64,000 nt of DNA, taken from NCBI GenBank assembly GCA_038116745.1, contig JAYODW010000004.1, positions 50,408 through 114,407 on the forward strand, given 5' to 3'. Shown here one piece after another: positions 1 to 64,000 of the stretch. Origin of the DNA: Gammaproteobacteria bacterium. Lineage in GTDB: Bacteria; Pseudomonadota; Gammaproteobacteria; Ga0077536. Under the pieces are notes generated by a model, which was given only the letters and a program-made list of their open reading frames with translations, ran no database searches and was not told the origin of the DNA. How positions within the stretch are numbered: position 1 is the stretch's first letter; the number at the start of each line of letters is the position of its first letter. Made by a program: the position numbers and the translations under genes.

Positions 1-649
1 CGGCCACCTCGCTGAACGGCGCGAAAACCCGGCCAAGGCGCTCCCGATAGGCCGCCTGGCTGAGGCCGAGCTCGTCTCTCAGCACCTGTTCAAACAGGCA
101 GTAGACCTGGATCGGGAAAGTCACCCCGTGTCGTGTTTCGTACACCGTGGTCATCGGGTCGTCCGGCCACAGGTCCTCGAATTCACCCTCGACTTCTTCG
201 CGCCAGTCAAAGCTGATCCCGGCGCGCCCCGCGTTACGGATTGTGGCCAGTACTTCTGCGCCGGTGAGCACCGCGACCCGGGTTTCGCCGGCGTGGATAG
301 ATTCCGCCATCTGGTTGACCAGGCGCTGCGGCGTTTCGCCGCCGACCTCGGCATAGATTGCCCGCCGTGGCTGCAGCGCAAGTCGTCGGGCAACCGACCA
401 GGGCATGTTGTTCGAGCAGCCGAACGGATTCGGCCACATCACGGTGTCCTTCACCGAGTGCTCAAACAGTCGCGCGACAGCCAGAACGTCGACATGTTCA
501 CGCAGCGCAGCCGCACAGCCGGTGTGTTCGAGCGCGCGCCGCGCGGCCTCAGCGGCCATGTCTGCCGGCGACAGGCTGCGTCCCGGCTGGGGCGGGTCAC
601 GGTCAACGGTCTGGCCGCTACCGATCAGGATCGGGGTCGAATCTCGCAT
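1..649 (-). CDS. thiolase-like / SCP-x-type lipid-transfer protein, 3' end truncated by window edge
   Basis: Open minus-strand frame from ATG at 647-649 to the window edge with no stop. Translation begins MRDSTPILIGSGQTVDRD...LSPADMAAEAARRALEHTG, resembling the N-termini of Ltp-type thiolase-like proteins. The overlapping plus-strand ORF 128..676 is Arg-rich and is judged a shadow. The ORF track omits edge-truncated ORFs. Confidence 0.45.
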   Translation of the reverse strand, partial: MRDSTPILIGSGQTVDRDPPQPGRSLSPADMAAEAARRALEHTGCAAALREHVDVLAVARLFEHSVKDTVMWPNPFGCSNNMPWSVARRLALQPRRAIYAEVGGETPQRLVNQMAESIHAGETRVAVLTGAEVLATIRNAGRAGISFDWREEVEGEFEDLWPDDPMTTVYETRHGVTFPIQVYCLFEQVLRDELGLSQAAYRERLGRVFAPFSEVA

Positions 650-777
650 GGGGTTACTCACTTCCAAGGCTGTTGAACGAGGTCAGAATGCGACGTCGGA
701 ACTTAGCACAAGCCATCGCTTACGCCGCGCCCTGGGCTCCTTATACTAGGGCCCGGCCCAGCAACAGGAGAGCCATC

Positions 778-1554
778 ATGGCGCGGACCCTGATCGATAT
801 TTCCATGCATCTCGAAAACGACGTGGTTGCGGATCCGCCGGGATTCGGTCCACACATCGATTACGTCACTCATCAGGATTCCGTGGAGTACATGCTGAGT
901 TTTTTCCCGGGCCTGACCCAGGATCAGCTGCCGGACGGCGAGGCGTGGGCGCTGGAGAACATCCGCCTCAATACCCACAACGGCACCCATCTCGACGCGC
1001 CGTATCACTTTCACTCGACCATGAACCGAGGTGAGCGTGCGATCACCATCGACGAAGTGCCGCTCGACTGGTGCCTGCAGCCCGGGCTGAAGCTCGATTT
1101 CCGCCATTTCGACGACGGCTATGTGGTCACCGCAGACGACGTGGAGGCCGAGCTTGCGCGCATCGGCCATGAACTGCAGCCGCTTGAGATCGTGGTGGTC
1201 AATACGCGGGCGGGCGGCTGCTACGGTCAGCCGGACTACGTTTCAACGGGTTGCGGCATGGGGCATGACGCAACCATGTACCTGCTCGAGCGAGGTGTCC
1301 GCCTGACCGGGACCGATGGCTGGAGCTGGGATGCACCTTTTGTGCACACTAAAGACAAGTTCGCGGAGACCCGCGATGCGAGCCTGATCTGGGAAGGACA
1401 CAAGGCTGGCCGTGAGATCGGCTACTGCCACCTCGAAAAGCTGCACAACCTCGAAGCGCTGCCGGCAGACGGCTTCATGATCAGCTGCTTCCCGGTCAAA
1501 ATCCGCGGCGCCTCCGCGGGATGGACTCGGGCGGTGGCGATCCTGGAGCAGTAA
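778..1554 (+). CDS. cyclase family protein (kynurenine formamidase-like)
   Basis: HNGTHLDAPYHF metal-binding motif typical of the PF04199 cyclase family. Start ATG 778 is preceded by CAGGAGAG. The first 140 codons of track ORF 358..1554 overlap the minus-strand thiolase-like gene and are Arg-rich. Confidence 0.75.
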   Translation: MARTLIDISMHLENDVVADPPGFGPHIDYVTHQDSVEYMLSFFPGLTQDQLPDGEAWALENIRLNTHNGTHLDAPYHFHSTMNRGERAITIDEVPLDWCLQPGLKLDFRHFDDGYVVTADDVEAELARIGHELQPLEIVVVNTRAGGCYGQPDYVSTGCGMGHDATMYLLERGVRLTGTDGWSWDAPFVHTKDKFAETRDASLIWEGHKAGREIGYCHLEKLHNLEALPADGFMISCFPVKIRGASAGWTRAVAILEQ

Positions 1555-1610
1555 GGCAGACGCCGCCCCCGCGCCGTCGACTGACGCGGGAACCGCGCGA
1601 GATTCCTGGC

Positions 1611-2387
1611 TCAGCGCCGGTCGATAAAAACCTTCTCTTTACCGACCCACATGGCTGAGCGCTTGAAATCGATGAACTTGGCCTCGTCCTCAACCGCGAG
1701 CTCCATTGCCCGCGCGGCTTCCGGCCAGCGCTCCATGTCGAGCAGATCTGAACGACGGAACCAGGCCTCGGCGTGACCGTAATAAGGTTCGGTCTCGGTC
1801 CCGCGCGCGGCGCGCAGCGCCTCTTCGAGAGGATGGGCGGTGTAGTGCACCTGTAGATAGCGCCGCATGCGCATGGCGGTTGAGACCCCGCGGATCCGCG
1901 GGCCGTGGTTGGTCCGCCAGTAGAGCTGAGTGTCGTCCAGCGTGCGTCCGGGCAGCTGCCGCAGACAGAAGAACAGCTTGATGAGAGGACTGTGCTCGCG
2001 CGCCACCATCTCCTCGCTCGGATTCACCTGTGGATACTCGTAGGCCATCCACAGCGGCGAGCGGGGCAGGTCAATGAAGTTCTTCTCGTCGGCGAGGAGT
2101 TCCGCACCCGCCGCGCGACCAGCCTCGGTTGCACCGGCCTCGAGCGCCTCCAGATTTTCCCACCACAGCTCGGCGACCCCGTCATAGGGCTCTTCCATGC
2201 CGCCACGGGCCTCGGCCAGCGCGTCGTTGATTGGATCGTCAAGGGTATGCAGCTGCACATAGCGCTGGATTCCGAGGTGCGTTGAGTGGCTCGCGACCAG
2301 CGGGCCGTGGACCTCGCGCCAGTACTGCTGAAACTCCGTTCGTGACATCCCGGGCTTACGCCTGAGGGCAAACTCCAGTCGAATCAT
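1611..2387 (-). CDS. EthD domain-containing protein (tandem EthD-like halves)
   Basis: Two repeated halves with the EthD-like pattern (MSRTEFQQYWREVHGP... and LDDTQLYWRTNHGP...). 258 aa. Confidence 0.65.
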   Translation of the reverse strand: MIRLEFALRRKPGMSRTEFQQYWREVHGPLVASHSTHLGIQRYVQLHTLDDPINDALAEARGGMEEPYDGVAELWWENLEALEAGATEAGRAAGAELLADEKNFIDLPRSPLWMAYEYPQVNPSEEMVAREHSPLIKLFFCLRQLPGRTLDDTQLYWRTNHGPRIRGVSTAMRMRRYLQVHYTAHPLEEALRAARGTETEPYYGHAEAWFRRSDLLDMERWPEAARAMELAVEDEAKFIDFKRSAMWVGKEKVFIDRR

Positions 2388-2423
2388 GCGTGCTCTCCCT
2401 TAAATAATCAGCGATATGACGCG

Positions 2424-3101
2424 TCAGACGTCAGCAGCCGGCGCGGACCAGCGATCACGGTGAATGAACTGATCGAGATCCTTGCGCGGCGCCGGGCGGA
2501 AATCCGTTCCCAGGGTATAGGCGATAGGCACCAGCGCCACCTGGGTGAACTGCGCATAGGGTACTTCCAGGATTTCGGCGGCTTCGCGTTCGAACATGAG
2601 ATGGCCGGTGGTCCAGCAGGTCCCGAGTCCACGTTCCCGCGCGGCCAGCATGAAACTCCAAACGGCAGGCAGAATCGAGCCGTACAGCGCGGCTAGGACC
2701 TCGGTGGGCGCGTCTTCATGTCGTCCGGGCAATAGCGGGACCAGCAGCCAGGGCGCGTCCTGCATCCGTTCGACCAGGTACTCGGCCGATGCGGTCGCGC
2801 GCGCCGCCACGTCCGCCATGCGCGCGTCGTCACGGTGCAGATTAGCGATGGACCAGGGCTGCTCGATGTAGGGTCCCCAGGCCCGACGGTACAGATCCGC
2901 CAGCGCCTGCCGGGTGCCCGGGTCTTCAACCAGCACAAACTGCCACTGGTGCCCCAGCGAACCGGTCGGCGCCTGCACCGCAAGCGCGAGGCATTCACGC
3001 ACCAGCTCGAAGCTCACAGGACGATCGAAATCGAGCCGCCTGCGCACTGCGCGCGTGGTGGTCAGCACCTCGTCTACGGACAGCTTGAGCATGGTCTGCA
3101 T
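2424..3101 (-). CDS. nitroreductase family protein
   Basis: Nitroreductase-like sequence (LSVDEVLTTTRAVRRRLDFDRPVSFELVRECLALAVQAPTGS...). 225 aa. Confidence 0.7.
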   Translation of the reverse strand: MQTMLKLSVDEVLTTTRAVRRRLDFDRPVSFELVRECLALAVQAPTGSLGHQWQFVLVEDPGTRQALADLYRRAWGPYIEQPWSIANLHRDDARMADVAARATASAEYLVERMQDAPWLLVPLLPGRHEDAPTEVLAALYGSILPAVWSFMLAARERGLGTCWTTGHLMFEREAAEILEVPYAQFTQVALVPIAYTLGTDFRPAPRKDLDQFIHRDRWSAPAADV

Positions 3102-3237
3102 CTATCCCGCGCGGAGTTCAGAACGTCAAGTCTAGCAGCCGGCTCATGCCTCGACGTTCGGCCTGCGGTTGTTGCCGCGCGCTACAATCCCAATCGCAGG
3201 CAAGCTGTCGCTGACGGACGCAAAGGAATCGACATCC

Positions 3238-4551
3238 GTGAAAACCATCCCCTTCATTCTCATGCTGCATGCCTTCGCAGGCATCGCTCCGCTCTATGCC
3301 GGGGGGGCCGACCGCACAGCCGTGCTTGACTGGATCGCGGCCGGACCCGCTTTCGACGCGCCGGCGCCGGGCAGCGTGCTCGGCGAAGACGACGCTGCGA
3401 TCGCGCAGTTTCTGCCGCCCGGCTATGCCGAGGAATTCCGTTTTGCCGGTGTGCGCCTGACGATCGACCCGCGGCTCGATTTCTTTCCTCATCCGGTCTA
3501 CCAGGAAGCGACCGCACGGCATGTCGGCGAGGCGCAGCTCGGTGCGGACGGCAGGCTCGAACATTACCAGGCGGGGCGCCCCTTTGACCCGGCGGGCTTC
3601 GCCAACCTCAGCGCCGAAGACGCGGGCTACCAGGTCGCCTGGAACTTCATTCACCGCTGGCAGTACTACGGCTGGCAGCTCAAGGAACTGAGCATGAACT
3701 ACCTGCGTCCGGCCGCGGGTTCCAGTCCGGGGCGCCCTGGCCTGCGCGGAGGCGGTCATCTTGAACGCTTCGTCACGCAGAACTACCACCGCGTGTACCT
3801 CTCACACCTGGCCATGCTCCCGAGCGACCACTACCGCGTGGATGTGGAAGGCTCCGACCAGTACCTGTTCAAGGACTACATGGAATTTCTCGAGCCCTTT
3901 GATGTGAAAGGCACCCAGTTCGTGCTTGAACGCGCGCTCGATCCGACCGAGCCTGATCAGGTCAACTCCTACCTGCCCGGCGAGCGGCGGGTACGACGCC
4001 TGTCAGCCGAAGAGCGCGCCGATCGCTTCATGGGGGCCGACCTGACCATGGATGATTTCGAGGGCTTTTCCGGGCAGGTGCTCGACTATACCTGGCGCTA
4101 TCTGGGTCAACGGCGAGTGCTCGCCGTGATCGACGCGGGGGGACCGCTGGTCGAATTCTTCGGGCCGCAAAGCCGGGTACCAGACGACCGCTGGCAGCTG
4201 CGCGACACGCACGCGGTGGAGATCGTCCCGAAATGGGCCGGCCATCCCTATGCCAGCAAGATCCTTTTCATCGACGCCCAGACCTGGAACGTGACCGTCG
4301 CCCTTGCATTCAATCGCGACCTGCAGATGTGGCGCATTCTGAGCCCGCTCTACCATATGCCCGAGCCGGCAAGCGATCCGGAAGGGGCTCTCGAGACCTC
4401 GGTCCCGCGCTGGACCGGGACCATTGCCATCGACCGGATCGCGGACACGGCAACTATCTCGCGCGCCGAAGACCCCACCCGCGTGCCGACCATGAAAGCC
4501 TCCCAGATCCGGCGCAGGTTCAATGTCTCTAATCTGACCAGCGGCCGATAG
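3238..4551 (+). CDS. DUF1329 family protein (LolA-like, outer-membrane associated), paralog 1
   Basis: Clear paralogy to ORF 8123..9439 (shared ...RRxLxxEERxDxxMGxDxTxDDFxGFxG...WRYLGxRxxLAxI...HxVEIxPK... blocks), matching the DUF1329 architecture. GTG 3238 is chosen as start because an AAGGAA RBS lies 9 nt upstream and a signal-like N-terminus follows (VKTIPFILMLHAFAGIAPLYAGGA). The track ORF begins at 3169. Confidence 0.7.
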   Translation: MKTIPFILMLHAFAGIAPLYAGGADRTAVLDWIAAGPAFDAPAPGSVLGEDDAAIAQFLPPGYAEEFRFAGVRLTIDPRLDFFPHPVYQEATARHVGEAQLGADGRLEHYQAGRPFDPAGFANLSAEDAGYQVAWNFIHRWQYYGWQLKELSMNYLRPAAGSSPGRPGLRGGGHLERFVTQNYHRVYLSHLAMLPSDHYRVDVEGSDQYLFKDYMEFLEPFDVKGTQFVLERALDPTEPDQVNSYLPGERRVRRLSAEERADRFMGADLTMDDFEGFSGQVLDYTWRYLGQRRVLAVIDAGGPLVEFFGPQSRVPDDRWQLRDTHAVEIVPKWAGHPYASKILFIDAQTWNVTVALAFNRDLQMWRILSPLYHMPEPASDPEGALETSVPRWTGTIAIDRIADTATISRAEDPTRVPTMKASQIRRRFNVSNLTSGR

Positions 4552-4805
4552 CGGCAGCCTCAGCTCGCAGGCACTTTCTGAGCCCAGGCCTTGATGCGCG
4601 CTCCGCCACGAGCGCACCAGGCAACCACGGCGCGCCTGCCGAATATGGGTCCGTCAGACCGGACGCATGAGGCCCCCGAGCGACAACCGTGGTCTATTCT
4701 GTTGCGTGTGACTTGGCCCGTAATAAGCTAAAGTTTAGTGAAGCGAATCCGCTGACTTCCCGGTCGGGATCGCCTATCGATTTCAACCTTTAAAGCGAGG
4801 CAGTC

Positions 4806-6581
4806 ATGGTGCAGCCAGATCCGTCATTTGGGTGGACAGCCGGCGGCTGGGCAGAAGCCCCCCTGCCGTCCTTCGAAGACGCCCGTCTGACCGTACTCGA
4901 CGACCTCGACATCCTCTACAGCGACACAGAGGCGATCTTCGACGGCATCACGCGGATTGCCGCTGAACTGGCTCGAGCGCCAATTGCCATACTGTCCCTG
5001 GTCACACGAAACAAACAGTGGTTCAAGAGCCAATACGGTCTCGGCGATGTCTGCGAAACACCCCGCGACCAAGCGTTCTGTGCCCACGCCATTCTGACCG
5101 AGCGGATGTTCGAAGTGCAGGACACGCTGAAGGATTCTCGTTTTCGAACGAATCCCCTTGTCACCGGCGAGCCGCGTATCCGCTACTACCTGGGCTTTCC
5201 CCTGTCAGTGGGGCACCCTGAACGTTTCAACATCGGCACGCTCTGCGTCATTGACCGGCGGCCACGGGTTCTGACGCCGGCCACAAAAGAGGGACTTGCC
5301 TGTCTGGCGGATTTGGTCTCCGGCGAATTGCAATCTCGGCTGAGAGTGCGAGCCCTGGACGATGCCAGCGCTCGAATTATCGCGGGTCAGGCAGAGCTTG
5401 AACGGGAACGGGCCAAGCATGCCGGAATACTTGGCTCAGCGGCAGTCGGATTGTGGGAATGGAATCTGCAGACCGACGAAACCGTGATCAGCCCCGGATG
5501 GGCGGCTTCCCTGGGTTACACGCTGGCCGAACTCTCTCCCTTTACGCCTGATCGCTTCCGCGCTCTTTGCCACGAAGACGATGTCGGCCTTCTGACCGCT
5601 GCAGCCGAGGCCCACGCGTCCGGGCAGTGTTCCAAGCTCGACGTCGAGGTGCGCCTGCGCCACGCGCAGGGCCATTGGGTATGGTCAAACATCCGCGGAG
5701 CGCTCGCTACCCGTACCCCTGATGGTGCTCCTGAATGGCTTGTGGGTGCTCAGATTAATGTCCATCGCGTGCGCTCTGAACAGGAAGTCCTGAAAGAACG
5801 GGGAGCGGAACTCGCGGCTGCGGTTAAGGCCCGCACACACGACATGGCGGAGGCGCTGAAGCGTGCGGAAAAAGCCGACCAGGCCAAGATGGCTTTCCTC
5901 GCCACCCTGAGCCACGAGCTCAATACGCCGTTGAACGGTGTGCTCGGCTTGACCCAGATGCTGCGCAACTCGAAGCTGGATGCACAACAAACGAAGCTGA
6001 CCGACATCCTGCTGGAGTCCGGCACCCAGCTGCAGCGGATGATCAGCCGGCTGCTGTCTTATTCACGTGATGAATCAGACGCTATCTCGCTGGTTGAGGA
6101 ACCTGTGGACCCTGCCGATCTGATTAAGCGGGCGGAGCAGCTGGTTGCTTCGATGCTGGCAGGCAAGGCAGTAACCCTGCGGCACGACATCGATGAGCTG
6201 CCCTCTGGACTGCTGGCAGACGACACCCGACTGTTCGCCGTCCTCTCCAACCTGGTCGTGAACGCCGTCAAGTTCACTGATGAGGGTCTCATTGTCATTC
6301 GCTGCCGCCGTCTCGACGGCGGTGATTCCCGCGAAACGCTGCGCTTTGAGGTGGAGGACAGTGGTCCTGGCTTCAACGCTGACGATGCGGAAATGCTCTT
6401 CCAGCCGTTCCGCCAGGCCGGCGAGGTAACGACGCGGAGAAAGGATGGCGTAGGCCTCGGGCTCGCGATCGCGAAGCGGAATATCGAGGCCATGGGCGGT
6501 CGCATCGGCGCAGAATCCACTCCCGGAAAAGGCAGCCTGTTCTGGTTCGAAGTATCGCTTCGCGTGGTAACGCCTGACTGA
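4806..6581 (+). CDS. cytoplasmic sensor histidine kinase (GAF + PAS + HisKA + HATPase_c)
   Basis: N-terminal GAF-like region, PAS-like region (VGLWEWNLQTDETVISPGWAASLGYT), H-box (LATLSHELNTPLNGV), and N/G1/G2 boxes (NLVVNAVKFT, EDSGPGF, GVGLGLAI). No TM segments seen. No response regulator gene is adjacent. Confidence 0.8.
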   Translation: MVQPDPSFGWTAGGWAEAPLPSFEDARLTVLDDLDILYSDTEAIFDGITRIAAELARAPIAILSLVTRNKQWFKSQYGLGDVCETPRDQAFCAHAILTERMFEVQDTLKDSRFRTNPLVTGEPRIRYYLGFPLSVGHPERFNIGTLCVIDRRPRVLTPATKEGLACLADLVSGELQSRLRVRALDDASARIIAGQAELERERAKHAGILGSAAVGLWEWNLQTDETVISPGWAASLGYTLAELSPFTPDRFRALCHEDDVGLLTAAAEAHASGQCSKLDVEVRLRHAQGHWVWSNIRGALATRTPDGAPEWLVGAQINVHRVRSEQEVLKERGAELAAAVKARTHDMAEALKRAEKADQAKMAFLATLSHELNTPLNGVLGLTQMLRNSKLDAQQTKLTDILLESGTQLQRMISRLLSYSRDESDAISLVEEPVDPADLIKRAEQLVASMLAGKAVTLRHDIDELPSGLLADDTRLFAVLSNLVVNAVKFTDEGLIVIRCRRLDGGDSRETLRFEVEDSGPGFNADDAEMLFQPFRQAGEVTTRRKDGVGLGLAIAKRNIEAMGGRIGAESTPGKGSLFWFEVSLRVVTPD

Positions 6582-6767
6582 GCGCCCGGCAAACCTGGCG
6601 CCTTACGCGGCGCCTGTCGAATCCTCTTTCCTGACTCAGACTCTCCCCACTGACGCCTCACTGCCAGTTCCAACACGCTATCAGTGCGGCCTGCTCAACC
6701 CCGACGACAGCGCGCCGTTTGCCCGGGGAGTATCCTGACGCGCCACGGTTTCCCTGGAGTTTCGACC

Positions 6768-7997
6768 ATGATTGCCACGCCCCTGCCCGAAGACGTTCGC
6801 AGCGCCCGTGACGGCATTCTCAGTTTTGTCGCTCGCGAGGTAGTGCCGCGCCACGTGCAGCATCGGGGGCTGCTGGAAGAACCACGACGCCTGCACAGGG
6901 AGGACGGCCGATACTCCGATGAAGCCCTCGAGCTGATCCGCGAAGTCCGCATGGCCGCCGCAGCAGCGGGCTATTTCCAGATGTGTGTGCCGGAGGCACT
7001 CGGCGGCGGCGGGCTCGGGCATCTGGCGTATTACGTTGCCTGGGAAGCAATGTTCCATACCTATGGGCCGCGCAACTGGCTGCAGCTTTACGCCCTGTCC
7101 CATTGGGCCTTCGGACCGAGCCGTCTGCTCGAAAAAATGACCCCTGAGGCACAGACCCGGGTCCTGCCCGGTCTGATGGACGGGTCGCAGTCCATGTGTT
7201 TCGGCCTCTCTGAACCAAACGCCGGCTCTGATGCCAGCATGATCAAAACGCGGGCCGTGAGAGACGGCAACGGCTGGCGCATTTCGGGCCGCAAGATCTG
7301 GACGACCAATTCACCGACTGCAGACTACTGCGTCATCTTTGCCGTCACCGACGCTGACAAGGCCGCCTCGAAACGGGGTGGGATCAGCGCGTTCATTGTT
7401 CCGACCGACGCCCCTGGTTTCCAGGTGCAGCGCATCATCCGCCTGTTCGGACACGCAGGCGGCGATGAAGCCGAACTCGCGTTTGACGACCTGCCGGTCG
7501 AGCCATGGCAGCTGGTCGGCGAACTCGACCAGGGCTTTCAGGCAGCGCTTTACGGGGTTTCACTCGGCCGGGTTTATAACTCGGCCAGGGCAGTGGGTTA
7601 CGGACGCTGGGCGTTAGAGCAGGCGCTTGACTACGCACAGACACGCGAGGCCTTCGGCGAGGCCATCGCGAACTACCAGGCAGTCAGCTTCCCGCTGGCC
7701 GAAAGCGCCACCGAGCTGCACGCTGCGCACCTGATGGGAATCAACTCCGCAACCCTGCTCGACCACGGCGAAGCGGCTATCAAAGAGCTCAGCATGACCA
7801 AGGCTTACTCCGTGCAGAGAGGATTTCAAGCCGTTGACCGGGCTATTCAGGTCCACGGAGCCATGGGATTCACCAATGAACTCGGCCTGACGGACGCCTG
7901 GCACATTCTGCGGATCATCAACATCGCAGACGGCACCAATGAAATCCTCAACCGCACCATTGCGCAGCGCCTGTTCAAGGGCGACCTTGCTCTCTGA
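6768..7997 (+). CDS. acyl-CoA dehydrogenase family protein
   Basis: ACAD fold motifs (CFGLSEPNAGSDASMIKTRA, WTTNS, TNEILNRTIAQ). Start set to ATG 6768 (MIATPLPED). The upstream part of the track ORF is Arg-rich. Confidence 0.8.
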   Translation: MIATPLPEDVRSARDGILSFVAREVVPRHVQHRGLLEEPRRLHREDGRYSDEALELIREVRMAAAAAGYFQMCVPEALGGGGLGHLAYYVAWEAMFHTYGPRNWLQLYALSHWAFGPSRLLEKMTPEAQTRVLPGLMDGSQSMCFGLSEPNAGSDASMIKTRAVRDGNGWRISGRKIWTTNSPTADYCVIFAVTDADKAASKRGGISAFIVPTDAPGFQVQRIIRLFGHAGGDEAELAFDDLPVEPWQLVGELDQGFQAALYGVSLGRVYNSARAVGYGRWALEQALDYAQTREAFGEAIANYQAVSFPLAESATELHAAHLMGINSATLLDHGEAAIKELSMTKAYSVQRGFQAVDRAIQVHGAMGFTNELGLTDAWHILRIINIADGTNEILNRTIAQRLFKGDLAL

Positions 7998-8122
7998 TGC
8001 GGCGCCAAAGGACGGCGCTGCGTTACCTCCACCAGCTGCCTGAGGTATATTCCGCGGCCGGATAAGGATATGCCTTAAAAGAATAAGTGCACCCCCGCGT
8101 TTAGAGACGAAGAGTTCCCGCC

Positions 8123-9439
8123 ATGCAAAGACCAAACGCACTGATCAAGCGACTGCGTCGCCTTTCTCGACCGCTGCTGACTCTCCTGCTCAGCTGCGCC
8201 CTGGCGCCGATTCCCGCCTGGGCCAACGGCGACCAGAGCTACCAGGCGCTGCTCGATTGGATTGACACCGAGCCCGCACAACTGCCCGCGGCAGGGACCC
8301 ATCTGACGCTCGCCGACAAGAACACTTACCTGGAATCACTCATTCCGCACTCCGCCTGGGAGTACTACATCTTTGACGGCATGGACATGGAGGTCGCGGC
8401 CACAGGCGATTACCCCGCGCCGCCACATTGGGGCCAGAACGTCCCCAGCGACTATCACCTTGACGATCAGGGTGTGCTGATCAACTTCAAAGGCGGCGGT
8501 TTTCCGTACCCTGACATCGCTCAGGATGACCCCATGGCTGGCCAGAAGGTTGTCTGGAACATGCTCTGGCGCCCTGGCGACAACGACTACGACATGCCCA
8601 TGGTGACATGGCTGCGCGGTGAAAACGGCAAGCTCGACCGCACCATGGAATACACCTCGGTGTCCTCGACCTACGCGCGCGGGGAACATTGTCTTGTCCC
8701 GGGTTACGAAGAAGTACAGAACAAACGCATCATGGAGTTTCGCTCGCCGCGCGATATGGCCGGCGCGAAAGACATGTCTATCAGCTATGTCGATCATTAC
8801 CGCGAAAATTCCGGCTGGCTTTACATGCCTGCCCAGCGGAAACCCCGCCGCACGCTCGCATCGGAGCGCACCAGCGAGCTGATGGGCATGGACATGATCC
8901 GCGAGGATCTGAATGGCTTCGGCGGCAAAGTCTTCGAAAACAACTGGCGCTACCTCGGCAAACGCAAGCTGCTCGCGACCATCAACATTGCGGACAACCC
9001 AGAGTTCGGTGGGCCGCACCTGTGGGTTCCGCACAAGACGCGCTGGGAGGTGCGCGATACGCACGTCGTGCTGATCGAGCCCAAGGCGGACAATCATCCC
9101 TACAGCCACCGCGTGGTGTTTATCGACGCGGAAACCTTCTGGACGCACTGGATGTTTGCCTATGATGCAGATGACGATCAGCTGCTGCGCATGAGCCAGC
9201 ACTACCTCAAATATTCAGAAAGTTACGCCGACGAGCCCGCACAGAACGCGCCCTACGTCGAACACGACATGTCAGAAAACGTCGGCCACTTTGTCTTCCT
9301 GCATCTCGGCGAGACGGACATCAACGCCAAGAAGCCGCACGCGACCACAACCCACTGCTACGTGCATAAGCGCGATTTCGAAGCTGCCCACGCGCGTCAG
9401 TTCTACTCACTGCGCAACATGGTGAGCGGCCGCCGCTGA
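8123..9439 (+). CDS. DUF1329 family protein, paralog 2
   Basis: Signal peptide (LLTLLLSCALAPIPAWA). Paralogous to 3238..4551. Confidence 0.75.
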   Translation: MQRPNALIKRLRRLSRPLLTLLLSCALAPIPAWANGDQSYQALLDWIDTEPAQLPAAGTHLTLADKNTYLESLIPHSAWEYYIFDGMDMEVAATGDYPAPPHWGQNVPSDYHLDDQGVLINFKGGGFPYPDIAQDDPMAGQKVVWNMLWRPGDNDYDMPMVTWLRGENGKLDRTMEYTSVSSTYARGEHCLVPGYEEVQNKRIMEFRSPRDMAGAKDMSISYVDHYRENSGWLYMPAQRKPRRTLASERTSELMGMDMIREDLNGFGGKVFENNWRYLGKRKLLATINIADNPEFGGPHLWVPHKTRWEVRDTHVVLIEPKADNHPYSHRVVFIDAETFWTHWMFAYDADDDQLLRMSQHYLKYSESYADEPAQNAPYVEHDMSENVGHFVFLHLGETDINAKKPHATTTHCYVHKRDFEAAHARQFYSLRNMVSGRR

Positions 9440-9519
9440 GACTGTCCGGGTCACTCAGCCCGGCTTAACGGAACTAACGCGGCGGTCTGCGCCGCGCAGA
9501 CAAGAAAGGACTGGCTTTC

Positions 9520-11124
9520 ATGAGACTTCCATACGCACATACCCTGGCCTGTGCGCTGGGCGCGTTCACTTTAGTGCTGCCGCCTGCCGGTCAGGCCATC
9601 ATCACCATCGGCAGTGACATCGAGCTGGAAGGCTTCGTTCAGGCGCAGAACATCCTGCGCACGCCGAAGTTTGAATCCTCCGAGTTCATCATGCAGCGCA
9701 ACACCGCCCAGCTCGAAGGCAAGTACAACTTTGCGCGTCGTGGTGAGCTGTTCAATCGCTACGACGCGGGGCCACTCGAAGAAGCGACTCTCACCCTCAT
9801 TGGTCGGGGCGTCTACGACAGCATTTACGACGTTCGTTCATCGTATGACGACGCCTATAAAGGCGAGTCAAAGAAAAATATCGGCTACGAGTACAAGCTG
9901 CGGGAAGCCTTCGTCGACCTTCTGCTGCCGCCGTTTTCATTGCGTCTGGGACGTCAGCAGGTGGTGTGGGGTGAGACCGACAATTTCCGCGCGCTCGACG
10001 TCATCAACCCGCTCGATCTCAGCTGGCATTGGGCTCGCGAGTCGTGGGAAGACATCCGTATCCCGCTGTGGATGGCCCGCGGGATCTATGACATCGGCAA
10101 GATCGGACCATTCGAGGAATCTTTTGTGGAAGCGGTCTACATACCGGCCGACTTCAAACGGAACAAGGTGGCTACCGATCCAAGGCGACCCTGGGCATTT
10201 ACCGGCGTGGGGCTGAACGAATCAGCCAACTCGGTGATTATCGATAACCAGCTCTACAACCTGAACGTCATTGCGCGCGATCGCTCTCCGGGGCGCCAGC
10301 TGGAAAACGGCCAGGGTGGCGCGCGCTTTAAGGCCATCTGGGGCAACATCGACTTCAGCCTGAATTATTTTTACGGGTTCTCCGCCGATACCGGCGTGCG
10401 CAATCGCAATGACCTGTCCTGGACCGCAGGCGACACCTATAACGCCGTCATCGACCTGGTTAATCCGCGCTCCCACGTCCTCGGACTGACCGCTAACTAC
10501 TCCGAGGAACGCTACACGCAGGCAGTGTTCCGCCTCGAAACCACGTTCACAACCGGTGTCCCGGTGAAGGTCGCAGCCGACGCTCCAACTTCTGTAGACC
10601 GCAACGGCGATCAGTACGACGAAGCACGCAGGACGGTCGTGATGCTTGCCATTGACCGGCCCACCTGGATCCCGCTGCTGAACAAGACGCGCACCTTCTT
10701 CCTTTCGTCGCAGATCTTCTGGCGACGCTGGATCGACTACAGCAGCTGGTATCGCGGCGTTCCCGGCGTGTGGCAGGCGCGGCTCAACGGTCAGGATGTT
10801 CCCGGCCGCTACATCAGCGAGACGACCGACGAAATTGACCAGAATGAGTTCGTGCTGACCTTCGCCGCGTCGACCGCTTATGGCCCGGCTGGATTGATCA
10901 AGCCGACTTTCGTGTTCGCCATCGACCCACGCTCGACCGGCGCCTACAACCGTTTTCAGCTGGAGTATCTCTACTCCAACCACATCGTGCTGCGCTTACA
11001 GCAGGATCTGTACTGGGAGATCAACGACAACGACCCCGGGCCCTGGGGCCTGGGCGACGTCTGGGGTCACGACACCAGCCAGAGCCGACACGAGACCATC
11101 TTCAGCGTGATCTACCAGTTCTGA
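9520..11124 (+). CDS. DUF1302 family protein (outer-membrane, partner of DUF1329)
   Basis: Signal peptide, 534 aa, Tyr/Trp-rich beta-barrel-like composition. Lies immediately downstream of a DUF1329 gene, the usual pairing. RBS AAAGGA. Confidence 0.7.
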   Translation: MRLPYAHTLACALGAFTLVLPPAGQAIITIGSDIELEGFVQAQNILRTPKFESSEFIMQRNTAQLEGKYNFARRGELFNRYDAGPLEEATLTLIGRGVYDSIYDVRSSYDDAYKGESKKNIGYEYKLREAFVDLLLPPFSLRLGRQQVVWGETDNFRALDVINPLDLSWHWARESWEDIRIPLWMARGIYDIGKIGPFEESFVEAVYIPADFKRNKVATDPRRPWAFTGVGLNESANSVIIDNQLYNLNVIARDRSPGRQLENGQGGARFKAIWGNIDFSLNYFYGFSADTGVRNRNDLSWTAGDTYNAVIDLVNPRSHVLGLTANYSEERYTQAVFRLETTFTTGVPVKVAADAPTSVDRNGDQYDEARRTVVMLAIDRPTWIPLLNKTRTFFLSSQIFWRRWIDYSSWYRGVPGVWQARLNGQDVPGRYISETTDEIDQNEFVLTFAASTAYGPAGLIKPTFVFAIDPRSTGAYNRFQLEYLYSNHIVLRLQQDLYWEINDNDPGPWGLGDVWGHDTSQSRHETIFSVIYQF

Positions 11125-11134
11125 GCTGCTCGCC

Positions 11135-12055
11135 TCACACCTGACCGACCAGCGAAGCCACGAAGTCGAAGGTGCGATCGAACGCGCCTGCATCGGTCGC
11201 CATTATCGCGGCTTTGAAATCCGTGACCCCCGCTGCGGCAATCCGCTGCAGCTCGGCACGCAGCGTTTTTTCATCGCCCACCAGAGCCAGATCGCCAGGA
11301 CCAGCCAGGCCCTCGCGGTCCAGCATCGCGCGGTAGCTCGGCAGCTGGCCATAGATCTCGAGATTTCGAGCGATCTGCTGCCGAGCTTCGTCGGCACGGG
11401 CAGTGAGAACAATCGGGAAACCCGCCAGAATCCGCGGGACGGGCCGCCCTGCGGCGCTGGCCGCCGCATTGAGGCGCGGCGCGATGTGGTTCTCAAGGGT
11501 CACGGGGCCCACCATCCAGGTCGTCGTGCCCCGGGTGTGTGCGCCCGCCAGCGTCAGCATGACGGGCCCCAGCGCCGCCAGGATGACGGGTACGTCCGAC
11601 GCCCCCTTGACGTCGAGCTGCAGCCCATGGACGGTGAAGCGCGGGCTGTCGTAATGCACCACTTCCCCCTGCAGCAAAGGCAGCAGCGCGCCAAGATACT
11701 CGCGCATATATTCGGCCGGCTTTGCGTAAGACATGCCCAGCATGTTCTCGACCACGACGCGATGTGAAACCCCGACCCCAAGCGTAAAGCGTCCGCCGGC
11801 AACCTGCTGCGCGGTCAGAGCCTGCTGGGCCAGCGCCATAGGATGGCGCGGATAAATCGGGGTGACCGCAGGCCCGAGTTCAATCCGCTTGGTACGCGTC
11901 GCTGCTACGGTCAACGCGGAAATCGCATCCAGGGTCCGGATATGCGCCATCCACACGCTGTCGAGGCCGGCTTTTTCCGCGCGCACCGCCATCGAGGCAA
12001 CTCCTTCGACGGTTGCTGCCGCCCGATCCGCGCCCAACATGATTCCGATCCGCAT
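11135..12055 (-). CDS. LLM-class F420/flavin-dependent oxidoreductase (luciferase-like)
   Basis: 306 aa. Luciferase-like monooxygenase pattern (MRIGIMLGA...LDSVWMAHI...). Confidence 0.7.
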   Translation of the reverse strand: MRIGIMLGADRAAATVEGVASMAVRAEKAGLDSVWMAHIRTLDAISALTVAATRTKRIELGPAVTPIYPRHPMALAQQALTAQQVAGGRFTLGVGVSHRVVVENMLGMSYAKPAEYMREYLGALLPLLQGEVVHYDSPRFTVHGLQLDVKGASDVPVILAALGPVMLTLAGAHTRGTTTWMVGPVTLENHIAPRLNAAASAAGRPVPRILAGFPIVLTARADEARQQIARNLEIYGQLPSYRAMLDREGLAGPGDLALVGDEKTLRAELQRIAAAGVTDFKAAIMATDAGAFDRTFDFVASLVGQV

Positions 12056-12085
12056 GCTCTCGCTCCTGTCTGATTGCGCCCGCTG

Positions 12086-12307
12086 TCAGCTGCCGCGCGT
12101 CACCACAAACTCATCTTCGCCCGCGGAATCAAGCTGGAAATCAATCAGGCTTGCGAGATCTTTCCGCGTCCGCGTCTTGAGCATTGCCGTGAGCAAAGTG
12201 TGCAGTAAAGCGTCGCCCATGGTCGGTACGCTCATCGCCTGATCCTCTTCAGCCTGCTGCATGGCCTCCGCGATACAGCGTCTGGCTACGTCAAATTCAC
12301 CTGCCAT
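12086..12307 (-). CDS. small hypothetical protein (73 aa)
   Basis: Non-Arg-rich composition. Sits between two same-strand genes. No recognisable family. Confidence 0.3.
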   Translation of the reverse strand: MAGEFDVARRCIAEAMQQAEEDQAMSVPTMGDALLHTLLTAMLKTRTRKDLASLIDFQLDSAGEDEFVVTRGS

Positions 12308-12393
12308 CCTGTCCTCCCCAGTCTTTCATCGATCACGACCTGCCGCCGCCCGCAGCAACGCTAGTCTGTGCAGCGGTCAGCAAAGTTGCGCGC

Positions 12394-13185
12394 TCACCGT
12401 CCGGTGAAACGTGGCTCCCGGCGATCCGCCGTCGCGGCGATGCCTTCCTTCCAGTCTTCCGTACCGCGCAGCCAGTTCTGCTCTGCCAGCTCATGATCGG
12501 TCTGCATAGCAATACGATCAGCCATTCCCAGACGCAGGGTCGTGCGGGTCGACATCACCGCCAGCGGTGCGCAGCCAGCAATTTCAGCCGCCAGCTCGGT
12601 CGCCGCCTGACGCACTTCTTCCAGCGGAACGCAGACGTCGGCCAGGCCCCATTCCACCGCCTGCTCGCCGTTCAGGCGTCGGCTGGTAAGACACAGCAGG
12701 GCCGCCTTCTGCCGGCCGAGCAGCTCCGGCAGGGTCACGGTCAGACCGAACCCCGGGTGGAACCCGAGACGAGTGAAATTGGCGCTGAAGCGACCTTCAG
12801 GGCAGGTCACCCGGAAGTCAGCTGAGACCGCAAGCCCGAGGCCGCCGCCGATCGCCGCCCCCTGTACTGCCGCCACCACCGGCTTGCGGCAACGGAAAAT
12901 GCGCACGGCCTGGCGATAGAGTTCATTGGACAGCGCGCCGGCAGAGCTGTCCTTGGCGTTGCCCGCATCGCTGGCGCCGAAATTCGCGCCGGCGCAGAAA
13001 TTCTTGCCCTGCGCGCAAAGCACGATAGCTCTGCAGTCGGCCTCGTCGTCCAGCTGCTCGTACACTTCAGCGATCTGTCCGATGAGATCGATGTCAAAAA
13101 AATTGTGCGGGGGGCGCTGGATCTCAACCGTGGCGACGTGGGCGTTCAGACTCACGCCGAGATCCTGGGTATCTAGTGTGCTCAC
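12394..13185 (-). CDS. enoyl-CoA hydratase/isomerase family protein
   Basis: Crotonase fold (CAGANFG oxyanion region, AAVQGAAIGGGLGLA). Confidence 0.8.
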   Translation of the reverse strand: MSTLDTQDLGVSLNAHVATVEIQRPPHNFFDIDLIGQIAEVYEQLDDEADCRAIVLCAQGKNFCAGANFGASDAGNAKDSSAGALSNELYRQAVRIFRCRKPVVAAVQGAAIGGGLGLAVSADFRVTCPEGRFSANFTRLGFHPGFGLTVTLPELLGRQKAALLCLTSRRLNGEQAVEWGLADVCVPLEEVRQAATELAAEIAGCAPLAVMSTRTTLRLGMADRIAMQTDHELAEQNWLRGTEDWKEGIAATADRREPRFTGR

Positions 13186-13366
13186 AGATCGGTTTCCTCA
13201 TGCGTTCATGAAATTCGCGAGCGTCTGCCGGTGCCGGGCGCGATCCGCTCGCTGCGCGATTGTCGGTCAAGCGCCCGCCGGACGCCACGTGCGCCGACCT
13301 GCTGCGGCAGCGTAGCGGCTGCGATCATCGATAATGGCGATGCCTGCTCACAGAAGGACCGCACTC

Positions 13367-14146
13367 ATGTACGACACCCTGGACTTTACGCTCGACCACG
13401 GCGTCGCCACCATTCGACTCAACCGACCGGACCGGCTGAACGCGATCAACCGTCTGATGATCGCGGACCTGACCGGCCTCTGCCAACGGCTCGACGATGA
13501 ATCCGGGCTGCGTGCGGTTGTGCTGACCGGTAATGGCCGCGCCTTCTGCGCCGGCGCCGACATCACCGTCCTTGATACCATCGAAAGCGCGGCTGACGCG
13601 CTCGATTTCATCGCCGCGATTCAGCGCATGACCAACGCCATCGAGGCGCTGAAGGTACCCGTGATCGCCGCTATCAACGGGGTGGCCTATGGTGGCGGCT
13701 GCGAGATTGCGCTGGCCTGCGACCTGCGCTTGATGACGCCGGAATCCTCGATCGGTGTGCCGGAAATCAAAATCGGCCTGCTCCCAGGAGCGGGCGGCAC
13801 TCAGCGCCTGGCCCGCATGCTGCCGCCGGCAATCGCGAAAGAGCTCATCTACCTGGGCGACCCGATCAGCGCCGAGGTCGCCGCTGCACATGGCCTGATC
13901 AACCGGGTGATCGCTGAAACAGAGCTGCTCGCTGAAGCGGCCGGTATGGCCGATCGACTGGCGGCGCTCCCGCCGCTCGGACTGCGCGCGGCTAAACAGC
14001 TCGCCAACGGCGCCGCGCTGTACGGCCTGCAGGACGGGATCGCCGCCGAGCGGCAGGCCGTCGCTGGCCTGTTCGTGACCGAGGACGGCCATGAGGGACT
14101 GCGCGCCTTCCTCGAAAAACGCGCGCCCCGCTTCACGGGACGCTGA
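13367..14146 (+). CDS. enoyl-CoA hydratase/isomerase family protein
   Basis: Crotonase motifs (FCAGADI, AAINGVAYGGGCEIA). Start ATG 13367 has a GAAGGA RBS 8 nt upstream. The track ORF starts 11 codons earlier. Confidence 0.8.
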   Translation: MYDTLDFTLDHGVATIRLNRPDRLNAINRLMIADLTGLCQRLDDESGLRAVVLTGNGRAFCAGADITVLDTIESAADALDFIAAIQRMTNAIEALKVPVIAAINGVAYGGGCEIALACDLRLMTPESSIGVPEIKIGLLPGAGGTQRLARMLPPAIAKELIYLGDPISAEVAAAHGLINRVIAETELLAEAAGMADRLAALPPLGLRAAKQLANGAALYGLQDGIAAERQAVAGLFVTEDGHEGLRAFLEKRAPRFTGR

Positions 14147-14199
14147 CGAAGAGGTGACGCCGGCTGCCGACCCCTGATTCAGACAGAGACAACAGCACC

Positions 14200-15354
14200 A
14201 TGAATTTTGCTTTCGACGATACCGAACAGGAATTCCAGCAGGCCACGCGACGCTTTGCGCTGGAGCGCCTGCTGCCTATGTATGCCGAATGGGAACAGGG
14301 ACGTAAACCCACGCGCGCGTGGACACACGAACTGGCCGAGCTCGGATTGACCGGCCTGCGCATACCGGAAGCCTATGGTGGACTCGGCGCGAGCTACGTC
14401 ATGGCCGGGATTGCCGCAGAGGAGATCGCACGCGGCGACCAGAATATGACCTTTTATATACAGCTCGGCGCCATCGCGGCCGAACTGATCGGCGGCCATG
14501 CGAGCGAAGCCCTGAAGTCGAGCATGCTGCCGCGCATCGCCAGAGGTGATGCGGTGGTCGGCTTTGCACTGACCGAACCCGGCGCTGGCTCAGACGCCGC
14601 GGCCATTGGCACCCGGGCAGTCCGCGATGGCGAGCATTGGGTCATTTCGGGTGAGAAAGCATCGAGTACCTTCGCTGGTTTCGCCGACTACACCATCGCT
14701 TTCGTGCGTATGGGGAAAGCCGGCGGCAGTGCTGACCTCGGCGCCGTCCTGGTCCCGATGGACGCTCCGGGTGTGACGGTGAAGGTCTACGACGCCATGG
14801 GCGGTAAATTTGCGCAGCGCGGCTCCATCTTCCTCGACGAAGTGCGCGTGCCGCTCGATCACCAGCTGGGCGAGAGCGGTAAAGGATTTGTCCAGGCCAT
14901 GCAGGCCTTCGACTTCAACCGTGCGCTGATCGCACTCAGCTGCATCGGCGCGGCCCAGCAGTCTCTCGATGAAACGGTCGAATTCGCCCGCCAGCGTCAT
15001 ACCTTCGGCAAACCGCTGGCCACGCGTCAGGGCTACGCCTTCCAGGTCGCCGAGCACAGCACCCAGCTCGAGTGCGCGCGTCTGCTCTCCTACCAGACGC
15101 TGTGGCGCGCCGACCGCGGCATGAACCACACGCACGCGGGCGCTATGGCCAAATGGCTCGGGCCGAAGGCCGCAGCCGAAGCAATCCACGCCTGTATCGT
15201 CCTGAACGGCTGGATGGGTTACGACAACAGCCTGCCCCATGCCCAACGCCTGCGTGATGCCATGGGGCTGGAGATCGGAGACGGTACACCTGAGATCATG
15301 AAATCCGTTGTCGCGCGGGAGATCTTCGGGCGCGAATTCGTCTCGCATCGATGA
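14200..15354 (+). CDS. acyl-CoA dehydrogenase
   Basis: ACAD motifs (ALTEPGAGSDAAAIGTRA, GEKASST). 384 aa. Confidence 0.85.
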   Translation: MNFAFDDTEQEFQQATRRFALERLLPMYAEWEQGRKPTRAWTHELAELGLTGLRIPEAYGGLGASYVMAGIAAEEIARGDQNMTFYIQLGAIAAELIGGHASEALKSSMLPRIARGDAVVGFALTEPGAGSDAAAIGTRAVRDGEHWVISGEKASSTFAGFADYTIAFVRMGKAGGSADLGAVLVPMDAPGVTVKVYDAMGGKFAQRGSIFLDEVRVPLDHQLGESGKGFVQAMQAFDFNRALIALSCIGAAQQSLDETVEFARQRHTFGKPLATRQGYAFQVAEHSTQLECARLLSYQTLWRADRGMNHTHAGAMAKWLGPKAAAEAIHACIVLNGWMGYDNSLPHAQRLRDAMGLEIGDGTPEIMKSVVAREIFGREFVSHR

Positions 15355-15502
15355 TCGTCCCGATGGCTTCACATGGCCCGAAAGCGTCGTTTTTCGGCCT
15401 CCTTAGCGCGTTTCGCGAGCGCGCCTGCCTTTCTCCAGGCAGGCGCTTTCGATAAGCTTGCCGCCCCCTCGCATCTCACGTGTACATGACAGGTAATTCA
15501 GC

Positions 15503-17707
15503 ATGACTCCGGGCACTCACACGCAACCAACCTCCCACGTCTGCATTCCCGAAAGCGACATGGAAGTGTCGACCCCGCTCTACCGTTTCATCGTGGACGA
15601 GGTGCTGCCCGACCTGGGTATGGAAGCGCGCACTTTCTGGACGCTTCTGGAAGAAGTCATCACCGAGATGGCGCCGAAAAACAACCTGCTGCTGCTCAGG
15701 CGCTATCAGATCCAGGCTGAGATCAATACCTGGCATCAGTCCCGCAGCGACCAGCCGCACGACCCCGCGCAGTACCGGAAATTCCTGGAAAAGATCGGCT
15801 ACCTGCTGCCCGAAGGGCCTGATTTCCGCATCTCAACAAAAAACGTGGACGAAGAAATCGCGCTCATTGCCGGGCCGCAGCTCGTGGTGCCGGTGAAAAA
15901 TGCACGCTATTCGCTGAACGCAACCAATGCGCGCTGGGGCTCCCTGTATGACGCCCTGTACGGCACGGACTCTATCGATCAGGACGACGGCGCGGAAATC
16001 GGCCAGGGCTACAACCCGGTACGCGGTGCCCGCGTCATTGCCCGTGGACGTGAGTTCCTGGATGAAATCGTCCCCCTGGCCAGCGGCTCACACGCGGCAG
16101 CGACAGATTACGCTGTCGACGGCGGACAGCTGCGGGTCACCCTGAGCGACGGCACGGTGAGCGGTCTTGCTGAGCCGGGAAAATTTGCCGGCTACAACGG
16201 CCGCAGCGATGCGCCAGCGGAGATCCTGCTCAAGAATCACAATCTGCACGTCATCATCCAGATAGACCCGAGTCACCCGGTCGGGCGTGACGATCTGGCT
16301 AACGTCAAAGACCTCATGGTGGAGTCCGCCATCACCACCATCCAGGATTGCGAGGACTCCGTGGCCGCCGTGGACGGCGAAGACAAGACAGAGGTTTACC
16401 GTAACTGGCTGGGCCTCATGCGCGGCACGCTCAAGGAAACTTTCCAGAAAGGCGCCAGCACGCTCACGCGCACCCTGAATCCCGATCTGCATTTCCTTGA
16501 CCCGCGAGGCACGCCCATCACCCTGCATGGACGTTCCCTGCTGCTGGTGCGAAACGTCGGTCACCTCATGACCAACGAGGCCGTACTGCTCAAAGGTCAG
16601 GAGGTGCCGGAAGGGATCCTCGATGCAGTCATCACCGCTACGATTGCGCTGTACGACATCAAAGGACTCAACCAGCTGCGTAACTCGCGCACCGGCTCGA
16701 TGTACATCGTCAAACCCAAGATGCACGGGCCAGAGGAAGTCGCGTTCGCGTGCGAGCTCTTCGGCAAAGTGGAGGACGTCCTCAAGCTGCCGCGACATAC
16801 GCTCAAGATCGGGATCATGGACGAAGAACGCCGCACGACCATCAACCTCAAGGAATGCATCCGCGCCGCCAAGGACAGACTGATTTTCATTAATACCGGC
16901 TTCCTCGATCGCACCGGCGACGAGATCCACACCTCGATGGAAGCCGGGGTCATGGTGCCCAAAGAGTCCATGAAAAACGAAAACTGGATCACGGCATATG
17001 AGAACTGGAACGTCGATATCGGCCTGGCTTGCGGCCTTCAGGGCGTCGCCCAGATCGGCAAGGGCATGTGGCCTAAACCCGATCTGATGCATGAGATGCT
17101 GGATAAGAAAAAAGCGCACCTCGAGGCCGGCGCCAACACGGCCTGGGTACCCTCGCCCACCGCGGCCACGCTGCATGCGTTGCACTACCATTCGATCCTG
17201 GTCAGCGAAAAACAGGACGCGCTCAAGCATCGACGGCGCGCCGATCTGAACGACATACTGACCATCCCGCTGCTCGGCGAAGAAAACCTCAGCGGGGCCC
17301 AGATCCAGCAGGAGCTGGACAACAACTGTCAGGGGATCCTGGGCTACGTGGTGCGCTGGGTGGAACTCGGGATCGGCTGCTCCAAAGTACCGGACATCAA
17401 CGATGTCGGCCTGATGGAGGACCGCGCGACGCTGCGTATCTCCAGTCAGCACATCGCCAACTGGCTGCGCCACGACTTCGTCAAGCGCACCCACGTTCTC
17501 GAAACCCTGAAGCGTATGGCCGAGGTCGTCGACCGACAGAATGCGGGCGACCCCGCTTACAAACCGATGGCCCCGAATTTCGACGAATCGGTCGCATTCC
17601 AGGCCGCCTGCGAACTGGTCTTCGGCGGCGTGCATCACCCCAACGGCTACACCGAGCCAGTACTGCACAGACGCCGCATTGAACTCAAGGCGCAGGGGCT
17701 GCACTGA
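15503..17707 (+). CDS. glcB: malate synthase G
   Basis: 734 aa with full-length similarity to malate synthase G ([11 protein letters not shown]...RTLNPDLHF...[15 protein letters not shown]...). An alternative start at ATG 15560 is possible. Confidence 0.9.
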
Positions 17708-17766
17708 TCGACGCGCGGCAGACCGGCTATGCTGCGGCTGACTGTCTCTGAGACCTGGAGCTGCAC

Positions 17767-18738
17767 ATGATCCGGACCTGGCTCTGGAACCCCGGCACGA
17801 GCACCATCCTGCGTGGTGGCCCCGAGCTGGTGACGCGATGGCTGACCGACACGCAGACGACCATCTGGGTGGATATCGCCAAGCACGATCCCGAGGCTGA
17901 GCGTGCGCTGTTGCGCAGCAGTTTCGGTCTGCACGCGCTGGCGGTGGACGACGCCTTACGCGACCGTCATCCGCCCAAGATCGAGTGCTTCAGCAACGCA
18001 ACGTTTGTTCTGCTGCGCGGGCTCTTCGCTCAGGTCGAAGGTGTCGATTTCAACGTCATTCAGCTCGCGCTGTTCGTCGGTGAACGCTTCCTCGTTACCC
18101 GGCACAACCGGAACTCGACCAGCATTGACTGGCTCGAGCGGAAACTCGAAGAGGACCCCAGCGCGCTGGGCGGACCCGCCGCCCTGCTCGCGGCGCGGGT
18201 CATGAACCGCATGGTGCAGCGTTATCTCGAGATCCTGCTCGGACTGGAACCCCGTCTGGAAGAGCTCGAAGCGCTGGTCTTCCAGAAACCAGACGACACC
18301 CTGCTGTACGAACTCACGCACTACAAATCGCGCCTGCGGGAGATCCGGCGCATCGCGAGCTATCACCTGCAGATTGCCACCGAGCTGCGCGAAGGACGGG
18401 TGCCGTTTTTCAATGCCGATCTGACCCACGAGCTGAACGATTTCTACGAGCAGCTGGAGCGCACCGCAAGCCTCGCCGGGTTGTACTACGAAACCGCGAG
18501 CGACCTGATCGAGGGCTATCTCGCGCTCGCCTCTCACCGACTGAACCGCGTAATGCAGATCCTGACCATTTTCACCGTGGTATTCGTGCCGATCACCTTT
18601 ATTGCGGGGATCTACGGCATGAACTTCGTCAACATGCCGGAGCTTCACAGTACGGCCGGTTACTACGTCGTGCTGGGCGTGATGTTTGTACTGGTGGCGC
18701 TGCAACTCTTTTATTTCCGCCGGCGCGGCTGGCTCTGA
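17767..18738 (+). CDS. corA: CorA family Mg2+/Co2+ transporter
   Basis: YGMNF motif and two C-terminal TM helices. 323 aa. Confidence 0.85.
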   Translation: MIRTWLWNPGTSTILRGGPELVTRWLTDTQTTIWVDIAKHDPEAERALLRSSFGLHALAVDDALRDRHPPKIECFSNATFVLLRGLFAQVEGVDFNVIQLALFVGERFLVTRHNRNSTSIDWLERKLEEDPSALGGPAALLAARVMNRMVQRYLEILLGLEPRLEELEALVFQKPDDTLLYELTHYKSRLREIRRIASYHLQIATELREGRVPFFNADLTHELNDFYEQLERTASLAGLYYETASDLIEGYLALASHRLNRVMQILTIFTVVFVPITFIAGIYGMNFVNMPELHSTAGYYVVLGVMFVLVALQLFYFRRRGWL

Positions 18739-18778
18739 ACGGGCACTTCATGGGCGGGACTTCGCCTCAGGAAACACG

Positions 18779-20134
18779 ATGATGGAACGCTGGTTCGGCA
18801 TCTCCCTGGCTGACGTCGCCGTTCAGCTGCGACGCTGGCTTGGTGAAGAGGTCCTGAGCGCGGATACATTGTTCCAGATCGGCATCATCGGCTTCGCTGC
18901 ACTCTCAGCCTGGGTGATCGCACCGCGCCTGCGCAGGCTGACCCAGCGCCACGCTGACGCCGAGTCAGGTCATCACTCCGCGAAGCTGGTGTGGGAGCGC
19001 GTCGGGCTGGTCATGCTCCCGCTGTGCTGGCTGGCGCTGCAGTGGCTGGCGATTGCACTCGCCGATACCGTCGGCTGGCGTCACGGTCTGCTTATCGTGA
19101 CGGCTTCATTACTCAGCGCCTGGGTCGCAATCCGGATCGCCTCCACGCTGGTGCGGGATCCCGCTACGGCTCATGCGATCGCGTCACTGGCCTGGATCCT
19201 GGCGGCTTTGAATATTCTGGGGCTACTCGGCCAGACCGCGGCGCTGCTGGACCGCCTGGCTATTCATCTCGGCAGCAGTCGAGTGTCTGCGCTGGCGGTC
19301 ATCAAAGGGCTGATCGCGCTTGCCGTGCTGCTGTGGCTGGCGAGCCTTCTGGCGAACGTTTTCGACCAGCGCATCCGCCGACAGACAAACCTGACTCCGT
19401 CGGCGCAGGTCCTGTTCAGCAAGCTGCTCAAGATCACGCTGATCGCGATCGCGGTGGTCGCGGCCATCAGCTCAGTGGGGATCGATCTCACTGCGTTCGC
19501 CGTCTTAGGTGGCGCCATTGGCGTCGGCATCGGCTTCGGCCTGCAGAAAATCGTCTCCAACCTGGTCTCAGGCGTCATCCTGCTGCTGGACAAATCCATC
19601 AAGCCGGGAGACGTCATCGCCGTCGCCAATTACTACGGTCGCGTCGATTCGCTCGGAGCGCGCTATGTCTCGGTCACCACCCGTGACGGTATCGAGCATC
19701 TCATTCCGAATGAAGAGCTGATCATCAACCGGGTCGAAAACTGGTCGCACTCGAACAATCTTTATCGCATACGCATCCCGGTCGGGGTGCACTATAACTG
19801 TGACGTGCCGACAGCGATGCGTCTGTGCAGCGAGGCCGCAGCAGAAACCCCGCGTGTCCTGCGCGAGCCGAAACCCAACTGCCTGCTGCGCGGCTTTGGT
19901 GACAGCGCCGTCGACCTTGAGGTCCGCTACTGGATCGACGACCCCATGAACGGCCGCGCCAACGTCAGCAGCGAGGTCTATCTGCGTATCTGGCAGAAAT
20001 TTCACGAACACGGTATCGAGATCCCGTATCCACAGCGGGACCTTCATCTGCGCACCCCGGACCTGTCGACAGCGGCGCTCGCCGGACTGGCCGGCATGCC
20101 GGCCAGCGGTCGCTCCGATCACAGCGAGCCTTAG
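18779..20134 (+). CDS. mechanosensitive ion channel family protein (MscS-like, multi-TM N-terminal extension)
   Basis: MscS core (GGAIGVGIGFGLQKIVSNLVSGVILLLDKSIKPGDVI). Start ATG 18779 (MMERWFG) has an AGGAAA RBS. The track ORF start overlaps the end of corA. Confidence 0.8.
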   Translation: MMERWFGISLADVAVQLRRWLGEEVLSADTLFQIGIIGFAALSAWVIAPRLRRLTQRHADAESGHHSAKLVWERVGLVMLPLCWLALQWLAIALADTVGWRHGLLIVTASLLSAWVAIRIASTLVRDPATAHAIASLAWILAALNILGLLGQTAALLDRLAIHLGSSRVSALAVIKGLIALAVLLWLASLLANVFDQRIRRQTNLTPSAQVLFSKLLKITLIAIAVVAAISSVGIDLTAFAVLGGAIGVGIGFGLQKIVSNLVSGVILLLDKSIKPGDVIAVANYYGRVDSLGARYVSVTTRDGIEHLIPNEELIINRVENWSHSNNLYRIRIPVGVHYNCDVPTAMRLCSEAAAETPRVLREPKPNCLLRGFGDSAVDLEVRYWIDDPMNGRANVSSEVYLRIWQKFHEHGIEIPYPQRDLHLRTPDLSTAALAGLAGMPASGRSDHSEP

Positions 20135-20670
20135 TCGATCCGCTCACCGCGGGTGCAGAGCTCAGACGCCACGAGGTGCAGGGCGCAGATAGTTTTGGCG
20201 TCCGCGATCTGTCCGTCCCTGACCATGGCAAGGACGGTGCTGAGCGGCAAGCGCACTACCTCGATGTACTCGTCTGCTTCCGGAGCACCCGGCGCCGGAG
20301 CGAGGTCCTCCGCCAGAAAGAGCCAGATCCGCTCATCGGTGAAGCCCGGCGTGGTGAGAATACTGCCCAGCAGGGTGAGGCGGCCCTCCAGCTGTACCTC
20401 TTCGGCCAGCTCGCGCGCGGCGCAGAGCGCCGGGTTTTCATTGCCGTCACGCACGCCCGCAGGCACCTCGTAAATCATGCCGCCAGCGGCGTGCCGATGC
20501 TGATGGATCAGCGTGACCGTGCCGTCATCATGCAGCGGCACAATTGCCGCCGCGCCGGGGTGGCGGATCACCTCCAGATCCAGCTGCTGACCGCTCGGCA
20601 GCAGAGCAGTCTCTAGACCCAGTTTTACCACCCGCCCGTCATAGATCATCCGTCGCTCGTTAACACTCAT
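20131..20670 (-). CDS. NUDIX hydrolase (ADP-ribose pyrophosphatase-like)
   Basis: Nudix box (CAARELAEEVQLEG). 179 aa. Confidence 0.8.
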   Translation of the reverse strand: MSVNERRMIYDGRVVKLGLETALLPSGQQLDLEVIRHPGAAAIVPLHDDGTVTLIHQHRHAAGGMIYEVPAGVRDGNENPALCAARELAEEVQLEGRLTLLGSILTTPGFTDERIWLFLAEDLAPAPGAPEADEYIEVVRLPLSTVLAMVRDGQIADAKTICALHLVASELCTRGERID

Positions 20671-20688
20671 ACGCCTTGCTCTGACCCC

Positions 20689-21540
20689 TCAGGTCGCACC
20701 GATGAGACCGTGCCGTTCGAGGAACGCGCGCACGACCCCGTTGAATTTCTCCGCATTCTCGCGGAACAGGAAATGGCTGCCGCATTCAGCCGATGAAAAT
20801 ATCGACAGCTGCGCACCGGGGATCCGATCCGCGATCCAGCGCGCGGCCTCGGCCGGGAAAATAGTCGCCAGCTCCCCGCCGAAAACCAGCACCGGTAGAT
20901 CAAGCTCAGGCACAAGATGCTCGATCACATCGCGCCAGTCCTGCGCGCCGTGGTCGCGCAGCAGCCGCGCTGCATAAGCCGCGGGCAGGCACTGGCTCTC
21001 CTCCACACAGCGGGCGAAGTCTTCATCTGAAACTGAACTGCTGAAAAACGCCGGCTTCAGACGCTGCAGCAGATCGGCCTGATCCGTCTCCACCGCGAGC
21101 GCGGTGGCGAAAAGGCTGTCGGCGGTGAAAGCTACACCGGCACTCAGGCGCTCGCTGTCTGACAGGCCACCCGGGTCGGTCACCATCGGCGCCTGATCGA
21201 TGAAGATCACCGCACTGAGACGCTCGCGCCCGAACTGCTCGAGATAGCTCCACACTACTGCCGCCCCCATCGAATGACCGCAGAGAACAACCTCGTCAAG
21301 CGCCTGTGCTTCGAGGAATTCGCAGACGTCCCGCGCCAGCCGTGCAACACGATAGCCATGGGCAGGCTTGGGCGATCGACCATGCCCGCGCAGGTCGAGC
21401 GCGATAACCCGACAACTGTCACTGAGCCCCTCCAGCTGGTGGTGATATGACCAGGTGGTCTGCGACCAGCCCGGCAGCAGCACCAGCGGCCGCCCCTGTC
21501 CGCGCGCCTCGTAAAACAAATCGATTGTCATCTGCCTCAT
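20689..21540 (-). CDS. alpha/beta hydrolase
   Basis: GHSMGA nucleophile elbow. HGRS motif. Confidence 0.75.
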   Translation of the reverse strand: MRQMTIDLFYEARGQGRPLVLLPGWSQTTWSYHHQLEGLSDSCRVIALDLRGHGRSPKPAHGYRVARLARDVCEFLEAQALDEVVLCGHSMGAAVVWSYLEQFGRERLSAVIFIDQAPMVTDPGGLSDSERLSAGVAFTADSLFATALAVETDQADLLQRLKPAFFSSSVSDEDFARCVEESQCLPAAYAARLLRDHGAQDWRDVIEHLVPELDLPVLVFGGELATIFPAEAARWIADRIPGAQLSIFSSAECGSHFLFRENAEKFNGVVRAFLERHGLIGAT

Positions 21541-21637
21541 CCCCCAGCAACTGACGACCCCACCAGGGGCCGTGCTTAATGTAGCGTGAAGGGGAGCATG
21601 GACCAGATCCGCGCCGGGACCCGCGGCAACCGCATGA

Positions 21638-22138
21638 CTAGAGTGTTGCGTGTCGTGCCTGAAGGATGGAGTTCAGACCACCTCGCGCACGCTGGTAGCG
21701 CGCCGGAAAGGCGCTCCAGGCGTGCGTCCAGGCGGCTTCCGTGTGGCGCTGCGCCAGCTCGTCAGGGATCTCGACCGCATCAAACCCGACCGCACGGAGC
21801 TGCATTGCCTGGTCGGGGATCAGAGGCCCGCGCGCGCGCAGTTCTGCCCGGTAGCCGAGCTCACGCAGCGCACTGCCGCAGGAGAACCCGCGGCCATCAA
21901 AGGCTGCAGAGAACTCAACCACTATCAGCGCAAGGTGACCGAACCAGTCGGTCAGCCAGGCGCCGGGTTCAGTCGCCGGAAGGAGCACCCCGAAGCCGGA
22001 CGGCCACACGGACCGCGCAGCCAGGCCTGCGCCCTCCAGTTCTGCGGCGGCGATCAGCTGACCGGAACGCGGAACGGCAGATGAGACCTCAGACCAGCTG
22101 ACAGCCTCGCTGGCAAAACGACCGTCAACAACGAGCAT
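21638..22138 (-). CDS. DUF934 domain protein (sulfite-reductase-associated)
   Basis: 166 aa. Positioned immediately downstream of, and overlapping by 14 nt with, the sulfite reductase gene, the characteristic DUF934 context. Confidence 0.65.
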   Translation of the reverse strand: MLVVDGRFASEAVSWSEVSSAVPRSGQLIAAAELEGAGLAARSVWPSGFGVLLPATEPGAWLTDWFGHLALIVVEFSAAFDGRGFSCGSALRELGYRAELRARGPLIPDQAMQLRAVGFDAVEIPDELAQRHTEAAWTHAWSAFPARYQRARGGLNSILQARHATL

Positions 22139-23789
22139 CGCGGCTGCCCTCGCGGAAACTGCTGACCCCGAGGCGGCGCACCGTGGCGATAAACGTTTCG
22201 CCGGGCTCGCGTTCGGCCCGGTAGTGCTGCACCAGCCGCGCGACGGTCTCTACCGCCTCGTCCTCGGTGACCGCCGGCCCCAGACGCTCGCCGATGGCAG
22301 CGCCGTCGCCGGACTCACCACCGACAGTCAGCTGAAAGAACTCCCGGCCACCCTTTTCCACCCCGAGAATGCCGATGTTTGCCGCATGGTGATGACCGCA
22401 GGCGTTCATGCAGCCCGAGATCCTGATCGACAGCGGTCCGATGTCGTCCGCGTCGACCGGATCCTGGAAGTGCTGGACGAGACTCTGTGCAAGCGGGATA
22501 GAACGGGCGTTCGCCAGGCTGCAGTAGTCGAGCCCCGGACAGGCGATGACATCTGACGCCAGACCCTGATCGGCGGCCTGCAGCTCGAGCGCAGCCAGCG
22601 CTCGCCAGAGTGCCGGCAGCTGCGCCGTGGTGACGTAGGGCAGAACCAGATTCTGGGCATGCGTGACGCGACACTCGCCGCATGAGAACCGCTCGACTAG
22701 GTCAGCCAGCGCGCGCATGCGCGCTGCATCAAGATCGCCGGGGGCCTGCCCGACGCCTTTCAGTGTGATGGTGACCGCAGCGTGATCGGGCAGACGGTGC
22801 GGATGCACGTTGTGGCGCAGCCAGCGTCGGAAATCCGGCGGGCTCCCGGCCTCGGCGGCGCTCACGGTCGGCAGCAGCACTGGACCCGAGCCCACCGGTG
22901 CTGCCGCGGAAAACAGGGTGCACAGCCGCTCGTACTCGGCTGCAACGTTTGCCGCCTGCTCCGCTGCGTCCGGCCTCTCGGCCGAGTCCACCGCAGCGCG
23001 GAAAGCGTCGAGCCCCAGATCCTTAAGCAGGATCTTGATCCGCGCTTTGTATTTGTTGTCGCGGCGCCCGTGCAGGTTATAGACGCGCAGCACCGCTTCC
23101 AGCCGCGACAGCAGGCGGGTCAGCGGCACGAAACTGTCCAGCACCTGTCCGATAGCGGGCGTACGTCCCTGCCCGCCGCCCACCAGCAGCTGGCAGCCGA
23201 GCGTGCCCTGCGCGTCCCGCTGGAGGCGCAGGCCGATGTCATGAAAGCGGACCGCCGCGCGGTCGACTTTCGCGCCGGTGAGCGCCAGCTTGAACTTGCG
23301 CGGCAGAAACGCGAACTCGGGATGGAAGGTCGACCACTGGCGCAGCAGCTCCGCCAGCGGCCGCGGATCGGCAATTTCATCCGCCGCGACGCCGGCCAGC
23401 GGGTCGCAGGTGATATTGCGGATACAGTTGCCTGAAGTCTGGATCGCGTGCAGGTCGACCGCGGCCAGGGTGTCGAGCAGGTCCGGCACGGAATCCAGTG
23501 CCAGCCAGTTGAACTGGATGTTCTGGCGCGTGGTGAAGTGGCCGTAACCGCGGTCGAACCGCTCGGCGACGTCAGCCAGCGCGCGCAGCTGGCGCGCGGC
23601 CAGCACACCGTAGGGGATCGCCACCCGCAGCATGTAGGCGTGCCGCTGCAGATACAGTCCGTTCTGCAGGCGCAGTGGCGCGAACTCCTCGTCGGTCAGG
23701 CGACCGGCGCGATACCGCTCAATCTGATCACGGAACTGCGCCACCCGCTCGACAACGAGCGCGCGATCGTATTCATCGTAGCGATACAT
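22125..23789 (-). CDS. cysI: sulfite reductase hemoprotein (ferredoxin-type nitrite/sulfite reductase family)
   Basis: Two NIR_SIR ferredoxin-like halves plus a siroheme/4Fe-4S Cys cluster (CPGLDYC...SGCMNACGHH). Start ATG 23787-23789 (MYRYDEYD) lies 4 nt after the cysG stop. The track start at 23831 overlaps cysG. Confidence 0.85.
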   Translation of the reverse strand: MYRYDEYDRALVVERVAQFRDQIERYRAGRLTDEEFAPLRLQNGLYLQRHAYMLRVAIPYGVLAARQLRALADVAERFDRGYGHFTTRQNIQFNWLALDSVPDLLDTLAAVDLHAIQTSGNCIRNITCDPLAGVAADEIADPRPLAELLRQWSTFHPEFAFLPRKFKLALTGAKVDRAAVRFHDIGLRLQRDAQGTLGCQLLVGGGQGRTPAIGQVLDSFVPLTRLLSRLEAVLRVYNLHGRRDNKYKARIKILLKDLGLDAFRAAVDSAERPDAAEQAANVAAEYERLCTLFSAAAPVGSGPVLLPTVSAAEAGSPPDFRRWLRHNVHPHRLPDHAAVTITLKGVGQAPGDLDAARMRALADLVERFSCGECRVTHAQNLVLPYVTTAQLPALWRALAALELQAADQGLASDVIACPGLDYCSLANARSIPLAQSLVQHFQDPVDADDIGPLSIRISGCMNACGHHHAANIGILGVEKGGREFFQLTVGGESGDGAAIGERLGPAVTEDEAVETVARLVQHYRAEREPGETFIATVRRLGVSSFREGSRDARC

Positions 23790-23793
23790 GACC

Positions 23794-25209
23794 TCAGCCC
23801 CCGTTTGCCGCACACAGTGGCACGCGCCCACCTTCCGCCTGCGCTGCTGAGAACATCCGCCCCTGCAGTCCGATAAGCAGCACGGCCGGTCCGGCTATCC
23901 CCTCGATCTCGAGGGTCTCCGCCAGTTGCCCGAGCGAGGTATTAATCAGACGCTGCGCCGGCCGCGAAACCTGCTCGGCCACCAGGACCGGCGTCGTCGG
24001 TGCCGCACCGTGCAACAGCAGGCGCCCCTGCACAAAGCGGGCTGCGCGGACACCCATGTACACCGCCACGCTCTGCGTGCCGGTGGCCAGGGCGCGCCAG
24101 TCATGTTCCGCATAGCCATCTGCGTCCTGCGCCGTCAGAAAAACCAGCGCCCGGTTGCGCCCGCGTCGCGTCAGTGAAGCCGCTGCGGTGGCGGCCGCCG
24201 CGGCCGCCGCCGCGACCCCGGGGTCGCTGTCGTACGCCCGCGCCGCCGCGTCAAGGGCGGCCATCTCTTCGTCGGCGCGCCCGAATACCCTCGGATCACC
24301 GGATTTCAGGCGCACAACCTCAGCACCGGTCCGGGCATGGGCGACCAGCGCCTGGTTGATGTCCTGCTGCCGCCAGCTTTCCCCGTCAGGACGTTTACCG
24401 ACCTCCACAAGACGGGCATCCCGTCGGGCAAGATCGAGCACCCGCGGGTCGACCAGACGGTCGTAAAGCACGACATCTGCCGCTTCGAGCCGCTGCCGGG
24501 CACGCAGGGTAAGCAGATCCGGGTCGCCGGGTCCGGCGCCGACCAGGCTGACCCGGCCCTGGCACTGCGCCTCCGGTGCCGCGGAGCGCAGGTGTGTCTG
24601 AAAAAAGCGTCGGGCCTGCGCTGCACCTTCCAGACGTAGCCGCCGGAGACCTTCGCCGGCGAAGAAACGACGCCAGAAGCGCCGTTGCGCCGAGGGTTCA
24701 AGCCCGCTCCTGACCGCCGGCCGCAGCTGCCTGGCGAGTCGGGCCAGGTTGCCGGTATCTGCGGGCAGAAGCTGCTCAATCCGCGACTTAAGGGTCCGCA
24801 CCAGGCTTGGCGCGCAGCCTTCGCTGCCAATCGCCACCACAACCGGATCACGATCGATGAGAGCGGCGGAGATGAAATCCGAACTACCCTGATCGTCAAC
24901 GACATTGAGCGGTACACCCAGCGCCCGACAGCGGGACGCCAGTCCCCGGCTGAGAGCAACGTCTTCCAGCGCGATATATACCAGTGCAGCCGCACGCAGT
25001 GCGTCATCTTCCGGCACACCCGCATACACGCGCATGCGCGCTGGATCGATACCGCTGGACGTCGCAAGAGGCGTCTCTCCAGCGAGATAGACATGGATCT
25101 CTGCCGGCGTCCTGAGAAGCATGCGCAGCTTGCCGCACGCGGCGACCCCACCACCGATGACAACGACCCGGCGTCCCTGCAGATCAAAAAACAGCGGTAG
25201 ATATCTCAT
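23794..25209 (-). CDS. cysG: siroheme synthase (precorrin-2 dehydrogenase/ferrochelatase + uroporphyrinogen-III C-methyltransferase)
   Basis: N-terminal Rossmann segment (VVVIGGGVAA) and C-terminal methyltransferase (VSLVGAGPGDPDLLTLRA). 471 aa. Confidence 0.85.
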   Translation of the reverse strand: MRYLPLFFDLQGRRVVVIGGGVAACGKLRMLLRTPAEIHVYLAGETPLATSSGIDPARMRVYAGVPEDDALRAAALVYIALEDVALSRGLASRCRALGVPLNVVDDQGSSDFISAALIDRDPVVVAIGSEGCAPSLVRTLKSRIEQLLPADTGNLARLARQLRPAVRSGLEPSAQRRFWRRFFAGEGLRRLRLEGAAQARRFFQTHLRSAAPEAQCQGRVSLVGAGPGDPDLLTLRARQRLEAADVVLYDRLVDPRVLDLARRDARLVEVGKRPDGESWRQQDINQALVAHARTGAEVVRLKSGDPRVFGRADEEMAALDAAARAYDSDPGVAAAAAAAATAAASLTRRGRNRALVFLTAQDADGYAEHDWRALATGTQSVAVYMGVRAARFVQGRLLLHGAAPTTPVLVAEQVSRPAQRLINTSLGQLAETLEIEGIAGPAVLLIGLQGRMFSAAQAEGGRVPLCAANGG

Positions 25210-25892
25210 GCAACCACTTCCTGGACCCCGGTCTCACCACCCGCCATCGTCATCAGGCCGCACTCAAGCGCAGGTCCGGGCTTCGTCGGGTCGTCGTAGT
25301 CGCTGTTGTCAGGGATCCCGTGCCGCTCGAGATAGGACTCGATATCGCTCGAGCCCCAGTCGAGCAGCGGTGCCACGCGGCGCGTCTCCTCCGGTCCGTC
25401 AGAAATCCCGCGAAGGGTGCTGCGGTAGGCGGTCTGCTCACGGCGGATCCCGGTGAACCAGTAGTCAACGTCGAGCGCTTTCAGCGCGCGGCGGAACGGT
25501 TCGAGCTTTACCTCTCTCACGAAGTCCTCAAACCCCTCGTGCTGCGGACGCGGCACCCCGCCGCTCAGCGCCAGGCGTCGCGCCGGCGTGACCGCGGCGC
25601 TGAACACATGCAGGTGGAGCTGCCAGTCGCGGCACAGGCGCTCAACATATCGATAGGTCGCCGGCGTGTTGTAGCCGGTATCAACCCAGATGATCGGCAG
25701 CCCGGGCGCCTCCCGCTGCAGCAGATGCAGCAACGCGGCAGAGCCGGGCCGGAAATTGGTAGCCACCGCAGGGCGCCGCGCCTCCTGCAGGATCCGGGTA
25801 ATCAGGCGCACAGCCGTGCACTCCAGCGTGCTGCGATGGTGGCGAACGTGGCTGCCTGCCGCGGTTCCGGCAGCGCTTGCTGACTGTTGCAT
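25206..25892 (-). CDS. cysH: phosphoadenylyl-sulfate (PAPS) reductase
   Basis: PAPS_reduct fold with C-terminal ECGLM(H)-type motif and no CC pair, so PAPS-type rather than APS-type. The stop overlaps the cysG start (ATGA). Confidence 0.8.
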   Translation of the reverse strand: MQQSASAAGTAAGSHVRHHRSTLECTAVRLITRILQEARRPAVATNFRPGSAALLHLLQREAPGLPIIWVDTGYNTPATYRYVERLCRDWQLHLHVFSAAVTPARRLALSGGVPRPQHEGFEDFVREVKLEPFRRALKALDVDYWFTGIRREQTAYRSTLRGISDGPEETRRVAPLLDWGSSDIESYLERHGIPDNSDYDDPTKPGPALECGLMTMAGGETGVQEVVA

Positions 25893-26114
25893 TCGTTGAT
25901 CTCCGCTGGCGTAAGCGAGGCGCGGAGTGTGGCGAAAGCGGCCGTGAAGCAGAAAGAATTTATCCGGCTAAGTTAATTCCGTCTGGCTATATACACGCCG
26001 ATCCTCGACAGGTCTCGAGACCGCTCACGCTGGCGGCGCAGACCAGGATCCGCATGCCGCGGAGCGTGTAGTACAGTCGTCGCAGAACCATGTCGATCGC
26101 GGGAGGACGACATC
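25893..26114. promoter_or_regulatory. divergent intergenic region between cysH operon and BVMO gene (putative promoters)
   Basis: 222-bp AT-richer spacer between divergently transcribed genes. Inferred only. Confidence 0.3.
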
Positions 26115-27938
26115 ATGAGCAGCAAAGCACCAGCGTTCACTCTGCCCACCAGCGAAGAGCTCGGCTTCGACCCGAGCGAACTGCGACGCCGCTATGCCGA
26201 AGAGCGGGACAAGCGCCTGCGTCCGGAAGGCAACGACCAGTATCGCGAGGTGACTGGAGACCTCGAGCGCTACAACGTCGATCCCTACATTGCAGCGCCA
26301 ATCGTGCGCGAACCGGTGCAGGAAACCGTCAACACAATCATCATCGGCGGCGGTTTTGGTGGCCTGCTTGCGGCCGCCCGCCTGCAGGAAGCCGGCATCG
26401 AGGAGATCCGCATTATCGAGAAAGCCGGAGATTTCGGCGGCACCTGGTACTGGAACCGATATCCCGGGGCGCAGTGCGACATCGAATCCTACGTTTACCT
26501 GCCGCTGCTCGAGGAGGTCGGCTACATGCCGCAAGAAAAATACTCCTACGCGCCTGAGATCCTGGAGCACGCGCACCGCATCGGCCGACATTTCGACCTG
26601 TACGGCAAAACCTACTTTCAGACGCAGATCCTCGACATGCGTTGGGACGATGCCACCAGCGAGTGGATAGTCAGGTCCGACCGTGGCGACGAGCTCCGTG
26701 CCCGTTACGTCATCATGTGCAGCGGCCCTCTGAATCGGCCGAAACTGCCCGGTATCCCTGGTGTGGAAAGCTTCCAGGGTCACACCTTTCACACCAGCCG
26801 CTGGGACTACGAATACACGGGGGGTGACTCCAGCGGAGGTATGCACAAGCTCGCCGACAAGCGCGTCGGCATCATCGGCACCGGCGCTACCGCTATTCAG
26901 TGCGTCCCCTATCTTGGCCAGACCGCGCAGCAGCTTTTCGTTTTCCAGCGCACGCCCTCAGCCATCGACGAGCGCGGCAATACGCCGACCGACCCCGCCT
27001 GGGCCGAAAGCCTGAAACCCGGCTGGCAGGCTGAGCGCAATCTCAACTTCGTCTCCATCCTGAGCGGGATCCCGCAGGAAGAAGACCTGGTCAACGATCG
27101 CTGGACGGATCTCTTTAAAGCGCTGGCAAAGCTCCTCGCTGCCGGCAGTAACGATGAGATGTCGATGGCCGATGTGGCCGCGATGTCGGAGATCGCGGAC
27201 TACCGCAAGATGAACGACATCCGCGCGCGGGTCGCGCGCTCGGTGACCGATCCGGAGGCTGCCGAGGCGCTCAAGCCCTGGTACCGCCAGTGGTGCAAAC
27301 GACCCACTTTCAATGACGAATTTCTGCCGACCTTCAACCGCCCGAACGTGACTCTGGTCGATACCCACGGCCAGGGGCCGGACCGTATCACCGAGCGCGG
27401 CGTGGTGGTCGACGGCGTGGAGTACGAACTCGACTGCCTGATCTTCGCCACAGGGTTCGAGGTTGGCACCGCTTATACCCGGCGCTCGGAATTCGAAGTT
27501 TACGGGCGCGACGGGCAGTCCCTGTCAGACTACTGGGCGGACGGCATGCGGACGTTCCACGGCTTCCACAGCCATGGTTTCCCCAACTGCTTCCATATGG
27601 GTCTGACCCAGACCGGTCTCGCGCCGAACTTCACCTACATGCTTGAAGGCCAGGCGACGCATATTGCACACATCATTCAGGAAATGGCGCAGCGTGACCT
27701 GACCTGTGTCGAGGCGACGCCGACTGCTGAACAGGACTGGGTCAACCTGGTGCACCAGCCGAACTTCATGTCCGACTACCTGGCCCACTGCACGCCCGGG
27801 TACTACAACAACGAAGGCCAGCAGGGTACTAACCACGGCTTCTTCGAGAACATCTACGGCGAGGGAGCGGTCCAGTTTTATCAGCTGCTGGAGCGCTGGC
27901 GTGAAGAAGGCTCGATGAGCGGACTGACTCTGACCTGA
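26115..27938 (+). CDS. Baeyer-Villiger monooxygenase (type I flavin-containing, NADPH)
   Basis: FAD site (IIIGGGFGG), BVMO fingerprint FxGxxxHxxxW (FQGHTFHTSRW), second Rossmann (GIIGTGATA). 607 aa. Confidence 0.85.
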   Translation: MSSKAPAFTLPTSEELGFDPSELRRRYAEERDKRLRPEGNDQYREVTGDLERYNVDPYIAAPIVREPVQETVNTIIIGGGFGGLLAAARLQEAGIEEIRIIEKAGDFGGTWYWNRYPGAQCDIESYVYLPLLEEVGYMPQEKYSYAPEILEHAHRIGRHFDLYGKTYFQTQILDMRWDDATSEWIVRSDRGDELRARYVIMCSGPLNRPKLPGIPGVESFQGHTFHTSRWDYEYTGGDSSGGMHKLADKRVGIIGTGATAIQCVPYLGQTAQQLFVFQRTPSAIDERGNTPTDPAWAESLKPGWQAERNLNFVSILSGIPQEEDLVNDRWTDLFKALAKLLAAGSNDEMSMADVAAMSEIADYRKMNDIRARVARSVTDPEAAEALKPWYRQWCKRPTFNDEFLPTFNRPNVTLVDTHGQGPDRITERGVVVDGVEYELDCLIFATGFEVGTAYTRRSEFEVYGRDGQSLSDYWADGMRTFHGFHSHGFPNCFHMGLTQTGLAPNFTYMLEGQATHIAHIIQEMAQRDLTCVEATPTAEQDWVNLVHQPNFMSDYLAHCTPGYYNNEGQQGTNHGFFENIYGEGAVQFYQLLERWREEGSMSGLTLT

Positions 27939-28126
27939 ACTGCGGCCACTGCAGCATCGCCCGGCGCGAGCAGAGCCCGCCGCGTCGGCCGCTCCAGGAA
28001 ACGCCTCCAGCTGGCCGCGCAGCCTGCCGTGCTGGATGAAGTCAGCACCAGCCTGCGCTCGGGCAAAGCAACGGTGGCCTGAGCAGACAGGCCGCATGAA
28101 AAGCGGCCGGTCCGTTCAGGTCCCGC

Positions 28127-28570
28127 TCAGGTGCCGTGGCGGTCAGCGACCATGCGCAGGGCCACACGCAGGTGTGAGTATTTCCACTCCCCGTTGACCT
28201 TCACGTAATCATCGTCATAGCGCAGCGCAAACCACTTTTCCTCACCGGTTTCTGCATAGGTCCACGGACCCATGATGTACCAGACCCCGGTCGCCCGATC
28301 ACCGTTGACCTCGATGCGCGGGTTCATGATGTTGTGCTGGGAAAAGCTGAACATCTTGCGGAAATTCGCAAACAAATCCCGGATCTCGGCGTGCCCTACG
28401 GCCTTACCAAAATCATCGCTTTCCCAGATCCCGTCCTCCACAAAAACCCCGGTTACCCGGTCAGGGTTGTGCAGGTCGTCGCAGATTTCGCAGTACAGCG
28501 CTTTCAGCTGCTTGATCGCTTCGATGTCTTCAAGTCGGGTAATGCGTTGCTCAAGTGCGCTCTGATCCAT
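28127..28570 (-). CDS. SnoaL-like / NTF2-fold protein
   Basis: 147 aa with the NTF2-like pattern. Confidence 0.65.
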   Translation of the reverse strand: MDQSALEQRITRLEDIEAIKQLKALYCEICDDLHNPDRVTGVFVEDGIWESDDFGKAVGHAEIRDLFANFRKMFSFSQHNIMNPRIEVNGDRATGVWYIMGPWTYAETGEEKWFALRYDDDYVKVNGEWKYSHLRVALRMVADRHGT

Positions 28571-28713
28571 GTGATTCTCCCCTGTTGATGGAACACGCTG
28601 CTCTCGAATGGCTTACGCCACGAGCCGACTCAATGTACCCCATCGCACGGCCGCAACCGACGCGCTGCAGACGAGCATTGGCAGCTTTCATCCGCACGCG
28701 GCCTGCCCCGGTG

Positions 28714-29886
28714 TCAGCCCCGACCGGCGTAGAGCGCAAGCTCGTAATCAACCAGGGTGCTCAGCACCTGCGGGTCATTAGCCGGCAGCAGCTGCATCAT
28801 CAACACAGCGGTCAGGCTGCGTTTGGGATCGATCCAGAAAAACGTGTTGTGCACCCCCGCCCAGGTCAGGCTGTAGGCACCCCGTCCGCCGGGAACGTCC
28901 TCGGTATTGAGCAGAAAAGACAGTCCCCAACGCTTCACCTGGCCAGGGAACATCTCCACCGGCAGCGCCATCGCGGGGTTGTCGCTCTCGAATTTGGGTA
29001 CCTCGATCTCACCGATCGAGTTTTCGGCCATCAGTGCGACGGTTTCGGGTTTCAACACGCGCTGGCCGTCGAGCTGGCCGCCACCGAGCAGCATACGGGT
29101 GAAGCGCAGATAGTCGGCAGCGGTCGAATACAGGCCGCCACCGCCCATCTGGAAATCCCCATCTGCAGGAAACTCAAACTCCAGACGACTGAGCCTGCCC
29201 TCGGGATCACGCGCCGCGGCGTCCACCAGCCGGTCCTTCATGTCTTCGCGCAGATCAAACGCGGTATCGCGCATGCTCAGCGGCGCAAACAGATTGTCCT
29301 CGAGAAAAGCGCCGAGTTTCTGGCCGCTGACAATCTCCACCAGACGTCCGGCCCAGTCGATACCGATGCCGTATTCCCAAGCGCTGCCCGGATCGAACAC
29401 CAGCGGGGCGCGCAGCGAATCGAAGCTGCACGTGGTGATCGACGGCAGGCCCGCATGCTCCATGAAGCGCCCGACCTGGGCATTGAACAGGTCGTACGAG
29501 TACCCAGAGGTATGGGTCAGCAGGTGACGCAGGGTGATATCTCTGGCCGGGGCGCGCGTCTGTGGCGATCCATCCGGCGCAAAGCCCTCAAGTACGCAGG
29601 CCTCGCCAAGCTCGGGCGCGACAGTTTTCATTGGCTCATCAAGCGCCAGCAGGCCGCGCTCGACGAGCAGCATGGCCGCAGTCGCGGTAATTGCCTTGGT
29701 CATCGACGCAATGCGGAAAACCGAGTCAGTCTGCATGGCCACGTCCCGCTCGGGGCCCGTTACGCCGTGGGCACTTTCGTGAATAACACCGTCGGCGTCA
29801 GCAGCCATGGCCACAACCCCGGGGACGGCCCCGGAAGCGACGGCTCCTTCCAAAAGGTCTGCAATCTTCTGGTTCATGCGGATTCT
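28714..29886 (-). CDS. serine hydrolase, beta-lactamase-related esterase family
   Basis: S-x-x-K motif (ASMTK). Start ATG 29886 (MNQKIADLLEG) has an AGGAGA RBS 6 nt upstream. The track start at 30030 lies upstream. Confidence 0.75.
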   Translation of the reverse strand, partial: RIRMNQKIADLLEGAVASGAVPGVVAMAADADGVIHESAHGVTGPERDVAMQTDSVFRIASMTKAITATAAMLLVERGLLALDEPMKTVAPELGEACVLEGFAPDGSPQTRAPARDITLRHLLTHTSGYSYDLFNAQVGRFMEHAGLPSITTCSFDSLRAPLVFDPGSAWEYGIGIDWAGRLVEIVSGQKLGAFLEDNLFAPLSMRDTAFDLREDMKDRLVDAAARDPEGRLSRLEFEFPADGDFQMGGGGLYSTAADYLRFTRMLLGGGQLDGQRVLKPETVALMAENSIGEIEVPKFESDNPAMALPVEMFPGQVKRWGLSFLLNTEDVPGGRGAYSLTWAGVHNTFFWIDPKRSLTAVLMMQLLPANDPQVLSTLVDYELALYAGRG

Positions 29887-30051
29887 CCTGTGCATTGAAT
29901 AAGGCCGGCGGCCATGAAGCATGGCAGTGGTATTCGCGATCGTGAGTGCTTGTGCGGGCACTGGCTCGCGCTGCGTACTGCGGGGTCTGTCAGAAGCGGT
30001 CCCCGTCTCTCGTCTTCGCCACGGAGACAAACCGACGAGGTTCCTGGAGAG

Positions 30052-30516
30052 TCAGCCGATCGCTTCGCGGCAGCGCACCATGCCCAGGGTGTTCATGGTC
30101 ATCACCGTCCGGTCGTCCTGATTTAGTACTTCCACCCGCGAGCGCAGGATCCCGCGGTCCGGTTTCGAGCGCGAGCGACGGGTTTCCACCACGGTCACGC
30201 GGGCGCGCAGGATATCTCCCGGACGTACCGGTATGAGCCAGCGGATCTCATCAACGCCCGGCGAGCCAAGGCCCGCCACGGACGAAACATAGTGATCCAC
30301 CAGCATGCGCATGAGCATGGCGCAGGTGTGCCACCCGCTCGTAATCAAGCCCCCGAAAGGAGACTCGCGAGCAGCCTCGGCATCAATATGGAAGGGCTGC
30401 GGATCGTATCGGCCGGCAAATTCGACCAGCTCCCGTTCGGACACCACCGAGTGTCCAAACTCGTGGACTTCGCCCTCGACGTAGTCCTCGAAATATCGAT
30501 CCTGCGGAGGGCGCAC
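30052..30516 (-). CDS. MaoC-like (R)-hydratase/dehydratase, hot-dog fold
   Basis: 154 aa with the MaoC pattern. Confidence 0.75.
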   Translation of the reverse strand: MRPPQDRYFEDYVEGEVHEFGHSVVSERELVEFAGRYDPQPFHIDAEAARESPFGGLITSGWHTCAMLMRMLVDHYVSSVAGLGSPGVDEIRWLIPVRPGDILRARVTVVETRRSRSKPDRGILRSRVEVLNQDDRTVMTMNTLGMVRCREAIG

Positions 30517-30529
30517 CGTGTTGCTCGGC

Positions 30530-31846
30530 TCAGCGCTTGTCCATGGACACGTAGTCCCGGTGGGTATAGCCGGTATAGAGCTGCCGCGGCCGGCCGATAC
30601 GCTGGCTCGGGTCCTCGATCATTTCATTCCACTGCGCGACCCAGCCGACCGTGCGCGCGAGCGCGAACAGCGCGGTGAACATCGTGGTGGGGAAGCCCAT
30701 CGCCTTCAGCGTGATCCCGGAGTAGAAATCAATGTTCGGATAGAGCTTCTTCTCAATAAAGTATTCGTCAGAAAGCGCGATGCGCTCGAGCTCCATGGCC
30801 ACGTCGAGAAGCGGATCATCCTTGATACCGAGCTCCGTCAAGACCTCGTGACAGGTTTTCTGCATCACTTTTGCGCGCGGGTCGTAGTTCTTGTAAACGC
30901 GATGTCCGAAGCCCATCAGGCGGAAGGGATCGTTCTTGTCCTTGGCCTTGTTGATGAATTCCGGAATGCGCTCCGGCGTTCCGATCTCCGACAGCATGTT
31001 CAGCGCGGCCTCGTTGGCACCGCCGTGGGCAGGCCCCCACAGACAGGCAATTCCTGCGGCAATGCACGCAAAGGGGTTTGCGCCAGAGGAGCTGGCCAGG
31101 CGCACCGTCGAAGTCGAGGCGTTCTGCTCGTGGTCAGCGTGCAGCGTGAAGATGCGGTCCAGCGCCCGGGACAGCACCGGATTCGGCTCATATTTGCAGG
31201 TCGGCACCGAAAAACACATTTTCAGAAAGTTCGACGCGTACTCCAGATCGTTGTCCGGATAGACGAATGGCTGGCCTATCGAGTACTTGAAAGCCATCGC
31301 GGCAATCGTCGGCATTTTCGCGATCAGACGACGGCTCGCCACCATGCGCAGATAGGGGTCATTGATGTCGGTGGAGTCGTGATAGAAGGCAGATAGCGCG
31401 CCGACCACGCCACACATGATCGCCATCGGGTGAGCATCACGGCGGAAGCCGGAGAAAAACCGATGCAGCTGCTCGTGCACCATAGTGTGGTTGGTAATGG
31501 CGAGTTCGAACTCCTCGTACTCTGATCTGTTCGGCAGCTCACCGTGAAGCAGCAGGTAGGCAACCTCGATGAAATCGGCCTGCTCGGCAAGCTGGTCAAT
31601 CGGGTAGCCGCGATAGAGCAGTATTCCTTCGTCGCCATCGATATAGGTGATCTTCGACTGGCAGCTTGCCGTGGATGTGAACCCCGGGTCATAGGTGAAG
31701 TAGCCGGATGCGCCATAAAGCTTGGAGATATCAATCACGCTCGGGCCGACCGAACCTGCCTGCATCGGCAGGTCGAAACTACCAACCGGGCTGGTCAGCG
31801 TACTGGTGTTTGCATCGCTGTTGTCTTGTGCACTGCTCATATCCAA
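30530..31846 (-). CDS. gltA: citrate synthase (type II)
   Basis: Full-length citrate synthase (GYFTYDPGF...[14 protein letters not shown]...). 438 aa. Confidence 0.9.
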
Positions 31847-32056
31847 ATGCCTCTCAAAGTTCTTCTACCGTCTATCCGGCTGCGCGCAGAAAGTTGACCA
31901 GCGCCGGTTGCGCCGGACTACTTCCAGATAGCGGGGGTTCTAGTCGGGCGACCCTGCGTCGCCGACCGTCGAATCTACACCAAATGACGTGCCCAACGGT
32001 AGCGCGTGACCGCGCAGCAGCGGGCCGTCAGCGGCCGGTTCACAGGGCCTGCAAAG

Positions 32057-32788
32057 TCAGTGCGTGCTCTGCACCAACAGCAGGCATCCCAGCGCGAGGA
32101 TAAGCATGTGCAACAGGCGCGCGAACTGCTCACGCGCAATGCGCTCACCCAGCCAGCGACCACAGAAATTGCCCGCCACCAGACCGGGCAGACCCCAGGC
32201 CAGGAGCTCAAAAACACGCGCAGTCCACAGTCCAGCCAGCGCATGGGCGCCGCAGACCATCAGCGCCGTCGGCAGAAAATAGCCTGAAATAGTCGCGCGG
32301 AACTGTGCCGGCGACCACTGCGCCAGAGCACCGTAAATCACAACCGGCGGTCCGTTGATGTTGTAGGCCCCGCCCAGCACACCGGCACACAGACCGGCCA
32401 GGTAAACGGCCGGTCGCCAGGTCAGGCGCGGCAGCTGCGGGCTGAGCAGACTCCAGATTCCGAATAACACCAACACCACACCGAAGGCCGTCGTGATCCA
32501 CACCCCAGGGATATACCGAATGGCGTAGATCCCCAGCGGGATCCCTGCCGTTGAGGCGACCAGCAGGCGACCCGCGGCGCGGAAGTCGATCTGCGACCAC
32601 TCCCGCCGCAGCACAACCAGCACGGTCGCGAGTCCGGCCAGACCGACCAGCGGTGTCGCGGTTTCGAGCCCCACCAGCATCACCAGCAGCGGCATCGCCA
32701 CCAGCGCCGTGCCGAAGCCGACGCTCGCGTGAAGCGTGCTCGCTGCCACGAGCACCAGGAGGGTCAGCAGCGCCGCCTGTTCAGGCAT
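32057..32788 (-). CDS. TSUP (TauE/SafE) family anion exporter
   Basis: Multi-TM DUF81-type repeats. Start chosen at MPEQAALLTLLVLV. The upstream part of the track ORF is Arg-rich. Confidence 0.65.
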   Translation of the reverse strand: MPEQAALLTLLVLVAASTLHASVGFGTALVAMPLLVMLVGLETATPLVGLAGLATVLVVLRREWSQIDFRAAGRLLVASTAGIPLGIYAIRYIPGVWITTAFGVVLVLFGIWSLLSPQLPRLTWRPAVYLAGLCAGVLGGAYNINGPPVVIYGALAQWSPAQFRATISGYFLPTALMVCGAHALAGLWTARVFELLAWGLPGLVAGNFCGRWLGERIAREQFARLLHMLILALGCLLLVQSTH

Positions 32789-32823
32789 CGGTGCCGGCGA
32801 CGCAGCGCTGGAGCGGGTTTGAC

Positions 32824-33417
32824 CTAGCGCTGTTTCCAGGTACCGCCGGCGTCGCGGTAGTACCAGCCGCGGTCCGCTTTCGCGATCCAGCGCTCTGCAA
32901 ACACGCTGCGGATCTGGTCGACCCACTCCGGGTGACCATTGATGCGCGCAATCTCGCGATAAAGCGCTTCCCAGTCGGTGTTCTGCTCGCTTATCAGCTG
33001 TCGCACCGCGTTGCGCTGGGCCAGCGGCACGGCGTTGCGATCACGGATTTCAAGCAGCCCAGCACTCGTCAGACCGACCGCGCCGCCATCCAGAAAGGGC
33101 TTGATCTGCGGGAAGCGGTTTTTAAGGGACTGTTCAAGGGCACGTGAGGCCGGCGACTGCGCATCGAAATCCGCCTGCTGCGCCGCGGCCGCCGGGATCA
33201 GCAGATCCAGCAGTCGCAGACCAAGCGGCGTTGTAGGTACCAGCATAAGCCCGGGTGCGACAGACGCGGCTTCGTCAGCGCCCTGCGCACCGCGGACTTC
33301 ATCAATGATGCGATCGGCCGCCTGCTGCGCGGCAGCCTCAGGGAAATAAATGTTGATCGTCACGCAGCCGACCAAAAACACGATGAGGCCGAACAGACCG
33401 GTGTAGATGGATTTCAT
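32824..33417 (-). CDS. DUF1318 (YdbL-like) periplasmic lipoprotein
   Basis: Lipobox-like N-terminus (MKSIYTGLFGLIVFLVGC). C-terminus ALYREIARINGHPEWVDQIRSVFAERWIAKADRGWYYRDAGGTWKQR matches the YdbL pattern. Confidence 0.55.
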   Translation of the reverse strand: MKSIYTGLFGLIVFLVGCVTINIYFPEAAAQQAADRIIDEVRGAQGADEAASVAPGLMLVPTTPLGLRLLDLLIPAAAAQQADFDAQSPASRALEQSLKNRFPQIKPFLDGGAVGLTSAGLLEIRDRNAVPLAQRNAVRQLISEQNTDWEALYREIARINGHPEWVDQIRSVFAERWIAKADRGWYYRDAGGTWKQR

Positions 33418-33614
33418 CAAATGCCCGTCCTCCGCAATGGCTGATAAGGCGCGCCGGGTAACGACGCTCGAGTGCATTGCCATAGTGTACCCTCTGCCTC
33501 CGTCATCCCTCGCAGCAGCAGAGCACCTCTGGCGTTGTCGAACACCCGCACCATCCCACTTCCTGCCGGCGACCTGCGACGGCTGCTGCCCGCTGCGCTG
33601 TTACAACGACACCC

Positions 33615-34871
33615 ATGAGCGCGTCTGCAAAGGGCAGTCCGCTGTTCTACGGCTGGTTCGTCGTCGGCGCGGCGTTCGCTGTGCTTTTTCTCGCCTACGG
33701 GATCCAGTTCAGCTATGGCGTCTTCGTCACCGGTATGGCGGCAGAGCTCGGCTGGAGCCGCGCTGAGACGGCGCTCCCTTATTCGATCTACGTCTTTATC
33801 TACAGCGCACTCAGCGCCGCCACCGGGCGCGCGACCGACCGCTTCGGCCCCCGTCAGGTGATCATGCTTGGCTCCGTGCTGCTGGGACTCGGCTGGGGTG
33901 CCAGCGCCTGGGTACAGCAGCCCTGGCACCTGAGCCTGACTATGGGGTGCATCGCCGCTCTCGGCATGAGCGTGGCCTGGGTACCCTGCAACGCGACCGT
34001 TGCGCGCTGGTTCACCCGCCGCCGCGGCACCGCGGTGTCGATTGCGTCGAGCGGAGCAAGCCTGGGCAACCTCGTCGTGCCACCCGCGGCCGGACTGTTG
34101 ATGCTGCACTGGGGCTGGCGCACAGCACTGCTGGTCGTAGCCCTCACCAGCGCTGTGACCATGCTGCTGGCTGCCCGATTCATGGTGCGCGATCCGGAAA
34201 GCATGGGACTGCACCCGGACGGTGACAGCGCAGAGAACGCCGCTGCCGCGCCAGCGGTGGGTAAGCTGCCGCCGCTCACAACGCTCTATCGCGGTCCGCC
34301 TTTCGTTCTGCTCGTGATCGTCTACTTCACCACCTGGCTGGTGGTATTCGTGCCCTTCGTCCACATCGTCGCCTTCGGCGAAGATCGTGGCCTGGGCACC
34401 GGTCTGGCTTCGTCTCTGCTCAGTGCCATCGGTTTCGGCGGGGTACTGGGCCGCTTATCCGCCGGCGTCGTCTCTGATCGTATCGGTCGCTTCCCGGCGC
34501 TCTACATCACGCTGGCGCTGCAGGTACTTGCGTTCGGCACTTTGCCCTACGCCTATGACCTGGCCGTGCTGTGGGCGGCGGCATTCGCCTTCGGCCTGTC
34601 CTACGGCGGCGGGGTGGCGTTGCTGCCAGCGCTGTGCGGCGACCTGTTCGGTCGCACCCGGGTAGCCAGCGTCGTCGGGGTTATCTTCGCGGTTGCCGGC
34701 GCGCCGGCTGCGCTCGGACCTTATTTCGCTGGCTGGCTGTACGACACGACCGGCAACTACGACAGCGCGTTCCTAATCGCCGCGACGCTGAACCTGCTCG
34801 CGCTGGGGCTCAGCTTTGTACTCGCGACACGTCGGGGCGTGCGCCTTGCCCTGCGCCCCGAACAGCATTGA
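33615..34871 (+). CDS. MFS transporter (oxalate/formate antiporter-like)
   Basis: 12-TM composition and MFS motifs. 418 aa. Confidence 0.8.
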   Translation: MSASAKGSPLFYGWFVVGAAFAVLFLAYGIQFSYGVFVTGMAAELGWSRAETALPYSIYVFIYSALSAATGRATDRFGPRQVIMLGSVLLGLGWGASAWVQQPWHLSLTMGCIAALGMSVAWVPCNATVARWFTRRRGTAVSIASSGASLGNLVVPPAAGLLMLHWGWRTALLVVALTSAVTMLLAARFMVRDPESMGLHPDGDSAENAAAAPAVGKLPPLTTLYRGPPFVLLVIVYFTTWLVVFVPFVHIVAFGEDRGLGTGLASSLLSAIGFGGVLGRLSAGVVSDRIGRFPALYITLALQVLAFGTLPYAYDLAVLWAAAFAFGLSYGGGVALLPALCGDLFGRTRVASVVGVIFAVAGAPAALGPYFAGWLYDTTGNYDSAFLIAATLNLLALGLSFVLATRRGVRLALRPEQH

Positions 34872-34883
34872 GGACAGCCAACG

Positions 34884-35303
34884 CTACAGCCCGAGCTTGG
34901 AGCGCGCCCGCGCTATGCCGCCGCGGTATACACCCTCTATCAGCTTGATGACATCAGCCTCCGGCGCGCCGTGCGCTTCGAAGCTGCTTGACCAGTCGAC
35001 CCGGGTGCCGCCGGCGCCATCGTCACTGACCCTGACCGTTGACAGGTAATTCTTCACCGGCAACGGGCACTCGTTGATGATGGCGTAGCTGAATGTGCGC
35101 GCGGCATCGTCACAGCTCTCCAGCCGCTCGACGATTTCCCCACCTCCGACCAGCGCGATGGTGCGCACCGCGCCGACTCCATCGCCTTCAACGGCGCAGC
35201 TGGCGATCATCTCGTTCGGTTCAACGCCTCCGAAATCGCTCATTACGCGCCAGACGTCGGCGGCTGAAGCAGCGACGGTTTCGGTTACGTGGGCTGTGCT
35301 CAT
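34884..35303 (-). CDS. SRPBCC (polyketide cyclase/Bet v1-like) family protein
   Basis: 139 aa with the SRPBCC pattern. Confidence 0.65.
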   Translation of the reverse strand: MSTAHVTETVAASAADVWRVMSDFGGVEPNEMIASCAVEGDGVGAVRTIALVGGGEIVERLESCDDAARTFSYAIINECPLPVKNYLSTVRVSDDGAGGTRVDWSSSFEAHGAPEADVIKLIEGVYRGGIARARSKLGL

Positions 35304-35400
35304 GTCTTTCTCCTCGGGTTACTGACCATCTACAGATCGAACGATCGTTCACGGCTGCGCACCAAAGCCGCGCGGCCTGTATATCGAGCCGACTCTGGCT

Positions 35401-35420
35401 GTGAACGGTTCCTGTGAACC
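35401..35420. promoter_or_regulatory. palindromic candidate operator upstream of PQQ dehydrogenase gene
   Basis: GTGAAC direct repeat containing the perfect palindrome GGTTCctgtGAACC (35407-35420). Its inverted partner GTTCACGG lies at 35347-35354. All sit in a roughly 400-nt leader. Confidence 0.25.
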
Positions 35421-35712
35421 ACGCATCTGCTGCCCGCGCGGCAGGCCCTGACGTCGCTCTCTCAGCGCTGCGTCCAATTCTAAAGGCTTCGTCGGATCCG
35501 CCGCAGCGGCCTCGATAGAAAAAGGCAAAAGCGTGGCACAGCGCTTGGGCGCAGGCCGCAGAAGTCCATGCGACGCGACGCGCAGACGAGCCTGACCACT
35601 CTGGCCGTGGCGAGGACAAACCGTGATCCGATGGTCGCAATATCATTTCCATGCTCTGGGCGATCTGCTATACGAAATCCGCTTACCGCAGGTTCGAGGG
35701 GAGGTACCACCG

Positions 35713-37581
35713 ATGCGCAATTTCCACACAGCGGTCTGCTTGCAGACTCTCGTTGTTACCTTCGCATGGAGCGCAGCGCTGCTTGCTGCCGGACCTGCCG
35801 ACACCAACTGGCCCACCTACAACAACACAACCGATGGTCAGCGCTATTCCACGCTGGACCAGATCACTTCAGCCAACGTCAGCAGCCTGACGGAAGTATG
35901 CCGCCTCAAGATCGACACATCCGGGACGTTCCAGCCCGGAATCATCGCCCTCGACGGCACGCTCTATCTGACCAACGCCCACGACACGCTTGCGGTCGAC
36001 GCGACCAGCTGCGCGCAGCGCTGGCGGCATACCTATCACCCCGAACAGCACGAGGTTTTCCAGATCAATCGCGGCGTCGCCTACGCCAACGGCAGGCTCT
36101 TCCGCGGCACGCCGGACGCACGCCTGCTCGCACTCGACTCCGGCAGCGGAGAGCTGGTCTGGCAGCAGCAGGTGGGGGATCCCAAGCAGGGCGAGTTTTT
36201 CAGCAGCGTGCCGATCGTCTGGCAAGGCCAGCTCATTACCGGTGCTGCCGGCAGCGACTGGGGGATCCGCGGTCGTGTGATGGCTTTCGATCTGGATGAC
36301 GGACGCGAACTCTGGCGCTTCTGGACTATCCCCCGCGGCAAGGAAACCGGCGCCGATACCTGGGAAAACGCCGGCACGGCGCGCTACGGCGGTGGCGGCA
36401 GCTGGAGCACCTACACCGTCGACATGGCTTCCGGCGAGGTCTTCGTTCCCGTCGGCAACCCTGCGCCGGACTTCATGCCCGGCCATCGTCCCGGCGAAAA
36501 CCTGTTCACCAACAGTGTGGTGGTGCTGAATGCACGGACCGGTGCGCTCAACTGGTGGCACCAGATGGCGCCAAACGATGGCCTCGACCTCGATATCGCA
36601 TCGGCACCGATGCTTTACTGGAACAGCAAAGGCGAACCGATGATGGCGGCCGCGAGCAAGGACGGTCACGTCTACGGCGTGAATCGGGAGAGCCATGCTC
36701 GCGTTTACATGACCCCCGTGACAACGATCGCCAAGCCCGAGGGCGATCCTGACGCCGAAGGCGTGCGTTCCTGCCCGGGCGCACTCGGCGGCGTCGAATG
36801 GAACGGACCTGCCTGGGATGCGACAAACAAACAGGTGATAGTCGGTTCGGTGGACTGGTGCTCAATCATCAAATCCGCCGAGGTCAAATACGAGCCGGGC
36901 CAGTTCCTGTTCGGCGGCAGCTACTCGTTTGAGGACGAGCGCTCCGGCTGGGTCCATGCGCTCGATCCCGACGATGGCAGCGTGCGCTGGTCGTATCACG
37001 CTGACGGCCCAGTCGTTGCGGGTGTTACCCCGACTGCAGGCGGCGTGACGTTGACGGGCGACATGACGGGCAATCTCATCGCGCTCGACTCTGCCACCGG
37101 AGCGGTGCTGCTGAAACACCAGACCGGAGGCGCCCTGGCCGGTGGGGTGATTACCTACGCCAGCGGCGGCCGGCAGTACGTCGCCATCGCGTCGGGCAAT
37201 GTGTCCTCGCGCCTGTCATTCGGCGAGAACGGTCAGCCCACGCTGATCGTCTATGCGCTGCCGACCGGAAACGAAACAGCGCGCAGCGCGAAGGCGCCGG
37301 TTGCAGCAGTTACCGACGACCTCGATCCAAAATCGATGAGCGCCGCCAACGCTGATGTGTCCAACGGGAAAAAGATCTACGCCAAGAACTGTGCGGCCTG
37401 TCACGGCGCCCATGGCGAGGGTGCCGTCGGACCCCGGCTCCAGGATCTGAACGCCCGCCGCGATTTCACCGCAATCGTGACCTGGATCGTTGAGCCGTCC
37501 GCGAAGATGCCACGACTCTATCCTTCGGCGCTGGATGCGCAATCGGTGGCGGATGTCGCCGCCTTCGTGCACGGCATGTAA
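35713..37581 (+). CDS. PQQ-dependent dehydrogenase with C-terminal cytochrome c domain (quinohemoprotein-type)
   Basis: Repeated PQQ beta-propeller W-motifs and a C-terminal CAACHG heme site. Start ATG 35713 has a GAGGGGAGG RBS and a signal peptide. No vicinal Cys-Cys pair is seen. Confidence 0.8.
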   Translation: MRNFHTAVCLQTLVVTFAWSAALLAAGPADTNWPTYNNTTDGQRYSTLDQITSANVSSLTEVCRLKIDTSGTFQPGIIALDGTLYLTNAHDTLAVDATSCAQRWRHTYHPEQHEVFQINRGVAYANGRLFRGTPDARLLALDSGSGELVWQQQVGDPKQGEFFSSVPIVWQGQLITGAAGSDWGIRGRVMAFDLDDGRELWRFWTIPRGKETGADTWENAGTARYGGGGSWSTYTVDMASGEVFVPVGNPAPDFMPGHRPGENLFTNSVVVLNARTGALNWWHQMAPNDGLDLDIASAPMLYWNSKGEPMMAAASKDGHVYGVNRESHARVYMTPVTTIAKPEGDPDAEGVRSCPGALGGVEWNGPAWDATNKQVIVGSVDWCSIIKSAEVKYEPGQFLFGGSYSFEDERSGWVHALDPDDGSVRWSYHADGPVVAGVTPTAGGVTLTGDMTGNLIALDSATGAVLLKHQTGGALAGGVITYASGGRQYVAIASGNVSSRLSFGENGQPTLIVYALPTGNETARSAKAPVAAVTDDLDPKSMSAANADVSNGKKIYAKNCAACHGAHGEGAVGPRLQDLNARRDFTAIVTWIVEPSAKMPRLYPSALDAQSVADVAAFVHGM

Positions 37582-37664
37582 CAGGTGAGGACACAAGACC
37601 TTCCAGAACCTGTGTTCTGCGCTTTCCATTCCCAGTCCGCCCGATAAGACCCGAGGAGACAGCT

Positions 37665-38741
37665 ATGAAATTCAGCATCATGCTAGCCACGAAAATCGAC
37701 GATTGGGAGATCTATCCCGAGATCGAAGCAGCGGGCTACGACGCCGCCTGGGTACCCGATTCCCAGATGCTGTGGTCGGATTGCTACGCCACGCTGGCAC
37801 TCGCCGCCCATCACACCTCGCGCCTAGAGATTGGCACCGGCGTCGCGATCCCCGGAACACGCATCGCGCCCGTCACCGCGCACTCGATCGCATCGATCAA
37901 TCGGCTGGCGCCCGGTCGCACCTTCCTTGGTATCGGCACTGGTCACACTGCTATGCGGGTCATGGGCATGCAGCCAATGAAGGTCGCGGCGTTTCGCGAA
38001 TATCTGCGCGTTGTCCGCGCGCTGCTCGACGGCGAAGAAGTGACGTTTACGCGGGGCGGCGTCTCGCGCCAGATCCGCTTCCTGCATGAGGAGCTGGGCT
38101 TCCGCAATGTCGAGGACCGCATCCCCATCTATGTGGCGGCCAACGGGCCGAAGGCGCTGCAAGCCGCCGGCGCCTACGCAGACGGCCTGGTCGCGATTTT
38201 CAACGAAGATCCCGATGCGCTCAATTTCCACCTGGGTCTGGTCAAAGAAGGCGCAGCGGCGGTCGACCGAACCTTACCGGACCCTTTCAGGCTTTCCACC
38301 GTGACCACGGCCGTAGTCATGCGCGCCGGGGAGACACTGCGCTCTGACCGTGTGATTGACGCCTGCGGCTCGCAGGTGATGTGCACCATCCATTTCGTTT
38401 ACGAGATCGTCAAATACACGGGAAACGAGGCGATGATCCCTGAGTTCCTGCAGGACATCTGGGAACCTTACTGCGCCCACGTCGACGCGATGGAAACACC
38501 GCCTGAGAAACGCTATCTCCAGATCCACGACGGCCACTGCACGTACTATGTGCCGGAGGAACGCCGCTTCATCACGCCCGCAGCAATCGAGGGCGTCTGC
38601 CTGGTCGGCAGCGCACGGGAGATTGCCGAGCAGGTACACACGTCCGAAGCGGCGGGACTCAGCGAGGTCATTCTTTTGCCGCCCATGGCCGCTCTGCGCG
38701 ACGTTGTGCGCGACTTCAAAGAGGTTATAGACGTTTACTGA
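37665..38741 (+). CDS. LLM-class flavin/F420-dependent oxidoreductase
   Basis: Luciferase-like fold. GAGGAG RBS. Confidence 0.8.
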   Translation: MKFSIMLATKIDDWEIYPEIEAAGYDAAWVPDSQMLWSDCYATLALAAHHTSRLEIGTGVAIPGTRIAPVTAHSIASINRLAPGRTFLGIGTGHTAMRVMGMQPMKVAAFREYLRVVRALLDGEEVTFTRGGVSRQIRFLHEELGFRNVEDRIPIYVAANGPKALQAAGAYADGLVAIFNEDPDALNFHLGLVKEGAAAVDRTLPDPFRLSTVTTAVVMRAGETLRSDRVIDACGSQVMCTIHFVYEIVKYTGNEAMIPEFLQDIWEPYCAHVDAMETPPEKRYLQIHDGHCTYYVPEERRFITPAAIEGVCLVGSAREIAEQVHTSEAAGLSEVILLPPMAALRDVVRDFKEVIDVY

Positions 38742-38887
38742 TGCAGCCGTCAGAGCGTCGGGCGAGCACCAGCCAGCTCTCGGCCGACGCTCTCGCTATC
38801 ACAGTGGCCGCAGGAGCATCGGACATTACCGTGCGTGACCGGAGCGCGCTTACCGCTTGGCTCCAAGCGTCGCCGTTGCGGGTTTTC

Positions 38888-39904
38888 TCAGGGGTGGGTT
38901 TCGTCGAGAAAAGGGGCCAGCAGCGCCTCAGTCAACGCCTCAAGCTGTAAGTCCCGTTGCAACACACGCTGCGCTGCATCAGATTCAACGACTTCCATAA
39001 GATCGACTGCAACTTCAGCAAATTCGCTCGCTTTTTCCAGATTCAAGCCTCGCGTCTGGGTAATCAGATTGCGCACCACTACGGCACTGGATCGCCCTGC
39101 CACCTTGAGCAGCACCCCTGCACCTGGGACCGTGCCCAACACGCTCAAGGCGCGCTCAGCGTCCGACACCATCTCGCCACTGAACGCGCTCTTCCCCGAC
39201 AGCGCCGTGTACAGCGAGAGCAGGTTGCCCACCACGGGCGTCGCATCGAGTAGCGTACGCGCCGCTTTTCCAATGACGGTGGGCCTGACGGACAGATACC
39301 GAGCTGCACCGCTGAAGACGTCTTCGCCTTTTGCTTCAGCGAAAAAGGCACCGACGTTGGCCGCAAGCTGTACGAGCGGGTTCTCCTCAGATTCAGTCTG
39401 ACCGACCTCAGTCAAGCGGAACTGCATCGCAGGAATCAAAGGCCAGCGTCCGTAGACCCTGGCGGCGAGCTCAGGTGCCCAAGTCAGCTCCATTGATTCG
39501 GCGTGAAACAGCTCGGATCTTTCCAGCTGGGTCGTGAATGCACCCAGAGCCCGGGCGCAAGCCTTTGCTGTCTTCGGATCAAGTCGAGTGGGAGCGGGAT
39601 GTTCCTTGGCCAGGGCTGCAAGCCGCAGAAAGTCCCGTTTCCCATCCGGCAGCAGTGCGCCGATCTGACGCGCGGTGATTGTGGCAAAACCTGCCGGCAC
39701 CAGGGACTGATATTGCTCGGCCGACAATTCCTGCACCTGCGCTGCACTCAGAGCCTCCACCTGCGACCTCGAAAAAGCCGGGAGGTGACGCTTGCAGAGA
39801 TCTACGCACTGGCTGGTCGTATCACCCGCCGCTACGTCGACAGCGGCTACCTGCTCAGCAGGGCACTGGTGCCCGAACAGGTCATCGAAGACGGCGTAGT
39901 CCAA
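38888..39904 (-). CDS. hypothetical Ala/Leu-rich protein of unknown function (the first 45 codons cross an inferred rearrangement junction)
   Basis: Non-Arg-rich composition with no recognisable family. The open frame upstream of about 39776 overlaps the TpsB fragment and may not be translated. Confidence 0.4.
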   Translation of the reverse strand: MDYAVFDDLFGHQCPAEQVAAVDVAAGDTTSQCVDLCKRHLPAFSRSQVEALSAAQVQELSAEQYQSLVPAGFATITARQIGALLPDGKRDFLRLAALAKEHPAPTRLDPKTAKACARALGAFTTQLERSELFHAESMELTWAPELAARVYGRWPLIPAMQFRLTEVGQTESEENPLVQLAANVGAFFAEAKGEDVFSGAARYLSVRPTVIGKAARTLLDATPVVGNLLSLYTALSGKSAFSGEMVSDAERALSVLGTVPGAGVLLKVAGRSSAVVVRNLITQTRGLNLEKASEFAEVAVDLMEVVESDAAQRVLQRDLQLEALTEALLAPFLDETHP

Positions 39905-41113
39905 CTGCAGGTCATTGAGGGCTATGTCGATTCAGTTACGGTTGAAGGGGTGCACAGCACCCGCTCAGGTCTGCTGGGGCACTACGGAGACCGAATCAAG
40001 GCCAGCCGCCCGCTCAAGCGCGCGGTGCTGGAGCGATATCTGTTGCTGGCGAACGATATTCCAGGTCTGCGTTTCAAGGCGGTGCTGAGTCCGTCTGCTG
40101 CAAACACAGGGGCGGCTGCGCTGACGCTGACTGCCTCTGACGCACGCTGGTCAGGCTCGGTCAGTTTTGACAACCGGGGCGCCGACTACAGCGGGCCCTG
40201 GCAGGGCCTGATCGAGCTCAGCGGCCATAACCTGCTGAGTCTGCTGGAGAGCACGACCGTGCGCTACGCGACGGTTCCTGATGACCTTGAAGAGCTGCAC
40301 TACTGGGCGGTCCGCCATGAGCAGCTCCTGAGCGCGGAAGGACTGCGTCTGGCAGTGGACGTCAGCGGCGCGGATAGTGAAACGGCTTCGGCTGTGCTGA
40401 GCGCACTGGAAGTCGAGACCCAAACGCGAAGCGCGGGACTCACCGTGAGCTACCCGATCCTGCGCTCGCGCGAGCGCAATCAGCGCGCGAGTGTCGGGCT
40501 CGCCATGAAGGACGCTGAGGTCGAGCTACTGGGAGCGATCTACGACCAGAGCGATGGTTTCGGAGGAGGCGGTGTGACCGTCCTGTCGGCTTCTGTGGTG
40601 CAGGGGCTGGACATTATCGATGCGCAGGTAACCAGCTATGTTTCAGCTGATCCGGATTTTACTTACGTATCCCTTTACGCCTGGCGTTCACAGCATCTGT
40701 TCGAGTCCCTCCGGGCCGATGTGCGGCTTTCGGCCCAGCTGACCAATGAAAGTCTTCCCGCGATCGAGCAGGCCGGGCTTGGCGGCGAGCATACGGTGCG
40801 CGGCTATGAGTCTTCAGAGTGGACGGGCGATGAGCTGGTCAACACGTCGCTCGAGCTGGTTTATCAGCTGCCGGCGCCCAGGGTGGAAAGCGTGCAGCTG
40901 CACGGTTTTTATGACTACGGCAAGATCTGGCGCAACAACCCGCAGGTGGGAGAACGCCGGTCGCAGTCAGCCGATGCGAGCGGTGCGGGCACGCGAGTGA
41001 AAATCACGGACCGGCTCGGGCTTGACCTTGAGGCCGCGCGGACGCTGGATGATGACAGCGAAGGCAAATCACGCGGATGGGAGTTTTTTATGCGCGTCCG
41101 CGCGGAATTTTAG
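39779..41113 (+). pseudogene. TpsB (ShlB/FhaC-family) transporter, C-terminal portion from mid-POTRA1 to end, lacking signal peptide
   Basis: Reads REVTLAEIYALAGRITRRYVDSGYLLSRALVPEQVIEDGVVQLQVIEGYVDS (POTRA_2) followed by a beta-barrel ending FMRVRAEF. No signal peptide is present. The track ORF's first 92 codons are spurious read-through. Confidence 0.65.
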
Positions 41114-41218
41114 AGCCTGGCCAGGCGCGGGCGCGTCGAGCAGAGTTGCAGGCTGGGGTTGAGCAAGGGGATTTCTTTTATCCTTTGGGCTGACTGAGGT
41201 GCTCTGGCGGATAAACCA

Positions 41219-43408
41219 ATGAAGCGGATCAGAAAAGTCCAGGTGTCGACCGGCGTTTACTGGGTAGAAGTGCCGGACGCCAACGCCTACGTGCTCTGCG
41301 GAGCGCCTGCCGACAGCACCAAGCATCTGTTCAAGCGCGGTCTGATCGTTCCCACCGAGAACGACGGTGTGAGTTTCGAGACGGGTCCGAACATCATCTT
41401 GCTTTCAGATCTGATGCTGCAGAACGGCATGTTCTGCAACATGGTTGAATTCCCCATACTGCAGATGCTCTACCGTCAGGGCATGTTGATCCCGGGACAT
41501 CCGAACAACACGGGCCAGAAGCCGCTCCTGGTCGGGTCACCGGATCAGATAGAAGCGCAGCTGCAGTACATCTATCGCGGTAATTACGGACTGGTTTCGA
41601 CCGAGGAGCTGATGGACGCGGGCATGGCTCCGTCAATGGCCGACGAGCTTATGGAAATGAAGCTCAAGTTCGCCTTCGGAAAGATTCACGACACGCTAAA
41701 TTTTCTGGAGACCTGTCCGCTCGGCGCGGCGCGGGTGGAAATCCGCCCGGGGCTCGGGCTGAGGCGGGTGCGGGCGAACGTTTTCGAATTTGATTACGAC
41801 GAGGAGTCGGTCACGATCGACCTCAATCTGGGTAACCACGAAAAATACAGTTCTCCTATTCCGCTCGATTTCCACAACATACAGAAGGAGTACTTCGCGG
41901 TTATCCACAGCGGAGAGGGCGACGGGTGGGATACCGATCGCTCAGCGATGATGTCCATTCTGATGTTTCAGGGGAAGGTGTACCTCATCGATGCTGGTCC
42001 CAGTGTCATTCAGATCCTCGAAGCGCTGGGGATCTCGGTCAATGAGGTTGAGGGAATCTTCCACACGCATTCCCATGACGATCACTTTGCCGGTCTACCG
42101 GCATTGATGAGAACTGATCGACGGCTCAAGTACTTCGCGACGCCCATGGTGCGGGCGTCCGTGGCGAAGAAAATGTGTGCGCTGCTGTCGATGGACGAGA
42201 GCGACCTCGAGTATTACTTCGACATAGAGTCGCTGCAGCACGACACCTGGAATGATATCGACGGCCTGGAAGTGAAACCGATCATCTCCCCGCACCCGGT
42301 CGAAACGACAATCTTTCAGTTCCGCACGCTGTGGGAGGATGGCTACAAGGTATACGCGCACTATGCGGATATCGCCGCGTTTTCCGTCATTGACGGAATG
42401 GTCAAACGAAATGCGGATGAAGCAGGAATCTCGCCGGAGTTTGCCGAGCGCGTGAAGCGGAGCTATCTCGAGCCCGTCGACGTCAAGAAAATCGATATTG
42501 GTGGCGGCATGATTCATGGAGCCGCCAAGGATTTCCGCGCGGACAGCTCAAAGAAAATCGTGCTCGCACATACCGCGCTGGCTCTGAGCGATGAGCAGAA
42601 AGAAATCGGCTCCCAGGCCGCTTTCGGCACGGTTGACGTCCTGATTCCTTCGTTTCAGGACTATGGGCTCAAAGCGGCGTTCGATTATCTGCAGGCGGAT
42701 TTTTCCGACGTGCCCAGTTCGCAGTTCCGGATGCTCCTGAACCATCCGGCGCCAACTCTTAATCCCGGTACCATCGTGGTTCGTGAGGGCGAGGTGTGCG
42801 ATTACACCTATCTCATCCTGAGCGGTTTCGTGGAGATGATTCGGTCATCCCGGCAAGTCAAGCGGCAGCTTTTCGCGGGTTCCATGATCGGTGAAGTGAG
42901 TGCGTTGAGAGAACGTCCGTCCGAGTTCACTTTTCGAACCTTGTCCTATGTCAGGGCGCTGAAGGTGCCGGCACGCCTCTATCGGGACTTTATCCGAATA
43001 AACAACCTCTATTCTCAGGTTGAGCGATTGCACGAAGCGTGGAATTTCCTGATCGAATCCTGGCTCTTCGGCGATGGGATCCCGGATACTGTGCTGAACC
43101 TGCTGGTCCAGAACATCGACCTGCAGGAGCACCCCTGGGGCCACGAATTTGACCTGAAATCAGACCGATCTTTGCGCATGCTCAAGTCCGGCAAGGTTGA
43201 GCTGTACAAGGGTGAGCAGTGTCTCGAGCACCTGCAGCCGGGTGATTTTTTTGGCGAGGAGTGGATTGTCGGCGGGTGGGACTCGGACCGGCGTGTGAGG
43301 GTCGCATCAGATAGCGCCGAGGTTTATGCCATTCGCTCAGAGAAGCTGGAGTACATACCGATCTGTCGCTGGAAGCTGCGCGAGATAGGTGCTCGGCGTC
43401 GTGTGTAG
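41219..43408 (+). CDS. multidomain protein: unknown N-terminal domain + MBL-fold metallo-hydrolase + two cNMP-binding domains
   Basis: MBL motif HTHSHDDHFAG (HxHxDH) with AGP...KVYLIDAGP upstream. The C-terminus carries two cNMP-binding-like beta-barrel/helix units (...GEVCDYTYLILSGFVEM...FAGSMIGEVSAL...; ...YKGEQCLEHLQPGDFFGEEWIVG...). GC is lower than in the surroundings. Confidence 0.75.
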   Translation: MKRIRKVQVSTGVYWVEVPDANAYVLCGAPADSTKHLFKRGLIVPTENDGVSFETGPNIILLSDLMLQNGMFCNMVEFPILQMLYRQGMLIPGHPNNTGQKPLLVGSPDQIEAQLQYIYRGNYGLVSTEELMDAGMAPSMADELMEMKLKFAFGKIHDTLNFLETCPLGAARVEIRPGLGLRRVRANVFEFDYDEESVTIDLNLGNHEKYSSPIPLDFHNIQKEYFAVIHSGEGDGWDTDRSAMMSILMFQGKVYLIDAGPSVIQILEALGISVNEVEGIFHTHSHDDHFAGLPALMRTDRRLKYFATPMVRASVAKKMCALLSMDESDLEYYFDIESLQHDTWNDIDGLEVKPIISPHPVETTIFQFRTLWEDGYKVYAHYADIAAFSVIDGMVKRNADEAGISPEFAERVKRSYLEPVDVKKIDIGGGMIHGAAKDFRADSSKKIVLAHTALALSDEQKEIGSQAAFGTVDVLIPSFQDYGLKAAFDYLQADFSDVPSSQFRMLLNHPAPTLNPGTIVVREGEVCDYTYLILSGFVEMIRSSRQVKRQLFAGSMIGEVSALRERPSEFTFRTLSYVRALKVPARLYRDFIRINNLYSQVERLHEAWNFLIESWLFGDGIPDTVLNLLVQNIDLQEHPWGHEFDLKSDRSLRMLKSGKVELYKGEQCLEHLQPGDFFGEEWIVGGWDSDRRVRVASDSAEVYAIRSEKLEYIPICRWKLREIGARRRV

Positions 43409-43475
43409 GGGTCGCGAAGGTGTCGCAGCCCCGATCTCGCGGCGCTTGAAAATCGGGCATTCATCGAGGAAAGAA

Positions 43476-43739
43476 ATGCCGATGCGCTGTCTCACGCACC
43501 CCAGTGCTGAATCTAACGCAGAGCTGATCAGCCCATCTTGGAAAAGCGAGTCGGAGAAAGTCGGGCTCAAGGCGGCCTGTGCGGCTGCGGCCTTTTTTCT
43601 TGGAGGACTAGCGTCGCAGCAGTTGGCTGCGAATCCCGAGGGCGGCCGGGTCGTTGCGGGGGCTGGTTCTATCGCGACCCAGGGTGAGACGCTTACCGTA
43701 CATCAGCAGAGCTCTCAGGCAATCCTGAACTGGGAGAGC
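43476..43739 (+). pseudogene. TpsA (filamentous-haemagglutinin-type) N-terminal fragment, truncated after NWES of the TPS domain
   Basis: GAGGAAA RBS and an extended signal peptide. Then LAANPEGGRVVAGAGSIATQGETLTVHQQSSQAILNWES, the canonical start of the haemagg_act/TPS domain. Similarity stops at about 43739. Confidence 0.6.
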
Positions 43740-44049
43740 CGAGCATGTCAGCACGCTGCTCCTGGAGCTCAGCGGCGGAAAAAACGGTCGCGCCTTCAAC
43801 CTCGATGCGCGTCAGGGTGAAGCGGATTTCTCCGGCGCCGGTTGGCGCGCTGACGCTGCCGTTTGAGCCCGGAACCGCGACTACGCCGCCCGAAGAAAGC
43901 GCTGAAGGTGCTTGTTCGAAGCGTTTCTCGATCTGTCCGGGTGCCGCGGCCCCGGAAAGCCCCTGGCCCACTGCCGACAGCGGAAACGACAGAAGCAGCG
44001 CGAACCAGACGCTGTTCTGATGTCTACCTTCGGGGAGGCTGACTTTCAT
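43693..44049 (-). pseudogene. TpsB N-terminal fragment (signal peptide + start of POTRA1)
   Basis: MKVSLPEGRHQNSVWFALLLSFPLSAVGQ signal. ...IRFTLTRIEVEGATVFSAAELQEQRADMLG, then unrelated residues and a stop. TpsB-like sequence ends at about 43738, the same point where the plus-strand TpsA fragment ends. Confidence 0.6.
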
Positions 44050-44316
44050 GTCTCAGTAGTATCGACGCTTCTCAAGCTCGTACCAGTCAGTCGGGACGGT
44101 GACCTCGCATCAGCCCGCTGCGTGGGGAGGACCAAAGTCCGCGCGGAGCCAAGCATGGAACACCCCCGGATCGAGAACAGGAGCATGCTCCATGACTCCG
44201 TTTACTTTTTTTAGCCGATTTTTTCGGAAGGCTAGGAGCTTCAAGAGTAAAACTCAATTAGAACATTAAGTTTTATCCGGGCTCACGATGGGAAAAAGAC
44301 ACGGAGGCTTTCGGGT

Positions 44317-46362
44317 TCATTCCACCGCAATCCCGCCCTCCGCGAGGGCCTGTTTGAGCTGCGCAACCAGGCGCGACCACTGCACCCGGTGCACCCGGCC
44401 GATCAGATCAACCCGGGGCAGGCCCGCGCCCTTGACCAGGTAGTAGCCATCTTCTGCCGGCATGACGCCATCCATGTGGCAGATGTCGTTTTCCAGGCGG
44501 CAGGACACGCCGAGGCGGTCATAGCCGAAGTGTTTGAATACGCGCAGGAATGTAGTCGACAGCGATGGGCCTCCGCCGGCCACCCTGGAGATAGTGTCGA
44601 CCGCACGCTGGCTCAGGCGGTGACGCGAGTCATCATCCTCGGGCGTGCGCAGGCTGAGATCGAAGCCAACCGGTTCGCCTTTGACGATCCGCAGCTTCTC
44701 GATATCACCATCGAGACGACCACTGACCTGGCCGAAAGGCACCACCTGCGTGATCTGTTCGAGATCCAGACCGCGCATGCGGATGGATGCACTGACCTCG
44801 GGCACGAGCCCGAAAGGCTCCGCGATACGCAGCTCCGCGACTTCAATCGCGCCGTCAAATGCGCTCGCCTCGAGCGTCCCGCCGAGGGTCACGGTGCCAT
44901 CCTGATAGGTCAGCAGCGGCAGCCGGCCGGACAGGCTACCCGCGAACGGCGGCCAGTCGAGGGCCAGGGTCAGCTGACCCAGATCGATGGGCTCCAGCGC
45001 TGCTTCGAATCTGAGCGCAATGTCGTCGCTGGCGTAATTCCGCAGCGAAAAGGCATCCACGCGCAGGGCGCCTCCGAGCAAAGGCACACGCACCGGCGCC
45101 AGCAGGTCGACAGCCTGCCCGGCCATGCCGAGTTCAAGCGTCAGCGCGCCGAAGCCGGCACCGTGCACAAAACCGCCATCCAGCGTAATCAGGCTCGAGC
45201 TGAGGGCGTCACCGCGCGCCGCCCAGATAACTTCACCGTTTATGCCGTAGACGGCAAAACGGCCCTGGCGGTCCTCCAGATGAACCTGTGAGAGCGACAG
45301 ATCAATGGACTGCAGGTCGCCGGCCGCCAGCTCAAAACGCCCCGCAAGCTCGCCGCCGATATCCAGAGTGGCGAACGCCGTGCCGACCAGAAACCCGGCC
45401 AGATATAGATCGTAGAGCGCAGGAAAGCGTCCCTGTCGGATCGCGCCGCGAACGCTGGTGAGCTCTCCTTCTTCCAAGCGCAGTTCATCGAGCGTGACGG
45501 ACAACGCACCAGGCTGCTCGAGCTCAAGTCCGCGCAGCGACAGGACAGCTGCCGCTGGCTCGTAGCTCAGTGCGGTGCTCAAGCGCAGGGGAAATCCGGC
45601 CAGGTCCAGATAGACCGGTTCCACGTAGGCACCGCCGGCGTCGACACCGAGCGTCAGCGTCCCGCGCCACGGCGCCGCATTCCCGCCGCTGAGCTGAAAG
45701 CCGAGAAGCGCATCAAGCGCCTCCGTCGCCACACGACCACTGTCATCACTGCACGCAACGTCGCTGAACTGCATCTCACCCGCAGCGCTTACCCCGGAAT
45801 CCGCTGACTCAAGCCGCAGACTGAAACTCACCTGTCCCGACGAAAAGCTCAGCCCCCGAAGATGTGGCTGTGGTAGTGGCAGCTCGGCGAGAGCGAGACC
45901 TGTTCCCGTCGCCGTAACTGACAGCGCACCGTCCCGCACATCCAGGATCAGCCCGAGCGCCAGTGTGCCCCCGGCCAGCGGAACCGGGAACAGGTCAACG
46001 CCAAGTCGTTGCCCGGGGACGTCATAGCTCAGCGTTGCCTGCATCGGCGGCCAGCCCGGCACCCGTAGGTCAGCGTCACGGCAGGCGACCTCAAGAGCGC
46101 TGATCGACACGCCATAGCAGTGCAAGGAAACATCCTGCAGACGACCTACCGGCGACGGCAGCTCCAGGACGCCCAGCGACAACGTCAGCTCCGGTCCCCG
46201 CGACCCGGCCCAGTCGACGGTGAGGCGCAGGGTCTCGGCGCGCCAGCCCGCACCCTCGATGGCGGCAAGCGTCAGCGCACTCGGCTCTGCAGCATGCGTT
46301 GTCGCGCTAAAGCCAAGCAATACGGCCAGCGCGCCCGCTCGCAGCCGGCCACCAAAACTCAT
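44317..46362 (-). CDS. YdbH/AsmA-like large periplasmic protein
   Basis: Signal peptide. 681 aa, Gly/Leu/Ala-rich repeats. C-terminal YYLVKGAGLPRVDLIGRVHRVQW-type motif. Confidence 0.45.
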   Translation of the reverse strand: MSFGGRLRAGALAVLLGFSATTHAAEPSALTLAAIEGAGWRAETLRLTVDWAGSRGPELTLSLGVLELPSPVGRLQDVSLHCYGVSISALEVACRDADLRVPGWPPMQATLSYDVPGQRLGVDLFPVPLAGGTLALGLILDVRDGALSVTATGTGLALAELPLPQPHLRGLSFSSGQVSFSLRLESADSGVSAAGEMQFSDVACSDDSGRVATEALDALLGFQLSGGNAAPWRGTLTLGVDAGGAYVEPVYLDLAGFPLRLSTALSYEPAAAVLSLRGLELEQPGALSVTLDELRLEEGELTSVRGAIRQGRFPALYDLYLAGFLVGTAFATLDIGGELAGRFELAAGDLQSIDLSLSQVHLEDRQGRFAVYGINGEVIWAARGDALSSSLITLDGGFVHGAGFGALTLELGMAGQAVDLLAPVRVPLLGGALRVDAFSLRNYASDDIALRFEAALEPIDLGQLTLALDWPPFAGSLSGRLPLLTYQDGTVTLGGTLEASAFDGAIEVAELRIAEPFGLVPEVSASIRMRGLDLEQITQVVPFGQVSGRLDGDIEKLRIVKGEPVGFDLSLRTPEDDDSRHRLSQRAVDTISRVAGGGPSLSTTFLRVFKHFGYDRLGVSCRLENDICHMDGVMPAEDGYYLVKGAGLPRVDLIGRVHRVQWSRLVAQLKQALAEGGIAVE

Positions 46363-46377
46363 GCCTTCACCTGCGGT

Positions 46378-47325
46378 TCAGCTGCGCAGGCGCCCGCAGC
46401 GATACCCGAGCCGCGGGAAATGCACATGAACCCGTCCCGTTCGCGGCCCGTCGGTCGCAAGCACGATGCGCTGCTTATCGATAACCACCAGCTCACCACT
46501 GGCCGGTGTGTCCTGGTTGTCGAGCGGCATCACCCGCACTCGGTCACCGGGCTCTAAACCCTCCGGAGAAAAATCACCAGCCGAGTCATCAGGCAATGTC
46601 GCTGGTTCGGCAGATCGGGCCACATCCAGTGCTGCGGCGGGATCGAATGCCTCCATGACGCCGTGACCGATTGCCGCCACACGGGCCATCCACGCCCGCA
46701 GCCGTGGCAGCCCGGATGGCAGGGCTTCTTTCCCGCCAATGGTCTGCAGAAACCAGGGAGCTTCGTAGAGCGCGAAATCCGCCAGTGTCGGCGTTGGGCC
46801 CAGCACCCAGGTGCGACCGTCTGCGAAGAGGGACTCGATCTTTTCAAGCTGTGGGCCAATCTGCGGCAGGTATTTCTGCGCGGACGCCCGGACCTGCGCC
46901 TCGCTGGGACACGGCTTACCGTGCAGCCGGGCGCGATCAGCATGAAACGCCGCCGTGAATCGCGCGGCGTGAACCCCGGTGATGTAGAGCGCGAGCGGCC
47001 GGCACACGCTGTGCTCGGCCCAGTAAACCAGCGCGTCGAGCTGGGTCCGACCCGCTGGATTATCGTCGGGATAGATCGAAGGCACCGGTGCAAGAGACTC
47101 AAGCCGATCTGCAATCAGCTGGGTGTCACAGTACACATCGGCCCCGATCTGCAGGGCCGGTGTGCGCCGGTACCCGGCGGTCAGCGGGGTGTAATCAGGC
47201 TTGGGCGCATAGGCGGGAATGTCGACCGAGCGCCACCCGAGCCCCTTGAGACCCAGTACCAGTCGTACCTTCTCCGAGTAATTGGAGAAGTCGTAGTGGT
47301 GCAGGATCAGCTCGGACGGCGCCAC
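46378..47325 (-). CDS. glutathione S-transferase family protein with C-terminal extension
   Basis: GST N-terminal thioredoxin-like segment (LILHHYDFSNYSEKVRLVL). About 90 extra C-terminal residues. Confidence 0.6.
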   Translation of the reverse strand: MAPSELILHHYDFSNYSEKVRLVLGLKGLGWRSVDIPAYAPKPDYTPLTAGYRRTPALQIGADVYCDTQLIADRLESLAPVPSIYPDDNPAGRTQLDALVYWAEHSVCRPLALYITGVHAARFTAAFHADRARLHGKPCPSEAQVRASAQKYLPQIGPQLEKIESLFADGRTWVLGPTPTLADFALYEAPWFLQTIGGKEALPSGLPRLRAWMARVAAIGHGVMEAFDPAAALDVARSAEPATLPDDSAGDFSPEGLEPGDRVRVMPLDNQDTPASGELVVIDKQRIVLATDGPRTGRVHVHFPRLGYRCGRLRS

Positions 47326-47334
47326 CGCGTACAG

Positions 47335-48123
47335 TTACAGGCTGCCCAGGAAATCATCCAGCGCGCGATTGAAGTCTTCCGGCACTTCGAGGTTCGAGAC
47401 GTGCGCGGCGTTCAGCTCGACGTAGCGCGAGCCTGCGACGCGGGCGTGCATGTCCTGCATCGCCACCGCCGGCGTGCCGGCATCGTGCGTGCCGGCGATG
47501 AAGAGCAGGGGCGTGGTAATCCCGGCGATCTGCTCAAGATAGTCCAGCGCCTTGATCGCGCCGCAGCAGCCCAGGTAGCCATCCAGCGGTGTGGCGCGGA
47601 CCATCGCCCGGACCGCGTCCATCTGCGCCGGCCGGGCCTCGCGGGTCGGTGCCGTGAACCAGCGCTCCAGCGTCGCGTCCAGAATCGGTTCCAGGCCGCT
47701 GGCGCTGACCGCGCGGATGCGGTCATCCCATATCTGGCGCCCCTCTGGCGGAAACCCCGCCACGCAGTTCGCCGCAGTCAGGGAGAGGAGCCGCTCGGGA
47801 TGGGTCAGCCCCAGTCCGAGCGCGGTCATGCCGCCCATGGACAAGCCACAGAAGTGAAATTTTTCCACCCCGAGCGCTTCCGCCAGGGCCGCGGCATCGT
47901 CAACCAGATCGGCAAAGCTGTACGGCCCCGGCGGCACCTCAGTCTGTCCGTGACCACGCTGGTCATAGCGCACCACGCGGTAGCGATCGCGCAGGTGCTC
48001 AGCCTGCGGCGCCCACATCTCGAGGTTGGCACCCAGGGAATTAGACAACAGCAGCACCGGTGCGTCGGCCGGCCCGTCGACCGCGTGGTTGATGCTGATA
48101 GTGCGTGTTTTGATTGTGCTCAT
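47335..48123 (-). CDS. pcaD: 3-oxoadipate enol-lactonase (alpha/beta hydrolase)
   Basis: 262 aa with GLSMGG nucleophile. Overall pattern typical of PcaD. Confidence 0.7.
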   Translation of the reverse strand: MSTIKTRTISINHAVDGPADAPVLLLSNSLGANLEMWAPQAEHLRDRYRVVRYDQRGHGQTEVPPGPYSFADLVDDAAALAEALGVEKFHFCGLSMGGMTALGLGLTHPERLLSLTAANCVAGFPPEGRQIWDDRIRAVSASGLEPILDATLERWFTAPTREARPAQMDAVRAMVRATPLDGYLGCCGAIKALDYLEQIAGITTPLLFIAGTHDAGTPAVAMQDMHARVAGSRYVELNAAHVSNLEVPEDFNRALDDFLGSL

Positions 48124-48128
48124 GCGTC

Positions 48129-49217
48129 TTACTCTCCAAGCTGCCGGTTCACCGCCGGCATCACTTCTTCGGCCATTAATTCCATCGAGCGGCGCGACAG
48201 CTGGACGTCAGCCCAGTCATGCCCGGCATACACCAGCGTGCCGAAAGCACCGACTTCCTCACGCAGGGCGAGGATCTGCTCGGTCACCTGCTCAGGCGTG
48301 CCGCAGATAACCAGAGAGTTCATCACAAACTCGTGGGTCACTTCGGCGTCCGGCATATCGCGGCGATTCTTGAACAGGTCAGGGCGACCGTTGCCGATCA
48401 GTTTCCGCATCAGGCTGCGATAGTAGTTGCCATAAGGACCGTCGGGATCCATGGCATAGGCGCGTGCGGTTTTCTCATCTTCAGCCACGAAAATACTCTT
48501 CGCCACCCGCCACTGCCCGACGTCAGGCTCCCGTCCGCTCTCCGCCCAGCCCTCGAGCAGCTTGTCCCAGTGCGTCCTGACCCAGGCCGGCTGGAGAAAA
48601 TTGGCAGAGATGATCGACCAGCCGTGGCTGGCAGCGTTCGACACCGAGTCGGAATATGGCGACATGCACGCCACTACAATAGGCGGATACGGCTTCTGCA
48701 GCGGTCCCAGAATGGCGCCCTGCCCGATCTCTAGATCCATGGTGCGTCGCGTGGTCACCTCCCAGAACTCGCCCTTGAGGTCGTAGGGGGCCTCGCCGTC
48801 CCAGATTGCCAGCACCTGGGCGATGGCTTCGTGGAACATCGCCTTGCGATCGCGGTCCAGATTACCGAAGACCTCGGCATCAGAGCGCAGCCCGCCAGGA
48901 CTGATCCCGAGAATAAAGCGGCCAGCGAGCATGTGATCGACCATCGCGACCTGAGCGGCAACCGCGGCAGGATGGCTGTTGGGCAGGTTGATAGTGCCGC
49001 TGCCGAGACGGATCTGCTTGGTGTGATAGGCCAGGCTGGCCAGAAAGATCAGGCAGGAGGTGATCGTTTCCGCCTTGTCGGTGACGTGTTCGCCGACAAA
49101 GGCCTCGTGAAAGCCGAGACTGTCAGCAAGCAGGATCGCCGCCCGATCTTCAGCCAGTGTGATGCTGTAGTCGCGCGTGATCGGATGCAGCGGCATGGTG
49201 AAATAACTGAGCTTCAT
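48129..49217 (-). CDS. LLM-class flavin-dependent monooxygenase/oxidoreductase
   Basis: Luciferase-like pattern (FHEAFVGEHV, ICGTPEQVTEQI). Confidence 0.8.
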   Translation of the reverse strand: MKLSYFTMPLHPITRDYSITLAEDRAAILLADSLGFHEAFVGEHVTDKAETITSCLIFLASLAYHTKQIRLGSGTINLPNSHPAAVAAQVAMVDHMLAGRFILGISPGGLRSDAEVFGNLDRDRKAMFHEAIAQVLAIWDGEAPYDLKGEFWEVTTRRTMDLEIGQGAILGPLQKPYPPIVVACMSPYSDSVSNAASHGWSIISANFLQPAWVRTHWDKLLEGWAESGREPDVGQWRVAKSIFVAEDEKTARAYAMDPDGPYGNYYRSLMRKLIGNGRPDLFKNRRDMPDAEVTHEFVMNSLVICGTPEQVTEQILALREEVGAFGTLVYAGHDWADVQLSRRSMELMAEEVMPAVNRQLGE

Positions 49218-51463
49218 GATGTAGTCCCGTGGGAATCGTCAGCGTTGAAAGATGAGTTTTTTCGCGCGCGATACTCGGCCGCGGACAGCGCCGCCTGGTA
49301 GCGCGCATAGGCCGCCTTGCGATCCGGTGGGGCCGCTGCAGCGGCGTCGAAGGTCGGCGCGAGGTCCGGGGGGTAGCAGCCGAGCTTCTGCTCTGAGGCC
49401 CCCATCGGCGCGCGGAACACCAGCTCGCGCACGTTCGTCCGGCGCGCTTCGATAACCTGACCGTTTTCGTCGCTGTCTAGATCCCACCACCATTTCTTCA
49501 GCGGGTTGATACGCCCATTTCCGACCCGGTCGTCGAGCGCTGCAATCCAGCCGCGCGTGAACGGCAGGTGCATCGCGGACCACAGAAAGGGCCGCTCCGC
49601 GAGCACGCCTTCGATGTTCCACGGGCAGGTTTTCATACAGCGCCCGCACATCGAGCCGGCGGCATTGGTAATGCGGTAACGCGCGCATTTTTCGACGTCG
49701 GGCTTCCACATCTCGTAGCCGTTGAACATGATCTTGTCGCCGAAAGGGATCGCCGCACAGGGACATTCGCGCGCGCATTTGCTGCACTTGTTACAGAAAT
49801 CCTGCAGGCCGAAGTCGATCGGTTGATCCACCGCCAACGGCAGGTCGGTGGTGATGATCCCGGACTTGAAACGCGGCCCGACGAACGGGTTCAGCACCAG
49901 CTCGCCGATCCTCGAGAGCTCGCCCAGGCCGGAATTGAGGATCAGCGGAATGTGCAGTACATCCTGGTCCATCACCGAATGCCCGCGTGCGCCATAGCCG
50001 AGACGCCGGATCTGGGAGCCGACCACGCCGCCGAGCAGCTGCGCGCGCATGTAGGCGCGCATCGATTGCGCGCCCGAGATCCAGTCGTCACCGCTCGCGC
50101 CCTCCATGGTTTCGTAACCCTGGTCGATCAGGATCACGATGGCATAGCGGTGATACGGCTCGATGGGAGAACCGTCGGTGTCGTGGGAGTACCAGGCATA
50201 GTCGGGCACGCGACAGATCCCGACCATGTCCGCCCCCAGGTAATACAGCGCCGCCTTGACGAGTTCTGCATTGCGCTTCGGATCGTCATAGCCCGGCGTC
50301 CGCTCCGGCGCCGTCTCACCGTATTGCAGCGGCACCATCCCGCCCAGCACCGGCACCATGGCGTGGCCGAACGGGGATTTGGTGATCATGCGAAAACCTT
50401 TCAGCTCACGCTGCGCCTTCTCTCCCAGGTCGCCCATGGCGGCGCGGATAAACATATCGTGGCGCTTGGGCACCCGCGGCACCGCCTGTTCATCCACCAG
50501 GGTGGTGGGCTCGGCCACTCGCTTCACGCGCTCCATGGGATACCGCCCGAGGTGATAGTCGCGCCCGCGGTATGGCTCGCCGGCATATCCGGGGCGCGCG
50601 CCGCCCCAGCCCAGCCACCATTTGAATCCGCGCGCCGATCCACTGCCGGCGGCCAGCGGACCGGCATCCTCCAGCGCAAGCGTGGTGCTCACCGCGACCA
50701 GTCCGAACCGCCGGCCGACAAAAGGGTTCCCGGATCCGCCGTCACGTTGTTCAGCAAGTCCGGCCGCCAGCGCCAGCGCGTCAAGATCAAGCTCAGCCGC
50801 GGTCACGGTATGCAGCCGCGCGTCGAAACCCAGCATGCGCAGGTAGTTGGCCATGACCGCTCCGACCTCGGCACCGCGCAGTGCGGCGCGGGCGGCCTGC
50901 ATGTCGAGGATCCAGTCGGCGCCGGGCTCATCGGCGCGCGGGTCGCGCGGGTACTCAGTCAGGATGACCAGCGCGAACGGATGCTCGCAGCGCTCCTCTT
51001 CAACCGCGGACCGCGCCCAGGCTTCGCGTCCCTCGGCCACCACGTTCTCGGCCATCCGGTTGTCCGCCGCGCCTGGGGCGTAGGTGCGCGCCTGCTCCTC
51101 GGCCAGCGACACATTGGTGACGGGGACAGTGAGACGGGCGGCCTCCGGGACCCGACAGGTGGCTGCCATACTCGCATCCAGGTAATAGCAACCGCCCTGC
51201 AGGTGACGGCTGCGCTCCAGCGGCGAGTCCGGGATGGGCGCCACTGCGGGCGCCACCGGTCCGTTGCGCATCCGGTCCATGAGATCGATGTAGTCGCGCA
51301 GCACGTTGCGCAGGGAGCCGGGGCGCTGCGGCGCCTCCAGCTCGAAGGGAGCGGCAGGCGACCCCGTCGGCGGCACAGCCGCACCCGCGGCGCGTGGAAG
51401 TCGCTCCAAAGGAAAGCTACCGGCCCAGGCCGGACGTCGACGATGGGAGAACAGACGAACCAT
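49214..51463 (-). CDS. reductive dehalogenase homolog (cytoplasmic, NpRdhA/BhbA-like 'catabolic' type), cobalamin + 2x[4Fe-4S]
   Basis: C-terminal CNKCSKCARECP (CxxCxxCxxxCP) and CARYRITNAAGSMCGRCMKTCP ferredoxin-type motifs. About 750 aa with no TAT signal. The 4-nt overlap with the downstream LLM gene suggests an operon. Confidence 0.7.
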   Translation of the reverse strand: MVRLFSHRRRPAWAGSFPLERLPRAAGAAVPPTGSPAAPFELEAPQRPGSLRNVLRDYIDLMDRMRNGPVAPAVAPIPDSPLERSRHLQGGCYYLDASMAATCRVPEAARLTVPVTNVSLAEEQARTYAPGAADNRMAENVVAEGREAWARSAVEEERCEHPFALVILTEYPRDPRADEPGADWILDMQAARAALRGAEVGAVMANYLRMLGFDARLHTVTAAELDLDALALAAGLAEQRDGGSGNPFVGRRFGLVAVSTTLALEDAGPLAAGSGSARGFKWWLGWGGARPGYAGEPYRGRDYHLGRYPMERVKRVAEPTTLVDEQAVPRVPKRHDMFIRAAMGDLGEKAQRELKGFRMITKSPFGHAMVPVLGGMVPLQYGETAPERTPGYDDPKRNAELVKAALYYLGADMVGICRVPDYAWYSHDTDGSPIEPYHRYAIVILIDQGYETMEGASGDDWISGAQSMRAYMRAQLLGGVVGSQIRRLGYGARGHSVMDQDVLHIPLILNSGLGELSRIGELVLNPFVGPRFKSGIITTDLPLAVDQPIDFGLQDFCNKCSKCARECPCAAIPFGDKIMFNGYEMWKPDVEKCARYRITNAAGSMCGRCMKTCPWNIEGVLAERPFLWSAMHLPFTRGWIAALDDRVGNGRINPLKKWWWDLDSDENGQVIEARRTNVRELVFRAPMGASEQKLGCYPPDLAPTFDAAAAAPPDRKAAYARYQAALSAAEYRARKNSSFNADDSHGTTS

Positions 51464-51492
51464 GTGCAGGATCCTCCTCTCTGACGCCGGGC

Positions 51493-53100
51493 TCAGCTAC
51501 CTGGCGTCATCACCAGGTCAATGACAGCGGCGGTACCGGCCGCAAATGCGCTTTCGAGCGCGCCTTCGAATTTGCCCGTGTGCTCCACCCGGGCGCCGAA
51601 GAGCCCGAAGGTCCGCGCCATGGCCGCGAAATCGGGGTTGGTCAACTCGGTGCCCAGAGGACGTCCGGGATAATGACGGTCCTGGTGCATTTCAATCGTG
51701 CCGTAGCGGGCGTTATTGAATACCAGGATTAGCGGCCTCGCGCCGTACTTAGCCGCAGTGGCCAGCTCCATCCCCGTCATGAGCATACCGCCGTCGCCGA
51801 CGCAGCCGATCACCTGACGCTCGGGCAGCGTGAGCGCGGCGCCTATGGCGCTGGGCACACCGTGCCCCATCGCGCCGTTAACCGGACCGAGCAGACGACC
51901 AGGTCGACGGTACTGGCGGTAGCGGTGCGGCCAGACGGTGAAATTGCCGGCGTCGATCGCCACTACCGCGTCGTCGCGAAGATGGCTGTTCAGAATCTGC
52001 ATGACTGCATGCGGATCGAGCGGTTCCCTGCCGCGCTCGCGCTCGAGGCTGGCGCGATAGGCTGCATTAAGACGCTGGCACCAGGGCACGGTGTCCGCGC
52101 GCACGCCGGGTGCGGCTGCGGCCAGCGCTGCGCTCGTCGCTTCGATATCCGCCACCACCGCAATCTGTGGGGAATAATTCACACTGAGCTCGCGCGCCTG
52201 GGGGTAGACGTGGATCAGCGTGCGCTCGCGCCCGTCATTGAACAGGGTGTACCCCAGCGTCGTCGGCTCGTCGAGACGCGCGCCCAGCACCAAAACACAA
52301 TCTGCCTCGGCTGCAAGCTCTGTCGCCTCGGGATGGGCGTTGTAGCCCAGGTAGCCGGCATAGCAAGGATGCCGGTTGTCGAAACAATCCTGGCGACGGA
52401 AGGCCGTCATCACCGGAATCACATGAGCCTCGGCAAAACGCACCAGGTCGGCGACGGCGGCGTCGGTCCAGGTGCCGCCGCCGGCAATGATCAGCGGCCG
52501 CTCAGCCTGCGCCAGCGCCGCACGGATGCGACCGAGGTCGTCCGCGCCCGGGCCAGCCGCAGCCGCCGGGGCGACTCGTGGACCCGCCTGCGTGGTTGCT
52601 TCAGTCAGCACATCTTCAGGTAATGCCAGCGCCACAGGCCCCGGACGCCCGCTTTCCGCAATGCGAAACGCGCGGGCAAAAGCCGCGCCCAGGTCGTCGG
52701 CCTGCTCGATCTGCTCAACGTGCTTGACCAGCTGCGGCAGCAAGCTGGTGTAGTCCAGCTCCTGAAAGGCCTCGCGACCTAAATGGCGGCGCGACACCTG
52801 GCCGATGCCGATCACCAGCGGGATCGAAGCCTGCTGCGCGACATGCAGAGCTATCGTCGCATTGGTTGCACCCGGGCCACGGGTGACAAAGACGACGCCA
52901 GCCCGCTGCCGCAGCCGTGCATTCGCGCAGGCCATGAAGGCGGCGCCGCTTTCGTGCCGACATGAGATGTAGCGGATCTGATCCTGCGCGCCGTAAAGCC
53001 CGTCCAGTACCGCGAGATAGCTTTCGCCGGGCACGCCGAAGACGGTATCAACCCCCTGCTCCAGCAACGCCGCGACGACCTGTTCACCGCCGCTGCTCAT
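51493..53100 (-). CDS. thiamine pyrophosphate-dependent enzyme (acetolactate synthase/benzoylformate decarboxylase family)
   Basis: TPP_enzyme N/M/C architecture and GDGG TPP-binding motif (GCVGDGGMLMTG). Confidence 0.8.
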   Translation of the reverse strand: MSSGGEQVVAALLEQGVDTVFGVPGESYLAVLDGLYGAQDQIRYISCRHESGAAFMACANARLRQRAGVVFVTRGPGATNATIALHVAQQASIPLVIGIGQVSRRHLGREAFQELDYTSLLPQLVKHVEQIEQADDLGAAFARAFRIAESGRPGPVALALPEDVLTEATTQAGPRVAPAAAAGPGADDLGRIRAALAQAERPLIIAGGGTWTDAAVADLVRFAEAHVIPVMTAFRRQDCFDNRHPCYAGYLGYNAHPEATELAAEADCVLVLGARLDEPTTLGYTLFNDGRERTLIHVYPQARELSVNYSPQIAVVADIEATSAALAAAAPGVRADTVPWCQRLNAAYRASLERERGREPLDPHAVMQILNSHLRDDAVVAIDAGNFTVWPHRYRQYRRPGRLLGPVNGAMGHGVPSAIGAALTLPERQVIGCVGDGGMLMTGMELATAAKYGARPLILVFNNARYGTIEMHQDRHYPGRPLGTELTNPDFAAMARTFGLFGARVEHTGKFEGALESAFAAGTAAVIDLVMTPGS

Positions 53101-53137
53101 GGCGCTGCCCGCCGCTCAGCGCAGATGGGCGCTCGGC

Positions 53138-54109
53138 TCACGGTGCCAGAATGGGAATGCTGAGTTCAGCGCGATCCTCGAGATGCAGATGCGCCGCAGC
53201 GGCATCGGCAAGCGCAAAACGTTTGACCGGATGCGGCCGCAGAACGCCTGCATCCAGCGCCTCGAACACGCGCCCGGCGCTCAGCTCGAGCTCGGCGCGT
53301 TCGGCAACGTAATCGTTAAGACGCGGACGCGTCAGATAGAGCGATCCCAGGCGCGACAGTCCCAGCACATCGTAGGGGTCCGGCTTTCCGGAAGCGTTGC
53401 CGTAGGCAACCATGAGGCCGCGGCGACGCAGGCATTCCAGTGATTTCTCGAACGTGTCTTTCCCGACCGAGTCGTAGACCACATCCACGCCGCGTCCGCC
53501 CGTCATCGCCTTCACCTGCTCCACGAAGTCGTCCTGCTGATGCAGCAACACCTGCTCCGCTCCGGCCTCCCGCGCCGCGGCAAACTTGCTCTCGCTGCCG
53601 ACGGTGGCGATGACCCGAGCGCCCAGGTGTCGCGCCCACTGCACCATGAGCAGACCCGTGCCGCCGACCGCCGCATGGACAATGACGGTTTCATCCGGCT
53701 GCACGGCATGCAGCCGGAACAGCAGGTATTCGGCCGTCATAGCGCGGGTCAGGGTCGCGGCCACAACATCAGGATCAACGCCGTCCGGAATGCGGACCAC
53801 CTGATCCGCGCGGATCACCCGCCTTTCACAGTAGGCCCTGGCGACTGAACCGTAGGCCACCGTATCACCCTCAGCCAGCTCACTTACCCCTGGACCAAGT
53901 GCTTCAACCACCCCCACCGCCTGGTCGCCGATCACGGCCGGCAGGGGAATGGGATAAATGCCACGACGGAAATAGGTGTCGATGTAGTTGACCCCGATCC
54001 CCGTGTGACGGATGAGCACTTCGCCCGGGCCCGGGCTGCCCAGATCGATTTCGGACAGGGTCAGCTGTTCAACGCCGCCATAGGCGTGAATGACAATAGC
54101 GGGGGTCAC
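53138..54109 (-). CDS. qor: NADPH:quinone oxidoreductase (MDR/zinc-ADH superfamily)
   Basis: Qor pattern (MTPAIVIHAYGG..., AAVGGTGLLMVQWA). Confidence 0.85.
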   Translation of the reverse strand: MTPAIVIHAYGGVEQLTLSEIDLGSPGPGEVLIRHTGIGVNYIDTYFRRGIYPIPLPAVIGDQAVGVVEALGPGVSELAEGDTVAYGSVARAYCERRVIRADQVVRIPDGVDPDVVAATLTRAMTAEYLLFRLHAVQPDETVIVHAAVGGTGLLMVQWARHLGARVIATVGSESKFAAAREAGAEQVLLHQQDDFVEQVKAMTGGRGVDVVYDSVGKDTFEKSLECLRRRGLMVAYGNASGKPDPYDVLGLSRLGSLYLTRPRLNDYVAERAELELSAGRVFEALDAGVLRPHPVKRFALADAAAAHLHLEDRAELSIPILAP

Positions 54110-54177
54110 GCGTGTTCTCCGGGTGTGTGGTCAGCCGAGTATACCCGCGCGGCATGGGGCCTGATTCCCTGCAATGC
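53969..54177. repeat. direct repeat copy 1 (about 209 bp; qor 5' end + upstream region)
   Basis: About 97% identical to 55711..55919 (4-5 mismatches by eye). Confidence 0.8.
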
Positions 54178-54692
54178 CAACGCCAACAACCGTTGGGGTA
54201 CACCTCATTCGAACGGAAATCAGACGTTCACAACACGTAAATCATCTCTAGCAGCCCAGCTGCCTAGATCTTCCGAACCCATAACCAAGCCGTTCGAGAC
54301 TGGTTATAGCGGTGAGAGCTGCTCGCCGCATGAGGTCGACATCCATATCTCATGGACATTTTTCTACTACAGACCGGCTAGCTTCAGAGGGCGCGCCGCC
54401 GGACAGGCCAGTAATTGCCCAAAATGATGCGTTTCCTTTCCCGGTTCTTTCGTCCGCAGGGGGGATGGTCGAAATAGGACCTCTGTCTTGCGCCTTGCGC
54501 ATATCCGCTGAGAGGCCATCCGAAGCTTGCGAAACCTCTGCCGGACCGCCCCAGCCTCAGACATCGAAACAGAACAGGTAGGGAAGGCATCGCGGTTAGC
54601 TATTCAAAAAGCGGGGTTGTCCTTCTCAGCTTCTATCTGCGGAAGCTGGCTCACCCCCCCTAAGGGCGGGCTGTCTCAACTGCTCAGATAGC

Positions 54693-55382
54693 TTAACCGG
54701 CCAATCGCAGAGCGTAGTAGAAATGATGCGAGAAAAGCCCAAGATTCGATTCCTGAAACAGCCGCTTCCAGGGTTTCCGGGACACCGGCCTGTAAATTCT
54801 AATTAATTCGAATCCCAGTCTCCGGGACAGTTCATAGATCATAGACTCAGTCATCCATAGGACATGTTCACAGCTAGCAGTGAACATTCGCTTCCTAACG
54901 ACCCGGAAAACGTTTGTTAAACAAAAAGGGTTAGGGGTCGCGATCAGCAAAATTCCGTCGAGCTCAAGATGTCGTCTCGCAAACGCAAACAATGAGTCCA
55001 GGGAATGCACGTGCTCTATCAAATCTCCCATAAAGACGACTTGGAACTGCCTGCCCAGAAACCGATCCGATGTCGCGTCACATAGCGCCACATCAAAGCC
55101 GTCCTTCTTCAGCGCATCAACCATAGACTGAACAATATCGATCCCAAGGCAGTCCGAAGCGACTTGAACGATCTTCCTGTGCTTCCACTTGGTTGACCTA
55201 AAGCGAGGCAAATCGTGGGCCGCCGCTCCGATATCTAGGACCGACTTGCCTTCAAACAAGTGGAGTAACCCACTGAAGCCACCGGCAAGGGGTTGTGTCA
55301 AGGACTGCAGATGCCTCTGAATATCTTCGAGGACAGAAGTGTCTTTCGGATCGTCTGTTCGTGCGGTCCAGTCAATAGTCAT
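54693..55382 (-). CDS. class I SAM-dependent methyltransferase
   Basis: Motif I (VLDIGAAAHDL). GC markedly lower than flanking genes. Confidence 0.7.
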   Translation of the reverse strand: MTIDWTARTDDPKDTSVLEDIQRHLQSLTQPLAGGFSGLLHLFEGKSVLDIGAAAHDLPRFRSTKWKHRKIVQVASDCLGIDIVQSMVDALKKDGFDVALCDATSDRFLGRQFQVVFMGDLIEHVHSLDSLFAFARRHLELDGILLIATPNPFCLTNVFRVVRKRMFTASCEHVLWMTESMIYELSRRLGFELIRIYRPVSRKPWKRLFQESNLGLFSHHFYYALRLAG

Positions 55383-55578
55383 AGTCAGGAGCCTCGATAA
55401 TGCCCCCGCTCTGCTCAGGTAGTTTTGCTTCTTTCACGCTACTCACGATATTCGCAATGGAATCGCAGCCTTCCTGCTTGGATAGCATACGACCAACCTG
55501 ATGAATCACTGGATGCGGCACTGAGTTGACGAATGCTTCCCCATCTTCCAAGGCAGCGATGGGATAGCGTCCCATCAC
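55372..55578 (-). CDS. small hypothetical protein (68 aa) upstream of the methyltransferase
   Basis: Low-GC ORF overlapping the MTase start by about 10 nt. No family recognised. Confidence 0.25.
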   Translation of the reverse strand: MMGRYPIAALEDGEAFVNSVPHPVIHQVGRMLSKQEGCDSIANIVSSVKEAKLPEQSGGIIEAPDYDY

Positions 55579-55710
55579 ATGACAAGCTGCTCAATAGAAG
55601 CGTTATAGCGACTGAGGGGACGTTGCCCCCCGCTGTAGGCTCACATAACGAAATCGGGCACCTCAAGGAGCTGGTCACAGGCGGTGGGTAACAGGATAGA
55701 GCCTTGGACA

Positions 55711-55919
55711 GAAATAGGTGTCGATGTAGTTCACCCCGATCCCCGTGTGACGAATGAGCACTTCACCCGGGCCCGGGCTGCCCAGATCGATTTCGGACAG
55801 GGTCAGCTGTTCAACGCCGCCATAGGCGTGAATGACAATAGCGGGGGTCACGCGTGTTCTCCGGGTGTGTGGTCAGCCGAGTATACCCGCGCGGCAAGGG
55901 GCCTGATTCCCTACAATGC
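55711..55919. repeat. direct repeat copy 2 (about 209 bp), containing a 47-codon qor 5' fragment (55711..55851, minus)
   Basis: Duplicate of 53969..54177. Encodes MTPAIVIHAYGGVEQLTLSEIDLGSPGPGEVLIRHTGIGVNYIDTYF with no continuation. Confidence 0.8.
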
Positions 55920-55948
55920 GGGCGCCAGCAACTGCCGGAGAGCCATCC

Positions 55949-56536
55949 ATGTCAGCCACCGAGGTCCGCGTTTATTTCAACTTCCGCAGCCCCTACGGTT
56001 ACCTGGCTTCCCACAGCCTGTTTGAACGCCTCGCGCGTTATGACATCAGGCTGGGCTGGCGCTCCCTGGGGGGCTGGGACGGCCGCTCACCGCCTGACCG
56101 GGCCAAGGTCAAAATCCCACTCACGCGACAGGACGTCGCGCGCTGGTGCCGGCGCCTCAAGGTGCCCTTCAACCCGCCGCCGGTCAGCACCGATCCCACG
56201 CCGGCAGCGATGGCCTGCTTCGCCGCCGAGAGCGCCGGGCTGCTCGCGCCCTATGTGAAAGCGGTGATGTGGGAGGAATGGGCGGAAGGCCGGGATATCG
56301 GTCAAACCGAGGTGCTGCTCGATATTGCCAGCCGCATCGGCCTCGACGGCGATGTCGTCGAGCAGGCGCTGAACGATGCGTCAAACGCCGGCCGTCTGTC
56401 AGCCAACTGGGCCGAGGCGAGCGAACTCGGCGTCATCGGCGTACCGACCTTCGTCGTCGGCGACGAGATCTTCTGGGGCAATGACCGCCTCGATTTCGTC
56501 GAGGAGCATCTGGCGGGTCTCGGACTCGCGCGCTGA
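55949..56536 (+). CDS. 2-hydroxychromene-2-carboxylate isomerase / DsbA-like thioredoxin-fold protein
   Basis: HCCA-isomerase pattern (VRVYFNFRSPYGYL, GVIGVPTFVVGDEIFWGNDRL). Start ATG 55949. Confidence 0.75.
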   Translation: MSATEVRVYFNFRSPYGYLASHSLFERLARYDIRLGWRSLGGWDGRSPPDRAKVKIPLTRQDVARWCRRLKVPFNPPPVSTDPTPAAMACFAAESAGLLAPYVKAVMWEEWAEGRDIGQTEVLLDIASRIGLDGDVVEQALNDASNAGRLSANWAEASELGVIGVPTFVVGDEIFWGNDRLDFVEEHLAGLGLAR

Positions 56537-56539
56537 ACC

Positions 56540-56990
56540 GGCCCTCAGGCAAGCGCCGGCATCACCTGAGCGACGATCAGCTCGCGTGGGCGCATCAGGT
56601 CCGCATGTCTCACATCGCCGGTAGCGATCTGCGCAGGCAGATAAGTCGCGCCCGCCTGCTCAGGCTACGACAGCAGCTCATCAGCGATCCTTTGCGGCGA
56701 AACGCACACCGTCACGCCGATCTCGCGAGCGGTTTCAAAGTTGTACAGCGGACCGAGCCGGATACGGCTGGTCGCCTGAGTGACTGCAGCAAAAACACTG
56801 AAGGACAGGATCCCACTCCAAGCGGCGTGCCGTGATGTTCCGCCAGGTGGTAACCCCGATAGCCGCCGGCCTCGGCAGCCTGGATGACTTCAATACGGTC
56901 AGCCAGGGGGCGCGCGTGCCCACGGCTTCTAATCGAAGTGGTCAAAAATTCCAAACTGCACGCGTTCTCATCCTTGCTGTCGGGTGTCTT
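56540..56990 (-). pseudogene. remnant of an LLM-family monooxygenase gene (internal deletion/frameshifts)
   Basis: Minus-strand frames encode an N-terminal LLM motif (...AGGYRGYHLAEHHGTPLGV) and a C-terminal LLM motif (...VCVSPQRIADELL, compare ICGTPEQVTEQIL in 48129..49217) only about 350 bp apart. Confidence 0.45.
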
Positions 56991-58060
56991 CAGGCGCCCG
57001 TCGGACGCTTCCAGATACCGCGCTCGACCATCAGCGCAATCTGCCGCTCCGTCACCTCCCGCGCGTATTCCGCGTGGTCCATCGGCGCGCGCTCGGCATA
57101 CAGGTTTTTCGGGTAGATGGGCCGTTCGTAGATCAGCTGGATCATCTCCGTACGCAGATCCTTCATCCAGTTGGTCCACTTGGAATGCGTTCGATGGTGA
57201 CGCAACGCCTCGATGTTGACCGGACCGCAGACGCTGGTTGAGACCCCGCCATAATCCTGCCGGCCGACTACCTGACCGCGATAATCCACCAGCATGGAGT
57301 GCCCGCCAAAGGTATCGATGGGCGCTTCTGAATCGGCATCGAGATAATAGGTGCCGAGGTTCGGCGCCAGCACGTAGAAGTTGTTGTCGAGCGCACGGGC
57401 GCGGGTCTGGATCTCGAAGTAATCATTCGACGCGGCGGGGTGCGGGATCGATGCGCGGTACACCAGCTCCGCACCGTTCATTGCCAGACCGCGCGCGTGT
57501 TCCGGGTAGGACCCCTCGTTAGCCATCATGATCCCGAGCCGGCCGATAGGCGTGTCGACTACCGGCCAGAACGCATCGAGGCTGCGCCCGTAGCGTTCTA
57601 TCCACCAGTCAAACACGTCATGCGGGCACATCGAGTGCTCGACCGGATACAGGGGCGCAACCTTGTAGTGCTGCAGGATGACCGCCCCATCAGGATCGAT
57701 GATGAAGCCGACGTTGAAGAAACGCTCGGGCCAGTCGGGGTGTCGCGCCTTGGCCTGCGCCATGAGGTAGACCCCGTACTCGCGCGCGATCGCGCCCAGT
57801 GCGTCGGTTTCGGGGCCCGGGATATCGATCGCACAGGTACGCGCGTAGATCGCGTGGTCCAGATCCAGTACTTCGTCGTTGAACGCCTGCAGCGCGCCCT
57901 CGGGTAATGCGATTAGGCGCACCGGCAGGTCCAGGCCCGCAAGCCAGCAGGCGGCTTTAATCATGTGCCGCTGGTGCTCGATGTTGCGCAGGATGTCCGT
58001 CCGCTCGCGGATCCCCCACACGGTGGGGACCAGGCCAACGGCGTTATACGGTTCGATCAT
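56990..58060 (-). CDS. carbon-nitrogen hydrolase, aliphatic amidase/formamidase (AmiE/AmiF)-like, catalytic Cys replaced by Ala
   Basis: Collinear with AmiE: Glu (LIALPEG) and Lys (HYKVAPLYP) conserved. The nucleophile position IICDDGNYPE is MMANEGSYPE here. Confidence 0.75.
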   Translation of the reverse strand: MIEPYNAVGLVPTVWGIRERTDILRNIEHQRHMIKAACWLAGLDLPVRLIALPEGALQAFNDEVLDLDHAIYARTCAIDIPGPETDALGAIAREYGVYLMAQAKARHPDWPERFFNVGFIIDPDGAVILQHYKVAPLYPVEHSMCPHDVFDWWIERYGRSLDAFWPVVDTPIGRLGIMMANEGSYPEHARGLAMNGAELVYRASIPHPAASNDYFEIQTRARALDNNFYVLAPNLGTYYLDADSEAPIDTFGGHSMLVDYRGQVVGRQDYGGVSTSVCGPVNIEALRHHRTHSKWTNWMKDLRTEMIQLIYERPIYPKNLYAERAPMDHAEYAREVTERQIALMVERGIWKRPTGA

Positions 58061-58242
58061 CGTGAGATTCTCCGACTGCCGCGTGAGGTCGCAGCCCCTG
58101 GGGATGATAGCGCCCTGCCCGCCCGCGACGCGGACGCTGCCGGCGCGGTTTCGCTGAACGGCGCGATCTGCGAATCTAGCGCGCCCCGCTCATGAATCAT
58201 TACCTCGCGGAACCCGGTCGCCGGCTGCCCAAAGGAAAGCGC

Positions 58243-59301
58243 ATGCGTCAGTTCGAATTTTCCATGCTGCCCTGGAACGTTGTCTTCGGTGCCGGCGTTC
58301 TGGCGTCCTTGCCGCAACGCCTTGATCAGATGCGCCTGCAGCGCGCCCTGGTGCTCTCGACGCCAGAACAGCAAGGAGATGCGGAGCGTGTACAGGCCCT
58401 GCTCGGCCAGCGCGCAGTCGGCTGCTTCTGTGACGCACGCATGCATGTTCCGGTCGAGGTGGCCAGCGCCGCGGCAGCAGAGGCAGCACGGCTTGAGGCT
58501 GATTGCTCGGTCTCCGTCGGTGGCGGTTCCACGACCGGGCTCGGGAAGGCGCTGGCGCTGAACAGCAGCCTGCCGCTGATCGCCATTCCGACCACCTACG
58601 CCGGCTCCGAGATGACCACAATCTGGGGCATGACCGAAGATGGACGCAAGCGCACCGGCCGCGATCCCGCCGTTCTCCCCCGGCTGACGCTCTATGACGC
58701 CGAACTGACCCTCAGCCTGCCGCCCGCAATCGCTGGTCCCAGCGGCATGAATGCCCTCGCGCAGGCCACGATCAACGCGCAGGACCCCCGTACCAATCCC
58801 ATCGTCATGACGCTGGCGCGGGAGGCTATCGCCGCCATCGCCAGCGGCCTGCCGCGGGTCATGCGCACGCCGGAAGATATTGATGCCCGCGAACAGCTGC
58901 TCTACGGCGCGGCCCTCGCCGGCGCCTCGCTCGGTGCCGGTGTAACCAGCCTGCATCACCGTCTCTGCCACACGCTCGGCGGCAGCTTCAATACACCTCA
59001 TGCGGAGACCCACACTATCCTGCTGCCTTACACGGTCGCCTACGCCAGTGACGCTGTGCCTGAGCTCATGGCAGCCATCGCTGCTGCCCTCGGCAGCACG
59101 AGCGCGGCCGGCGGGATCTATGATCTTGCCGCGAGCCTGGGCCTGCCGACCTCACTGACCTCAATCGGCATCAGAACGACCGACCTGGCGCGGATCGCGG
59201 ATCTCGCGACGGAGGCAGAGGTCAGCAATCCGCGTCCGGTCACTCGTGACGGTGTGCTTGCGCTGCTGCAGCAGGCCGTCGCCGGTCAACGCCCTGATTG
59301 A
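58243..59301 (+). CDS. maleylacetate reductase (iron-containing alcohol dehydrogenase family)
   Basis: Fe-ADH fold matching the maleylacetate reductase pattern (FGAGVLASLP...). Start ATG 58243 has an AAAGGAAAG RBS. Confidence 0.75.
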   Translation: MRQFEFSMLPWNVVFGAGVLASLPQRLDQMRLQRALVLSTPEQQGDAERVQALLGQRAVGCFCDARMHVPVEVASAAAAEAARLEADCSVSVGGGSTTGLGKALALNSSLPLIAIPTTYAGSEMTTIWGMTEDGRKRTGRDPAVLPRLTLYDAELTLSLPPAIAGPSGMNALAQATINAQDPRTNPIVMTLAREAIAAIASGLPRVMRTPEDIDAREQLLYGAALAGASLGAGVTSLHHRLCHTLGGSFNTPHAETHTILLPYTVAYASDAVPELMAAIAAALGSTSAAGGIYDLAASLGLPTSLTSIGIRTTDLARIADLATEAEVSNPRPVTRDGVLALLQQAVAGQRPD

Positions 59302-59328
59302 GCGCCCGACTCACCTGGAGAACACACC

Positions 59329-59958
59329 ATGATCGATCTCTACACCTGGTCCACGCCGAATGGCCGCAAGGTGTCCATCATGCTCGAGGAGCTGGGCATC
59401 GAATACGCGGTGCACAGCGTCAATATCAGCCAGGACGAGCAGTTCACGCCGGAATTTCTCGCCATCAGCCCGAACAACAAAATCCCGGCGATTGTGGACC
59501 GCGACAACGAACTGTCGCTGATGGAGTCGGGGGTCATTCTCATGTACCTCGCAGACAAACACGGCCGCTTCCTGCCGCCTGCAGGTGAAGCGCACTGGCG
59601 CACCATCGAGTGGCTGATGTGGCAGATGGGCGGCGCCGGACCCATGCTCGGTCAGGCGCATCACTTCGTGCACTTCAATGCGGACAAATCCGAGTACGCC
59701 AAAGAGCGCTACCGCAACGAGGCGGATCGACTCTACGGCGTGCTCGATCGCCGGCTGGCGACACAGGCCTACATGGCGGGCGCGGACTACACTATCGCGG
59801 ACATGGCGACCTGGCCCTGGATTGCGCGCTTCCAGTGGCAGGGCGTCGATTTTCCGGCCTACCCGAACGTGCTGCGCTGGTATCGCGAACTGGCTGACCG
59901 ACCGGCCGTACAGCGCGGCTATCGCGTTCCGAACGACGCTGAGATCCCATTTCCATGA
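59329..59958 (+). CDS. glutathione S-transferase (YghU/YfcG-like)
   Basis: GST N- and C-domains. 209 aa. Confidence 0.85.
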   Translation: MIDLYTWSTPNGRKVSIMLEELGIEYAVHSVNISQDEQFTPEFLAISPNNKIPAIVDRDNELSLMESGVILMYLADKHGRFLPPAGEAHWRTIEWLMWQMGGAGPMLGQAHHFVHFNADKSEYAKERYRNEADRLYGVLDRRLATQAYMAGADYTIADMATWPWIARFQWQGVDFPAYPNVLRWYRELADRPAVQRGYRVPNDAEIPFP

Positions 59959-59980
59959 CGCACCGATAACGGGCAGGCAG

Positions 59981-60295
59981 GTGGAGATCGCGACCTACGA
60001 AATCACGCTGCGTCACGCTGGACTCGAACCGATCCGCTTTGCCGCGCCCGCCGATCGCTCCATCGTCAAATCCGCCCGTGCAGCGGGTTACGCCCTGACC
60101 ACCGGCTGTCTACAGGGACGCTGCGCCATCTGCCTTTCCCGCCTGCTCGCCGGGGAGCTGAAAGTGATCCGACGACCGTCGCGCCACGCCGTGGGTGACC
60201 CGCTCAAGCGCGCTGATGGCTGCGTTCTGCCGTGTTCACTGGCGCCTGACTCCGACGTTGAACTGGAGACGCTCAGCCCCTGGACGTCATGCTGA
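59981..60295 (+). CDS. [2Fe-2S] ferredoxin (oxygenase electron-transfer component)
   Basis: GTG 59981 (VEIATYEITL...). Cys pattern C-x4-C-x2-C...C (GCLQGRCAICLS...GCVLPC). The track ORF 59678..60295 is the same frame running open across the GST gene. Confidence 0.6.
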   Translation: MEIATYEITLRHAGLEPIRFAAPADRSIVKSARAAGYALTTGCLQGRCAICLSRLLAGELKVIRRPSRHAVGDPLKRADGCVLPCSLAPDSDVELETLSPWTSC

Positions 60296-60506
60296 GCGCG
60301 CTGACCGGCGCAAGTTCAGCTGCGGCAGAAACGGACGCATTTGCCCGTCTTTCAATCCGCGGCACGAGCCATGTATCTTCTCCGCGTCGGGGGGGCAGCG
60401 TCACACAAGGAAGGCCTCCGCCTGCGATCGGGCGGCGCTCGACATGACAGACAGGACGCCGGGGCATGTCCGGCGTGAGATCATCATCTCAAGGGAGTCA
60501 TCCGTA

Positions 60507-61625
60507 GTGAGCAGCAAATTTCTGGAAGACGCCTGGTACGCCGCCGCCTGGAGCGACGAGGTCGGAACCGGGCTTTTTGAGCGCACGATTATCGATCGGT
60601 CTTTCGTTTTCTACCGAGACCCGGCCGGCGTCGCGCAGGCGTTCGACAACGCCTGTCCGCACCGCTCCGCGCCGCTCAGCATGGGAAAGCTGCACGGCGA
60701 TGTGATCGAGTGCCCCTATCACGGCTTACGTTTTGACCGCGACGGTCAGTGCGTTCTCAACCCTCACGGCAACCAGAAAATCCCATCACGTGCCCGAGTG
60801 CGAAAATATCCCCTGCTCGAGCGCCACGCCATGCTGTGGCTATGGCCCGGCAACTCCGAGGCGGCGGACCCGGACAAGATCCCGGATTTCTCGTGCCACA
60901 CCGATGACCGCTTTCCAACCGTCAAAGGCGTCATCGAAATGCATGGCTATTACGAGCTCATCACGGACAACCTGATGGATCTGACCCACGTCGAGTTCGT
61001 GCACGAGGGGATCCTCGGTTCCGACGCAATCAAGCGCGGTGAACACCAGGTCCTGCAGACTGGTACCACCATCTGGTCAAACCGCTGGTGCCCCGACGGG
61101 CTCGCGCCGCCGGCCTGGGATGCCATGTTCGACCACTACGGCAAGCCCGTCGACCACTGGCTCTACATGCGCTGGGACGCGCCGGCCCACATGCTGCTCG
61201 ACGTCGGCATCACCCCGACCGGGGAGTCCCGCGACGCCGGGATCTGGATGTACGGGACAGATATCCTGACCCCGCGGGACAGCGGCAGCACGTACTACTT
61301 CTGGGGCTGCTCGCGCTCCTATGACATTGATAACCCAGCTGCCGGCGAAGCCTGGGAGCGTGCGATTGACGGTGCTTTCGTGCAGCAGGACAAGCCCATG
61401 ATCGAAGCGCAGCAGCGACTGATCCGTCAGCGCGGCGGCGAAGACATCGACGACGTTGACTCTATTGCACTGCAAACCGACTCCGGCCCGGTGCGCTGCC
61501 GACTGGCGCTGCGCAAACTTCTCGCCGCCGAAGGTGCCGCGCGGATCCCGGACCCACGGAACCCGGCGCTGAGCCGCCTGCTCGATGACGCCCGGCGCGA
61601 AACACGCATCGAACCGGTCGTTTGA
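60507..61625 (+). CDS. Rieske non-haem iron oxygenase alpha subunit, VanA/phthalate family
   Basis: Rieske CPHRSAPLSMGKLHGDVIECPYHGLRF. VanA-like N-terminus (FLEDAWYAAAWSDEV). GTG 60507 lies 9 nt after AAGGGAG. 372 aa. Confidence 0.85.
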   Translation: MSSKFLEDAWYAAAWSDEVGTGLFERTIIDRSFVFYRDPAGVAQAFDNACPHRSAPLSMGKLHGDVIECPYHGLRFDRDGQCVLNPHGNQKIPSRARVRKYPLLERHAMLWLWPGNSEAADPDKIPDFSCHTDDRFPTVKGVIEMHGYYELITDNLMDLTHVEFVHEGILGSDAIKRGEHQVLQTGTTIWSNRWCPDGLAPPAWDAMFDHYGKPVDHWLYMRWDAPAHMLLDVGITPTGESRDAGIWMYGTDILTPRDSGSTYYFWGCSRSYDIDNPAAGEAWERAIDGAFVQQDKPMIEAQQRLIRQRGGEDIDDVDSIALQTDSGPVRCRLALRKLLAAEGAARIPDPRNPALSRLLDDARRETRIEPVV

Positions 61626-61697
61626 CCCGGCCGCGTCGCGCCACATAACGCTGACCCACCCTGACCGGCCGCCACCGATGCGGCCCTGGAGGACCGC

Positions 61698-62195
61698 ATG
61701 ACGACACCCACCCGCTTTGCCACCACCGAGGACTTCGACAAAGGAGGCGTCGAGATCATCGGCGACGATGCCGCACCTCGCTACCTGTTCAGCAACATGT
61801 TTGAGGTAGCCAGCAAGTCGCCCCCCTGGGAGCGTGTGGTCATCGCCAGGAACCTTGAATTCACCGTCGAATGCGCGCGCGCCGAAGGCAGCTCCCCGTG
61901 GTACGTCTGCGCCCACGACGAAACCGTGCTGTGCATGCAGGGTGCGGTGGAGATCAAGTTTCTGAAACCGGAAAACGATGCGCTGCCGGAAGCCGATACC
62001 GCTGGCGCAGTGCGCCTTGAGGCTGAGCCGACGGGACAGGCCATGGGCTACGCCCGGTTGAAACGCGGCCATATGGCGCTGCTGCCGGCCGGCGCGGCCT
62101 ATCGCATCACCGCGACGGGCGTCGGCGTGCTGCTGCTGCAGTCGCTGCTCGGCGCCGAGTCACGCGAGCGATGGGCCACCATCTGCCAGCACTGA
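61698..62195 (+). CDS. cupin domain protein
   Basis: 165 aa with a cupin motif 2-like segment (GHMALLPAGAAYRI). Confidence 0.4.
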   Translation: MTTPTRFATTEDFDKGGVEIIGDDAAPRYLFSNMFEVASKSPPWERVVIARNLEFTVECARAEGSSPWYVCAHDETVLCMQGAVEIKFLKPENDALPEADTAGAVRLEAEPTGQAMGYARLKRGHMALLPAGAAYRITATGVGVLLLQSLLGAESRERWATICQH

Positions 62196-62233
62196 ACCGC
62201 GTCAGACACAAACACTAAGCGGGAGCCCGCAGC

Positions 62234-63250
62234 ATGACGACAGCAAACCCCACCACCACCCCGACACTGACCATCAACGCGACCGACCACAGCGCCCGGC
62301 TGGACGAGCGTTACGGCTACCAGGTTTTCAGCATCGGCAGCTATACCTTCCAGCGCGATGAATACTTCGTCCGCGTGAGCTATCCGCGCGGCACCTATGT
62401 CGCCGACGTTGGCGCTTTTCTGCGCGCCATGATGCGCGACGTCGCGTGGGGCTTTTTCTACGGCTGGGTCAACTTCGACGACGTCTTCGGCACCGTCAAC
62501 CACTACGGCTCGGTCGATGTGTTTGTCGGCGCCTATAACGCGGGCTACAAGGCCGCCGGCACTGATTTCACCGAACGTTTCGACGCCAACAAGCTGCTCG
62601 CGTGCTTCCGCGCGCTGCTCTCCGACTGGACCAACGCCGGCTACGACCCATTCGCGGCACCGCTCGAAACCGGCTCGCCCTATGGCTCGAAGAACGGCAA
62701 CAACGATGACGCGGTCAACTTTCAGCGCGAGCTGGCCGAGCGCTTCGTCGGCCTGCCCGGTGATTCGGAGCTGCGCACTGATGCGCGCGGCTTCCCCATC
62801 AACCGTCAGTTCGCGGACGTTGAGCAGGACGAGCCGGAAGTGCACTGCGAGCCTGGTTTCGAGGGCGAGCTGTCCGCGTTCAGCCTGTTTGCCTACCTGT
62901 CGCGCTCGCCGGTGACCTGGAACCCATCGATCGTCTCGGTGGTCGGCGAAAGCGCCTACTGCCCGACCTCTGAGGAACACATCCTGCCCATCCTGCACGG
63001 CAACGATCGGGTGGAGTGGTTTCTCCAGCTGACCGATGAAATCACCTGGCAGATCGCCGACAAGAACACCGCCGCGCCGCGCGCCATCGTGACGATGAAA
63101 GCCGGTGATGTGTGCGCCATGCCGGCCGACATTTCTCACCGCGGCTACTCGCCGAAGCGCTCCATGCTGCTGGTATGGGAAAACATGACGCCGGGACTCG
63201 AGCAGCGCTACGCCAGCGGCGAGCTCGCGCCGACCGCAGCTGAGTTCTGA
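62234..63250 (+). CDS. hypothetical protein with C-terminal cupin-like metal site
   Basis: 338 aa. Possible His/Glu/His ligands (ILHGNDRVEWF...MPADISHRGYS). N-terminal half has no recognisable family. Confidence 0.4.
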   Translation: MTTANPTTTPTLTINATDHSARLDERYGYQVFSIGSYTFQRDEYFVRVSYPRGTYVADVGAFLRAMMRDVAWGFFYGWVNFDDVFGTVNHYGSVDVFVGAYNAGYKAAGTDFTERFDANKLLACFRALLSDWTNAGYDPFAAPLETGSPYGSKNGNNDDAVNFQRELAERFVGLPGDSELRTDARGFPINRQFADVEQDEPEVHCEPGFEGELSAFSLFAYLSRSPVTWNPSIVSVVGESAYCPTSEEHILPILHGNDRVEWFLQLTDEITWQIADKNTAAPRAIVTMKAGDVCAMPADISHRGYSPKRSMLLVWENMTPGLEQRYASGELAPTAAEF

Positions 63251-63311
63251 GCGCTGCGGTCGACCGGTCACCACCACATCGCTCCGCCCCGAAACCGCAA
63301 AGGACCCACCG

Positions 63312-64000
63312 ATGGCCCTGCAACCCCAACATGTTGACCTTCAGTCCCTGCCGCGTGACCTGTTTATCGGCGGCGAATGGGTTGAAGGCCTGGCCGGTGC
63401 CCGCATTGCGGTGCATAACCCGTTTGATAACCAGGAGATCCTGAGTATCGCCGAGGCGCGCGCGGAGGATGTCGACCGCGCGGTTGCCGCTGCGCGGGCC
63501 GCGTTTCCCGCCTGGTCCGCCATGCCAGCCGCCGAGCGTGCCCGCCTGCTGCACAAACTGGTTGAACGCATGGAAGCCGGCTTCGACGAGCTGGCGGAGC
63601 TTGAGGCTATCGATACCGGACACCCGATCCGCGACACGCGCTTTCTTGACGTACCGCGCACGCTGCTCAACTTCCGCTATTTCGCCGGCATGGCCGACAA
63701 AATCGACGGGCGCCAGGTGCCGGTCGAACCCGGCTTTCTGAACGTGGTGAAACGCCATCCGGTCGGCGTGGTCGGCCAGATCGTGCCGTGGAACTTCCCG
63801 CTCATGTTCTGCAGCTGGAAACTTGGCCCGGCGCTGGCCGCGGGCAACACGGTGGTCATGAAACCCTCCGAGATCACGCCGCTGTCGACTCTGCGCCTCG
63901 CACAGATGATGCAGGAGGTCGGTTTTCCCCATGGCGTGGTCAACATTGTGCCAGGCTACGGCCATCTCGCCGGCCAACGGCTGGCTGAGCACCCGGACGT
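63312..64000 (+). CDS. aldehyde dehydrogenase family protein, 3' end truncated by window edge
   Basis: MALQPQHVDLQSLPRDLFIGGEWVEG...VVGQIVPWNFPLMF...MKPSEITPLS, typical of ALDH. The frame is open to the window end. The ORF track omits it because it has no stop. Confidence 0.85.
   Translation, partial: MALQPQHVDLQSLPRDLFIGGEWVEGLAGARIAVHNPFDNQEILSIAEARAEDVDRAVAAARAAFPAWSAMPAAERARLLHKLVERMEAGFDELAELEAIDTGHPIRDTRFLDVPRTLLNFRYFAGMADKIDGRQVPVEPGFLNVVKRHPVGVVGQIVPWNFPLMFCSWKLGPALAAGNTVVMKPSEITPLSTLRLAQMMQEVGFPHGVVNIVPGYGHLAGQRLAEHPD

Follow-up and report, generated by a model that had tools for sequence, protein, structure and literature searches.

The analysis confirms that a two-partner secretion (TPS) cluster of an uncultured gammaproteobacterium, lying within the 64 kb stretch of DNA examined here (the window), has been broken by a real, ordinary illegitimate rearrangement. 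When the segment 39777..43739 (±2 bp) is inverted back in silico, the two pieces of the transporter gene tpsB join in frame, as expected from the initial annotation, which had proposed an inversion of ~4 kb that broke both tpsB and tpsA. The rearrangement is therefore an inversion plus a flanking deletion of ~3 kb, because re-inversion does not restore tpsA: ~990 codons are absent and the rejoined ends are out of frame. All four tps fragments are still open and colinear with their homologues, and the event is therefore recent. The features of the locus are as follows.

35322..44316, no strand: strain-specific island of ~9 kb, which holds the broken TPS cassette together with genes for a PQQ/cytochrome c alcohol dehydrogenase and a luciferase-like monooxygenase
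38888..39784, minus: tpsA 3' fragment, last ~295 residues, with ALTTAQ-like repeats, PT-TG and a short conserved C-terminal tail
39777..39784, no strand: left junction, GCCGGGAG, needed for tpsB codons G104 (part)-R105-E106
39777..43739, no strand: inverted segment, from in-silico re-inversion
39777..41113, plus: tpsB 3' fragment, residues 105-548, R105 codon at 39779, stop at 41113
41219..43408, plus: intact MBL-fold hydrolase with two C-terminal cyclic-nucleotide-binding domains (Pfam), 729 aa
43476..43739, plus: tpsA 5' fragment, with an ATG preceded by an RBS, then a long signal peptide and ~37 residues from the start of the TPS domain, up to ...ILNWES
43738..43739, no strand: right junction, GC common to the last tpsA codon (AGC, Ser) and the antisense of tpsB G104 (GGC)
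44049..43738, minus: tpsB 5' fragment, residues 1-104 (...RADMLG), which cover the start codon, the signal peptide and the beginning of POTRA1
44050..44316, minus: AT-richer spacer, 267 bp, GC 0.52, upstream of the tpsB start and at the right edge of the island

The pieces of tpsB and tpsA

A TpsB signal peptide and the beginning of POTRA1 had been read on the minus strand from 44049, and a signal-less remainder on the plus strand from 39779; both readings hold. The ORF called for the 5' piece is 118 aa long and runs to 43693, its last part being an unrelated tail that reads antisense to the tpsA 5' fragment, and an identical 118-aa ORF is present in two single-run assemblies. The 3' piece holds the remainder of POTRA1, POTRA2 and the ShlB/Omp85 barrel with its VRGY loop motif and stop codon. 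This piece lacks both a signal peptide and a start codon, the upstream extension of its ORF is antisense tpsA sequence, and the source genome annotates it as a 442-aa truncated protein (P0001). Rejoined, the two encode an in-frame 548-aa transporter of the ShlB/FhaC/CdiB type in which POTRA1 is as seamless as had been suggested: in Pfam the POTRA_2 profile (PF08479, E=1.9e-23) is covered from end to end (1-76/76) by residues 77-152, with no gap at the 104/105 joint, and is followed by ShlB (PF03865, E=1.5e-20) and Omp85 (PF01103, E=7.6e-10). The product is also colinear with nine full-length homologues with no indel at the joint, so that the match is contiguous in both comparisons. Its loop-6 motif is GGEHTVRGYE, of which R445 and G446 are invariant in the homologue alignment, and it aligns with the CdiB structure 6WIM over residues 71-262 and with the TpsB4 POTRA structure 2MHJ over residues 79-152. 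The locus thus retains a ShlB-type POTRA region N-terminal to an Omp85-type barrel with VRGY, and fragments of tpsA interleaved with those of tpsB within 5.2 kb, as for adjacent partners. What it lacks is a continuous tpsB with an N-terminal signal peptide: this is a disrupted gene and not a functional member of the family, and since tpsB is split onto opposite strands no functional transporter is possible.

A search of 5.8 billion proteins with the rejoined 548-aa TpsB returned no un-inverted allele, only the truncated self-match (P0001, P0083) and relatives of at most 55% identity. The nearest intact relative is thus only 55% identical, and no intact TpsB of the window's own type was found in the protein database.

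As for tpsA, the initial annotation had placed a cut directly after NWES at 43739/43740, and the tblastn alignments of three independent TpsA homologues (L001, L008 and L011) all end exactly at 43739, after the first 88 codons. The scan with PF05860 that had been proposed for 43476..43739 gave no match at E<=1, either with the 88-aa stub or with the re-inverted 153-aa product, because the fragment is too short and not for want of homology; tblastn with TpsA homologues, used in its place, detects the stub at E=4e-8. Only ~37 residues remain of a TPS domain that is normally ~250 residues long and follows the signal peptide (in the L001 TpsA, PF05860 matches at E=8e-35 over residues 62-296). Where the earlier reading went astray is at the other end. 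The ORF 38888..39904 had been described as Ala/Leu-rich and unlike a TPS beta-helix; it instead carries the genuine C-terminal 295 residues of TpsA. The 338-aa ORF matches PT-TG (PF14449) over residues 213-273 (E=1.3e-8, 35.1 bits against a cut-off of 23.5), placing this pre-toxin domain near the C-terminus, and the fragment corresponds to residues ~1084-1382 of the L001 TpsA, with 46% identity to residues 1087-1382, and is 43.5% identical to the C-terminus of the L099 TpsA. Its stop lies at 38888 and its TpsA-derived sequence runs from 39775 downward, with 39777..39784 overlapping tpsB-derived sequence as microhomology.

The TpsA homologues of this fragment are 1382-1896 aa long, and within the window they match only 43629..43739 (residues 55-91) and 39787..38906 (residues 1083-1378); with tblastn, residues 92-1082 have no match anywhere in the 64 kb. 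The further loss from tpsA that had been anticipated is thus real, and the alignments point to a single clean deletion inside the gene, which took about 990 codons and borders on the left junction. In the closest intact locus (L001-L003) a 1382-aa tpsA with TPS, YDG and PT-TG domains comes after tpsB, and the intact L001 and L099 proteins both have the architecture TPS...YDG/MBG...PT-TG. L001 was considered as the same island in a relative and rejected, its flanking genes being unrelated to those of the window. The ~65-residue tail after PT-TG retains 43-46% identity with L001 and L099, across very different cassettes. There is no immunity-like gene after the tpsA 3' fragment: the 147 bp between its stop (38888) and the next gene, the convergent luciferase-like gene, contain no credible ORF. 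Neither a variable toxin tip nor a cognate immunity gene was therefore found.

Junctions, assemblies and the surrounding island

The position of the breakpoints is ambiguous by 2 bp, with left/right pairs of 39776/43739, 39777/43738 and 39778/43737 all restoring identical sequence. The break in tpsB falls at the same nucleotide position at both junctions with the loss of zero tpsB bases, and the deletion in tpsA terminates exactly at the left junction. The proposal that only microhomology is present at the junctions stands, while its identity is refined from a GGGAG-like sequence to GC on the right and, probably, GCCGGGAG/CTCCCGGC on the left. CTCCCGGC, the complement of GCCGGGAG, encodes the L-P-A of an 'LxAF' motif conserved in TpsA homologues (QLRAF in L001, QLSAF in L099 and HLPAF in the window), and the two would probably constitute an 8-bp inverted microhomology, an overlap that is deduced from LxAF conservation in two homologues only. 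The microhomology is thus 2 bp long at the right junction and at most 8 bp long at the left one. The inverted repeats whose absence had been reported are indeed missing: in the repeat search none pairs both junctions, and the best regional pairs (18-31 nt, 70-83% complementarity) lie elsewhere.

The right junction is spanned by the Logan single-run assemblies L004 (SRR26337560) and L005 (SRR26337559) and the left junction by L007 (SRR26337561). These contigs are 100% identical to the window cassette save for one mismatch 3 nt from the end of the L007 contig. The accessions SRR26337559-61 are consecutive and probably from one study, perhaps that of the deposited genome, and so represent separate assemblies and not necessarily independent populations. 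These three single-run assemblies largely remove the concern of misassembly. The ORFs of the tps fragments occur only in this strain.

In the comparison with related genomes that had been suggested, the present arrangement was not found in relatives; two of these (L006 and L101, ~97% identical) lack the whole island and have ~0.55 kb of intergenic region in its place. Seven features fill the island, namely the PQQ dehydrogenase, the luciferase-like gene, the four tps fragments and the MBL/cNMP gene, with no space left over for a recombinase, and no invertase or recombinase gene was found in or beside it among ORFs and Pfam matches. The 64 kb window contains no tRNA, and there are no direct or inverted repeats of >=8 bp between the island edges. 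The spacer at 44050..44316, reported as AT-rich, is so (GC 0.52), and presumably held the former promoter or leader of the cassette. Rfam gave no match at E<=1 in the 267-bp spacer or across the locus; no sigma-70-like site was found in either, and terminator-like matches were at chance level.

An MBL/cNMP gene linked to TPS operons

The inverted segment had been said to carry an MBL/cNMP gene, and the gene does lie wholly inside it and in the same orientation as its neighbours, with the tpsB fragment 105 bp away on one side and the tpsA fragment 67 bp away on the other. Its product has matches to Lactamase_B and Lactamase_B_2 at residues 251-340, with the sequence HTHSHDDH, and to cNMP_binding in two stretches (E=2.6e-21, Pfam); it has >3000 full-length homologues and keeps every residue that is invariant across 13 of them, HTHSHDDH included. 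An MBL domain together with two cNMP-binding domains is the architecture of class IIb phosphodiesterases (PMC11988041). The protein of the window has this order of domains, with an HxHxDH metal site in the first, and so resembles a class IIb cNMP phosphodiesterase, a putative assignment. Its matches in the PDB are to the cNMP-binding domains of protein kinases only, and NCBIfam, applied to this protein, the tpsA 3' fragment and a 681-aa neighbour, gave only sub-threshold MBL matches.

The closest homologues (67-68% identity) all sit immediately upstream of a tpsB-tpsA pair, and wherever the downstream flank of a close homologue (67-71% identity) was recovered, the gene lies 10-45 bp upstream of such a pair. 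The set comprises 13 loci, which fall into about three sequence lineages and come from MAGs of Burkholderiales/Comamonadaceae, from groundwater and from other metagenomes; homologues that are more distant (<=58%) are not upstream of tpsB-tpsA. On this distribution the gene is a recurrent partner of TPS operons and not an incidental passenger. The tpsB of the window is only 25% identical to the tpsB of the MBL-containing cassettes, and the C-terminal module of tpsA is the same. The lower GC noted for the segment is real (0.56 for the MBL gene). A foreign origin on this ground was rejected: GC3 matches the neighbouring genes (0.715 versus 0.712 for tpsB) and a deficit of 5-9 GC points relative to tpsB and tpsA recurs in every cassette examined, and the lower GC reflects the amino-acid composition of the family.

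We suggest only tentatively, judging it somewhat less than an even prospect, that the locus may be a copy, in permuted order, of a three-gene module not described before. In such a module a cNMP-gated MBL phosphodiesterase-like protein would be functionally coupled to a TPS pair whose TpsA ends in ALTTAQ/PT-TG. If so, cyclic-nucleotide turnover would control, or be controlled by, this class of secreted protein. A search of the literature for TPS linked with MBL/cNMP proteins returned nothing relevant beyond the architecture of the Dictyostelium phosphodiesterases.

Origin of the arrangement and comparison with known systems

From the observed anatomy we infer a history, comprising the ancestral gene order, the use of a promoter, a single event and its molecular mechanism. 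The ancestor would have been a minus-strand three-gene cassette on the 9 kb accessory island, running from tpsB (548 aa) through the MBL/cNMP gene to a tpsA of about 1400-1900 aa with an N-terminal TPS domain and a C-terminal PT-TG module, and probably transcribed from the spacer 44050..44316. It is likely that one illegitimate three-breakpoint event destroyed this cassette. The first break would have fallen between codons 104 and 105 of tpsB, the second behind codon 88 of tpsA and the third near codon 1086 of tpsA. The stretch from tpsB codon 105 to tpsA codon 88 would then have been turned round, with the loss of the ~3 kb that separated the second break from the third. Either end-joining after breakage, with one end resected, or two replication template switches in a deletion-inversion event may have been responsible. 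As it stands, TpsB is reduced to a 104-residue signal-peptide stub and a signal-less barrel on the other strand, and TpsA to two out-of-frame ends, and the secretion system is dead; the MBL/cNMP gene is intact and would have been severed from its former upstream promoter.

The same arrangement might have arisen through several separate events: an inversion followed by deletion of the middle of tpsA, a late gain of the MBL gene, or a longer history from an MBL-tpsB-tpsA cassette. We consider this unlikely, though it is the strongest of the competing accounts. Every other cassette with a close MBL/cNMP homologue has the order MBL-tpsB-tpsA, and no precedent for tpsB-MBL-tpsA was found around the closer TpsB homologues, and in those nearest to that of the window (L001, L012 and L014) tpsA comes immediately after tpsB, without an intervening MBL gene; the L103 locus ends too early to show gene order. 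No genome or metagenome in the databases has the un-inverted allele, and the ancestral state is thus reconstructed and not observed. However, in a signed-permutation argument a single inversion leads from tpsB-MBL-tpsA to the present order, against at least three from MBL-tpsB-tpsA, which was rejected as the ancestral order here on parsimony. A later deletion would, moreover, have needed an endpoint precisely at the inversion junction, with zero tpsB bases removed, and it is because of these two features that one compound event is the likelier. Late insertion of the MBL gene sits poorly with its orientation and GC3, both as in the tps fragments, with its 105/67 bp spacing and with the TPS linkage of its subfamily elsewhere.

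It is very improbable that a misjoin during metagenome assembly of the contig created the inverted order. The source is apparently an uncultured gammaproteobacterial genome from metagenomes, and the evidence is at the level of assemblies; against this, the three single-run assemblies come from a different pipeline and carry the junctions with both flanks matching, neither junction has a repeat to mislead an assembler, and the single-run contigs break inside the MBL gene and not at the junctions. There is almost nothing to recommend a programmed, reversible switch that toggles the TPS system by phase variation. Breakpoints within both structural genes and a codon-perfect rejoining of tpsB might be expected of such a switch, but its ends have no inverted repeats, no recombinase accompanies the island, flipping back would not restore the system, with ~3 kb of tpsA gone and its rejoined ends out of frame, and all three runs show one orientation only. 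The initial annotation was thus right to favour an illegitimate, non-programmed event. It is just as hard to credit that the arrangement is native and functional, with a secreted POTRA stub, a signal-less barrel and a mini-TpsA as separate genes. All of the fragments are still open reading frames, but the barrel lacks a start codon as well as a signal peptide, antisense tpsA sequence makes up both its upstream extension and the tail of the stub, the fragment ORFs are confined to this strain, and the other TpsB matches (80/80) are single, unsplit proteins of about 550-600 aa.

The main use of the result in itself lies in annotation: the four ORFs are best described as fragments of two pseudogenes, and one intact gene as orphaned from its operon. 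The locus is a textbook-style case in which illegitimate rearrangement has killed genes on an accessory island, an ordinary route to gene death, and its clean three-breakpoint anatomy, microhomologies of 2-8 bp and freedom from further decay make it a well-preserved natural example of a bacterial deletion-inversion. The more useful by-product is the recurring linkage of the MBL/cNMP phosphodiesterase-like gene with two-partner secretion operons which, if functional, would suggest that cyclic nucleotides control a class of secreted PT-TG proteins.

The rejoined TpsB resembles the type Vb transporters FhaC, ShlB and CdiB (Omp85 superfamily) in its signal peptide, POTRA, barrel and VRGY motif, and differs from them in that its gene is cut between codons 104 and 105, with the two parts on opposite strands and 3.96 kb from each other. 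TpsA likewise has the N-terminal signal peptide and TPS start (ANPEGG...NWES) and the C-terminal ALTTAQ-like repeats and PT-TG of TpsA/CdiA-like PT-TG exoproteins, but lacks ~990 central residues, and its two ends are out of frame. Classical polymorphic-toxin-type proteins have a variable C-terminal toxin tip and a cognate immunity gene, unlike the conserved tail of the window, which no immunity-like gene follows. In its MBL domain (HTHSHDDH) and two cNMP_binding stretches, a likeness of domain architecture alone, the MBL/cNMP protein matches the class IIb phosphodiesterases GbpA and GbpB of Dictyostelium; in contrast to these, its bacterial family has an extra conserved N-terminal region of ~240 residues, and many members end in a hemerythrin domain. 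In the site-specific Hin, Gin and Fim switches a defined DNA segment inverts and thereby changes gene expression. The window shares the defined inverted segment with these systems, but has no flanking inverted repeats, no recombinase and no way back, and has an accompanying deletion. A further parallel is with deletion-inversion rearrangements that have junctional microhomology, which are attributed to end-joining or replication template switching, two mechanisms that sequence alone does not distinguish; the window is like them in its three breakpoints, inverted middle, flanking deletion and microhomology of 2-8 bp.

Fragments of the two-partner secretion cassette

A real, recent and illegitimate deletion-inversion has inactivated a two-partner secretion (TPS) cassette, comprising tpsB, tpsA and the gene for an MBL-fold hydrolase with cyclic-nucleotide-binding domains (MBL/cNMP), in an accessory island. 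Five coding pieces lie within 38888-44049:

39775 down to 38888, minus strand: tpsA 3′ piece, an ORF with a PT-TG domain
39779 (R105) to the stop at 41113, plus strand: tpsB 3′ piece, the remainder of the ShlB/FhaC-type transporter
41219..43408, plus strand: MBL/cNMP gene, intact, 729 aa
43476..43739, plus strand: tpsA 5′ piece, with RBS, ATG, a long signal peptide and ANPEGG...ILNWES
Start at 44049, minus strand: tpsB 5′ piece, residues 1-104, with signal peptide and POTRA start, ending ...RADMLG

The tpsB G104 codon occupies 43740..43738, after which 14 unrelated residues extend the ORF. Reverse-complementing 39777..43739 in silico yields a single in-frame TpsB of 548 aa with the junction sequence GACATGCTCGGCCGGGAGGTGACG; the breakpoint pairs 39776/43739, 39777/43738 and 39778/43737 give an identical result, because a GC dinucleotide is common to both ends. 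The Pfam profile POTRA_2 is matched in its entirety (1-76 of 76, E=1.9e-23) over residues 77-152 of the rejoined protein, crossing the 104/105 joint, and ShlB (E=1.5e-20) and Omp85 are also matched. Nine full-length homologues align with no indel at the joint; among solved structures, CdiB (6WIM, residues 71-262) and the TpsB4 POTRA domain (2MHJ, residues 79-152) align to the rejoined protein. The initial annotation had proposed an inversion of about 4 kb with breakpoints in tpsB and tpsA, and the restored frame, whole-profile match, gap-free homologues and structural alignments fully bear out the tpsB half of this claim.

The closest intact locus, found on the three contigs L001 to L003, encodes a TpsB 55% identical to that of the window, followed by a 1382-aa TpsA with TPS, MBG/YDG, ALTTAQ and PT-TG domains. 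When this TpsA (from L001) and two others were compared with the whole 64 kb window by tblastn, residues 55-91 matched 43629..43739, all three alignments stopping exactly at 43739, and residues 1083-1378 matched 39787..38906, while residues 92-1082 found no match anywhere in the window with any of the three queries. Identity of the 3′ piece is 46% with the L001 protein and 43.5% with a 1896-aa TpsA from locus L099, and colinearity extends through the stop codon. Re-inversion makes the two tpsA ends abut one base out of frame. Since only two TpsA pieces remain and their ends are out of frame, tpsB broke once and tpsA twice, giving three breakpoints, and tpsA lost the roughly 3 kb between its two breaks.

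A tail of about 65 residues after PT-TG (window 38888..39100 and the L001 and L099 TpsA C-termini) is conserved across cassettes that share only 25% identity in TpsB; the 43-46% identity covers the whole C-terminal module, and no immunity-like gene follows the tail. Both features are unusual for the tip of a polymorphic toxin and suggest that the tail does not act as one.

The surrounding island

In a relative (L006) at about 97% nucleotide identity, both flanks are colinear with the window and about 0.55 kb of unrelated intergenic DNA stands in place of 35322..44316, and a second relative at about 97% identity (L101) has the same empty site (L006:12047-12599; L101:9948-10518), flanked by a 681-aa protein gene and a Polyketide_cyc2 gene. 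The broken cassette therefore lies within a strain-specific island of about 9 kb, in which the four tps fragments and the MBL/cNMP gene are accompanied by the first two of these genes, the third adjoining it:

35623..37581: PQQ/cytochrome c alcohol dehydrogenase
37665..38741: luciferase-like monooxygenase
44317..46362, minus strand: 681-aa protein with a signal peptide

The stop codon of the last gene is the exact right edge of the island. Its product has no Pfam or NCBIfam match; related MAGs provide at least 17 sequences that are >90% identical to it. The island edges show no repeats of at least 8 bp, and there is no integrase or tRNA. The window differs from L006 at a second, strain-specific place, 53944..55932, between zinc-ADH and DsbA-like genes. 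Here a SAM-methyltransferase ORF of 229 aa (54693..55382, minus strand) is carried on a unit of 1742 bp with direct repeats of 247 bp at its ends (53944-54190 and 55686-55932, 92% identical), of which L006 has one copy.

Origin and consequences of the rearrangement

The tpsB break falls at one position in both junctions with zero bases lost, and the tpsA deletion ends exactly at the left junction; we infer from this a single compound deletion-inversion, and not an inversion and a later deletion abutting by coincidence. The right junction shares GC only (43738-43739). On the left, tpsB codons G104-R105-E106 require GCCGGGAG (39777-39784), which on the opposite strand encodes L-P-A of 'HLPAF'; 'QLRAF' or 'QLSAF' stands at exactly the matching position in both TpsA homologues. 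Because LxAF-type residues occupy the same position in both, tpsB and tpsA are likely to share an inverted microhomology of 8 bp, proposed as CTCCCGGC in tpsA. The rearrangement would have arisen by illegitimate recombination, either through end-joining with resection of one end or through two template switches. A programmed switch looks unlikely: no inverted repeats pair the two inversion ends, other genes and fragments fill the 9 kb island and leave no space for a recombinase, and a back-flip could not restore tpsA. There is also no tRNA in the window. The earlier observation holds, and its view of the inversion as illegitimate is supported, with refinements; the event is recent, since every fragment is still open and colinear with its homologues.

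Misassembly, which would make the junctions artefactual, is unlikely. No repeats lie at the junctions, and contigs from three single-run Logan assemblies cross them: a 118-aa stub ORF spanning the right junction is present in SRR26337560 (L004) and SRR26337559 (L005), and a 504-aa ORF spanning the left in SRR26337561 (L007). The contigs continue through the junctions and agree with the window at 99.94-100% along 2.0-6.3 kb, their few mismatches lying in the adjacent 681-aa gene or at a contig tip. The accessions SRR26337559-61 are, however, consecutive and may share one study with the deposited genome. Within the 681-aa gene, the window differs from L004 by four substitutions within 16 bp (45619..45634), the rest of the 6.3 kb being identical; this cluster may reflect micro-heterogeneity among strains or a patch of recombination.

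The TPS system appears to be dead: all that is left of TpsB is a secreted stub of 104 residues and a barrel lacking the signal peptide, and TpsA survives only as its two ends, which are out of frame. The 267-bp spacer presumably held the cassette promoter. The intact MBL/cNMP gene now points away from this spacer, so that a transcript begun there would run antisense to the gene; the locus gave no promoter-like, terminator or Rfam signal that bears on its transcription.

The MBL/cNMP gene as a TPS partner

All MBL/cNMP homologues at 67-68% identity (L008 to L011, L015, L016, L095 to L100) sit 10-45 bp upstream of a tpsB-tpsA pair, in a sub-clade from Burkholderiales/Comamonadaceae MAGs and from groundwater and other metagenome contigs; a further partial match, 71% identical (L073), stops at its contig edge. 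The TpsB proteins of these cassettes are about 25% identical to the window's, and their TpsA proteins have the same C-terminal module. Homologues at ≤58% identity show no TPS linkage, and 77 GTDB loci whose homologue is 50-56% identical all lack a TpsB within 8 kb. Because the closest homologues are all TPS-linked, those at 50-56% are not, and the TpsA module is shared, the gene is a regular companion of TPS systems of this type rather than there by chance. We found no literature on this linkage, and MBL/cNMP, TpsB and TpsA(PT-TG) may form an undescribed functional module. The pre-inversion order would have been tpsB-MBL-tpsA, which is one inversion from the present arrangement, against at least three for the MBL-tpsB-tpsA order of the other cassettes; the loci examined gave no further case of tpsB-MBL-tpsA. 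At 0.56, the GC content of the MBL/cNMP gene is lower than that of tpsB and tpsA, as it is by 5-9 points in every cassette, and its GC3 is 0.715 against 0.712 for tpsB in the window; the low GC is a family trait.

On L012 (6152-16441) and L013, which carry a TpsB (P0008) 46% identical to the window's, tpsB-tpsA is followed by IalB, an unknown gene and a CHASE2-guanylate/adenylate cyclase, and TpsA combines TPS with a Peptidase_C14 caspase-like domain. This neighbourhood is a further link between the TpsB lineage and cyclic-nucleotide signalling.

Both the rearrangement and the system it struck are of kinds already known. The MBL/cNMP protein is full length, retains every invariant residue of a 13-sequence alignment, and belongs to a family with >3000 matches, many with an added hemerythrin domain. 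Its layout of an MBL catalytic domain and, after it, two cNMP-binding domains is also that of Dictyostelium GbpA and GbpB, which are cNMP-activated class IIb phosphodiesterases (PMC11988041); the enzymatic activity of the MBL/cNMP protein is putative.

Follow-up and report, generated by a model that had tools for sequence, protein, structure and literature searches.

A plastic chromosomal supercluster joining a putative hydroquinone degradation pathway and a predicted catabolic reductive dehalogenase in an uncultured gammaproteobacterium

The window (the whole stretch of 64,000 nucleotides of DNA that was analysed) contains a locus that, judging from its gene content and with moderate confidence, would channel para-hydroxylated aromatic compounds via hydroquinone into the TCA cycle, and that would represent a highly plastic, vertically inherited chromosomal supercluster to which a cobalamin-dependent catabolic reductive dehalogenase (RdhA) was added in this lineage. 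This addition probably opens brominated and chlorinated phenols as a food source. Every component is already known; their combination is without prior description. All 17 genes listed in a preliminary description of the window were retrieved at their places (ORFs, Pfam, and NCBIfam), except that the amidase-like gene and the pseudogene of a luciferase-like monooxygenase (LLM), which it placed among the plus-strand genes, are on the minus strand. The features are as follows.

44317..46362, minus: secreted protein of 681 aa, function not assigned, 15 bp downstream of the GST-like gene
46378..47325, minus: long glutathione transferase (GST)-like protein of 315 aa (GST_N_3 and GST_C_2)
47335..48123, minus: PcaD-type alpha/beta hydrolase, 3-oxoadipate enol-lactonase family (TIGR02427, 274 bits, cutoff 255.85)
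48129..49217, minus: LLM, luciferase-like flavin monooxygenase (PF00296, 2e-47)
49214..51463, minus: RdhA, NpRdhA-type catabolic reductive dehalogenase without reductase domain, cobalamin and two 4Fe-4S clusters (TIGR02486, 194 bits, cutoff 160)
51493..53100, minus: thiamine-diphosphate (TPP) enzyme, acetolactate synthase-like PRK08199 group (NF006052, 639 bits, cutoff 539)
53138..54109, minus: Qor, zeta-crystallin-type NADPH:quinone oxidoreductase (ADH_zinc_N and ADH_N; PRK10754, 295 bits, under the cutoff of 348)
53944..54190, no strand: direct repeat, left copy, qor 5' end and qor-dsbA intergenic region (repeat search)
54693..55382, minus: SAM-dependent methyltransferase in a low-GC insert (Methyltransf_23, 7e-12)
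55686..55932, no strand: direct repeat, right copy, leftover qor 5' fragment and original dsbA upstream region (repeat search and alignment)
55949..56536, plus: kappa-GST/2-hydroxychromene-2-carboxylate isomerase-like protein with DsbA fold (PF01323, 4e-30; ORF from 55916, start probably 55949)
~56551..56961, minus: second LLM, frameshifted pseudogene with residues ~59-270 deleted
56990..58060, minus: CN_hydrolase-fold protein, nucleophile Cys replaced by Ala (PF00795)
58192..59301, plus: maleylacetate reductase, MAR (PDB 3JZD, 3W5S, and 3HL0, 1e-98 to 5e-105)
59329..59958, plus: Nu-class (YfcG/YghU-like) GST (PRK13972, 2e-61, under its cutoff)
59981..60295, plus: plant-type [2Fe-2S] ferredoxin, CX4CX2C...C (PF00111; GTG start)
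60507..61625, plus: VanA/DdmC-family Rieske non-haem-iron oxygenase of 372 aa, the length of its homologues as well (Rieske and VanA_C; start codon and ribosome-binding site read)
61698..62195, plus: HqdA/PnpC, hydroquinone 1,2-dioxygenase small subunit (PDB 5M21_A, 5e-47; 4ZXA_A, 2e-41)
62234..63250, plus: HqdB/PnpD, hydroquinone 1,2-dioxygenase large subunit (PDB 5M21_B, 3e-140; 4ZXA_W, 5e-127; PF18191, 5e-52)
63312..64000, plus: aldehyde dehydrogenase (ALDH), cut by the window end (PF00171; 499 aa in L081)

By strong homology, HqdAB, ALDH, and MAR are predicted to constitute the classical hydroquinone route. Ring cleavage of hydroquinone by HqdAB would give 4-hydroxymuconic semialdehyde, which the adjacent ALDH, a putative 4-hydroxymuconic semialdehyde dehydrogenase, would convert into maleylacetate; from this, MAR would form 3-oxoadipate. 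The preliminary description had overlooked this route because it read the dioxygenase subunits as two generic cupins. The PDB 5M21 matches identify these as a type II hydroquinone 1,2-dioxygenase (HQDO), the first being its small and the second its large subunit, and the hydroxyquinol or chlorohydroquinone route of the preliminary description gives way to the type II HQDO pathway. The MAR is 56-78% identical in L013, L106, L103, and L084, the Nu-class GST 69-77% in L013, L106, L108, L111, L114, L083, and L103, and the ALDH gene directly follows hqdB in the window, L110, L114, and L084 (72-86% identity). The combination VanA-HqdAB-ALDH plus MAR also occurs in L084, from an organism of 47% GC. 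The cluster extends beyond the window by about 3.3 kb, as contigs L081 and L082 (97.4% identical to the window) supply the remainder of ALDH, followed by an esterase and an FAD monooxygenase. Genes for a regulator, a transporter, a reductase, or PcaIJF were not found in the island, and CoA-transferase genes adjoin the locus only in L106.

The same genes were grouped in four other genomes (52-88% amino acid identity), and this recurrence places the grouping above chance. In L106/L110 (62-88% identity), the order is GST-like-PcaD-RdhA-TPP, DsbA, PcpA-like dioxygenase, and MAR-GST-ferredoxin, with VanA-HqdAB-ALDH and esterase-FAD monooxygenase further on; L013 has the same left half together with DsbA, a PcpA-type dioxygenase, MAR, and GST. 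L113 and L114 contain Qor-TPP-LLM-PcaD, DsbA, a PcpA-like gene, and GST-(ferredoxin)-HqdAB-ALDH-esterase-FAD monooxygenase, without RdhA. The PcpA homologue of L013, L106, L113, and L114 (PDB 4HUZ, 3e-85) was lost from the window, in which the type II enzyme alone was kept. Since related gammaproteobacteria keep the two halves together, beside an adjoining citrate synthase gene in L113 and L114, the locus is a plastic inherited chromosomal supercluster and not an acquired island. Indeed, apart from the cassette it has the same GC content as its flanks, and no tRNA gene was found in the window. The preliminary description had named a lack of co-conservation in relatives as counter-evidence and is not refuted in this respect; its (halo)aromatic catabolic locus was borne out. 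The genomes that share the complete layout are related (80-81% identity in citrate synthase), so that the co-conservation may partly be inherited synteny and not selection for joint function.

The minus-strand operon is tightly packed, neighbouring genes overlapping by 4 bp at one extreme and lying 37 bp apart at the other (ORF coordinates). Qor is 65% identical in L113 and L114 and missing from L013, L106, and L117. The TPP enzyme, with acetolactate synthases as top PDB matches (~1e-65), is kept at 59-64% in L013, L106, L113, L114, and L117. The LLM is 79-80% identical in L013, L113, and L114 and missing from L106; among solved structures it comes closest to a type II Baeyer-Villiger monooxygenase (BVMO), namely 3,6-diketocamphane 1,6-monooxygenase (PDB 4UWM; 1.3e-27). 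The operon Qor-TPP-LLM-PcaD also occurs without RdhA, and may belong to a non-aromatic ketone or acyloin pathway. The PcaD-type hydrolase (52-65% in L013, L106, L113, and L114) scores as a true enol-lactonase, yet the hydroquinone route has no need for that step. The long GST-like protein is kept at 58-63% in L013, L106, and L113. The gene for the 681-aa secreted protein, which gave no Pfam or NCBIfam matches, may close the operon; its homologues in L013 (33%) and L106 (50%), both with RdhA, are neighbours of the GST-like gene, and none is present in the RdhA-less L113 and L114. Several of these proteins might turn a para substituent into the second hydroxyl that yields hydroquinone, such as the TPP enzyme, the BVMO-like LLM together with the PcaD-type lactone/ester hydrolase (a tentative HapA/HapB analogue), and the esterase and FAD monooxygenase past the window end; similarly, the VanA/DdmC-like oxygenase might perform an O-dealkylation or hydroxylation toward hydroquinone.

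The rdhA gene is located between the TPP and LLM genes. Its product is homologous over nearly the full length (3e-189) to NpRdhA of Nitratireductor pacificus pht-3B (PDB 4RAS and 6ZXU), likewise lacks a fused reductase domain, and keeps both Fe-S motifs and the catalytic residues S422, Y426, K488, and R552, the roles of which are described in PMC7565698. At the substrate entrance, K307, P311, and F290 are changed to L, R, and M, respectively, so that the substrate range of NpRdhA is not transferable; A419 is changed to G. Based on the strong homology, RdhA would strip bromine, chlorine, or iodine from the positions ortho to the hydroxyl group of 4-substituted 2,6-dihalophenols, with dibromohydroxybenzoate-, dibromophenol-, or dibromohydroquinone-type compounds as candidate substrates, the products of which could then join the non-halogenated pathway. 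RdhA is 76-78% identical in L013 and L106, and its presence in the Qor-TPP-LLM-PcaD-GST operon is optional: three versions include it and two do not. As L113 and L114 keep Qor-TPP-LLM-PcaD plus the hydroquinone genes without it, RdhA is an add-on to a pre-existing pathway. None of the 80 RdhA loci examined contained HqdAB within 10 kb, and the operon was shared with L013 only. Other loci independently link this RdhA clade to the aerobic hydroxylation or cleavage of rings: PcpA-type halohydroquinone dioxygenase genes occur within 2-4 kb of rdhA in L014 and L023, with a phenol hydroxylase and a XylR-type regulator, and the order DsbA-RdhA-HpaB-...-intradiol dioxygenase was found in seven loci, among which a ferredoxin was detected only in L007 and L018.

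Several known systems resemble parts of the locus. NpRdhA reportedly has the genes of one ferredoxin reductase and of two ferredoxins as neighbours (PMC10463259), whereas the RdhA found here is encoded within a TPP/LLM/PcaD operon that adjoins the genes of a hydroquinone pathway. BhbA of the bromoxynil cluster of Comamonas sp. 7D-2 is also an aerobic catabolic RdhA in a cluster that carries the dehalogenated ring to cleavage (PMC10463259), but it is self-sufficient through a fused reductase, plasmid-borne, and feeds protocatechuate meta-cleavage, whereas the present RdhA is reductase-less, chromosomal, and beside a hydroquinone route; in addition, the CN_hydrolase-fold protein lacks the catalytic Cys and is therefore not a bromoxynil-type nitrilase. 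The type II hydroquinone clusters hqdAB (Sphingomonas sp. TTNP3), pnpCDEFG and pnpC1C2DECX1X2 (Pseudomonas), and hapCDEF (P. fluorescens ACB) share the small and large dioxygenase subunits followed by the semialdehyde dehydrogenase, with MAR and ferredoxin in the cluster (PMC6063337; PMC3222310). Unlike these, the window has the order MAR-GST-Fdx-VanA-HqdA-HqdB-ALDH, with an integrated VanA-family oxygenase and Nu-class GST, lacks a hydroxyquinol dioxygenase, a YciI-like gene, and a LysR regulator, and joins the cluster to an RdhA operon. The pentachlorophenol and lindane lower pathways (PcpA/LinE, PcpC/LinD, PcpE) show the same sequence of reductive dehalogenation, hydroquinone ring cleavage, and maleylacetate reduction, and PcpA has its homologue in the relatives' loci; the dehalogenation would be performed here by a B12 enzyme, not by a zeta-class GST.

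Three other explanations were weighed. According to the preliminary description, the GSTs would dehalogenate along a chlorohydroquinone or hydroxyquinol route, and the VanA-like oxygenase with its own ferredoxin would be a dicamba monooxygenase-like three-component O-demethylase, with the reductase encoded elsewhere. Part of this stands, as the solved structure nearest to the oxygenase is that of DdmC (PDB 3GB4, 1e-71), albeit distant (245 bits), a maleylacetate reductase is present, the ferredoxin gene is directly upstream of the oxygenase gene in the window and in L083, and neither the scanned ORFs of the window, nor the 7 kb downstream of it (an extension that the description had advised), nor the relatives yielded a DdmA-like or other reductase, fused or adjacent. 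However, the two genes are 211 bp apart in the window and do not co-vary: four genes (LysR, ILVD, HAD, and TetR, two of these being regulators) lie between them in L106, the ferredoxin precedes HqdAB in L114, where VanA is absent, and L111, L112, L084, and L085 contain VanA without ferredoxin. The ferredoxin (54-66% identical in L106, L114, L083, and L103; 43% to that of the RdhA loci L007 and L018) thus appears to go with the MAR, GST, and HQDO module, which, together with the missing reductase, weakens the dicamba-like reading. In the canonical pnpC1C2DECX1X2 clusters, a ferredoxin is present and a Rieske oxygenase absent (PMC6063337); type II HQDO is oxygen-labile and its reactivation by ferredoxin has been proposed (PMC3222310); and reductase-less catabolic RdhAs depend on an external donor, a role that plant-type ferredoxin can fill in vitro (PMC10463259). 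Most likely, the ferredoxin would hold the Fe(II) dioxygenase reduced and/or supply electrons to RdhA, and it may serve the Rieske oxygenase too; the NAD(P)H reductase would be encoded elsewhere. Furthermore, neither GST, one Nu/YfcG-like and the other unclassified and long, is a zeta-class PcpC/LinD-type dehalogenase, and ring cleavage is assigned to a type II enzyme, a hydroxyquinol (intradiol) dioxygenase being absent from the island. The model as a whole is quite improbable.

It is also unlikely that the two strands are functionally independent neighbours, namely an ordinary hydroquinone pathway and an unrelated Qor-TPP-LLM-PcaD-GST operon for ketone, acyloin, or lactone degradation in which RdhA landed without a hydroquinone link. 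The RdhA-less operon of L113 and L114, the acetolactate synthase-like TPP enzyme and camphor pathway-like BVMO, the close phylogenetic relationship of the layout-sharing genomes, and the lack of HqdAB near RdhA in the 80 RdhA loci would fit such independence. Against it, the halves stay together in five genomes despite local gains and losses of Qor, LLM, RdhA, PcpA, CN_hydrolase, regulators, and the cassette, in L013 and L106 the junction itself is occupied by MAR and by a hydroquinone dioxygenase of the PcpA type, genes for phenol hydroxylases or for dioxygenases of the PcpA or intradiol type also occur in the nearest other RdhA loci, and 3-oxoadipate is the product of both PcaD and MAR. Alternatively, RdhA may act late, on halogenated hydroquinones such as 2,6-dibromohydroquinone, in the role of the GSTs PcpC/LinD, leaving plain hydroquinone to HqdAB. 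This order of steps is a possibility, if a somewhat doubtful one: a 2,6-dihalohydroquinone matches the 3,5-dihalo-4-hydroxy-X pattern recognised by NpRdhA (PMC7565698), K307, which forms a salt bridge to the product carboxylate in NpRdhA, is Leu here, and PcpA-type halohydroquinone dioxygenases accompany the nearest rdhA genes, but halogenated hydroquinones are already substrates of PcpA-type and TTNP3-type dioxygenases (PMC3222310), which makes prior dehalogenation unneeded, and the phenol hydroxylase beside RdhA in L014 and L023 suggests an earlier action on halophenols.

The DsbA-like gene marks the junction of the two halves in the window, L013, L106, L113, L114, and L117, and it immediately precedes rdhA in some 9-10 other gammaproteobacterial MAG loci; its product (homologues of 195-196 aa) has the SPY motif and lacks CxxC. 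This kappa-GST-like protein and the Nu-class GST could be involved in quinone/glutathione chemistry. The signs of flux noted before held for the cassette and the LLM pseudogene, not for a decay of the amidase-like gene. The methyltransferase cassette, missing from all syntenic relatives, has a GC content of 0.48-0.56 versus ~0.64 in the flanks and is enclosed by direct repeats of 247 nt (92% identity, 1742-nt spacing) with a nearly identical core of ~210 nt in the alignment; in L113 and L114, qor and dsbA are divergent, about 100 bp apart, and intact in arrangement. In the pseudogene, tblastn with the intact L114 orthologue aligned only residues 1-58 and 271-339, with stops and frameshifts. 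The CN_hydrolase-fold protein, the gene of which adjoins the DsbA-like gene in L117 as well, has MMANEG opposite CICHDG of formamidase 5G3O, and GIMMANEGSYPE is invariant across 13 diverse homologues. As this Cys-less family is strongly conserved (70-87% identity across phyla, Ala invariant), the gene is not decaying.

All genes named in the preliminary description were retrieved by ORF listing and by Pfam and NCBIfam scans. They form a tightly packed minus-strand operon, with intergenic distances ranging from a 4-bp overlap up to 37 bp, and a plus-strand series, with a kappa-GST-like gene at the junction.

Features of the catabolic locus (window coordinates, strand, description)
44317-46362, minus, 681-aa secreted protein, 15 bp downstream of the GST-like gene, no family match
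46378-47325, minus, long GST-like protein, operon member
47335-48123, minus, PcaD-type hydrolase (TIGR02427)
48129-49217, minus, luciferase-like monooxygenase (LLM), operon member
49214-51463, minus, reductive dehalogenase (RdhA), operon member
51493-53100, minus, thiamine-diphosphate (TPP) enzyme of the PRK08199 group, operon member
53138-54109, minus, Qor, operon member
about 55949-56536, plus, kappa-GST/HCCA-isomerase-like protein with a DsbA fold (DsbA-like)
58192-59301, plus, maleylacetate reductase (MAR; PDB 3JZD, 3W5S and 3HL0 at 1e-98 to 5e-105)
59329-59958, plus, Nu-class GST
59981-60295, plus, plant-type 2Fe-2S ferredoxin (GTG start at 59981)
60507-61625, plus, VanA/DdmC-family Rieske oxygenase of 372 aa, preceded by a 211-bp gap
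thereafter, plus, the two genes initially called cupins (hydroquinone dioxygenase subunits), then an aldehyde dehydrogenase (ALDH) truncated by the window end

The cluster continues beyond the window. Indeed, two metagenome contigs that are 97.4% identical to it (L081 and L082) carry a complete ALDH of 499 aa, followed by an Abhydrolase_3 esterase and a group A FAD monooxygenase, the top solved match of the latter being 2,6-dihydroxypyridine hydroxylase (2e-51). Since unrelated OmpA and MotA genes follow, the cluster ends at approximately 67.3 kb in window-equivalent coordinates. The two cupin genes were present as described; in place of the generic reading, their products are identified as the small and the large subunit of a type II hydroquinone 1,2-dioxygenase (HQDO). 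Both subunits have solved counterparts in HqdA and HqdB from Sphingomonas sp. TTNP3 (5M21_A at 5e-47 and 5M21_B at 3e-140) as well as in PnpCD (4ZXA), the large subunit contains the PnpD N-terminal domain (PF18191), and the genes for a small (~165 aa) and a large (~340 aa) subunit are adjacent, which is the arrangement used to recognize type II enzymes. The ALDH gene starts 61 bp after hqdB and the MAR gene lies upstream in the same cluster. This combination corresponds to the classical hydroquinone route, in which hydroquinone is predicted, on strong homology, to be converted via 4-hydroxymuconic semialdehyde into maleylacetate and further into 3-oxoadipate, the oxidation of the semialdehyde being the predicted role of the ALDH.

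Judged from its sequence, the RdhA is homologous over its full length to NpRdhA, an oxygen-tolerant catabolic dehalogenase. It aligns end-to-end with NpRdhA (PDB 4RAS at 3e-189; residues 160-740 plus the N-terminus) and scores above the cutoff of the reductive dehalogenase family (TIGR02486, 194 bits versus 160.35). Both 4Fe-4S cysteine motifs, CNKCSKCARECPC and C...CGRCMKTCP, align with those of NpRdhA, and matches to Fer4_7 and Fer4_16 covering residues 557-617 were obtained below the Pfam gathering cut-offs. Similarly, the residues S422, Y426, K488 and R552, which in NpRdhA are involved in substrate-hydroxyl binding and proton donation (PMC7565698), are all four identical in the 4RAS alignment. 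The C-terminus coincides with that of NpRdhA, so that a fused reductase is absent, and no gene for an RdhB membrane anchor is adjacent, the neighbours being the LLM and TPP enzyme genes (the 'truncated' subclass). Three substrate-entrance residues are changed with respect to NpRdhA (K307 to L, P311 to R and F290 to M); therefore, the substrate range of NpRdhA is not simply transferable to this enzyme. On strong homology, the dehalogenase is predicted to act on ortho-halogenated phenolics.

The dehalogenated products would then be channelled to hydroquinone by peripheral enzymes. Among solved proteins, the LLM is closest to a type II Baeyer-Villiger monooxygenase (4UWM at 1e-27), and its gene is always followed by that of the PcaD-type hydrolase. 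The latter scores 274 bits against TIGR02427 (equivalog cutoff 255.85), with pcaB, pcaC and muconate-pathway genes all missing from the locus and the Baeyer-Villiger-like LLM as its constant neighbour. Together, both enzymes may convert an aryl ketone via an aryl ester into hydroquinone, which resembles the logic of HapA and HapB. Other para substituents may be handled by the VanA-like oxygenase, the esterase and the FAD monooxygenase as candidates. The two GST-type proteins and Qor might, speculatively, play roles in quinone and glutathione chemistry. Dehalogenases of the PcpC/LinD type were also considered for the GSTs and rejected, as the GST class does not fit.

The oxygenase and the ferredoxin had been read as parts of a three-component system like that of dicamba monooxygenase (DdmABC), with the reductase encoded elsewhere. 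A DdmC-like oxygenase is indeed present: DdmC is its best solved relative (3GB4 at 1e-71), and its translation carries the Rieske motif CPH...CPYH and the 2-His-1-carboxylate motif DNLMDLTHVEFVH. A ferredoxin and a reductase dedicated to it were not recovered. No NAD(P)H:ferredoxin reductase for the oxygenase was found in the island, in 20 other ORFs of the window, in the related loci L110 and L111, or, upon the downstream extension that had been proposed, up to 7 kb past the window end on L081. The ferredoxin gene adjoins that of the VanA-like oxygenase in the window and in one homologous locus (L083); in L106, four genes, two of them regulators, lie in between (LysR, ILVD, HAD and TetR), in L114 it stands in front of hqdAB with the oxygenase gene absent, and in L111, L112, L084 and L085 the oxygenase gene lacks an adjacent ferredoxin gene. 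Across relatives, the ferredoxin thus travels with MAR, GST and HQDO, and not with VanA. Published work is in line with this. Clusters of the pnpC1C2DECX1X2 type contain a ferredoxin and no Rieske oxygenase (PMC6063337), and the oxygen-labile dioxygenase of strain TTNP3 has been proposed to be reactivated by a ferredoxin (PMC3222310). Catabolic RdhAs without a reductase domain require an external donor, for which a plant-type ferredoxin works in vitro, and reconstitution of NpRdhA with the neighbour-encoded ferredoxin oxidoreductase and ferredoxins failed (PMC10463259). On these grounds, the most fitting reading of the ferredoxin is that of an electron carrier which is either shared or oriented towards HQDO and RdhA; it might also serve the Rieske oxygenase, although nothing points to this specifically.

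Co-conservation of the genes, as expected for the proposed catabolic unit, was borne out in four sets of related loci (L106/L110, L013, L113/L111 and L114). Anchoring on the DsbA-like junction gene led to genome GCA_041984765.1 (L106/L110), which presents almost the whole layout (percentages refer to the window proteins). Its left part encodes a 690-aa protein (50%), the GST-like protein (63%), PcaD (65%), RdhA (78%) and the TPP enzyme (62%); at the junction, the DsbA-like gene (71%) is followed by genes for a 270-aa uncharacterised protein and a PcpA-type dioxygenase; thereafter come MAR (74%), GST (77%) and ferredoxin (66%), the four intervening genes, and VanA (77%), HqdA, HqdB (88%) and ALDH (84%), with the esterase and the FAD monooxygenase at the right end. 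The MAG contig L013 carries TPP-RdhA-LLM-PcaD-GST with DsbA, MAR and GST genes, and a PcpA homologue matching 2,6-dichlorohydroquinone dioxygenase (PDB 4HUZ at 3e-85). Two more genomes (L113/L111 and L114) display Qor-TPP-LLM-PcaD(-GST) and DsbA at the left, and PcpA-like ... GST-(ferredoxin)-HqdAB-ALDH-esterase-FAD monooxygenase at the right, without RdhA; there, the TPP gene abuts the LLM gene, leaving no space for it. This indicates that RdhA is an optional module put into a pre-existing operon. The main rival explanation, considered less likely, is that the left and right halves are mere neighbours in related genomes. Among 80 RdhA loci, the operon was shared only by L013, and hqdAB occurred within 10 kb in none.

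The reading of the locus as an acquired island did not hold. Its GC content (0.62-0.68) is the same as that of the rest of the window, apart from one 1.5-kb cassette; there is no tRNA gene in the window and no integrase or transposase among the scanned ORFs; and in L113 and L114 the locus adjoins a citrate synthase gene, whose product is 80-81% identical to the citrate synthase of the window (30530-31846). When the whole region was compared with plasmids by megablast, only two short hits appeared, both located in the dioxygenase gene at 72-74% identity; the region is thus not a known catabolic plasmid. The conserved layout in relatives points to a chromosomal locus inherited within a single gammaproteobacterial lineage, in which gene gain and loss have been extensive locally. 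As side observations, homologues of the secreted 681-aa protein lie beside the locus in the RdhA-containing L013 (33%) and L106 (50%) only and are absent from the RdhA-less L113 and L114, which may be a coincidence among five loci. In L013, the closest syntenic relative, the RdhA gene (4820-7214) is broken into a pair of overlapping ORFs (4820-5626 and 5547-7214), either because the MAG contig contains a frameshift or because the gene is a pseudogene; similarly, hqdB of L114 (15516-16506) was called as two pieces of 128 and 211 aa, which may represent a frameshift or a pseudogene, and a ferredoxin-like ORF at ~14.6 kb of L114 was left uncalled by the source annotation. No Rfam family matched at the gathering threshold in the 44-64 kb part of the window, cobalamin riboswitch included. 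A scan for promoters and terminators was uninformative, as it detected none of the former and its terminator-like sites were less numerous than those of shuffled sequence. An exact-sequence look-up of HqdB and RdhA gave no match.

Of the signs of flux noted beforehand, the inserted cassette and the pseudogene were confirmed. The cassette, a methyltransferase gene (54693-55382) in a 1.5-kb segment with a GC content of 0.48-0.56, is flanked on both sides by direct repeats (53944-54190 and 55686-55932; 92% identity overall, with a nearly identical core of ~210 nt) that represent a duplication of the qor 5' end together with the intergenic region between qor and dsbA. As qor and dsbA are divergent and ~100 bp apart in relatives, the cassette is a true insertion. 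The bounding host duplication (~210-247 nt) far exceeds a transposon target duplication, and neither a recombinase nor an attC-like element was seen. The LLM pseudogene (56551-56961, minus) matches residues 1-58 and 271-339 of the LLM encoded intact at the same position in L114, and contains frameshifts and stops. The third sign, an inactive amidase, held only in part. This CN_hydrolase (56990-58060, minus) keeps two members of the nitrilase triad, Glu and Lys, and has Ala instead of the catalytic Cys (MMANEG aligned to CICHDG); its decay was not supported. Homologues lacking the Cys, 70-87% identical, occur in Gammaproteobacteria, Alphaproteobacteria, Acidimicrobiales, Binataceae and Methylomirabilota; they all share the invariant motif including the Ala, GIMMANEGSYPE, and the family has more than 2,300 hits. 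This high conservation, striking for a supposedly dead enzyme, indicates strong constraint on the protein in place of decay. A function as bromoxynil-type nitrilase was rejected, since the catalytic Cys is absent. Its slot corresponds to the position of PcpA and a 265-270-aa gene in relatives; a PcpA remnant was looked for in the window and not found. In one other organism (L117), a gene of the Cys-less family adjoins a DsbA-like gene, and the contexts in L115, L116 and L117 comprise a MaoC hydratase, a TonB receptor with an MFS transporter, and this DsbA-like gene, one case each.

Gammaproteobacterial RdhAs closest to that of the window are located in other aromatic clusters. In L014 and L023, a PcpA-like dioxygenase gene lies 2-4 kb from rdhA, together with an XylR/DmpR-type activator and a multicomponent phenol hydroxylase. 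Seven loci (L006, L007, L009, L010, L015, L018, L021 type) share the order DsbA-like-RdhA-HpaB-family monooxygenase-...-intradiol dioxygenase; a plant-type ferredoxin was detected in L007 and L018 only, being 43% identical to that of the window. Further, a 47% GC organism (L084) carries VanA-HqdAB-ALDH with MAR beside an HpaB-type phenol monooxygenase. These contexts support a link of this RdhA clade with aerobic ring cleavage independently of the window locus. The seven clusters, located at ~3-17 kb of each locus and from gammaproteobacterial MAGs, comprise MMPL/RND-like, DUF1302, DUF1329, DsbA-like, RdhA, HpaB-family monooxygenase, DUF1329, ferredoxin (L007 and L018), intradiol dioxygenase and CoA-transferase genes; rdhA and the kappa-GST-like gene that immediately precedes it form a conserved pair. 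A pair of DsbA-like and Nu-class GST genes also adjoins LigAB-type extradiol dioxygenase genes without RdhA (L108, 8144-11445; L113, 1085-2813), and therefore seems tied to aromatic ring cleavage generally.

All parts of the locus belong to known families. The described case of a catabolic RdhA in a complete catabolic cluster is, according to PMC10463259, the bromoxynil cluster, in which BhbA is fused to a reductase and supplies a protocatechuate route; the RdhA of the window, in contrast, is reductase-less and part of a hydroquinone-pathway supercluster. Nothing specific was found in the literature on a cluster of RdhA with a hydroquinone dioxygenase, whether type I and/or type II. The window locus and its relatives place a reductase-less RdhA inside a defined aerobic ring-cleavage pathway, and offer the plant-type ferredoxin, the kappa-GST-like partner and hydroquinone-type downstream enzymes as candidates for its context and donor. 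It is conceivable, if rather unlikely, that a clade of uncultured Gammaproteobacteria has repeatedly taken up such RdhAs into its aerobic pathways for phenol, hydroquinone and hydroxyquinol so as to mineralise natural organobromines, with the small plant-type ferredoxin of HQDO clusters as physiological donor. If true, this would, with the kappa-GST-like partner, represent a new aerobic, B12-dependent pathway that debrominates and then cleaves hydroquinone. Confirmation that the RdhA of the window locus belongs to the ring-cleavage pathway would show how Gammaproteobacteria in the environment gain carbon from halogenated phenolics, and would provide oxygen-tolerant parts for bioremediation. 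As it stands, the reading of the locus is a well-supported annotation plus a hypothesis, not a new principle.

The remainder of the window contains many oxidative catabolic genes as well (8123-9439, 11135-12055, 26115-27938, 35623-37581 and 37665-38741), encoding acyl-CoA dehydrogenases, enoyl-CoA hydratases, two further LLMs, an FMO/Baeyer-Villiger-like flavoprotein, a DUF1329 protein, and a PQQ alcohol dehydrogenase that includes a cytochrome c domain. These genes suggest a chromosomal neighbourhood that is broadly catabolic.

Follow-up and report, generated by a model that had tools for sequence, protein, structure and literature searches.

Respiratory reductive dehalogenases (RdhAs) are Tat-exported, RdhB-anchored proteins of about 450-550 aa. 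Catabolic RdhAs depend on vitamin B12 and remove bromine or chlorine from phenols, which aerobic bacteria can then consume. They tolerate oxygen, which makes them attractive for bioremediation. To our knowledge, only a handful of catabolic enzymes, BhbA, NpRdhA, JtRdhA and a Roseobacter debrominase, have been characterised, all of them from Alpha- or Betaproteobacteria. Every characterised catabolic RdhA acts on ortho-halogenated phenols, and one clade is devoid of a reductase domain (PMC10463259). In the 'truncated' NpRdhA subclass, a dedicated redox cluster encoding a ferredoxin oxidoreductase and ferredoxins is found nearby (PMC10463259). NpRdhA itself is unfused yet active (PMC7565698, PMC10463259). 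In this enzyme, Y426, the proposed proton donor, forms a dyad with K488, and the substrate hydroxyl is bound by R552 and S422; a K488Q variant was reported to be inactive (PMC7565698). The gene described here, rdhA, comes from a gammaproteobacterial window, that is, the whole stretch of 64 kb of DNA that was analysed.

The rdhA gene and its product

A ribosome-binding site, GAGAGGAGGA, is located 7 nt 5' of the rdhA ATG (coordinates of all features are given in Table 1). Family and fold of the product are directly established. It scores 194 bits against TIGR02486, the curated HMM of the RDH family (cutoff 160.35), and it matches NpRdhA (4RAS) over residues 2-106 and 160-740 with a phmmer E-value of 3e-189, which rules out chance as the source of the similarity. 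The aligned span takes in the cobalamin-binding core of NpRdhA as well as its extra N-terminal domain; the N-terminus is aligned with NpRdhA residues 1-24 and the two proteins are co-linear up to the C-terminal end, residue 749. The AF2 model (pTM 0.88) is superposed by Foldseek on NpRdhA 6ZXU/4RAS with a target-normalised TM of 0.90-0.91. An earlier note on this DNA had envisaged that the N-terminal 550 aa might show no RdhA core, as in a QueG-like protein; the homology runs through this region. The Pfam check proposed in the same note came out negative. PF13486 (Dehalogenase) gave no match at E up to 1 and every Fer4 model remained under its gathering score. However, PF13486 is also missing from the precomputed Pfam lists of all rdhA homologs listed. 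We therefore take this model to be blind for the catabolic lineage and its silence to be no argument against the RdhA identity.

Conservation of the cofactor and catalytic residues is also a direct observation. The two C-terminal ferredoxin-type cysteine motifs that had been noticed earlier are both present, CNKCSKCARECP at residues 557-568 and CGRCMKTCP at residues 606-614, to which C593 is added. The eight cysteines for two [4Fe-4S] clusters, C557 to C613, align with C512 to C568 of NpRdhA, and all eight are invariant in 117 aligned homologs. In the same alignment the tyrosine (Y471) occurs in 117/117 and the serine (S467) in 116/117 sequences, the lysine (K533) is invariant, and R597 is invariant or nearly so. 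The alignment to NpRdhA called for by the earlier note gives a twofold answer: the counterparts of S422, Y426, K488 and R552 are conserved, and the distal pocket is altered.

The cytoplasmic location is likewise established. Neither a Tat/Sec signal peptide (Kyte-Doolittle maximum 0.63, 15-residue mean, first 70 aa) nor a TM segment was found in the 749-aa product, in agreement with the first description of a protein of about 750 aa without TAT signal. An RdhB-like small membrane ORF is absent from the operon, where all genes are accounted for. Unlike in BhbA and JtRdhA, a fused C-terminal PDR-like domain (FMN/NAD(P)H and 2Fe-2S) is missing. Overall, rdhA very probably encodes a cytoplasmic reductive dehalogenase of the NpRdhA lineage, in its 'truncated' form, with cobalamin and two [4Fe-4S] clusters, used catabolically on an ortho-halophenol. 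It is a fresh, uncharacterised relative inside a known enzyme family and not a new kind of enzyme.

The subclade to which the product belongs is large, metagenomic and for the most part gammaproteobacterial. At an E-value threshold of 1e-10, over 3500 homologs were scored; about 100 unfused relatives are of similar length. The insertion in the N-terminal domain is a marker of the subclade, being found (at 40 aa or longer) in 104 of the 117 aligned sequences; AF2 confidence is low within it (pLDDT 58-68). The distal pocket differs from that of NpRdhA by F290M, K307L, A419G and N452V, and also around F310/P311. The MLGV signature formed by the four substitutions is common to 79 of the 117 sequences, and no characterised member of the insertion/MLGV subclade was found. 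With K307L, the lysine through which NpRdhA contacts the carboxylate of its substrate is lost. Together with the three other substitutions, this change makes 3,5-dibromo-4-hydroxybenzoate unlikely as the preferred substrate. To judge from the pocket residues, the preferred substrate would probably be a phenol whose para substituent is neutral or hydrophobic. Because five pocket positions of the product are unlike NpRdhA, the substrate class is uncertain past 'ortho-halophenol'.

Operon, hydroquinone cluster and possible redox partner

The operon structure and the identities of the neighbours are directly established. Seven genes follow each other in the order MDR, ThDP enzyme, RdhA, LLM, PcaD-like hydrolase, GST-like and exported protein, with tight spacing (intergenic gaps of -4 to 37 nt). 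The ThDP gene is 29 nt upstream of rdhA, and the hydrolase gene is separated from the LLM gene by 5 nt. The LLM gene is translationally coupled to rdhA through a 4-nt ATGA overlap, as the earlier note had it. The neighbours named there (PcaD-like hydrolase, two GSTs, maleylacetate reductase and VanA-like oxygenase) were all recovered. The ThDP enzyme and the MDR quinone-reductase-like gene upstream of rdhA were not mentioned in it. The former scores 640 bits against NF006052 (cutoff 539); the latter scores 295 bits against NF008024, under the cutoff of 348, and its order matches in locus L081. The LLM protein is Baeyer-Villiger-like, and its best solved relative is 3,6-diketocamphane 1,6-monooxygenase (E 1e-27). 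The 315-aa GST-like protein matches two structures, 4KF9 (E 4e-63) and 3IC8 (E 2e-59), both uncharacterised. The 681-aa protein, whose N-terminus resembles a signal peptide, has no match in Pfam, NCBIfam or PDB. It has 43 homologs, one with PF11739, is not linked to rdhA in a related MAG and probably takes no part in the operon chemistry.

Table 1. Features of the window around rdhA
Feature	Coordinates	Strand	Basis or remark
681-aa exported conserved hypothetical protein, last operon gene by spacing	44317..46362	-	15-nt gap
315-aa GST-like protein, uncharacterised GST family	46378..47325	-	GST_N and GST_C domains
PcaD-like alpha/beta hydrolase, 3-oxoadipate enol-lactonase family	47335..48123	-	TIGR02427, 274 bits (cutoff 256)
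Luciferase-like (LLM) flavin monooxygenase	48129..49217	-	PF00296, E 2e-47
rdhA, 749-aa cytoplasmic catabolic-type reductive dehalogenase homolog without fused reductase	49214..51463	-	NpRdhA-like; ORF from ATG to stop
Second Fe-S region: C593, R597 (NpRdhA R552), CGRCMKTCP C606/C609/C613	49622..49687	-	Alignment
First Cys motif CNKCSKCARECP, C557/C560/C563/C567	49760..49795	-	Alignment to NpRdhA
K533 (NpRdhA K488, essential Lys of the Tyr-Lys dyad)	49865..49867	-	Residue mapping
S467...Y471 (NpRdhA S422 and Y426)	50051..50065	-	Residue mapping to NpRdhA
Insertion of ~53 aa, residues 107-159 (10 aa in NpRdhA), N-terminal non-catalytic domain	50987..51145	-	Gap between two HMMER domains
ThDP-dependent enzyme, acetolactate-synthase-like superfamily	51493..53100	-	Three TPP domains; PDB relatives
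MDR-family NADPH:quinone-reductase-like protein, operon gene 1	53138..54109	-	ADH_N and ADH_zinc_N domains
DSBA-fold, 2-hydroxychromene-2-carboxylate-isomerase-like protein	55916..56536	+	PF01323; PDB 2IMD, E 4e-15
Maleylacetate reductase	58192..59301	+	PDB 3W5S, E 5e-103; 3HL0, E 2e-98
209-aa GST	59329..59958	+	80%-identical homolog near rdhA in L083
Stand-alone plant-type 2Fe-2S ferredoxin, ~104 aa, C-x4-C-x2-C...C	59981..60295	+	Fer2 domain
VanA-like Rieske non-haem-iron oxygenase	60444..61625 (start inferred)	+	Rieske and VanA_C domains
Hydroquinone 1,2-dioxygenase, small (61698-62195) and large (62234-63250) subunits	61698..63250	+	PDB 5M21, PF18191
Aldehyde dehydrogenase, runs past window end	63312..64000	+	Translation only

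The surroundings of rdhA comprise O2-dependent oxygenases and aerobic central metabolism genes. A complete hydroquinone ring-cleavage cluster, with dioxygenase, maleylacetate reductase and aldehyde dehydrogenase, is found 7 kb from rdhA. The dioxygenase matches chains A and B of PDB 5M21 with E-values of 5e-47 and 3e-140. The aldehyde dehydrogenase, assigned to its family from recognised sequence motifs, is presumably a candidate 4-hydroxymuconic semialdehyde dehydrogenase. Thus, of the hydroxyquinol/maleylacetate route put forward earlier, the maleylacetate reductase stands, whereas ring cleavage belongs to a two-subunit hydroquinone 1,2-dioxygenase and not to a hydroxyquinol enzyme.

Two independent metagenome contigs carry the operon at 98% identity, and locus L013 carries it at 60-80%. 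Apart from these, the neighbours of rdhA are not conserved family-wide. Hence, the case for a tie between rdhA and the hydroquinone pathway is one of proximity within a single lineage. By context, rdhA is chromosomal, and no plasmid match was found. In related genomes the DSBA-fold protein is a recurrent neighbour: its homologs are encoded immediately 5' of rdhA in about 10 loci and also in L013 and L083. Relatives of rdhA adjoin various O2-dependent systems of phenol oxidation: HpaB-family monooxygenases in 7-8 loci, a multicomponent phenol hydroxylase with catechol 2,3-dioxygenase, and LLM, GST and LigB-type dioxygenase genes.

That no dedicated reductase is visible nearby, as first remarked, holds for the whole 64 kb, both among ORFs and by tblastn. 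No flavin reductase partner of the FNR or PDR type is present among the ORFs of the window, and when the reductase modules of fused relatives served as tblastn queries, the single match was in a separate Fer2 ORF (60038-60157, E 2e-5). The stand-alone 2Fe-2S ferredoxin gene to be added to the picture drawn by the earlier note is 8.5 kb from rdhA; nothing else in the window resembles a reductase module. The neighbouring ferredoxin oxidoreductase of the 'truncated' NpRdhA subclass is missing here, where one 2Fe-2S ferredoxin is the sole counterpart. Within the 64 kb, there is no gene of cobalamin biosynthesis or uptake and no cobalamin riboswitch either. In the absence of these genes and of a reductase, the supply of electrons and cofactor is not visible. 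The electron donor is probably a ferredoxin or a PDR-like reductase encoded elsewhere; the local 2Fe-2S ferredoxin is a possible electron carrier, as a candidate only. The locus thereby illustrates the question of who reduces unfused RdhAs.

Proposed role and alternatives

By analogy with NpRdhA, the enzyme would bind an ortho-halogenated phenol with Br, or alternatively Cl or I, as the halogen. S467, K533 and R597 would grip the phenolic oxygen while the halogen rests on the cobalt. Two electrons would be delivered via the two Fe-S clusters, the halide would depart, and the carbon would receive its proton from a Y471 activated by K533. O2-dependent enzymes encoded next to rdhA would then oxidise the phenol so freed of its halogen, and the product would enter the neighbouring pathway from hydroquinone to maleylacetate and 3-oxoadipate. 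In such a scheme, the halophenol would be a carbon source and not a respiratory electron acceptor. Substrate, halogen preference and electron donor of RdhA are inferred, and so is the order of the steps, with dehalogenation before or after formation of a (halo)hydroquinone. The genomic setting predicts the sequence halophenol, phenol, hydroquinone, maleylacetate.

A more specific reading, tentative and on the whole rather unlikely, may be imagined. The subclade would have a substrate range unlike that of the characterised 4-hydroxybenzoate and bromophenol debrominases, namely halohydroquinones or bromophenols whose para position bears a neutral or hydrophobic group, the RdhA, the LLM protein and the hydrolase would form a unit delivering hydroquinone, and the ferredoxin would be the donor. 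Such bromophenols may be those of natural marine origin, or alkyl or acyl phenols that carry bromine. If this were true, an RdhA acting with a Baeyer-Villiger-like monooxygenase and a hydrolase would represent an undescribed reductive-then-oxidative route into the hydroquinone pathway, and a stand-alone 2Fe-2S ferredoxin would replace a dedicated reductase as electron donor.

Alternatives to a catabolic ortho-halophenol dehalogenase have to be considered. It may be asked whether the RdhA-fold B12/Fe-S reductase does not act on a C-halogen bond at all, or acts on an organohalide other than a phenol, the insertion and the pocket then denoting another class-III cobalamin function. The unlike distal pocket, with MLGV in 79 of the 117 aligned sequences, and the failure to find a characterised subclade member would agree with this idea, and the ThDP enzyme, the Baeyer-Villiger-like LLM protein and the hydrolase do not by themselves demand a halogenated substrate. 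It is nevertheless improbable, given that the residues binding the phenolic hydroxyl and donating the proton (S422, Y426, K488 and R552 of NpRdhA) are invariant or nearly so, that full-length identity to proven debrominases reaches 49-53% and that phenol hydroxylases repeatedly adjoin rdhA relatives. One could also suspect an intact-looking but non-functional relic, for instance stranded by loss of a fused PDOR domain, as fused members of the same subclade (P0069, P0087 and P0093) share the insertion and the pocket signature and no reductase is encoded within the window. The full-length ORF, the strong RBS, the retention of all catalytic and cofactor residues and the 98%-identical copy in the same operon from independent samples render this very improbable; so do the roughly 100 unfused relatives of similar length and the activity of unfused NpRdhA (PMC7565698, PMC10463259).

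Organohalide respiration is effectively refuted, and the chance that it applies is slight indeed: membership of the same superfamily, the PceA match (E 3e-22) and a TIGR02486 score above cutoff are outweighed by the lack of a Tat/Sec signal, of a hydrophobic segment and of an rdhB-like gene, by a TM of ~0.54 to PceA versus 0.9 to NpRdhA, by an extra N-terminal domain typical of monomeric catabolic enzymes and by neighbours that are O2-dependent oxygenases and genes of aerobic central metabolism. The probability that QueG (epoxyqueuosine reductase) or a generic Fe-S protein was misread as RdhA is close to nil. The fold and the ferredoxin motifs are in common and TIGR00276 gives a weak match (E 2e-5), but the rdhA product is twice as long as QueG and aligns with NpRdhA from one end to the other. 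QueG was rejected with 24 bits for TIGR00276 (cutoff 200), an E-value of 0.13 for PDB 5D6S and a TM of at most 0.37.

The catabolic NpRdhA-type dehalogenase is thus the reading retained. With it, rdhA is well supported as one more member of a very large branch, mostly gammaproteobacterial and uncharacterised, whose distal substrate pocket is different. The current view of the RdhA family is unchanged, and the gene, though no new system, is worth expressing and screening for substrates.

Comparison with known systems

The respiratory RdhAs share the core and the Fe-S motifs with the rdhA product (PceA of Sulfurospirillum multivorans, E 3e-22; RDH complex 8Q4H, E 2e-20). However, they match just its C-terminal half, and the TM to PceA is ~0.54. 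The hydroquinone pathway of the HapCDEF/PnpCDEF type (5M21/4ZXA) has its two-subunit dioxygenase, maleylacetate reductase and aldehyde dehydrogenase present here too. We know of no published pathway joining an RdhA to the hydroquinone route, and their coupling at this locus is suggested from proximity only.

BhbA, encoded on plasmid pBHB of Comamonas sp. 7D-2, is a 3,5-dibromo-4-hydroxybenzoate reductive dehalogenase, the RdhA module of which is 49% identical to the rdhA product across 91% of the query. The likeness extends to a catabolic role in an aerobe, with ring-cleavage genes adjoining (PMC10463259). On another hand, BhbA is a 1071-aa protein with a C-terminal reductase module and the window protein is unfused, so that of the NpRdhA/BhbA-like class initially suggested, the NpRdhA-like 'truncated' part is retained and the BhbA architecture, a fusion, is not. 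Furthermore, bhbA is plasmid-borne, IS-flanked and feeds protocatechuate 4,5-cleavage, whereas the window gene is near a hydroquinone pathway. The ThDP protein and the nitrilase of pBHB are only 22% and 20% identical to the ThDP enzyme and the C-N hydrolase of the window and are non-orthologous.

Self-sufficient JtRdhA (Jhaorihella thermophila) and the fused relatives P0069, P0087 and P0093 carry a C-terminal Fer2 and NAD-binding (PDOR-like) module that the window protein does not have; the three relatives are 57-61% identical to it, with the same insertion and MLGV signature. NpRdhA (Nitratireductor pacificus pht-3B; PDB 4RAS, 6ZXU) differs from the rdhA product by its 10 aa in place of the 53-aa insertion and by its distal pocket residues. 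It has the same two-domain architecture, is unfused and, like the rdhA product, is devoid of a signal peptide, with an identity of ~50-53% over aligned residues.

Organisation of the operon and identity of the rdhA product

The gene rdhA is the third of seven tightly packed minus-strand genes forming an operon (MDR, ThDP enzyme, rdhA, luciferase-like monooxygenase or LLM, hydrolase, GST-like protein and exported hypothetical protein). The open reading frame was recovered with exactly the boundaries proposed in the earlier note. A Shine-Dalgarno sequence, GAGAGGAGGA, lies 7 nt 5' of its ATG, and its stop codon shares an ATGA with the ATG of the LLM gene, as had been reported. Both cysteine motifs quoted in that note are found in the protein, CNKCSKCARECP at residues 557-568 and CGRCMKTCP at residues 606-614.

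Features of the window discussed in the text
Feature	Coordinates	Strand	Remarks
DUF1329 (two copies) and DUF1302 genes	3169-4551, 8123-9439, 9520-11124	+	
Two luciferase-like monooxygenases and one FMO/Baeyer-Villiger-type flavoprotein	11135-12055, 26115-27938, 37665-38741	-, +, +	
CysG	23794-25209		
PT-TG pre-toxin-domain ORF	38888-39904	-	
ShlB/FhaC-type two-partner-secretion transporter	39503-41113	+	
729-aa protein	41219-43408	+	metallo-beta-lactamase and cyclic-nucleotide-binding domains
Exported conserved hypothetical, 681 aa	44317-46362	-	signal peptide
GST-like protein, uncharacterised family, 315 aa	46378-47325	-	PDB relatives
PcaD-like alpha/beta hydrolase	47335-48123	-	TIGR02427 just above cutoff
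LLM	48129-49217	-	best solved relative 3,6-diketocamphane monooxygenase, E 1e-27
rdhA	49214-51463	-	ATG-to-stop ORF, 749 aa
ThDP enzyme	51493-53100	-	NF006052 above cutoff
MDR, NADPH:quinone-reductase-like	53138-54109	-	first in operon order
Methyltransferase	54693-55382		divergent from rdhA operon
DSBA-fold protein, 2-hydroxychromene-2-carboxylate-isomerase-like	55916-56536	+	
C-N hydrolase	56990-58060		divergent from rdhA operon; closest to formamidases and aliphatic amidases
Maleylacetate reductase	58192-59301	+	3W5S, E 5e-103
GST	59329-59958	+	
2Fe-2S ferredoxin, stand-alone	59981-60295	+	
VanA-like Rieske oxygenase	60444-61625	+	
Hydroquinone 1,2-dioxygenase small subunit	61698-62195	+	5M21, E 5e-47
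Hydroquinone 1,2-dioxygenase large subunit	62234-63250	+	5M21, E 3e-140
Aldehyde dehydrogenase (putative)	63312 to window end	+	runs off window

The Pfam search recommended in the earlier note returned no match to PF13486, and the Fer4 models (PF12838 and PF13484) stayed below their gathering scores. PF13486 is also absent from the precomputed Pfam lists of rdhA homologs. The Pfam check is therefore uninformative, and the NCBIfam model TIGR02486 was used instead, together with comparison to solved structures. The protein scores 194 bits against TIGR02486 (reductive dehalogenase; curated cutoff 160) and 24 bits against TIGR00276 (QueG; cutoff 200). At the level of sequence, the search of solved structures is decisive for its identity. 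NpRdhA, the crystallised catabolic enzyme of Nitratireductor pacificus (4RAS, 6ZXU), is matched with E 3e-189 over residues 2-106 and 160-740, PceA with E 3e-22 over the C-terminal half only, and QueG with E 0.13. An AlphaFold2 model computed from a 36-sequence alignment (pLDDT 79.8, pTM 0.88) gave target-normalised TM scores of 0.90-0.91 with NpRdhA, about 0.54 with PceA and at most 0.37 with QueG. Thus, the possibility raised in the earlier note, that the N-terminal part would resemble QueG or another Fe-S protein, is excluded, and this part carries the RdhA core.

An exact-sequence look-up of the protein gave no record and a 98% relative was found instead. The order of the operon is repeated on two independent metagenome contigs at about 98% identity, and also in the MAG contig L013, where the ThDP enzyme, LLM, hydrolase and GST are 58-80% identical. 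In this contig, the only syntenic one from a MAG, the rdhA homolog (4985-7193) is matched in separate pieces, the best tblastn segment covering only residues 175-697, which points to a frameshift or misassembly. Megablast of the operon against PLSDB gave no match that would point to a plasmid origin, and a search for promoters and terminators in 43.5-58.5 kb found nothing above expectation.

Upstream of the operon and divergent from it are the methyltransferase, DSBA-fold protein and C-N hydrolase genes. The G+C content falls to 0.547 in 54001-56000, compared with about 0.62-0.67 around it. The methyltransferase gene and two intergenic stretches of 583 and 533 nt upstream of the operon lie in this dip, which could reflect a recombination seam or mark regulatory DNA. 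On the other side, the PT-TG and transporter genes adjoin each other, overlap as called, and may constitute a polymorphic-toxin locus (38888-41113); the gene for the 729-aa protein follows. Flavin oxygenases are abundant in the region, which besides the LLM encodes two more luciferase-like monooxygenases and a flavoprotein of the FMO/Baeyer-Villiger type.

Active site and relatives

NpRdhA numbering was carried to the protein through a HMMER alignment. In NpRdhA, S422, K488 and R552 contact the substrate hydroxyl, Y426 is the proton donor and K488 also belongs to the proton-donor dyad (PMC7565698). These residues correspond to S467, K533, R597 and Y471, and all eight Fe-S cysteines are kept. 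When 117 sequences (115 homologs, the rdhA protein and NpRdhA) are aligned with MAFFT, the eight cysteines and the Y, K and R residues are invariant, and the serine is present in 116. By analogy with NpRdhA, a cobalt-halogen adduct would form, electrons would reach the active site via the two [4Fe-4S] clusters and the Tyr/Lys pair would protonate the product. Specificity for ortho-halogenated phenols may be expected, because the hydroxyl-binding triad is conserved and all characterised catabolic RdhAs share this specificity (PMC10463259).

The distal part of the pocket differs from that of NpRdhA by F290M, K307L, A419G and N452V (hereafter MLGV) and by further changes around F310/P311. In NpRdhA, K307 stands at the pocket entrance and forms a salt bridge to the benzoate carboxylate (PMC7565698). 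Moreover, residues 107-159 form a 53-aa insertion, as compared with 10 residues in NpRdhA; it is a low-confidence region of the AlphaFold2 model. Since about 100 of the 117 sequences have the insertion and 79 have MLGV, both features define a large subclade rather than the oddity of one gene.

At least 3552 homologs with E up to 1e-10 were found among 8000 candidates examined, and 594 homologous loci in the genome collection. Most relatives are MAGs of Gammaproteobacteria, Alphaproteobacteria and Acidimicrobiia, several of them sponge-associated. All-against-all clustering of the neighbouring ORFs of 80 loci and a Pfam search of the ORFs closest to rdhA in 69 of them (135 ORFs) identified no universal neighbour and no conserved reductase; the neighbours are heterogeneous. 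In 7-8 gammaproteobacterial loci an HpaB-family monooxygenase gene lies directly 3' of rdhA (order MMPL, DUF1302, DUF1329, DSBA-like, RdhA, HpaB). Genes for the phenol hydroxylase dmpKLMNOP and a catechol 2,3-dioxygenase adjoin a 70%-identical homolog, and GST, LLM, DSBA-like and LigB-type dioxygenase genes adjoin a 76%-identical one. Such recurring O2-dependent, phenol-oxidising neighbours support the idea that these enzymes release phenols for subsequent aerobic oxidation.

Of all genes, that for the DSBA-fold isomerase-like protein is the one most consistently linked to rdhA in the gammaproteobacterial subclade. In 9-10 loci it immediately precedes rdhA in the same orientation; it was located at about 9300-9990 in L006, L007, L009, L010, L012, L015, L017, L018 and L021, at 2512-3204 in L013 and at 8060-8632 in L083. 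The window copy has the motif SPYG, the others SPYC. DUF1329, DUF1302 and MMPL transporter genes flank rdhA in the sister gammaproteobacterial loci; in the window, the DUF1329 and DUF1302 genes are 40 kb from rdhA, among acyl-CoA dehydrogenase and enoyl-CoA hydratase genes. Sulfatase-family and amidohydrolase genes (6 members each) are among the commonest immediate neighbours in the 69 loci (L001-L070), a possible hint that the substrates in those lineages are halogenated natural products with sulfate groups or amide linkages.

Cellular location and electron supply

The protein is cytoplasmic. Its N-terminus is homologous to NpRdhA residues 1-24, its first 70 residues have no hydrophobic core (maximum 15-residue Kyte-Doolittle mean 0.63), and no TM-like segment was found in it. 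The gaps of -4 to 37 nt within the operon leave no room for an rdhB-like gene.

A fused PDOR domain is present in most catabolic RdhAs and absent from a 'truncated' clade to which NpRdhA belongs (PMC10463259). Three proteins 57-61% identical to the rdhA product (P0069, P0087, P0093) have a C-terminal Fer2 and NAD-binding module. These PDOR-like-reductase fusions, which carry the 53-aa insertion and MLGV, sit in the rdhA subclade. The coexistence of fused and unfused members there implies that the reductase domain was acquired or lost more than once. Searched by tblastn against the whole window, their reductase modules matched only the stand-alone 2Fe-2S ferredoxin (E 2e-5), and Pfam annotation of nearly every long ORF of the 64 kb revealed no FNR- or PDR-type reductase. 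The earlier statement that no dedicated reductase is visible nearby therefore stands; locally, only the ferredoxin is a candidate. The arrangement of NpRdhA, with a neighbouring ferredoxin oxidoreductase and ferredoxins (PMC10463259), is missing at this locus, and rdhA is a further example of the electron-donor question for unfused catabolic RdhAs.

The 681-aa protein encoded at the end of the operon was considered as a redox partner or anchor and rejected: it has a signal peptide, lacks cofactor motifs, matches nothing in Pfam, NCBIfam or the PDB, and in a related MAG its homolog is encoded away from rdhA. Gammaproteobacterial MAGs contain 43 homologs of the protein, one with a PF11739 (YdbH-like) annotation.

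As to the cofactor, the same Pfam annotation disclosed no cobalamin biosynthesis or uptake genes in the 64 kb. CysG is part of a sulfite-reductase cluster, and no cobalamin riboswitch or other RNA was matched by Rfam in the window.

A possible route to hydroquinone and comparison with known systems

As judged from its sequence, the plus-strand region 58192-64000 is a complete hydroquinone catabolic cluster, with the aldehyde dehydrogenase cut by the window end. The ring cleavage encoded there runs from hydroquinone to 4-hydroxymuconic semialdehyde, maleylacetate and 3-oxoadipate. The gene content, with both dioxygenase subunits matching 5M21, therefore indicates hydroquinone chemistry, and not the hydroxyquinol route that had been envisaged near rdhA.

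How the operon may feed this cluster can be proposed tentatively. The LLM, whose closest solved relative is a type II Baeyer-Villiger enzyme, would act with the hydrolase, the quinone reductase and the ThDP enzyme to convert a dehalogenated para-substituted phenol into hydroquinone. Drawn from gene proximity in one lineage, this pathway is possible rather than probable; it would presumably resemble the 4-hydroxyacetophenone pathway. The other order, in which oxidation comes first and RdhA then acts on a halohydroquinone, is equally compatible. A bromoxynil-type pathway, combining a nitrilase and an RdhA as on the Comamonas plasmid pBHB, was rejected: the C-N hydrolase is closest to formamidases and aliphatic amidases, and is only 20% identical, in a partial alignment, to the nitrilase-family counterpart of pBHB. 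The ThDP enzyme is only 22% identical to the pBHB ThDP protein, so the two are not orthologs. An assignment of the 315-aa GST to the Xi class of glutathionyl-hydroquinone reductases is not supported either; the solved proteins closest to it are the uncharacterised GST-like proteins 4KF9 and 3IC8, not PcpF or YqjG.

Family, fold, cofactor ligands, catalytic residues, cytoplasmic location and the organisation of the operon are thus directly demonstrated. Overall, rdhA adds a new, as yet uncharacterised member to a known enzyme family; its subclade is large, and no characterised representative of it was found. It will not surprise specialists. Its value is that of a candidate for expression and substrate screening, with a distinct pocket and a clear genomic hypothesis. 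A related enzyme, JtRdhA, has been produced in E. coli together with the btuCEDFB uptake system (PMC10463259). BhbA of pBHB is 49% identical to the protein over 91% of the query but, unlike the 749-aa rdhA product, is a 1071-aa fusion.
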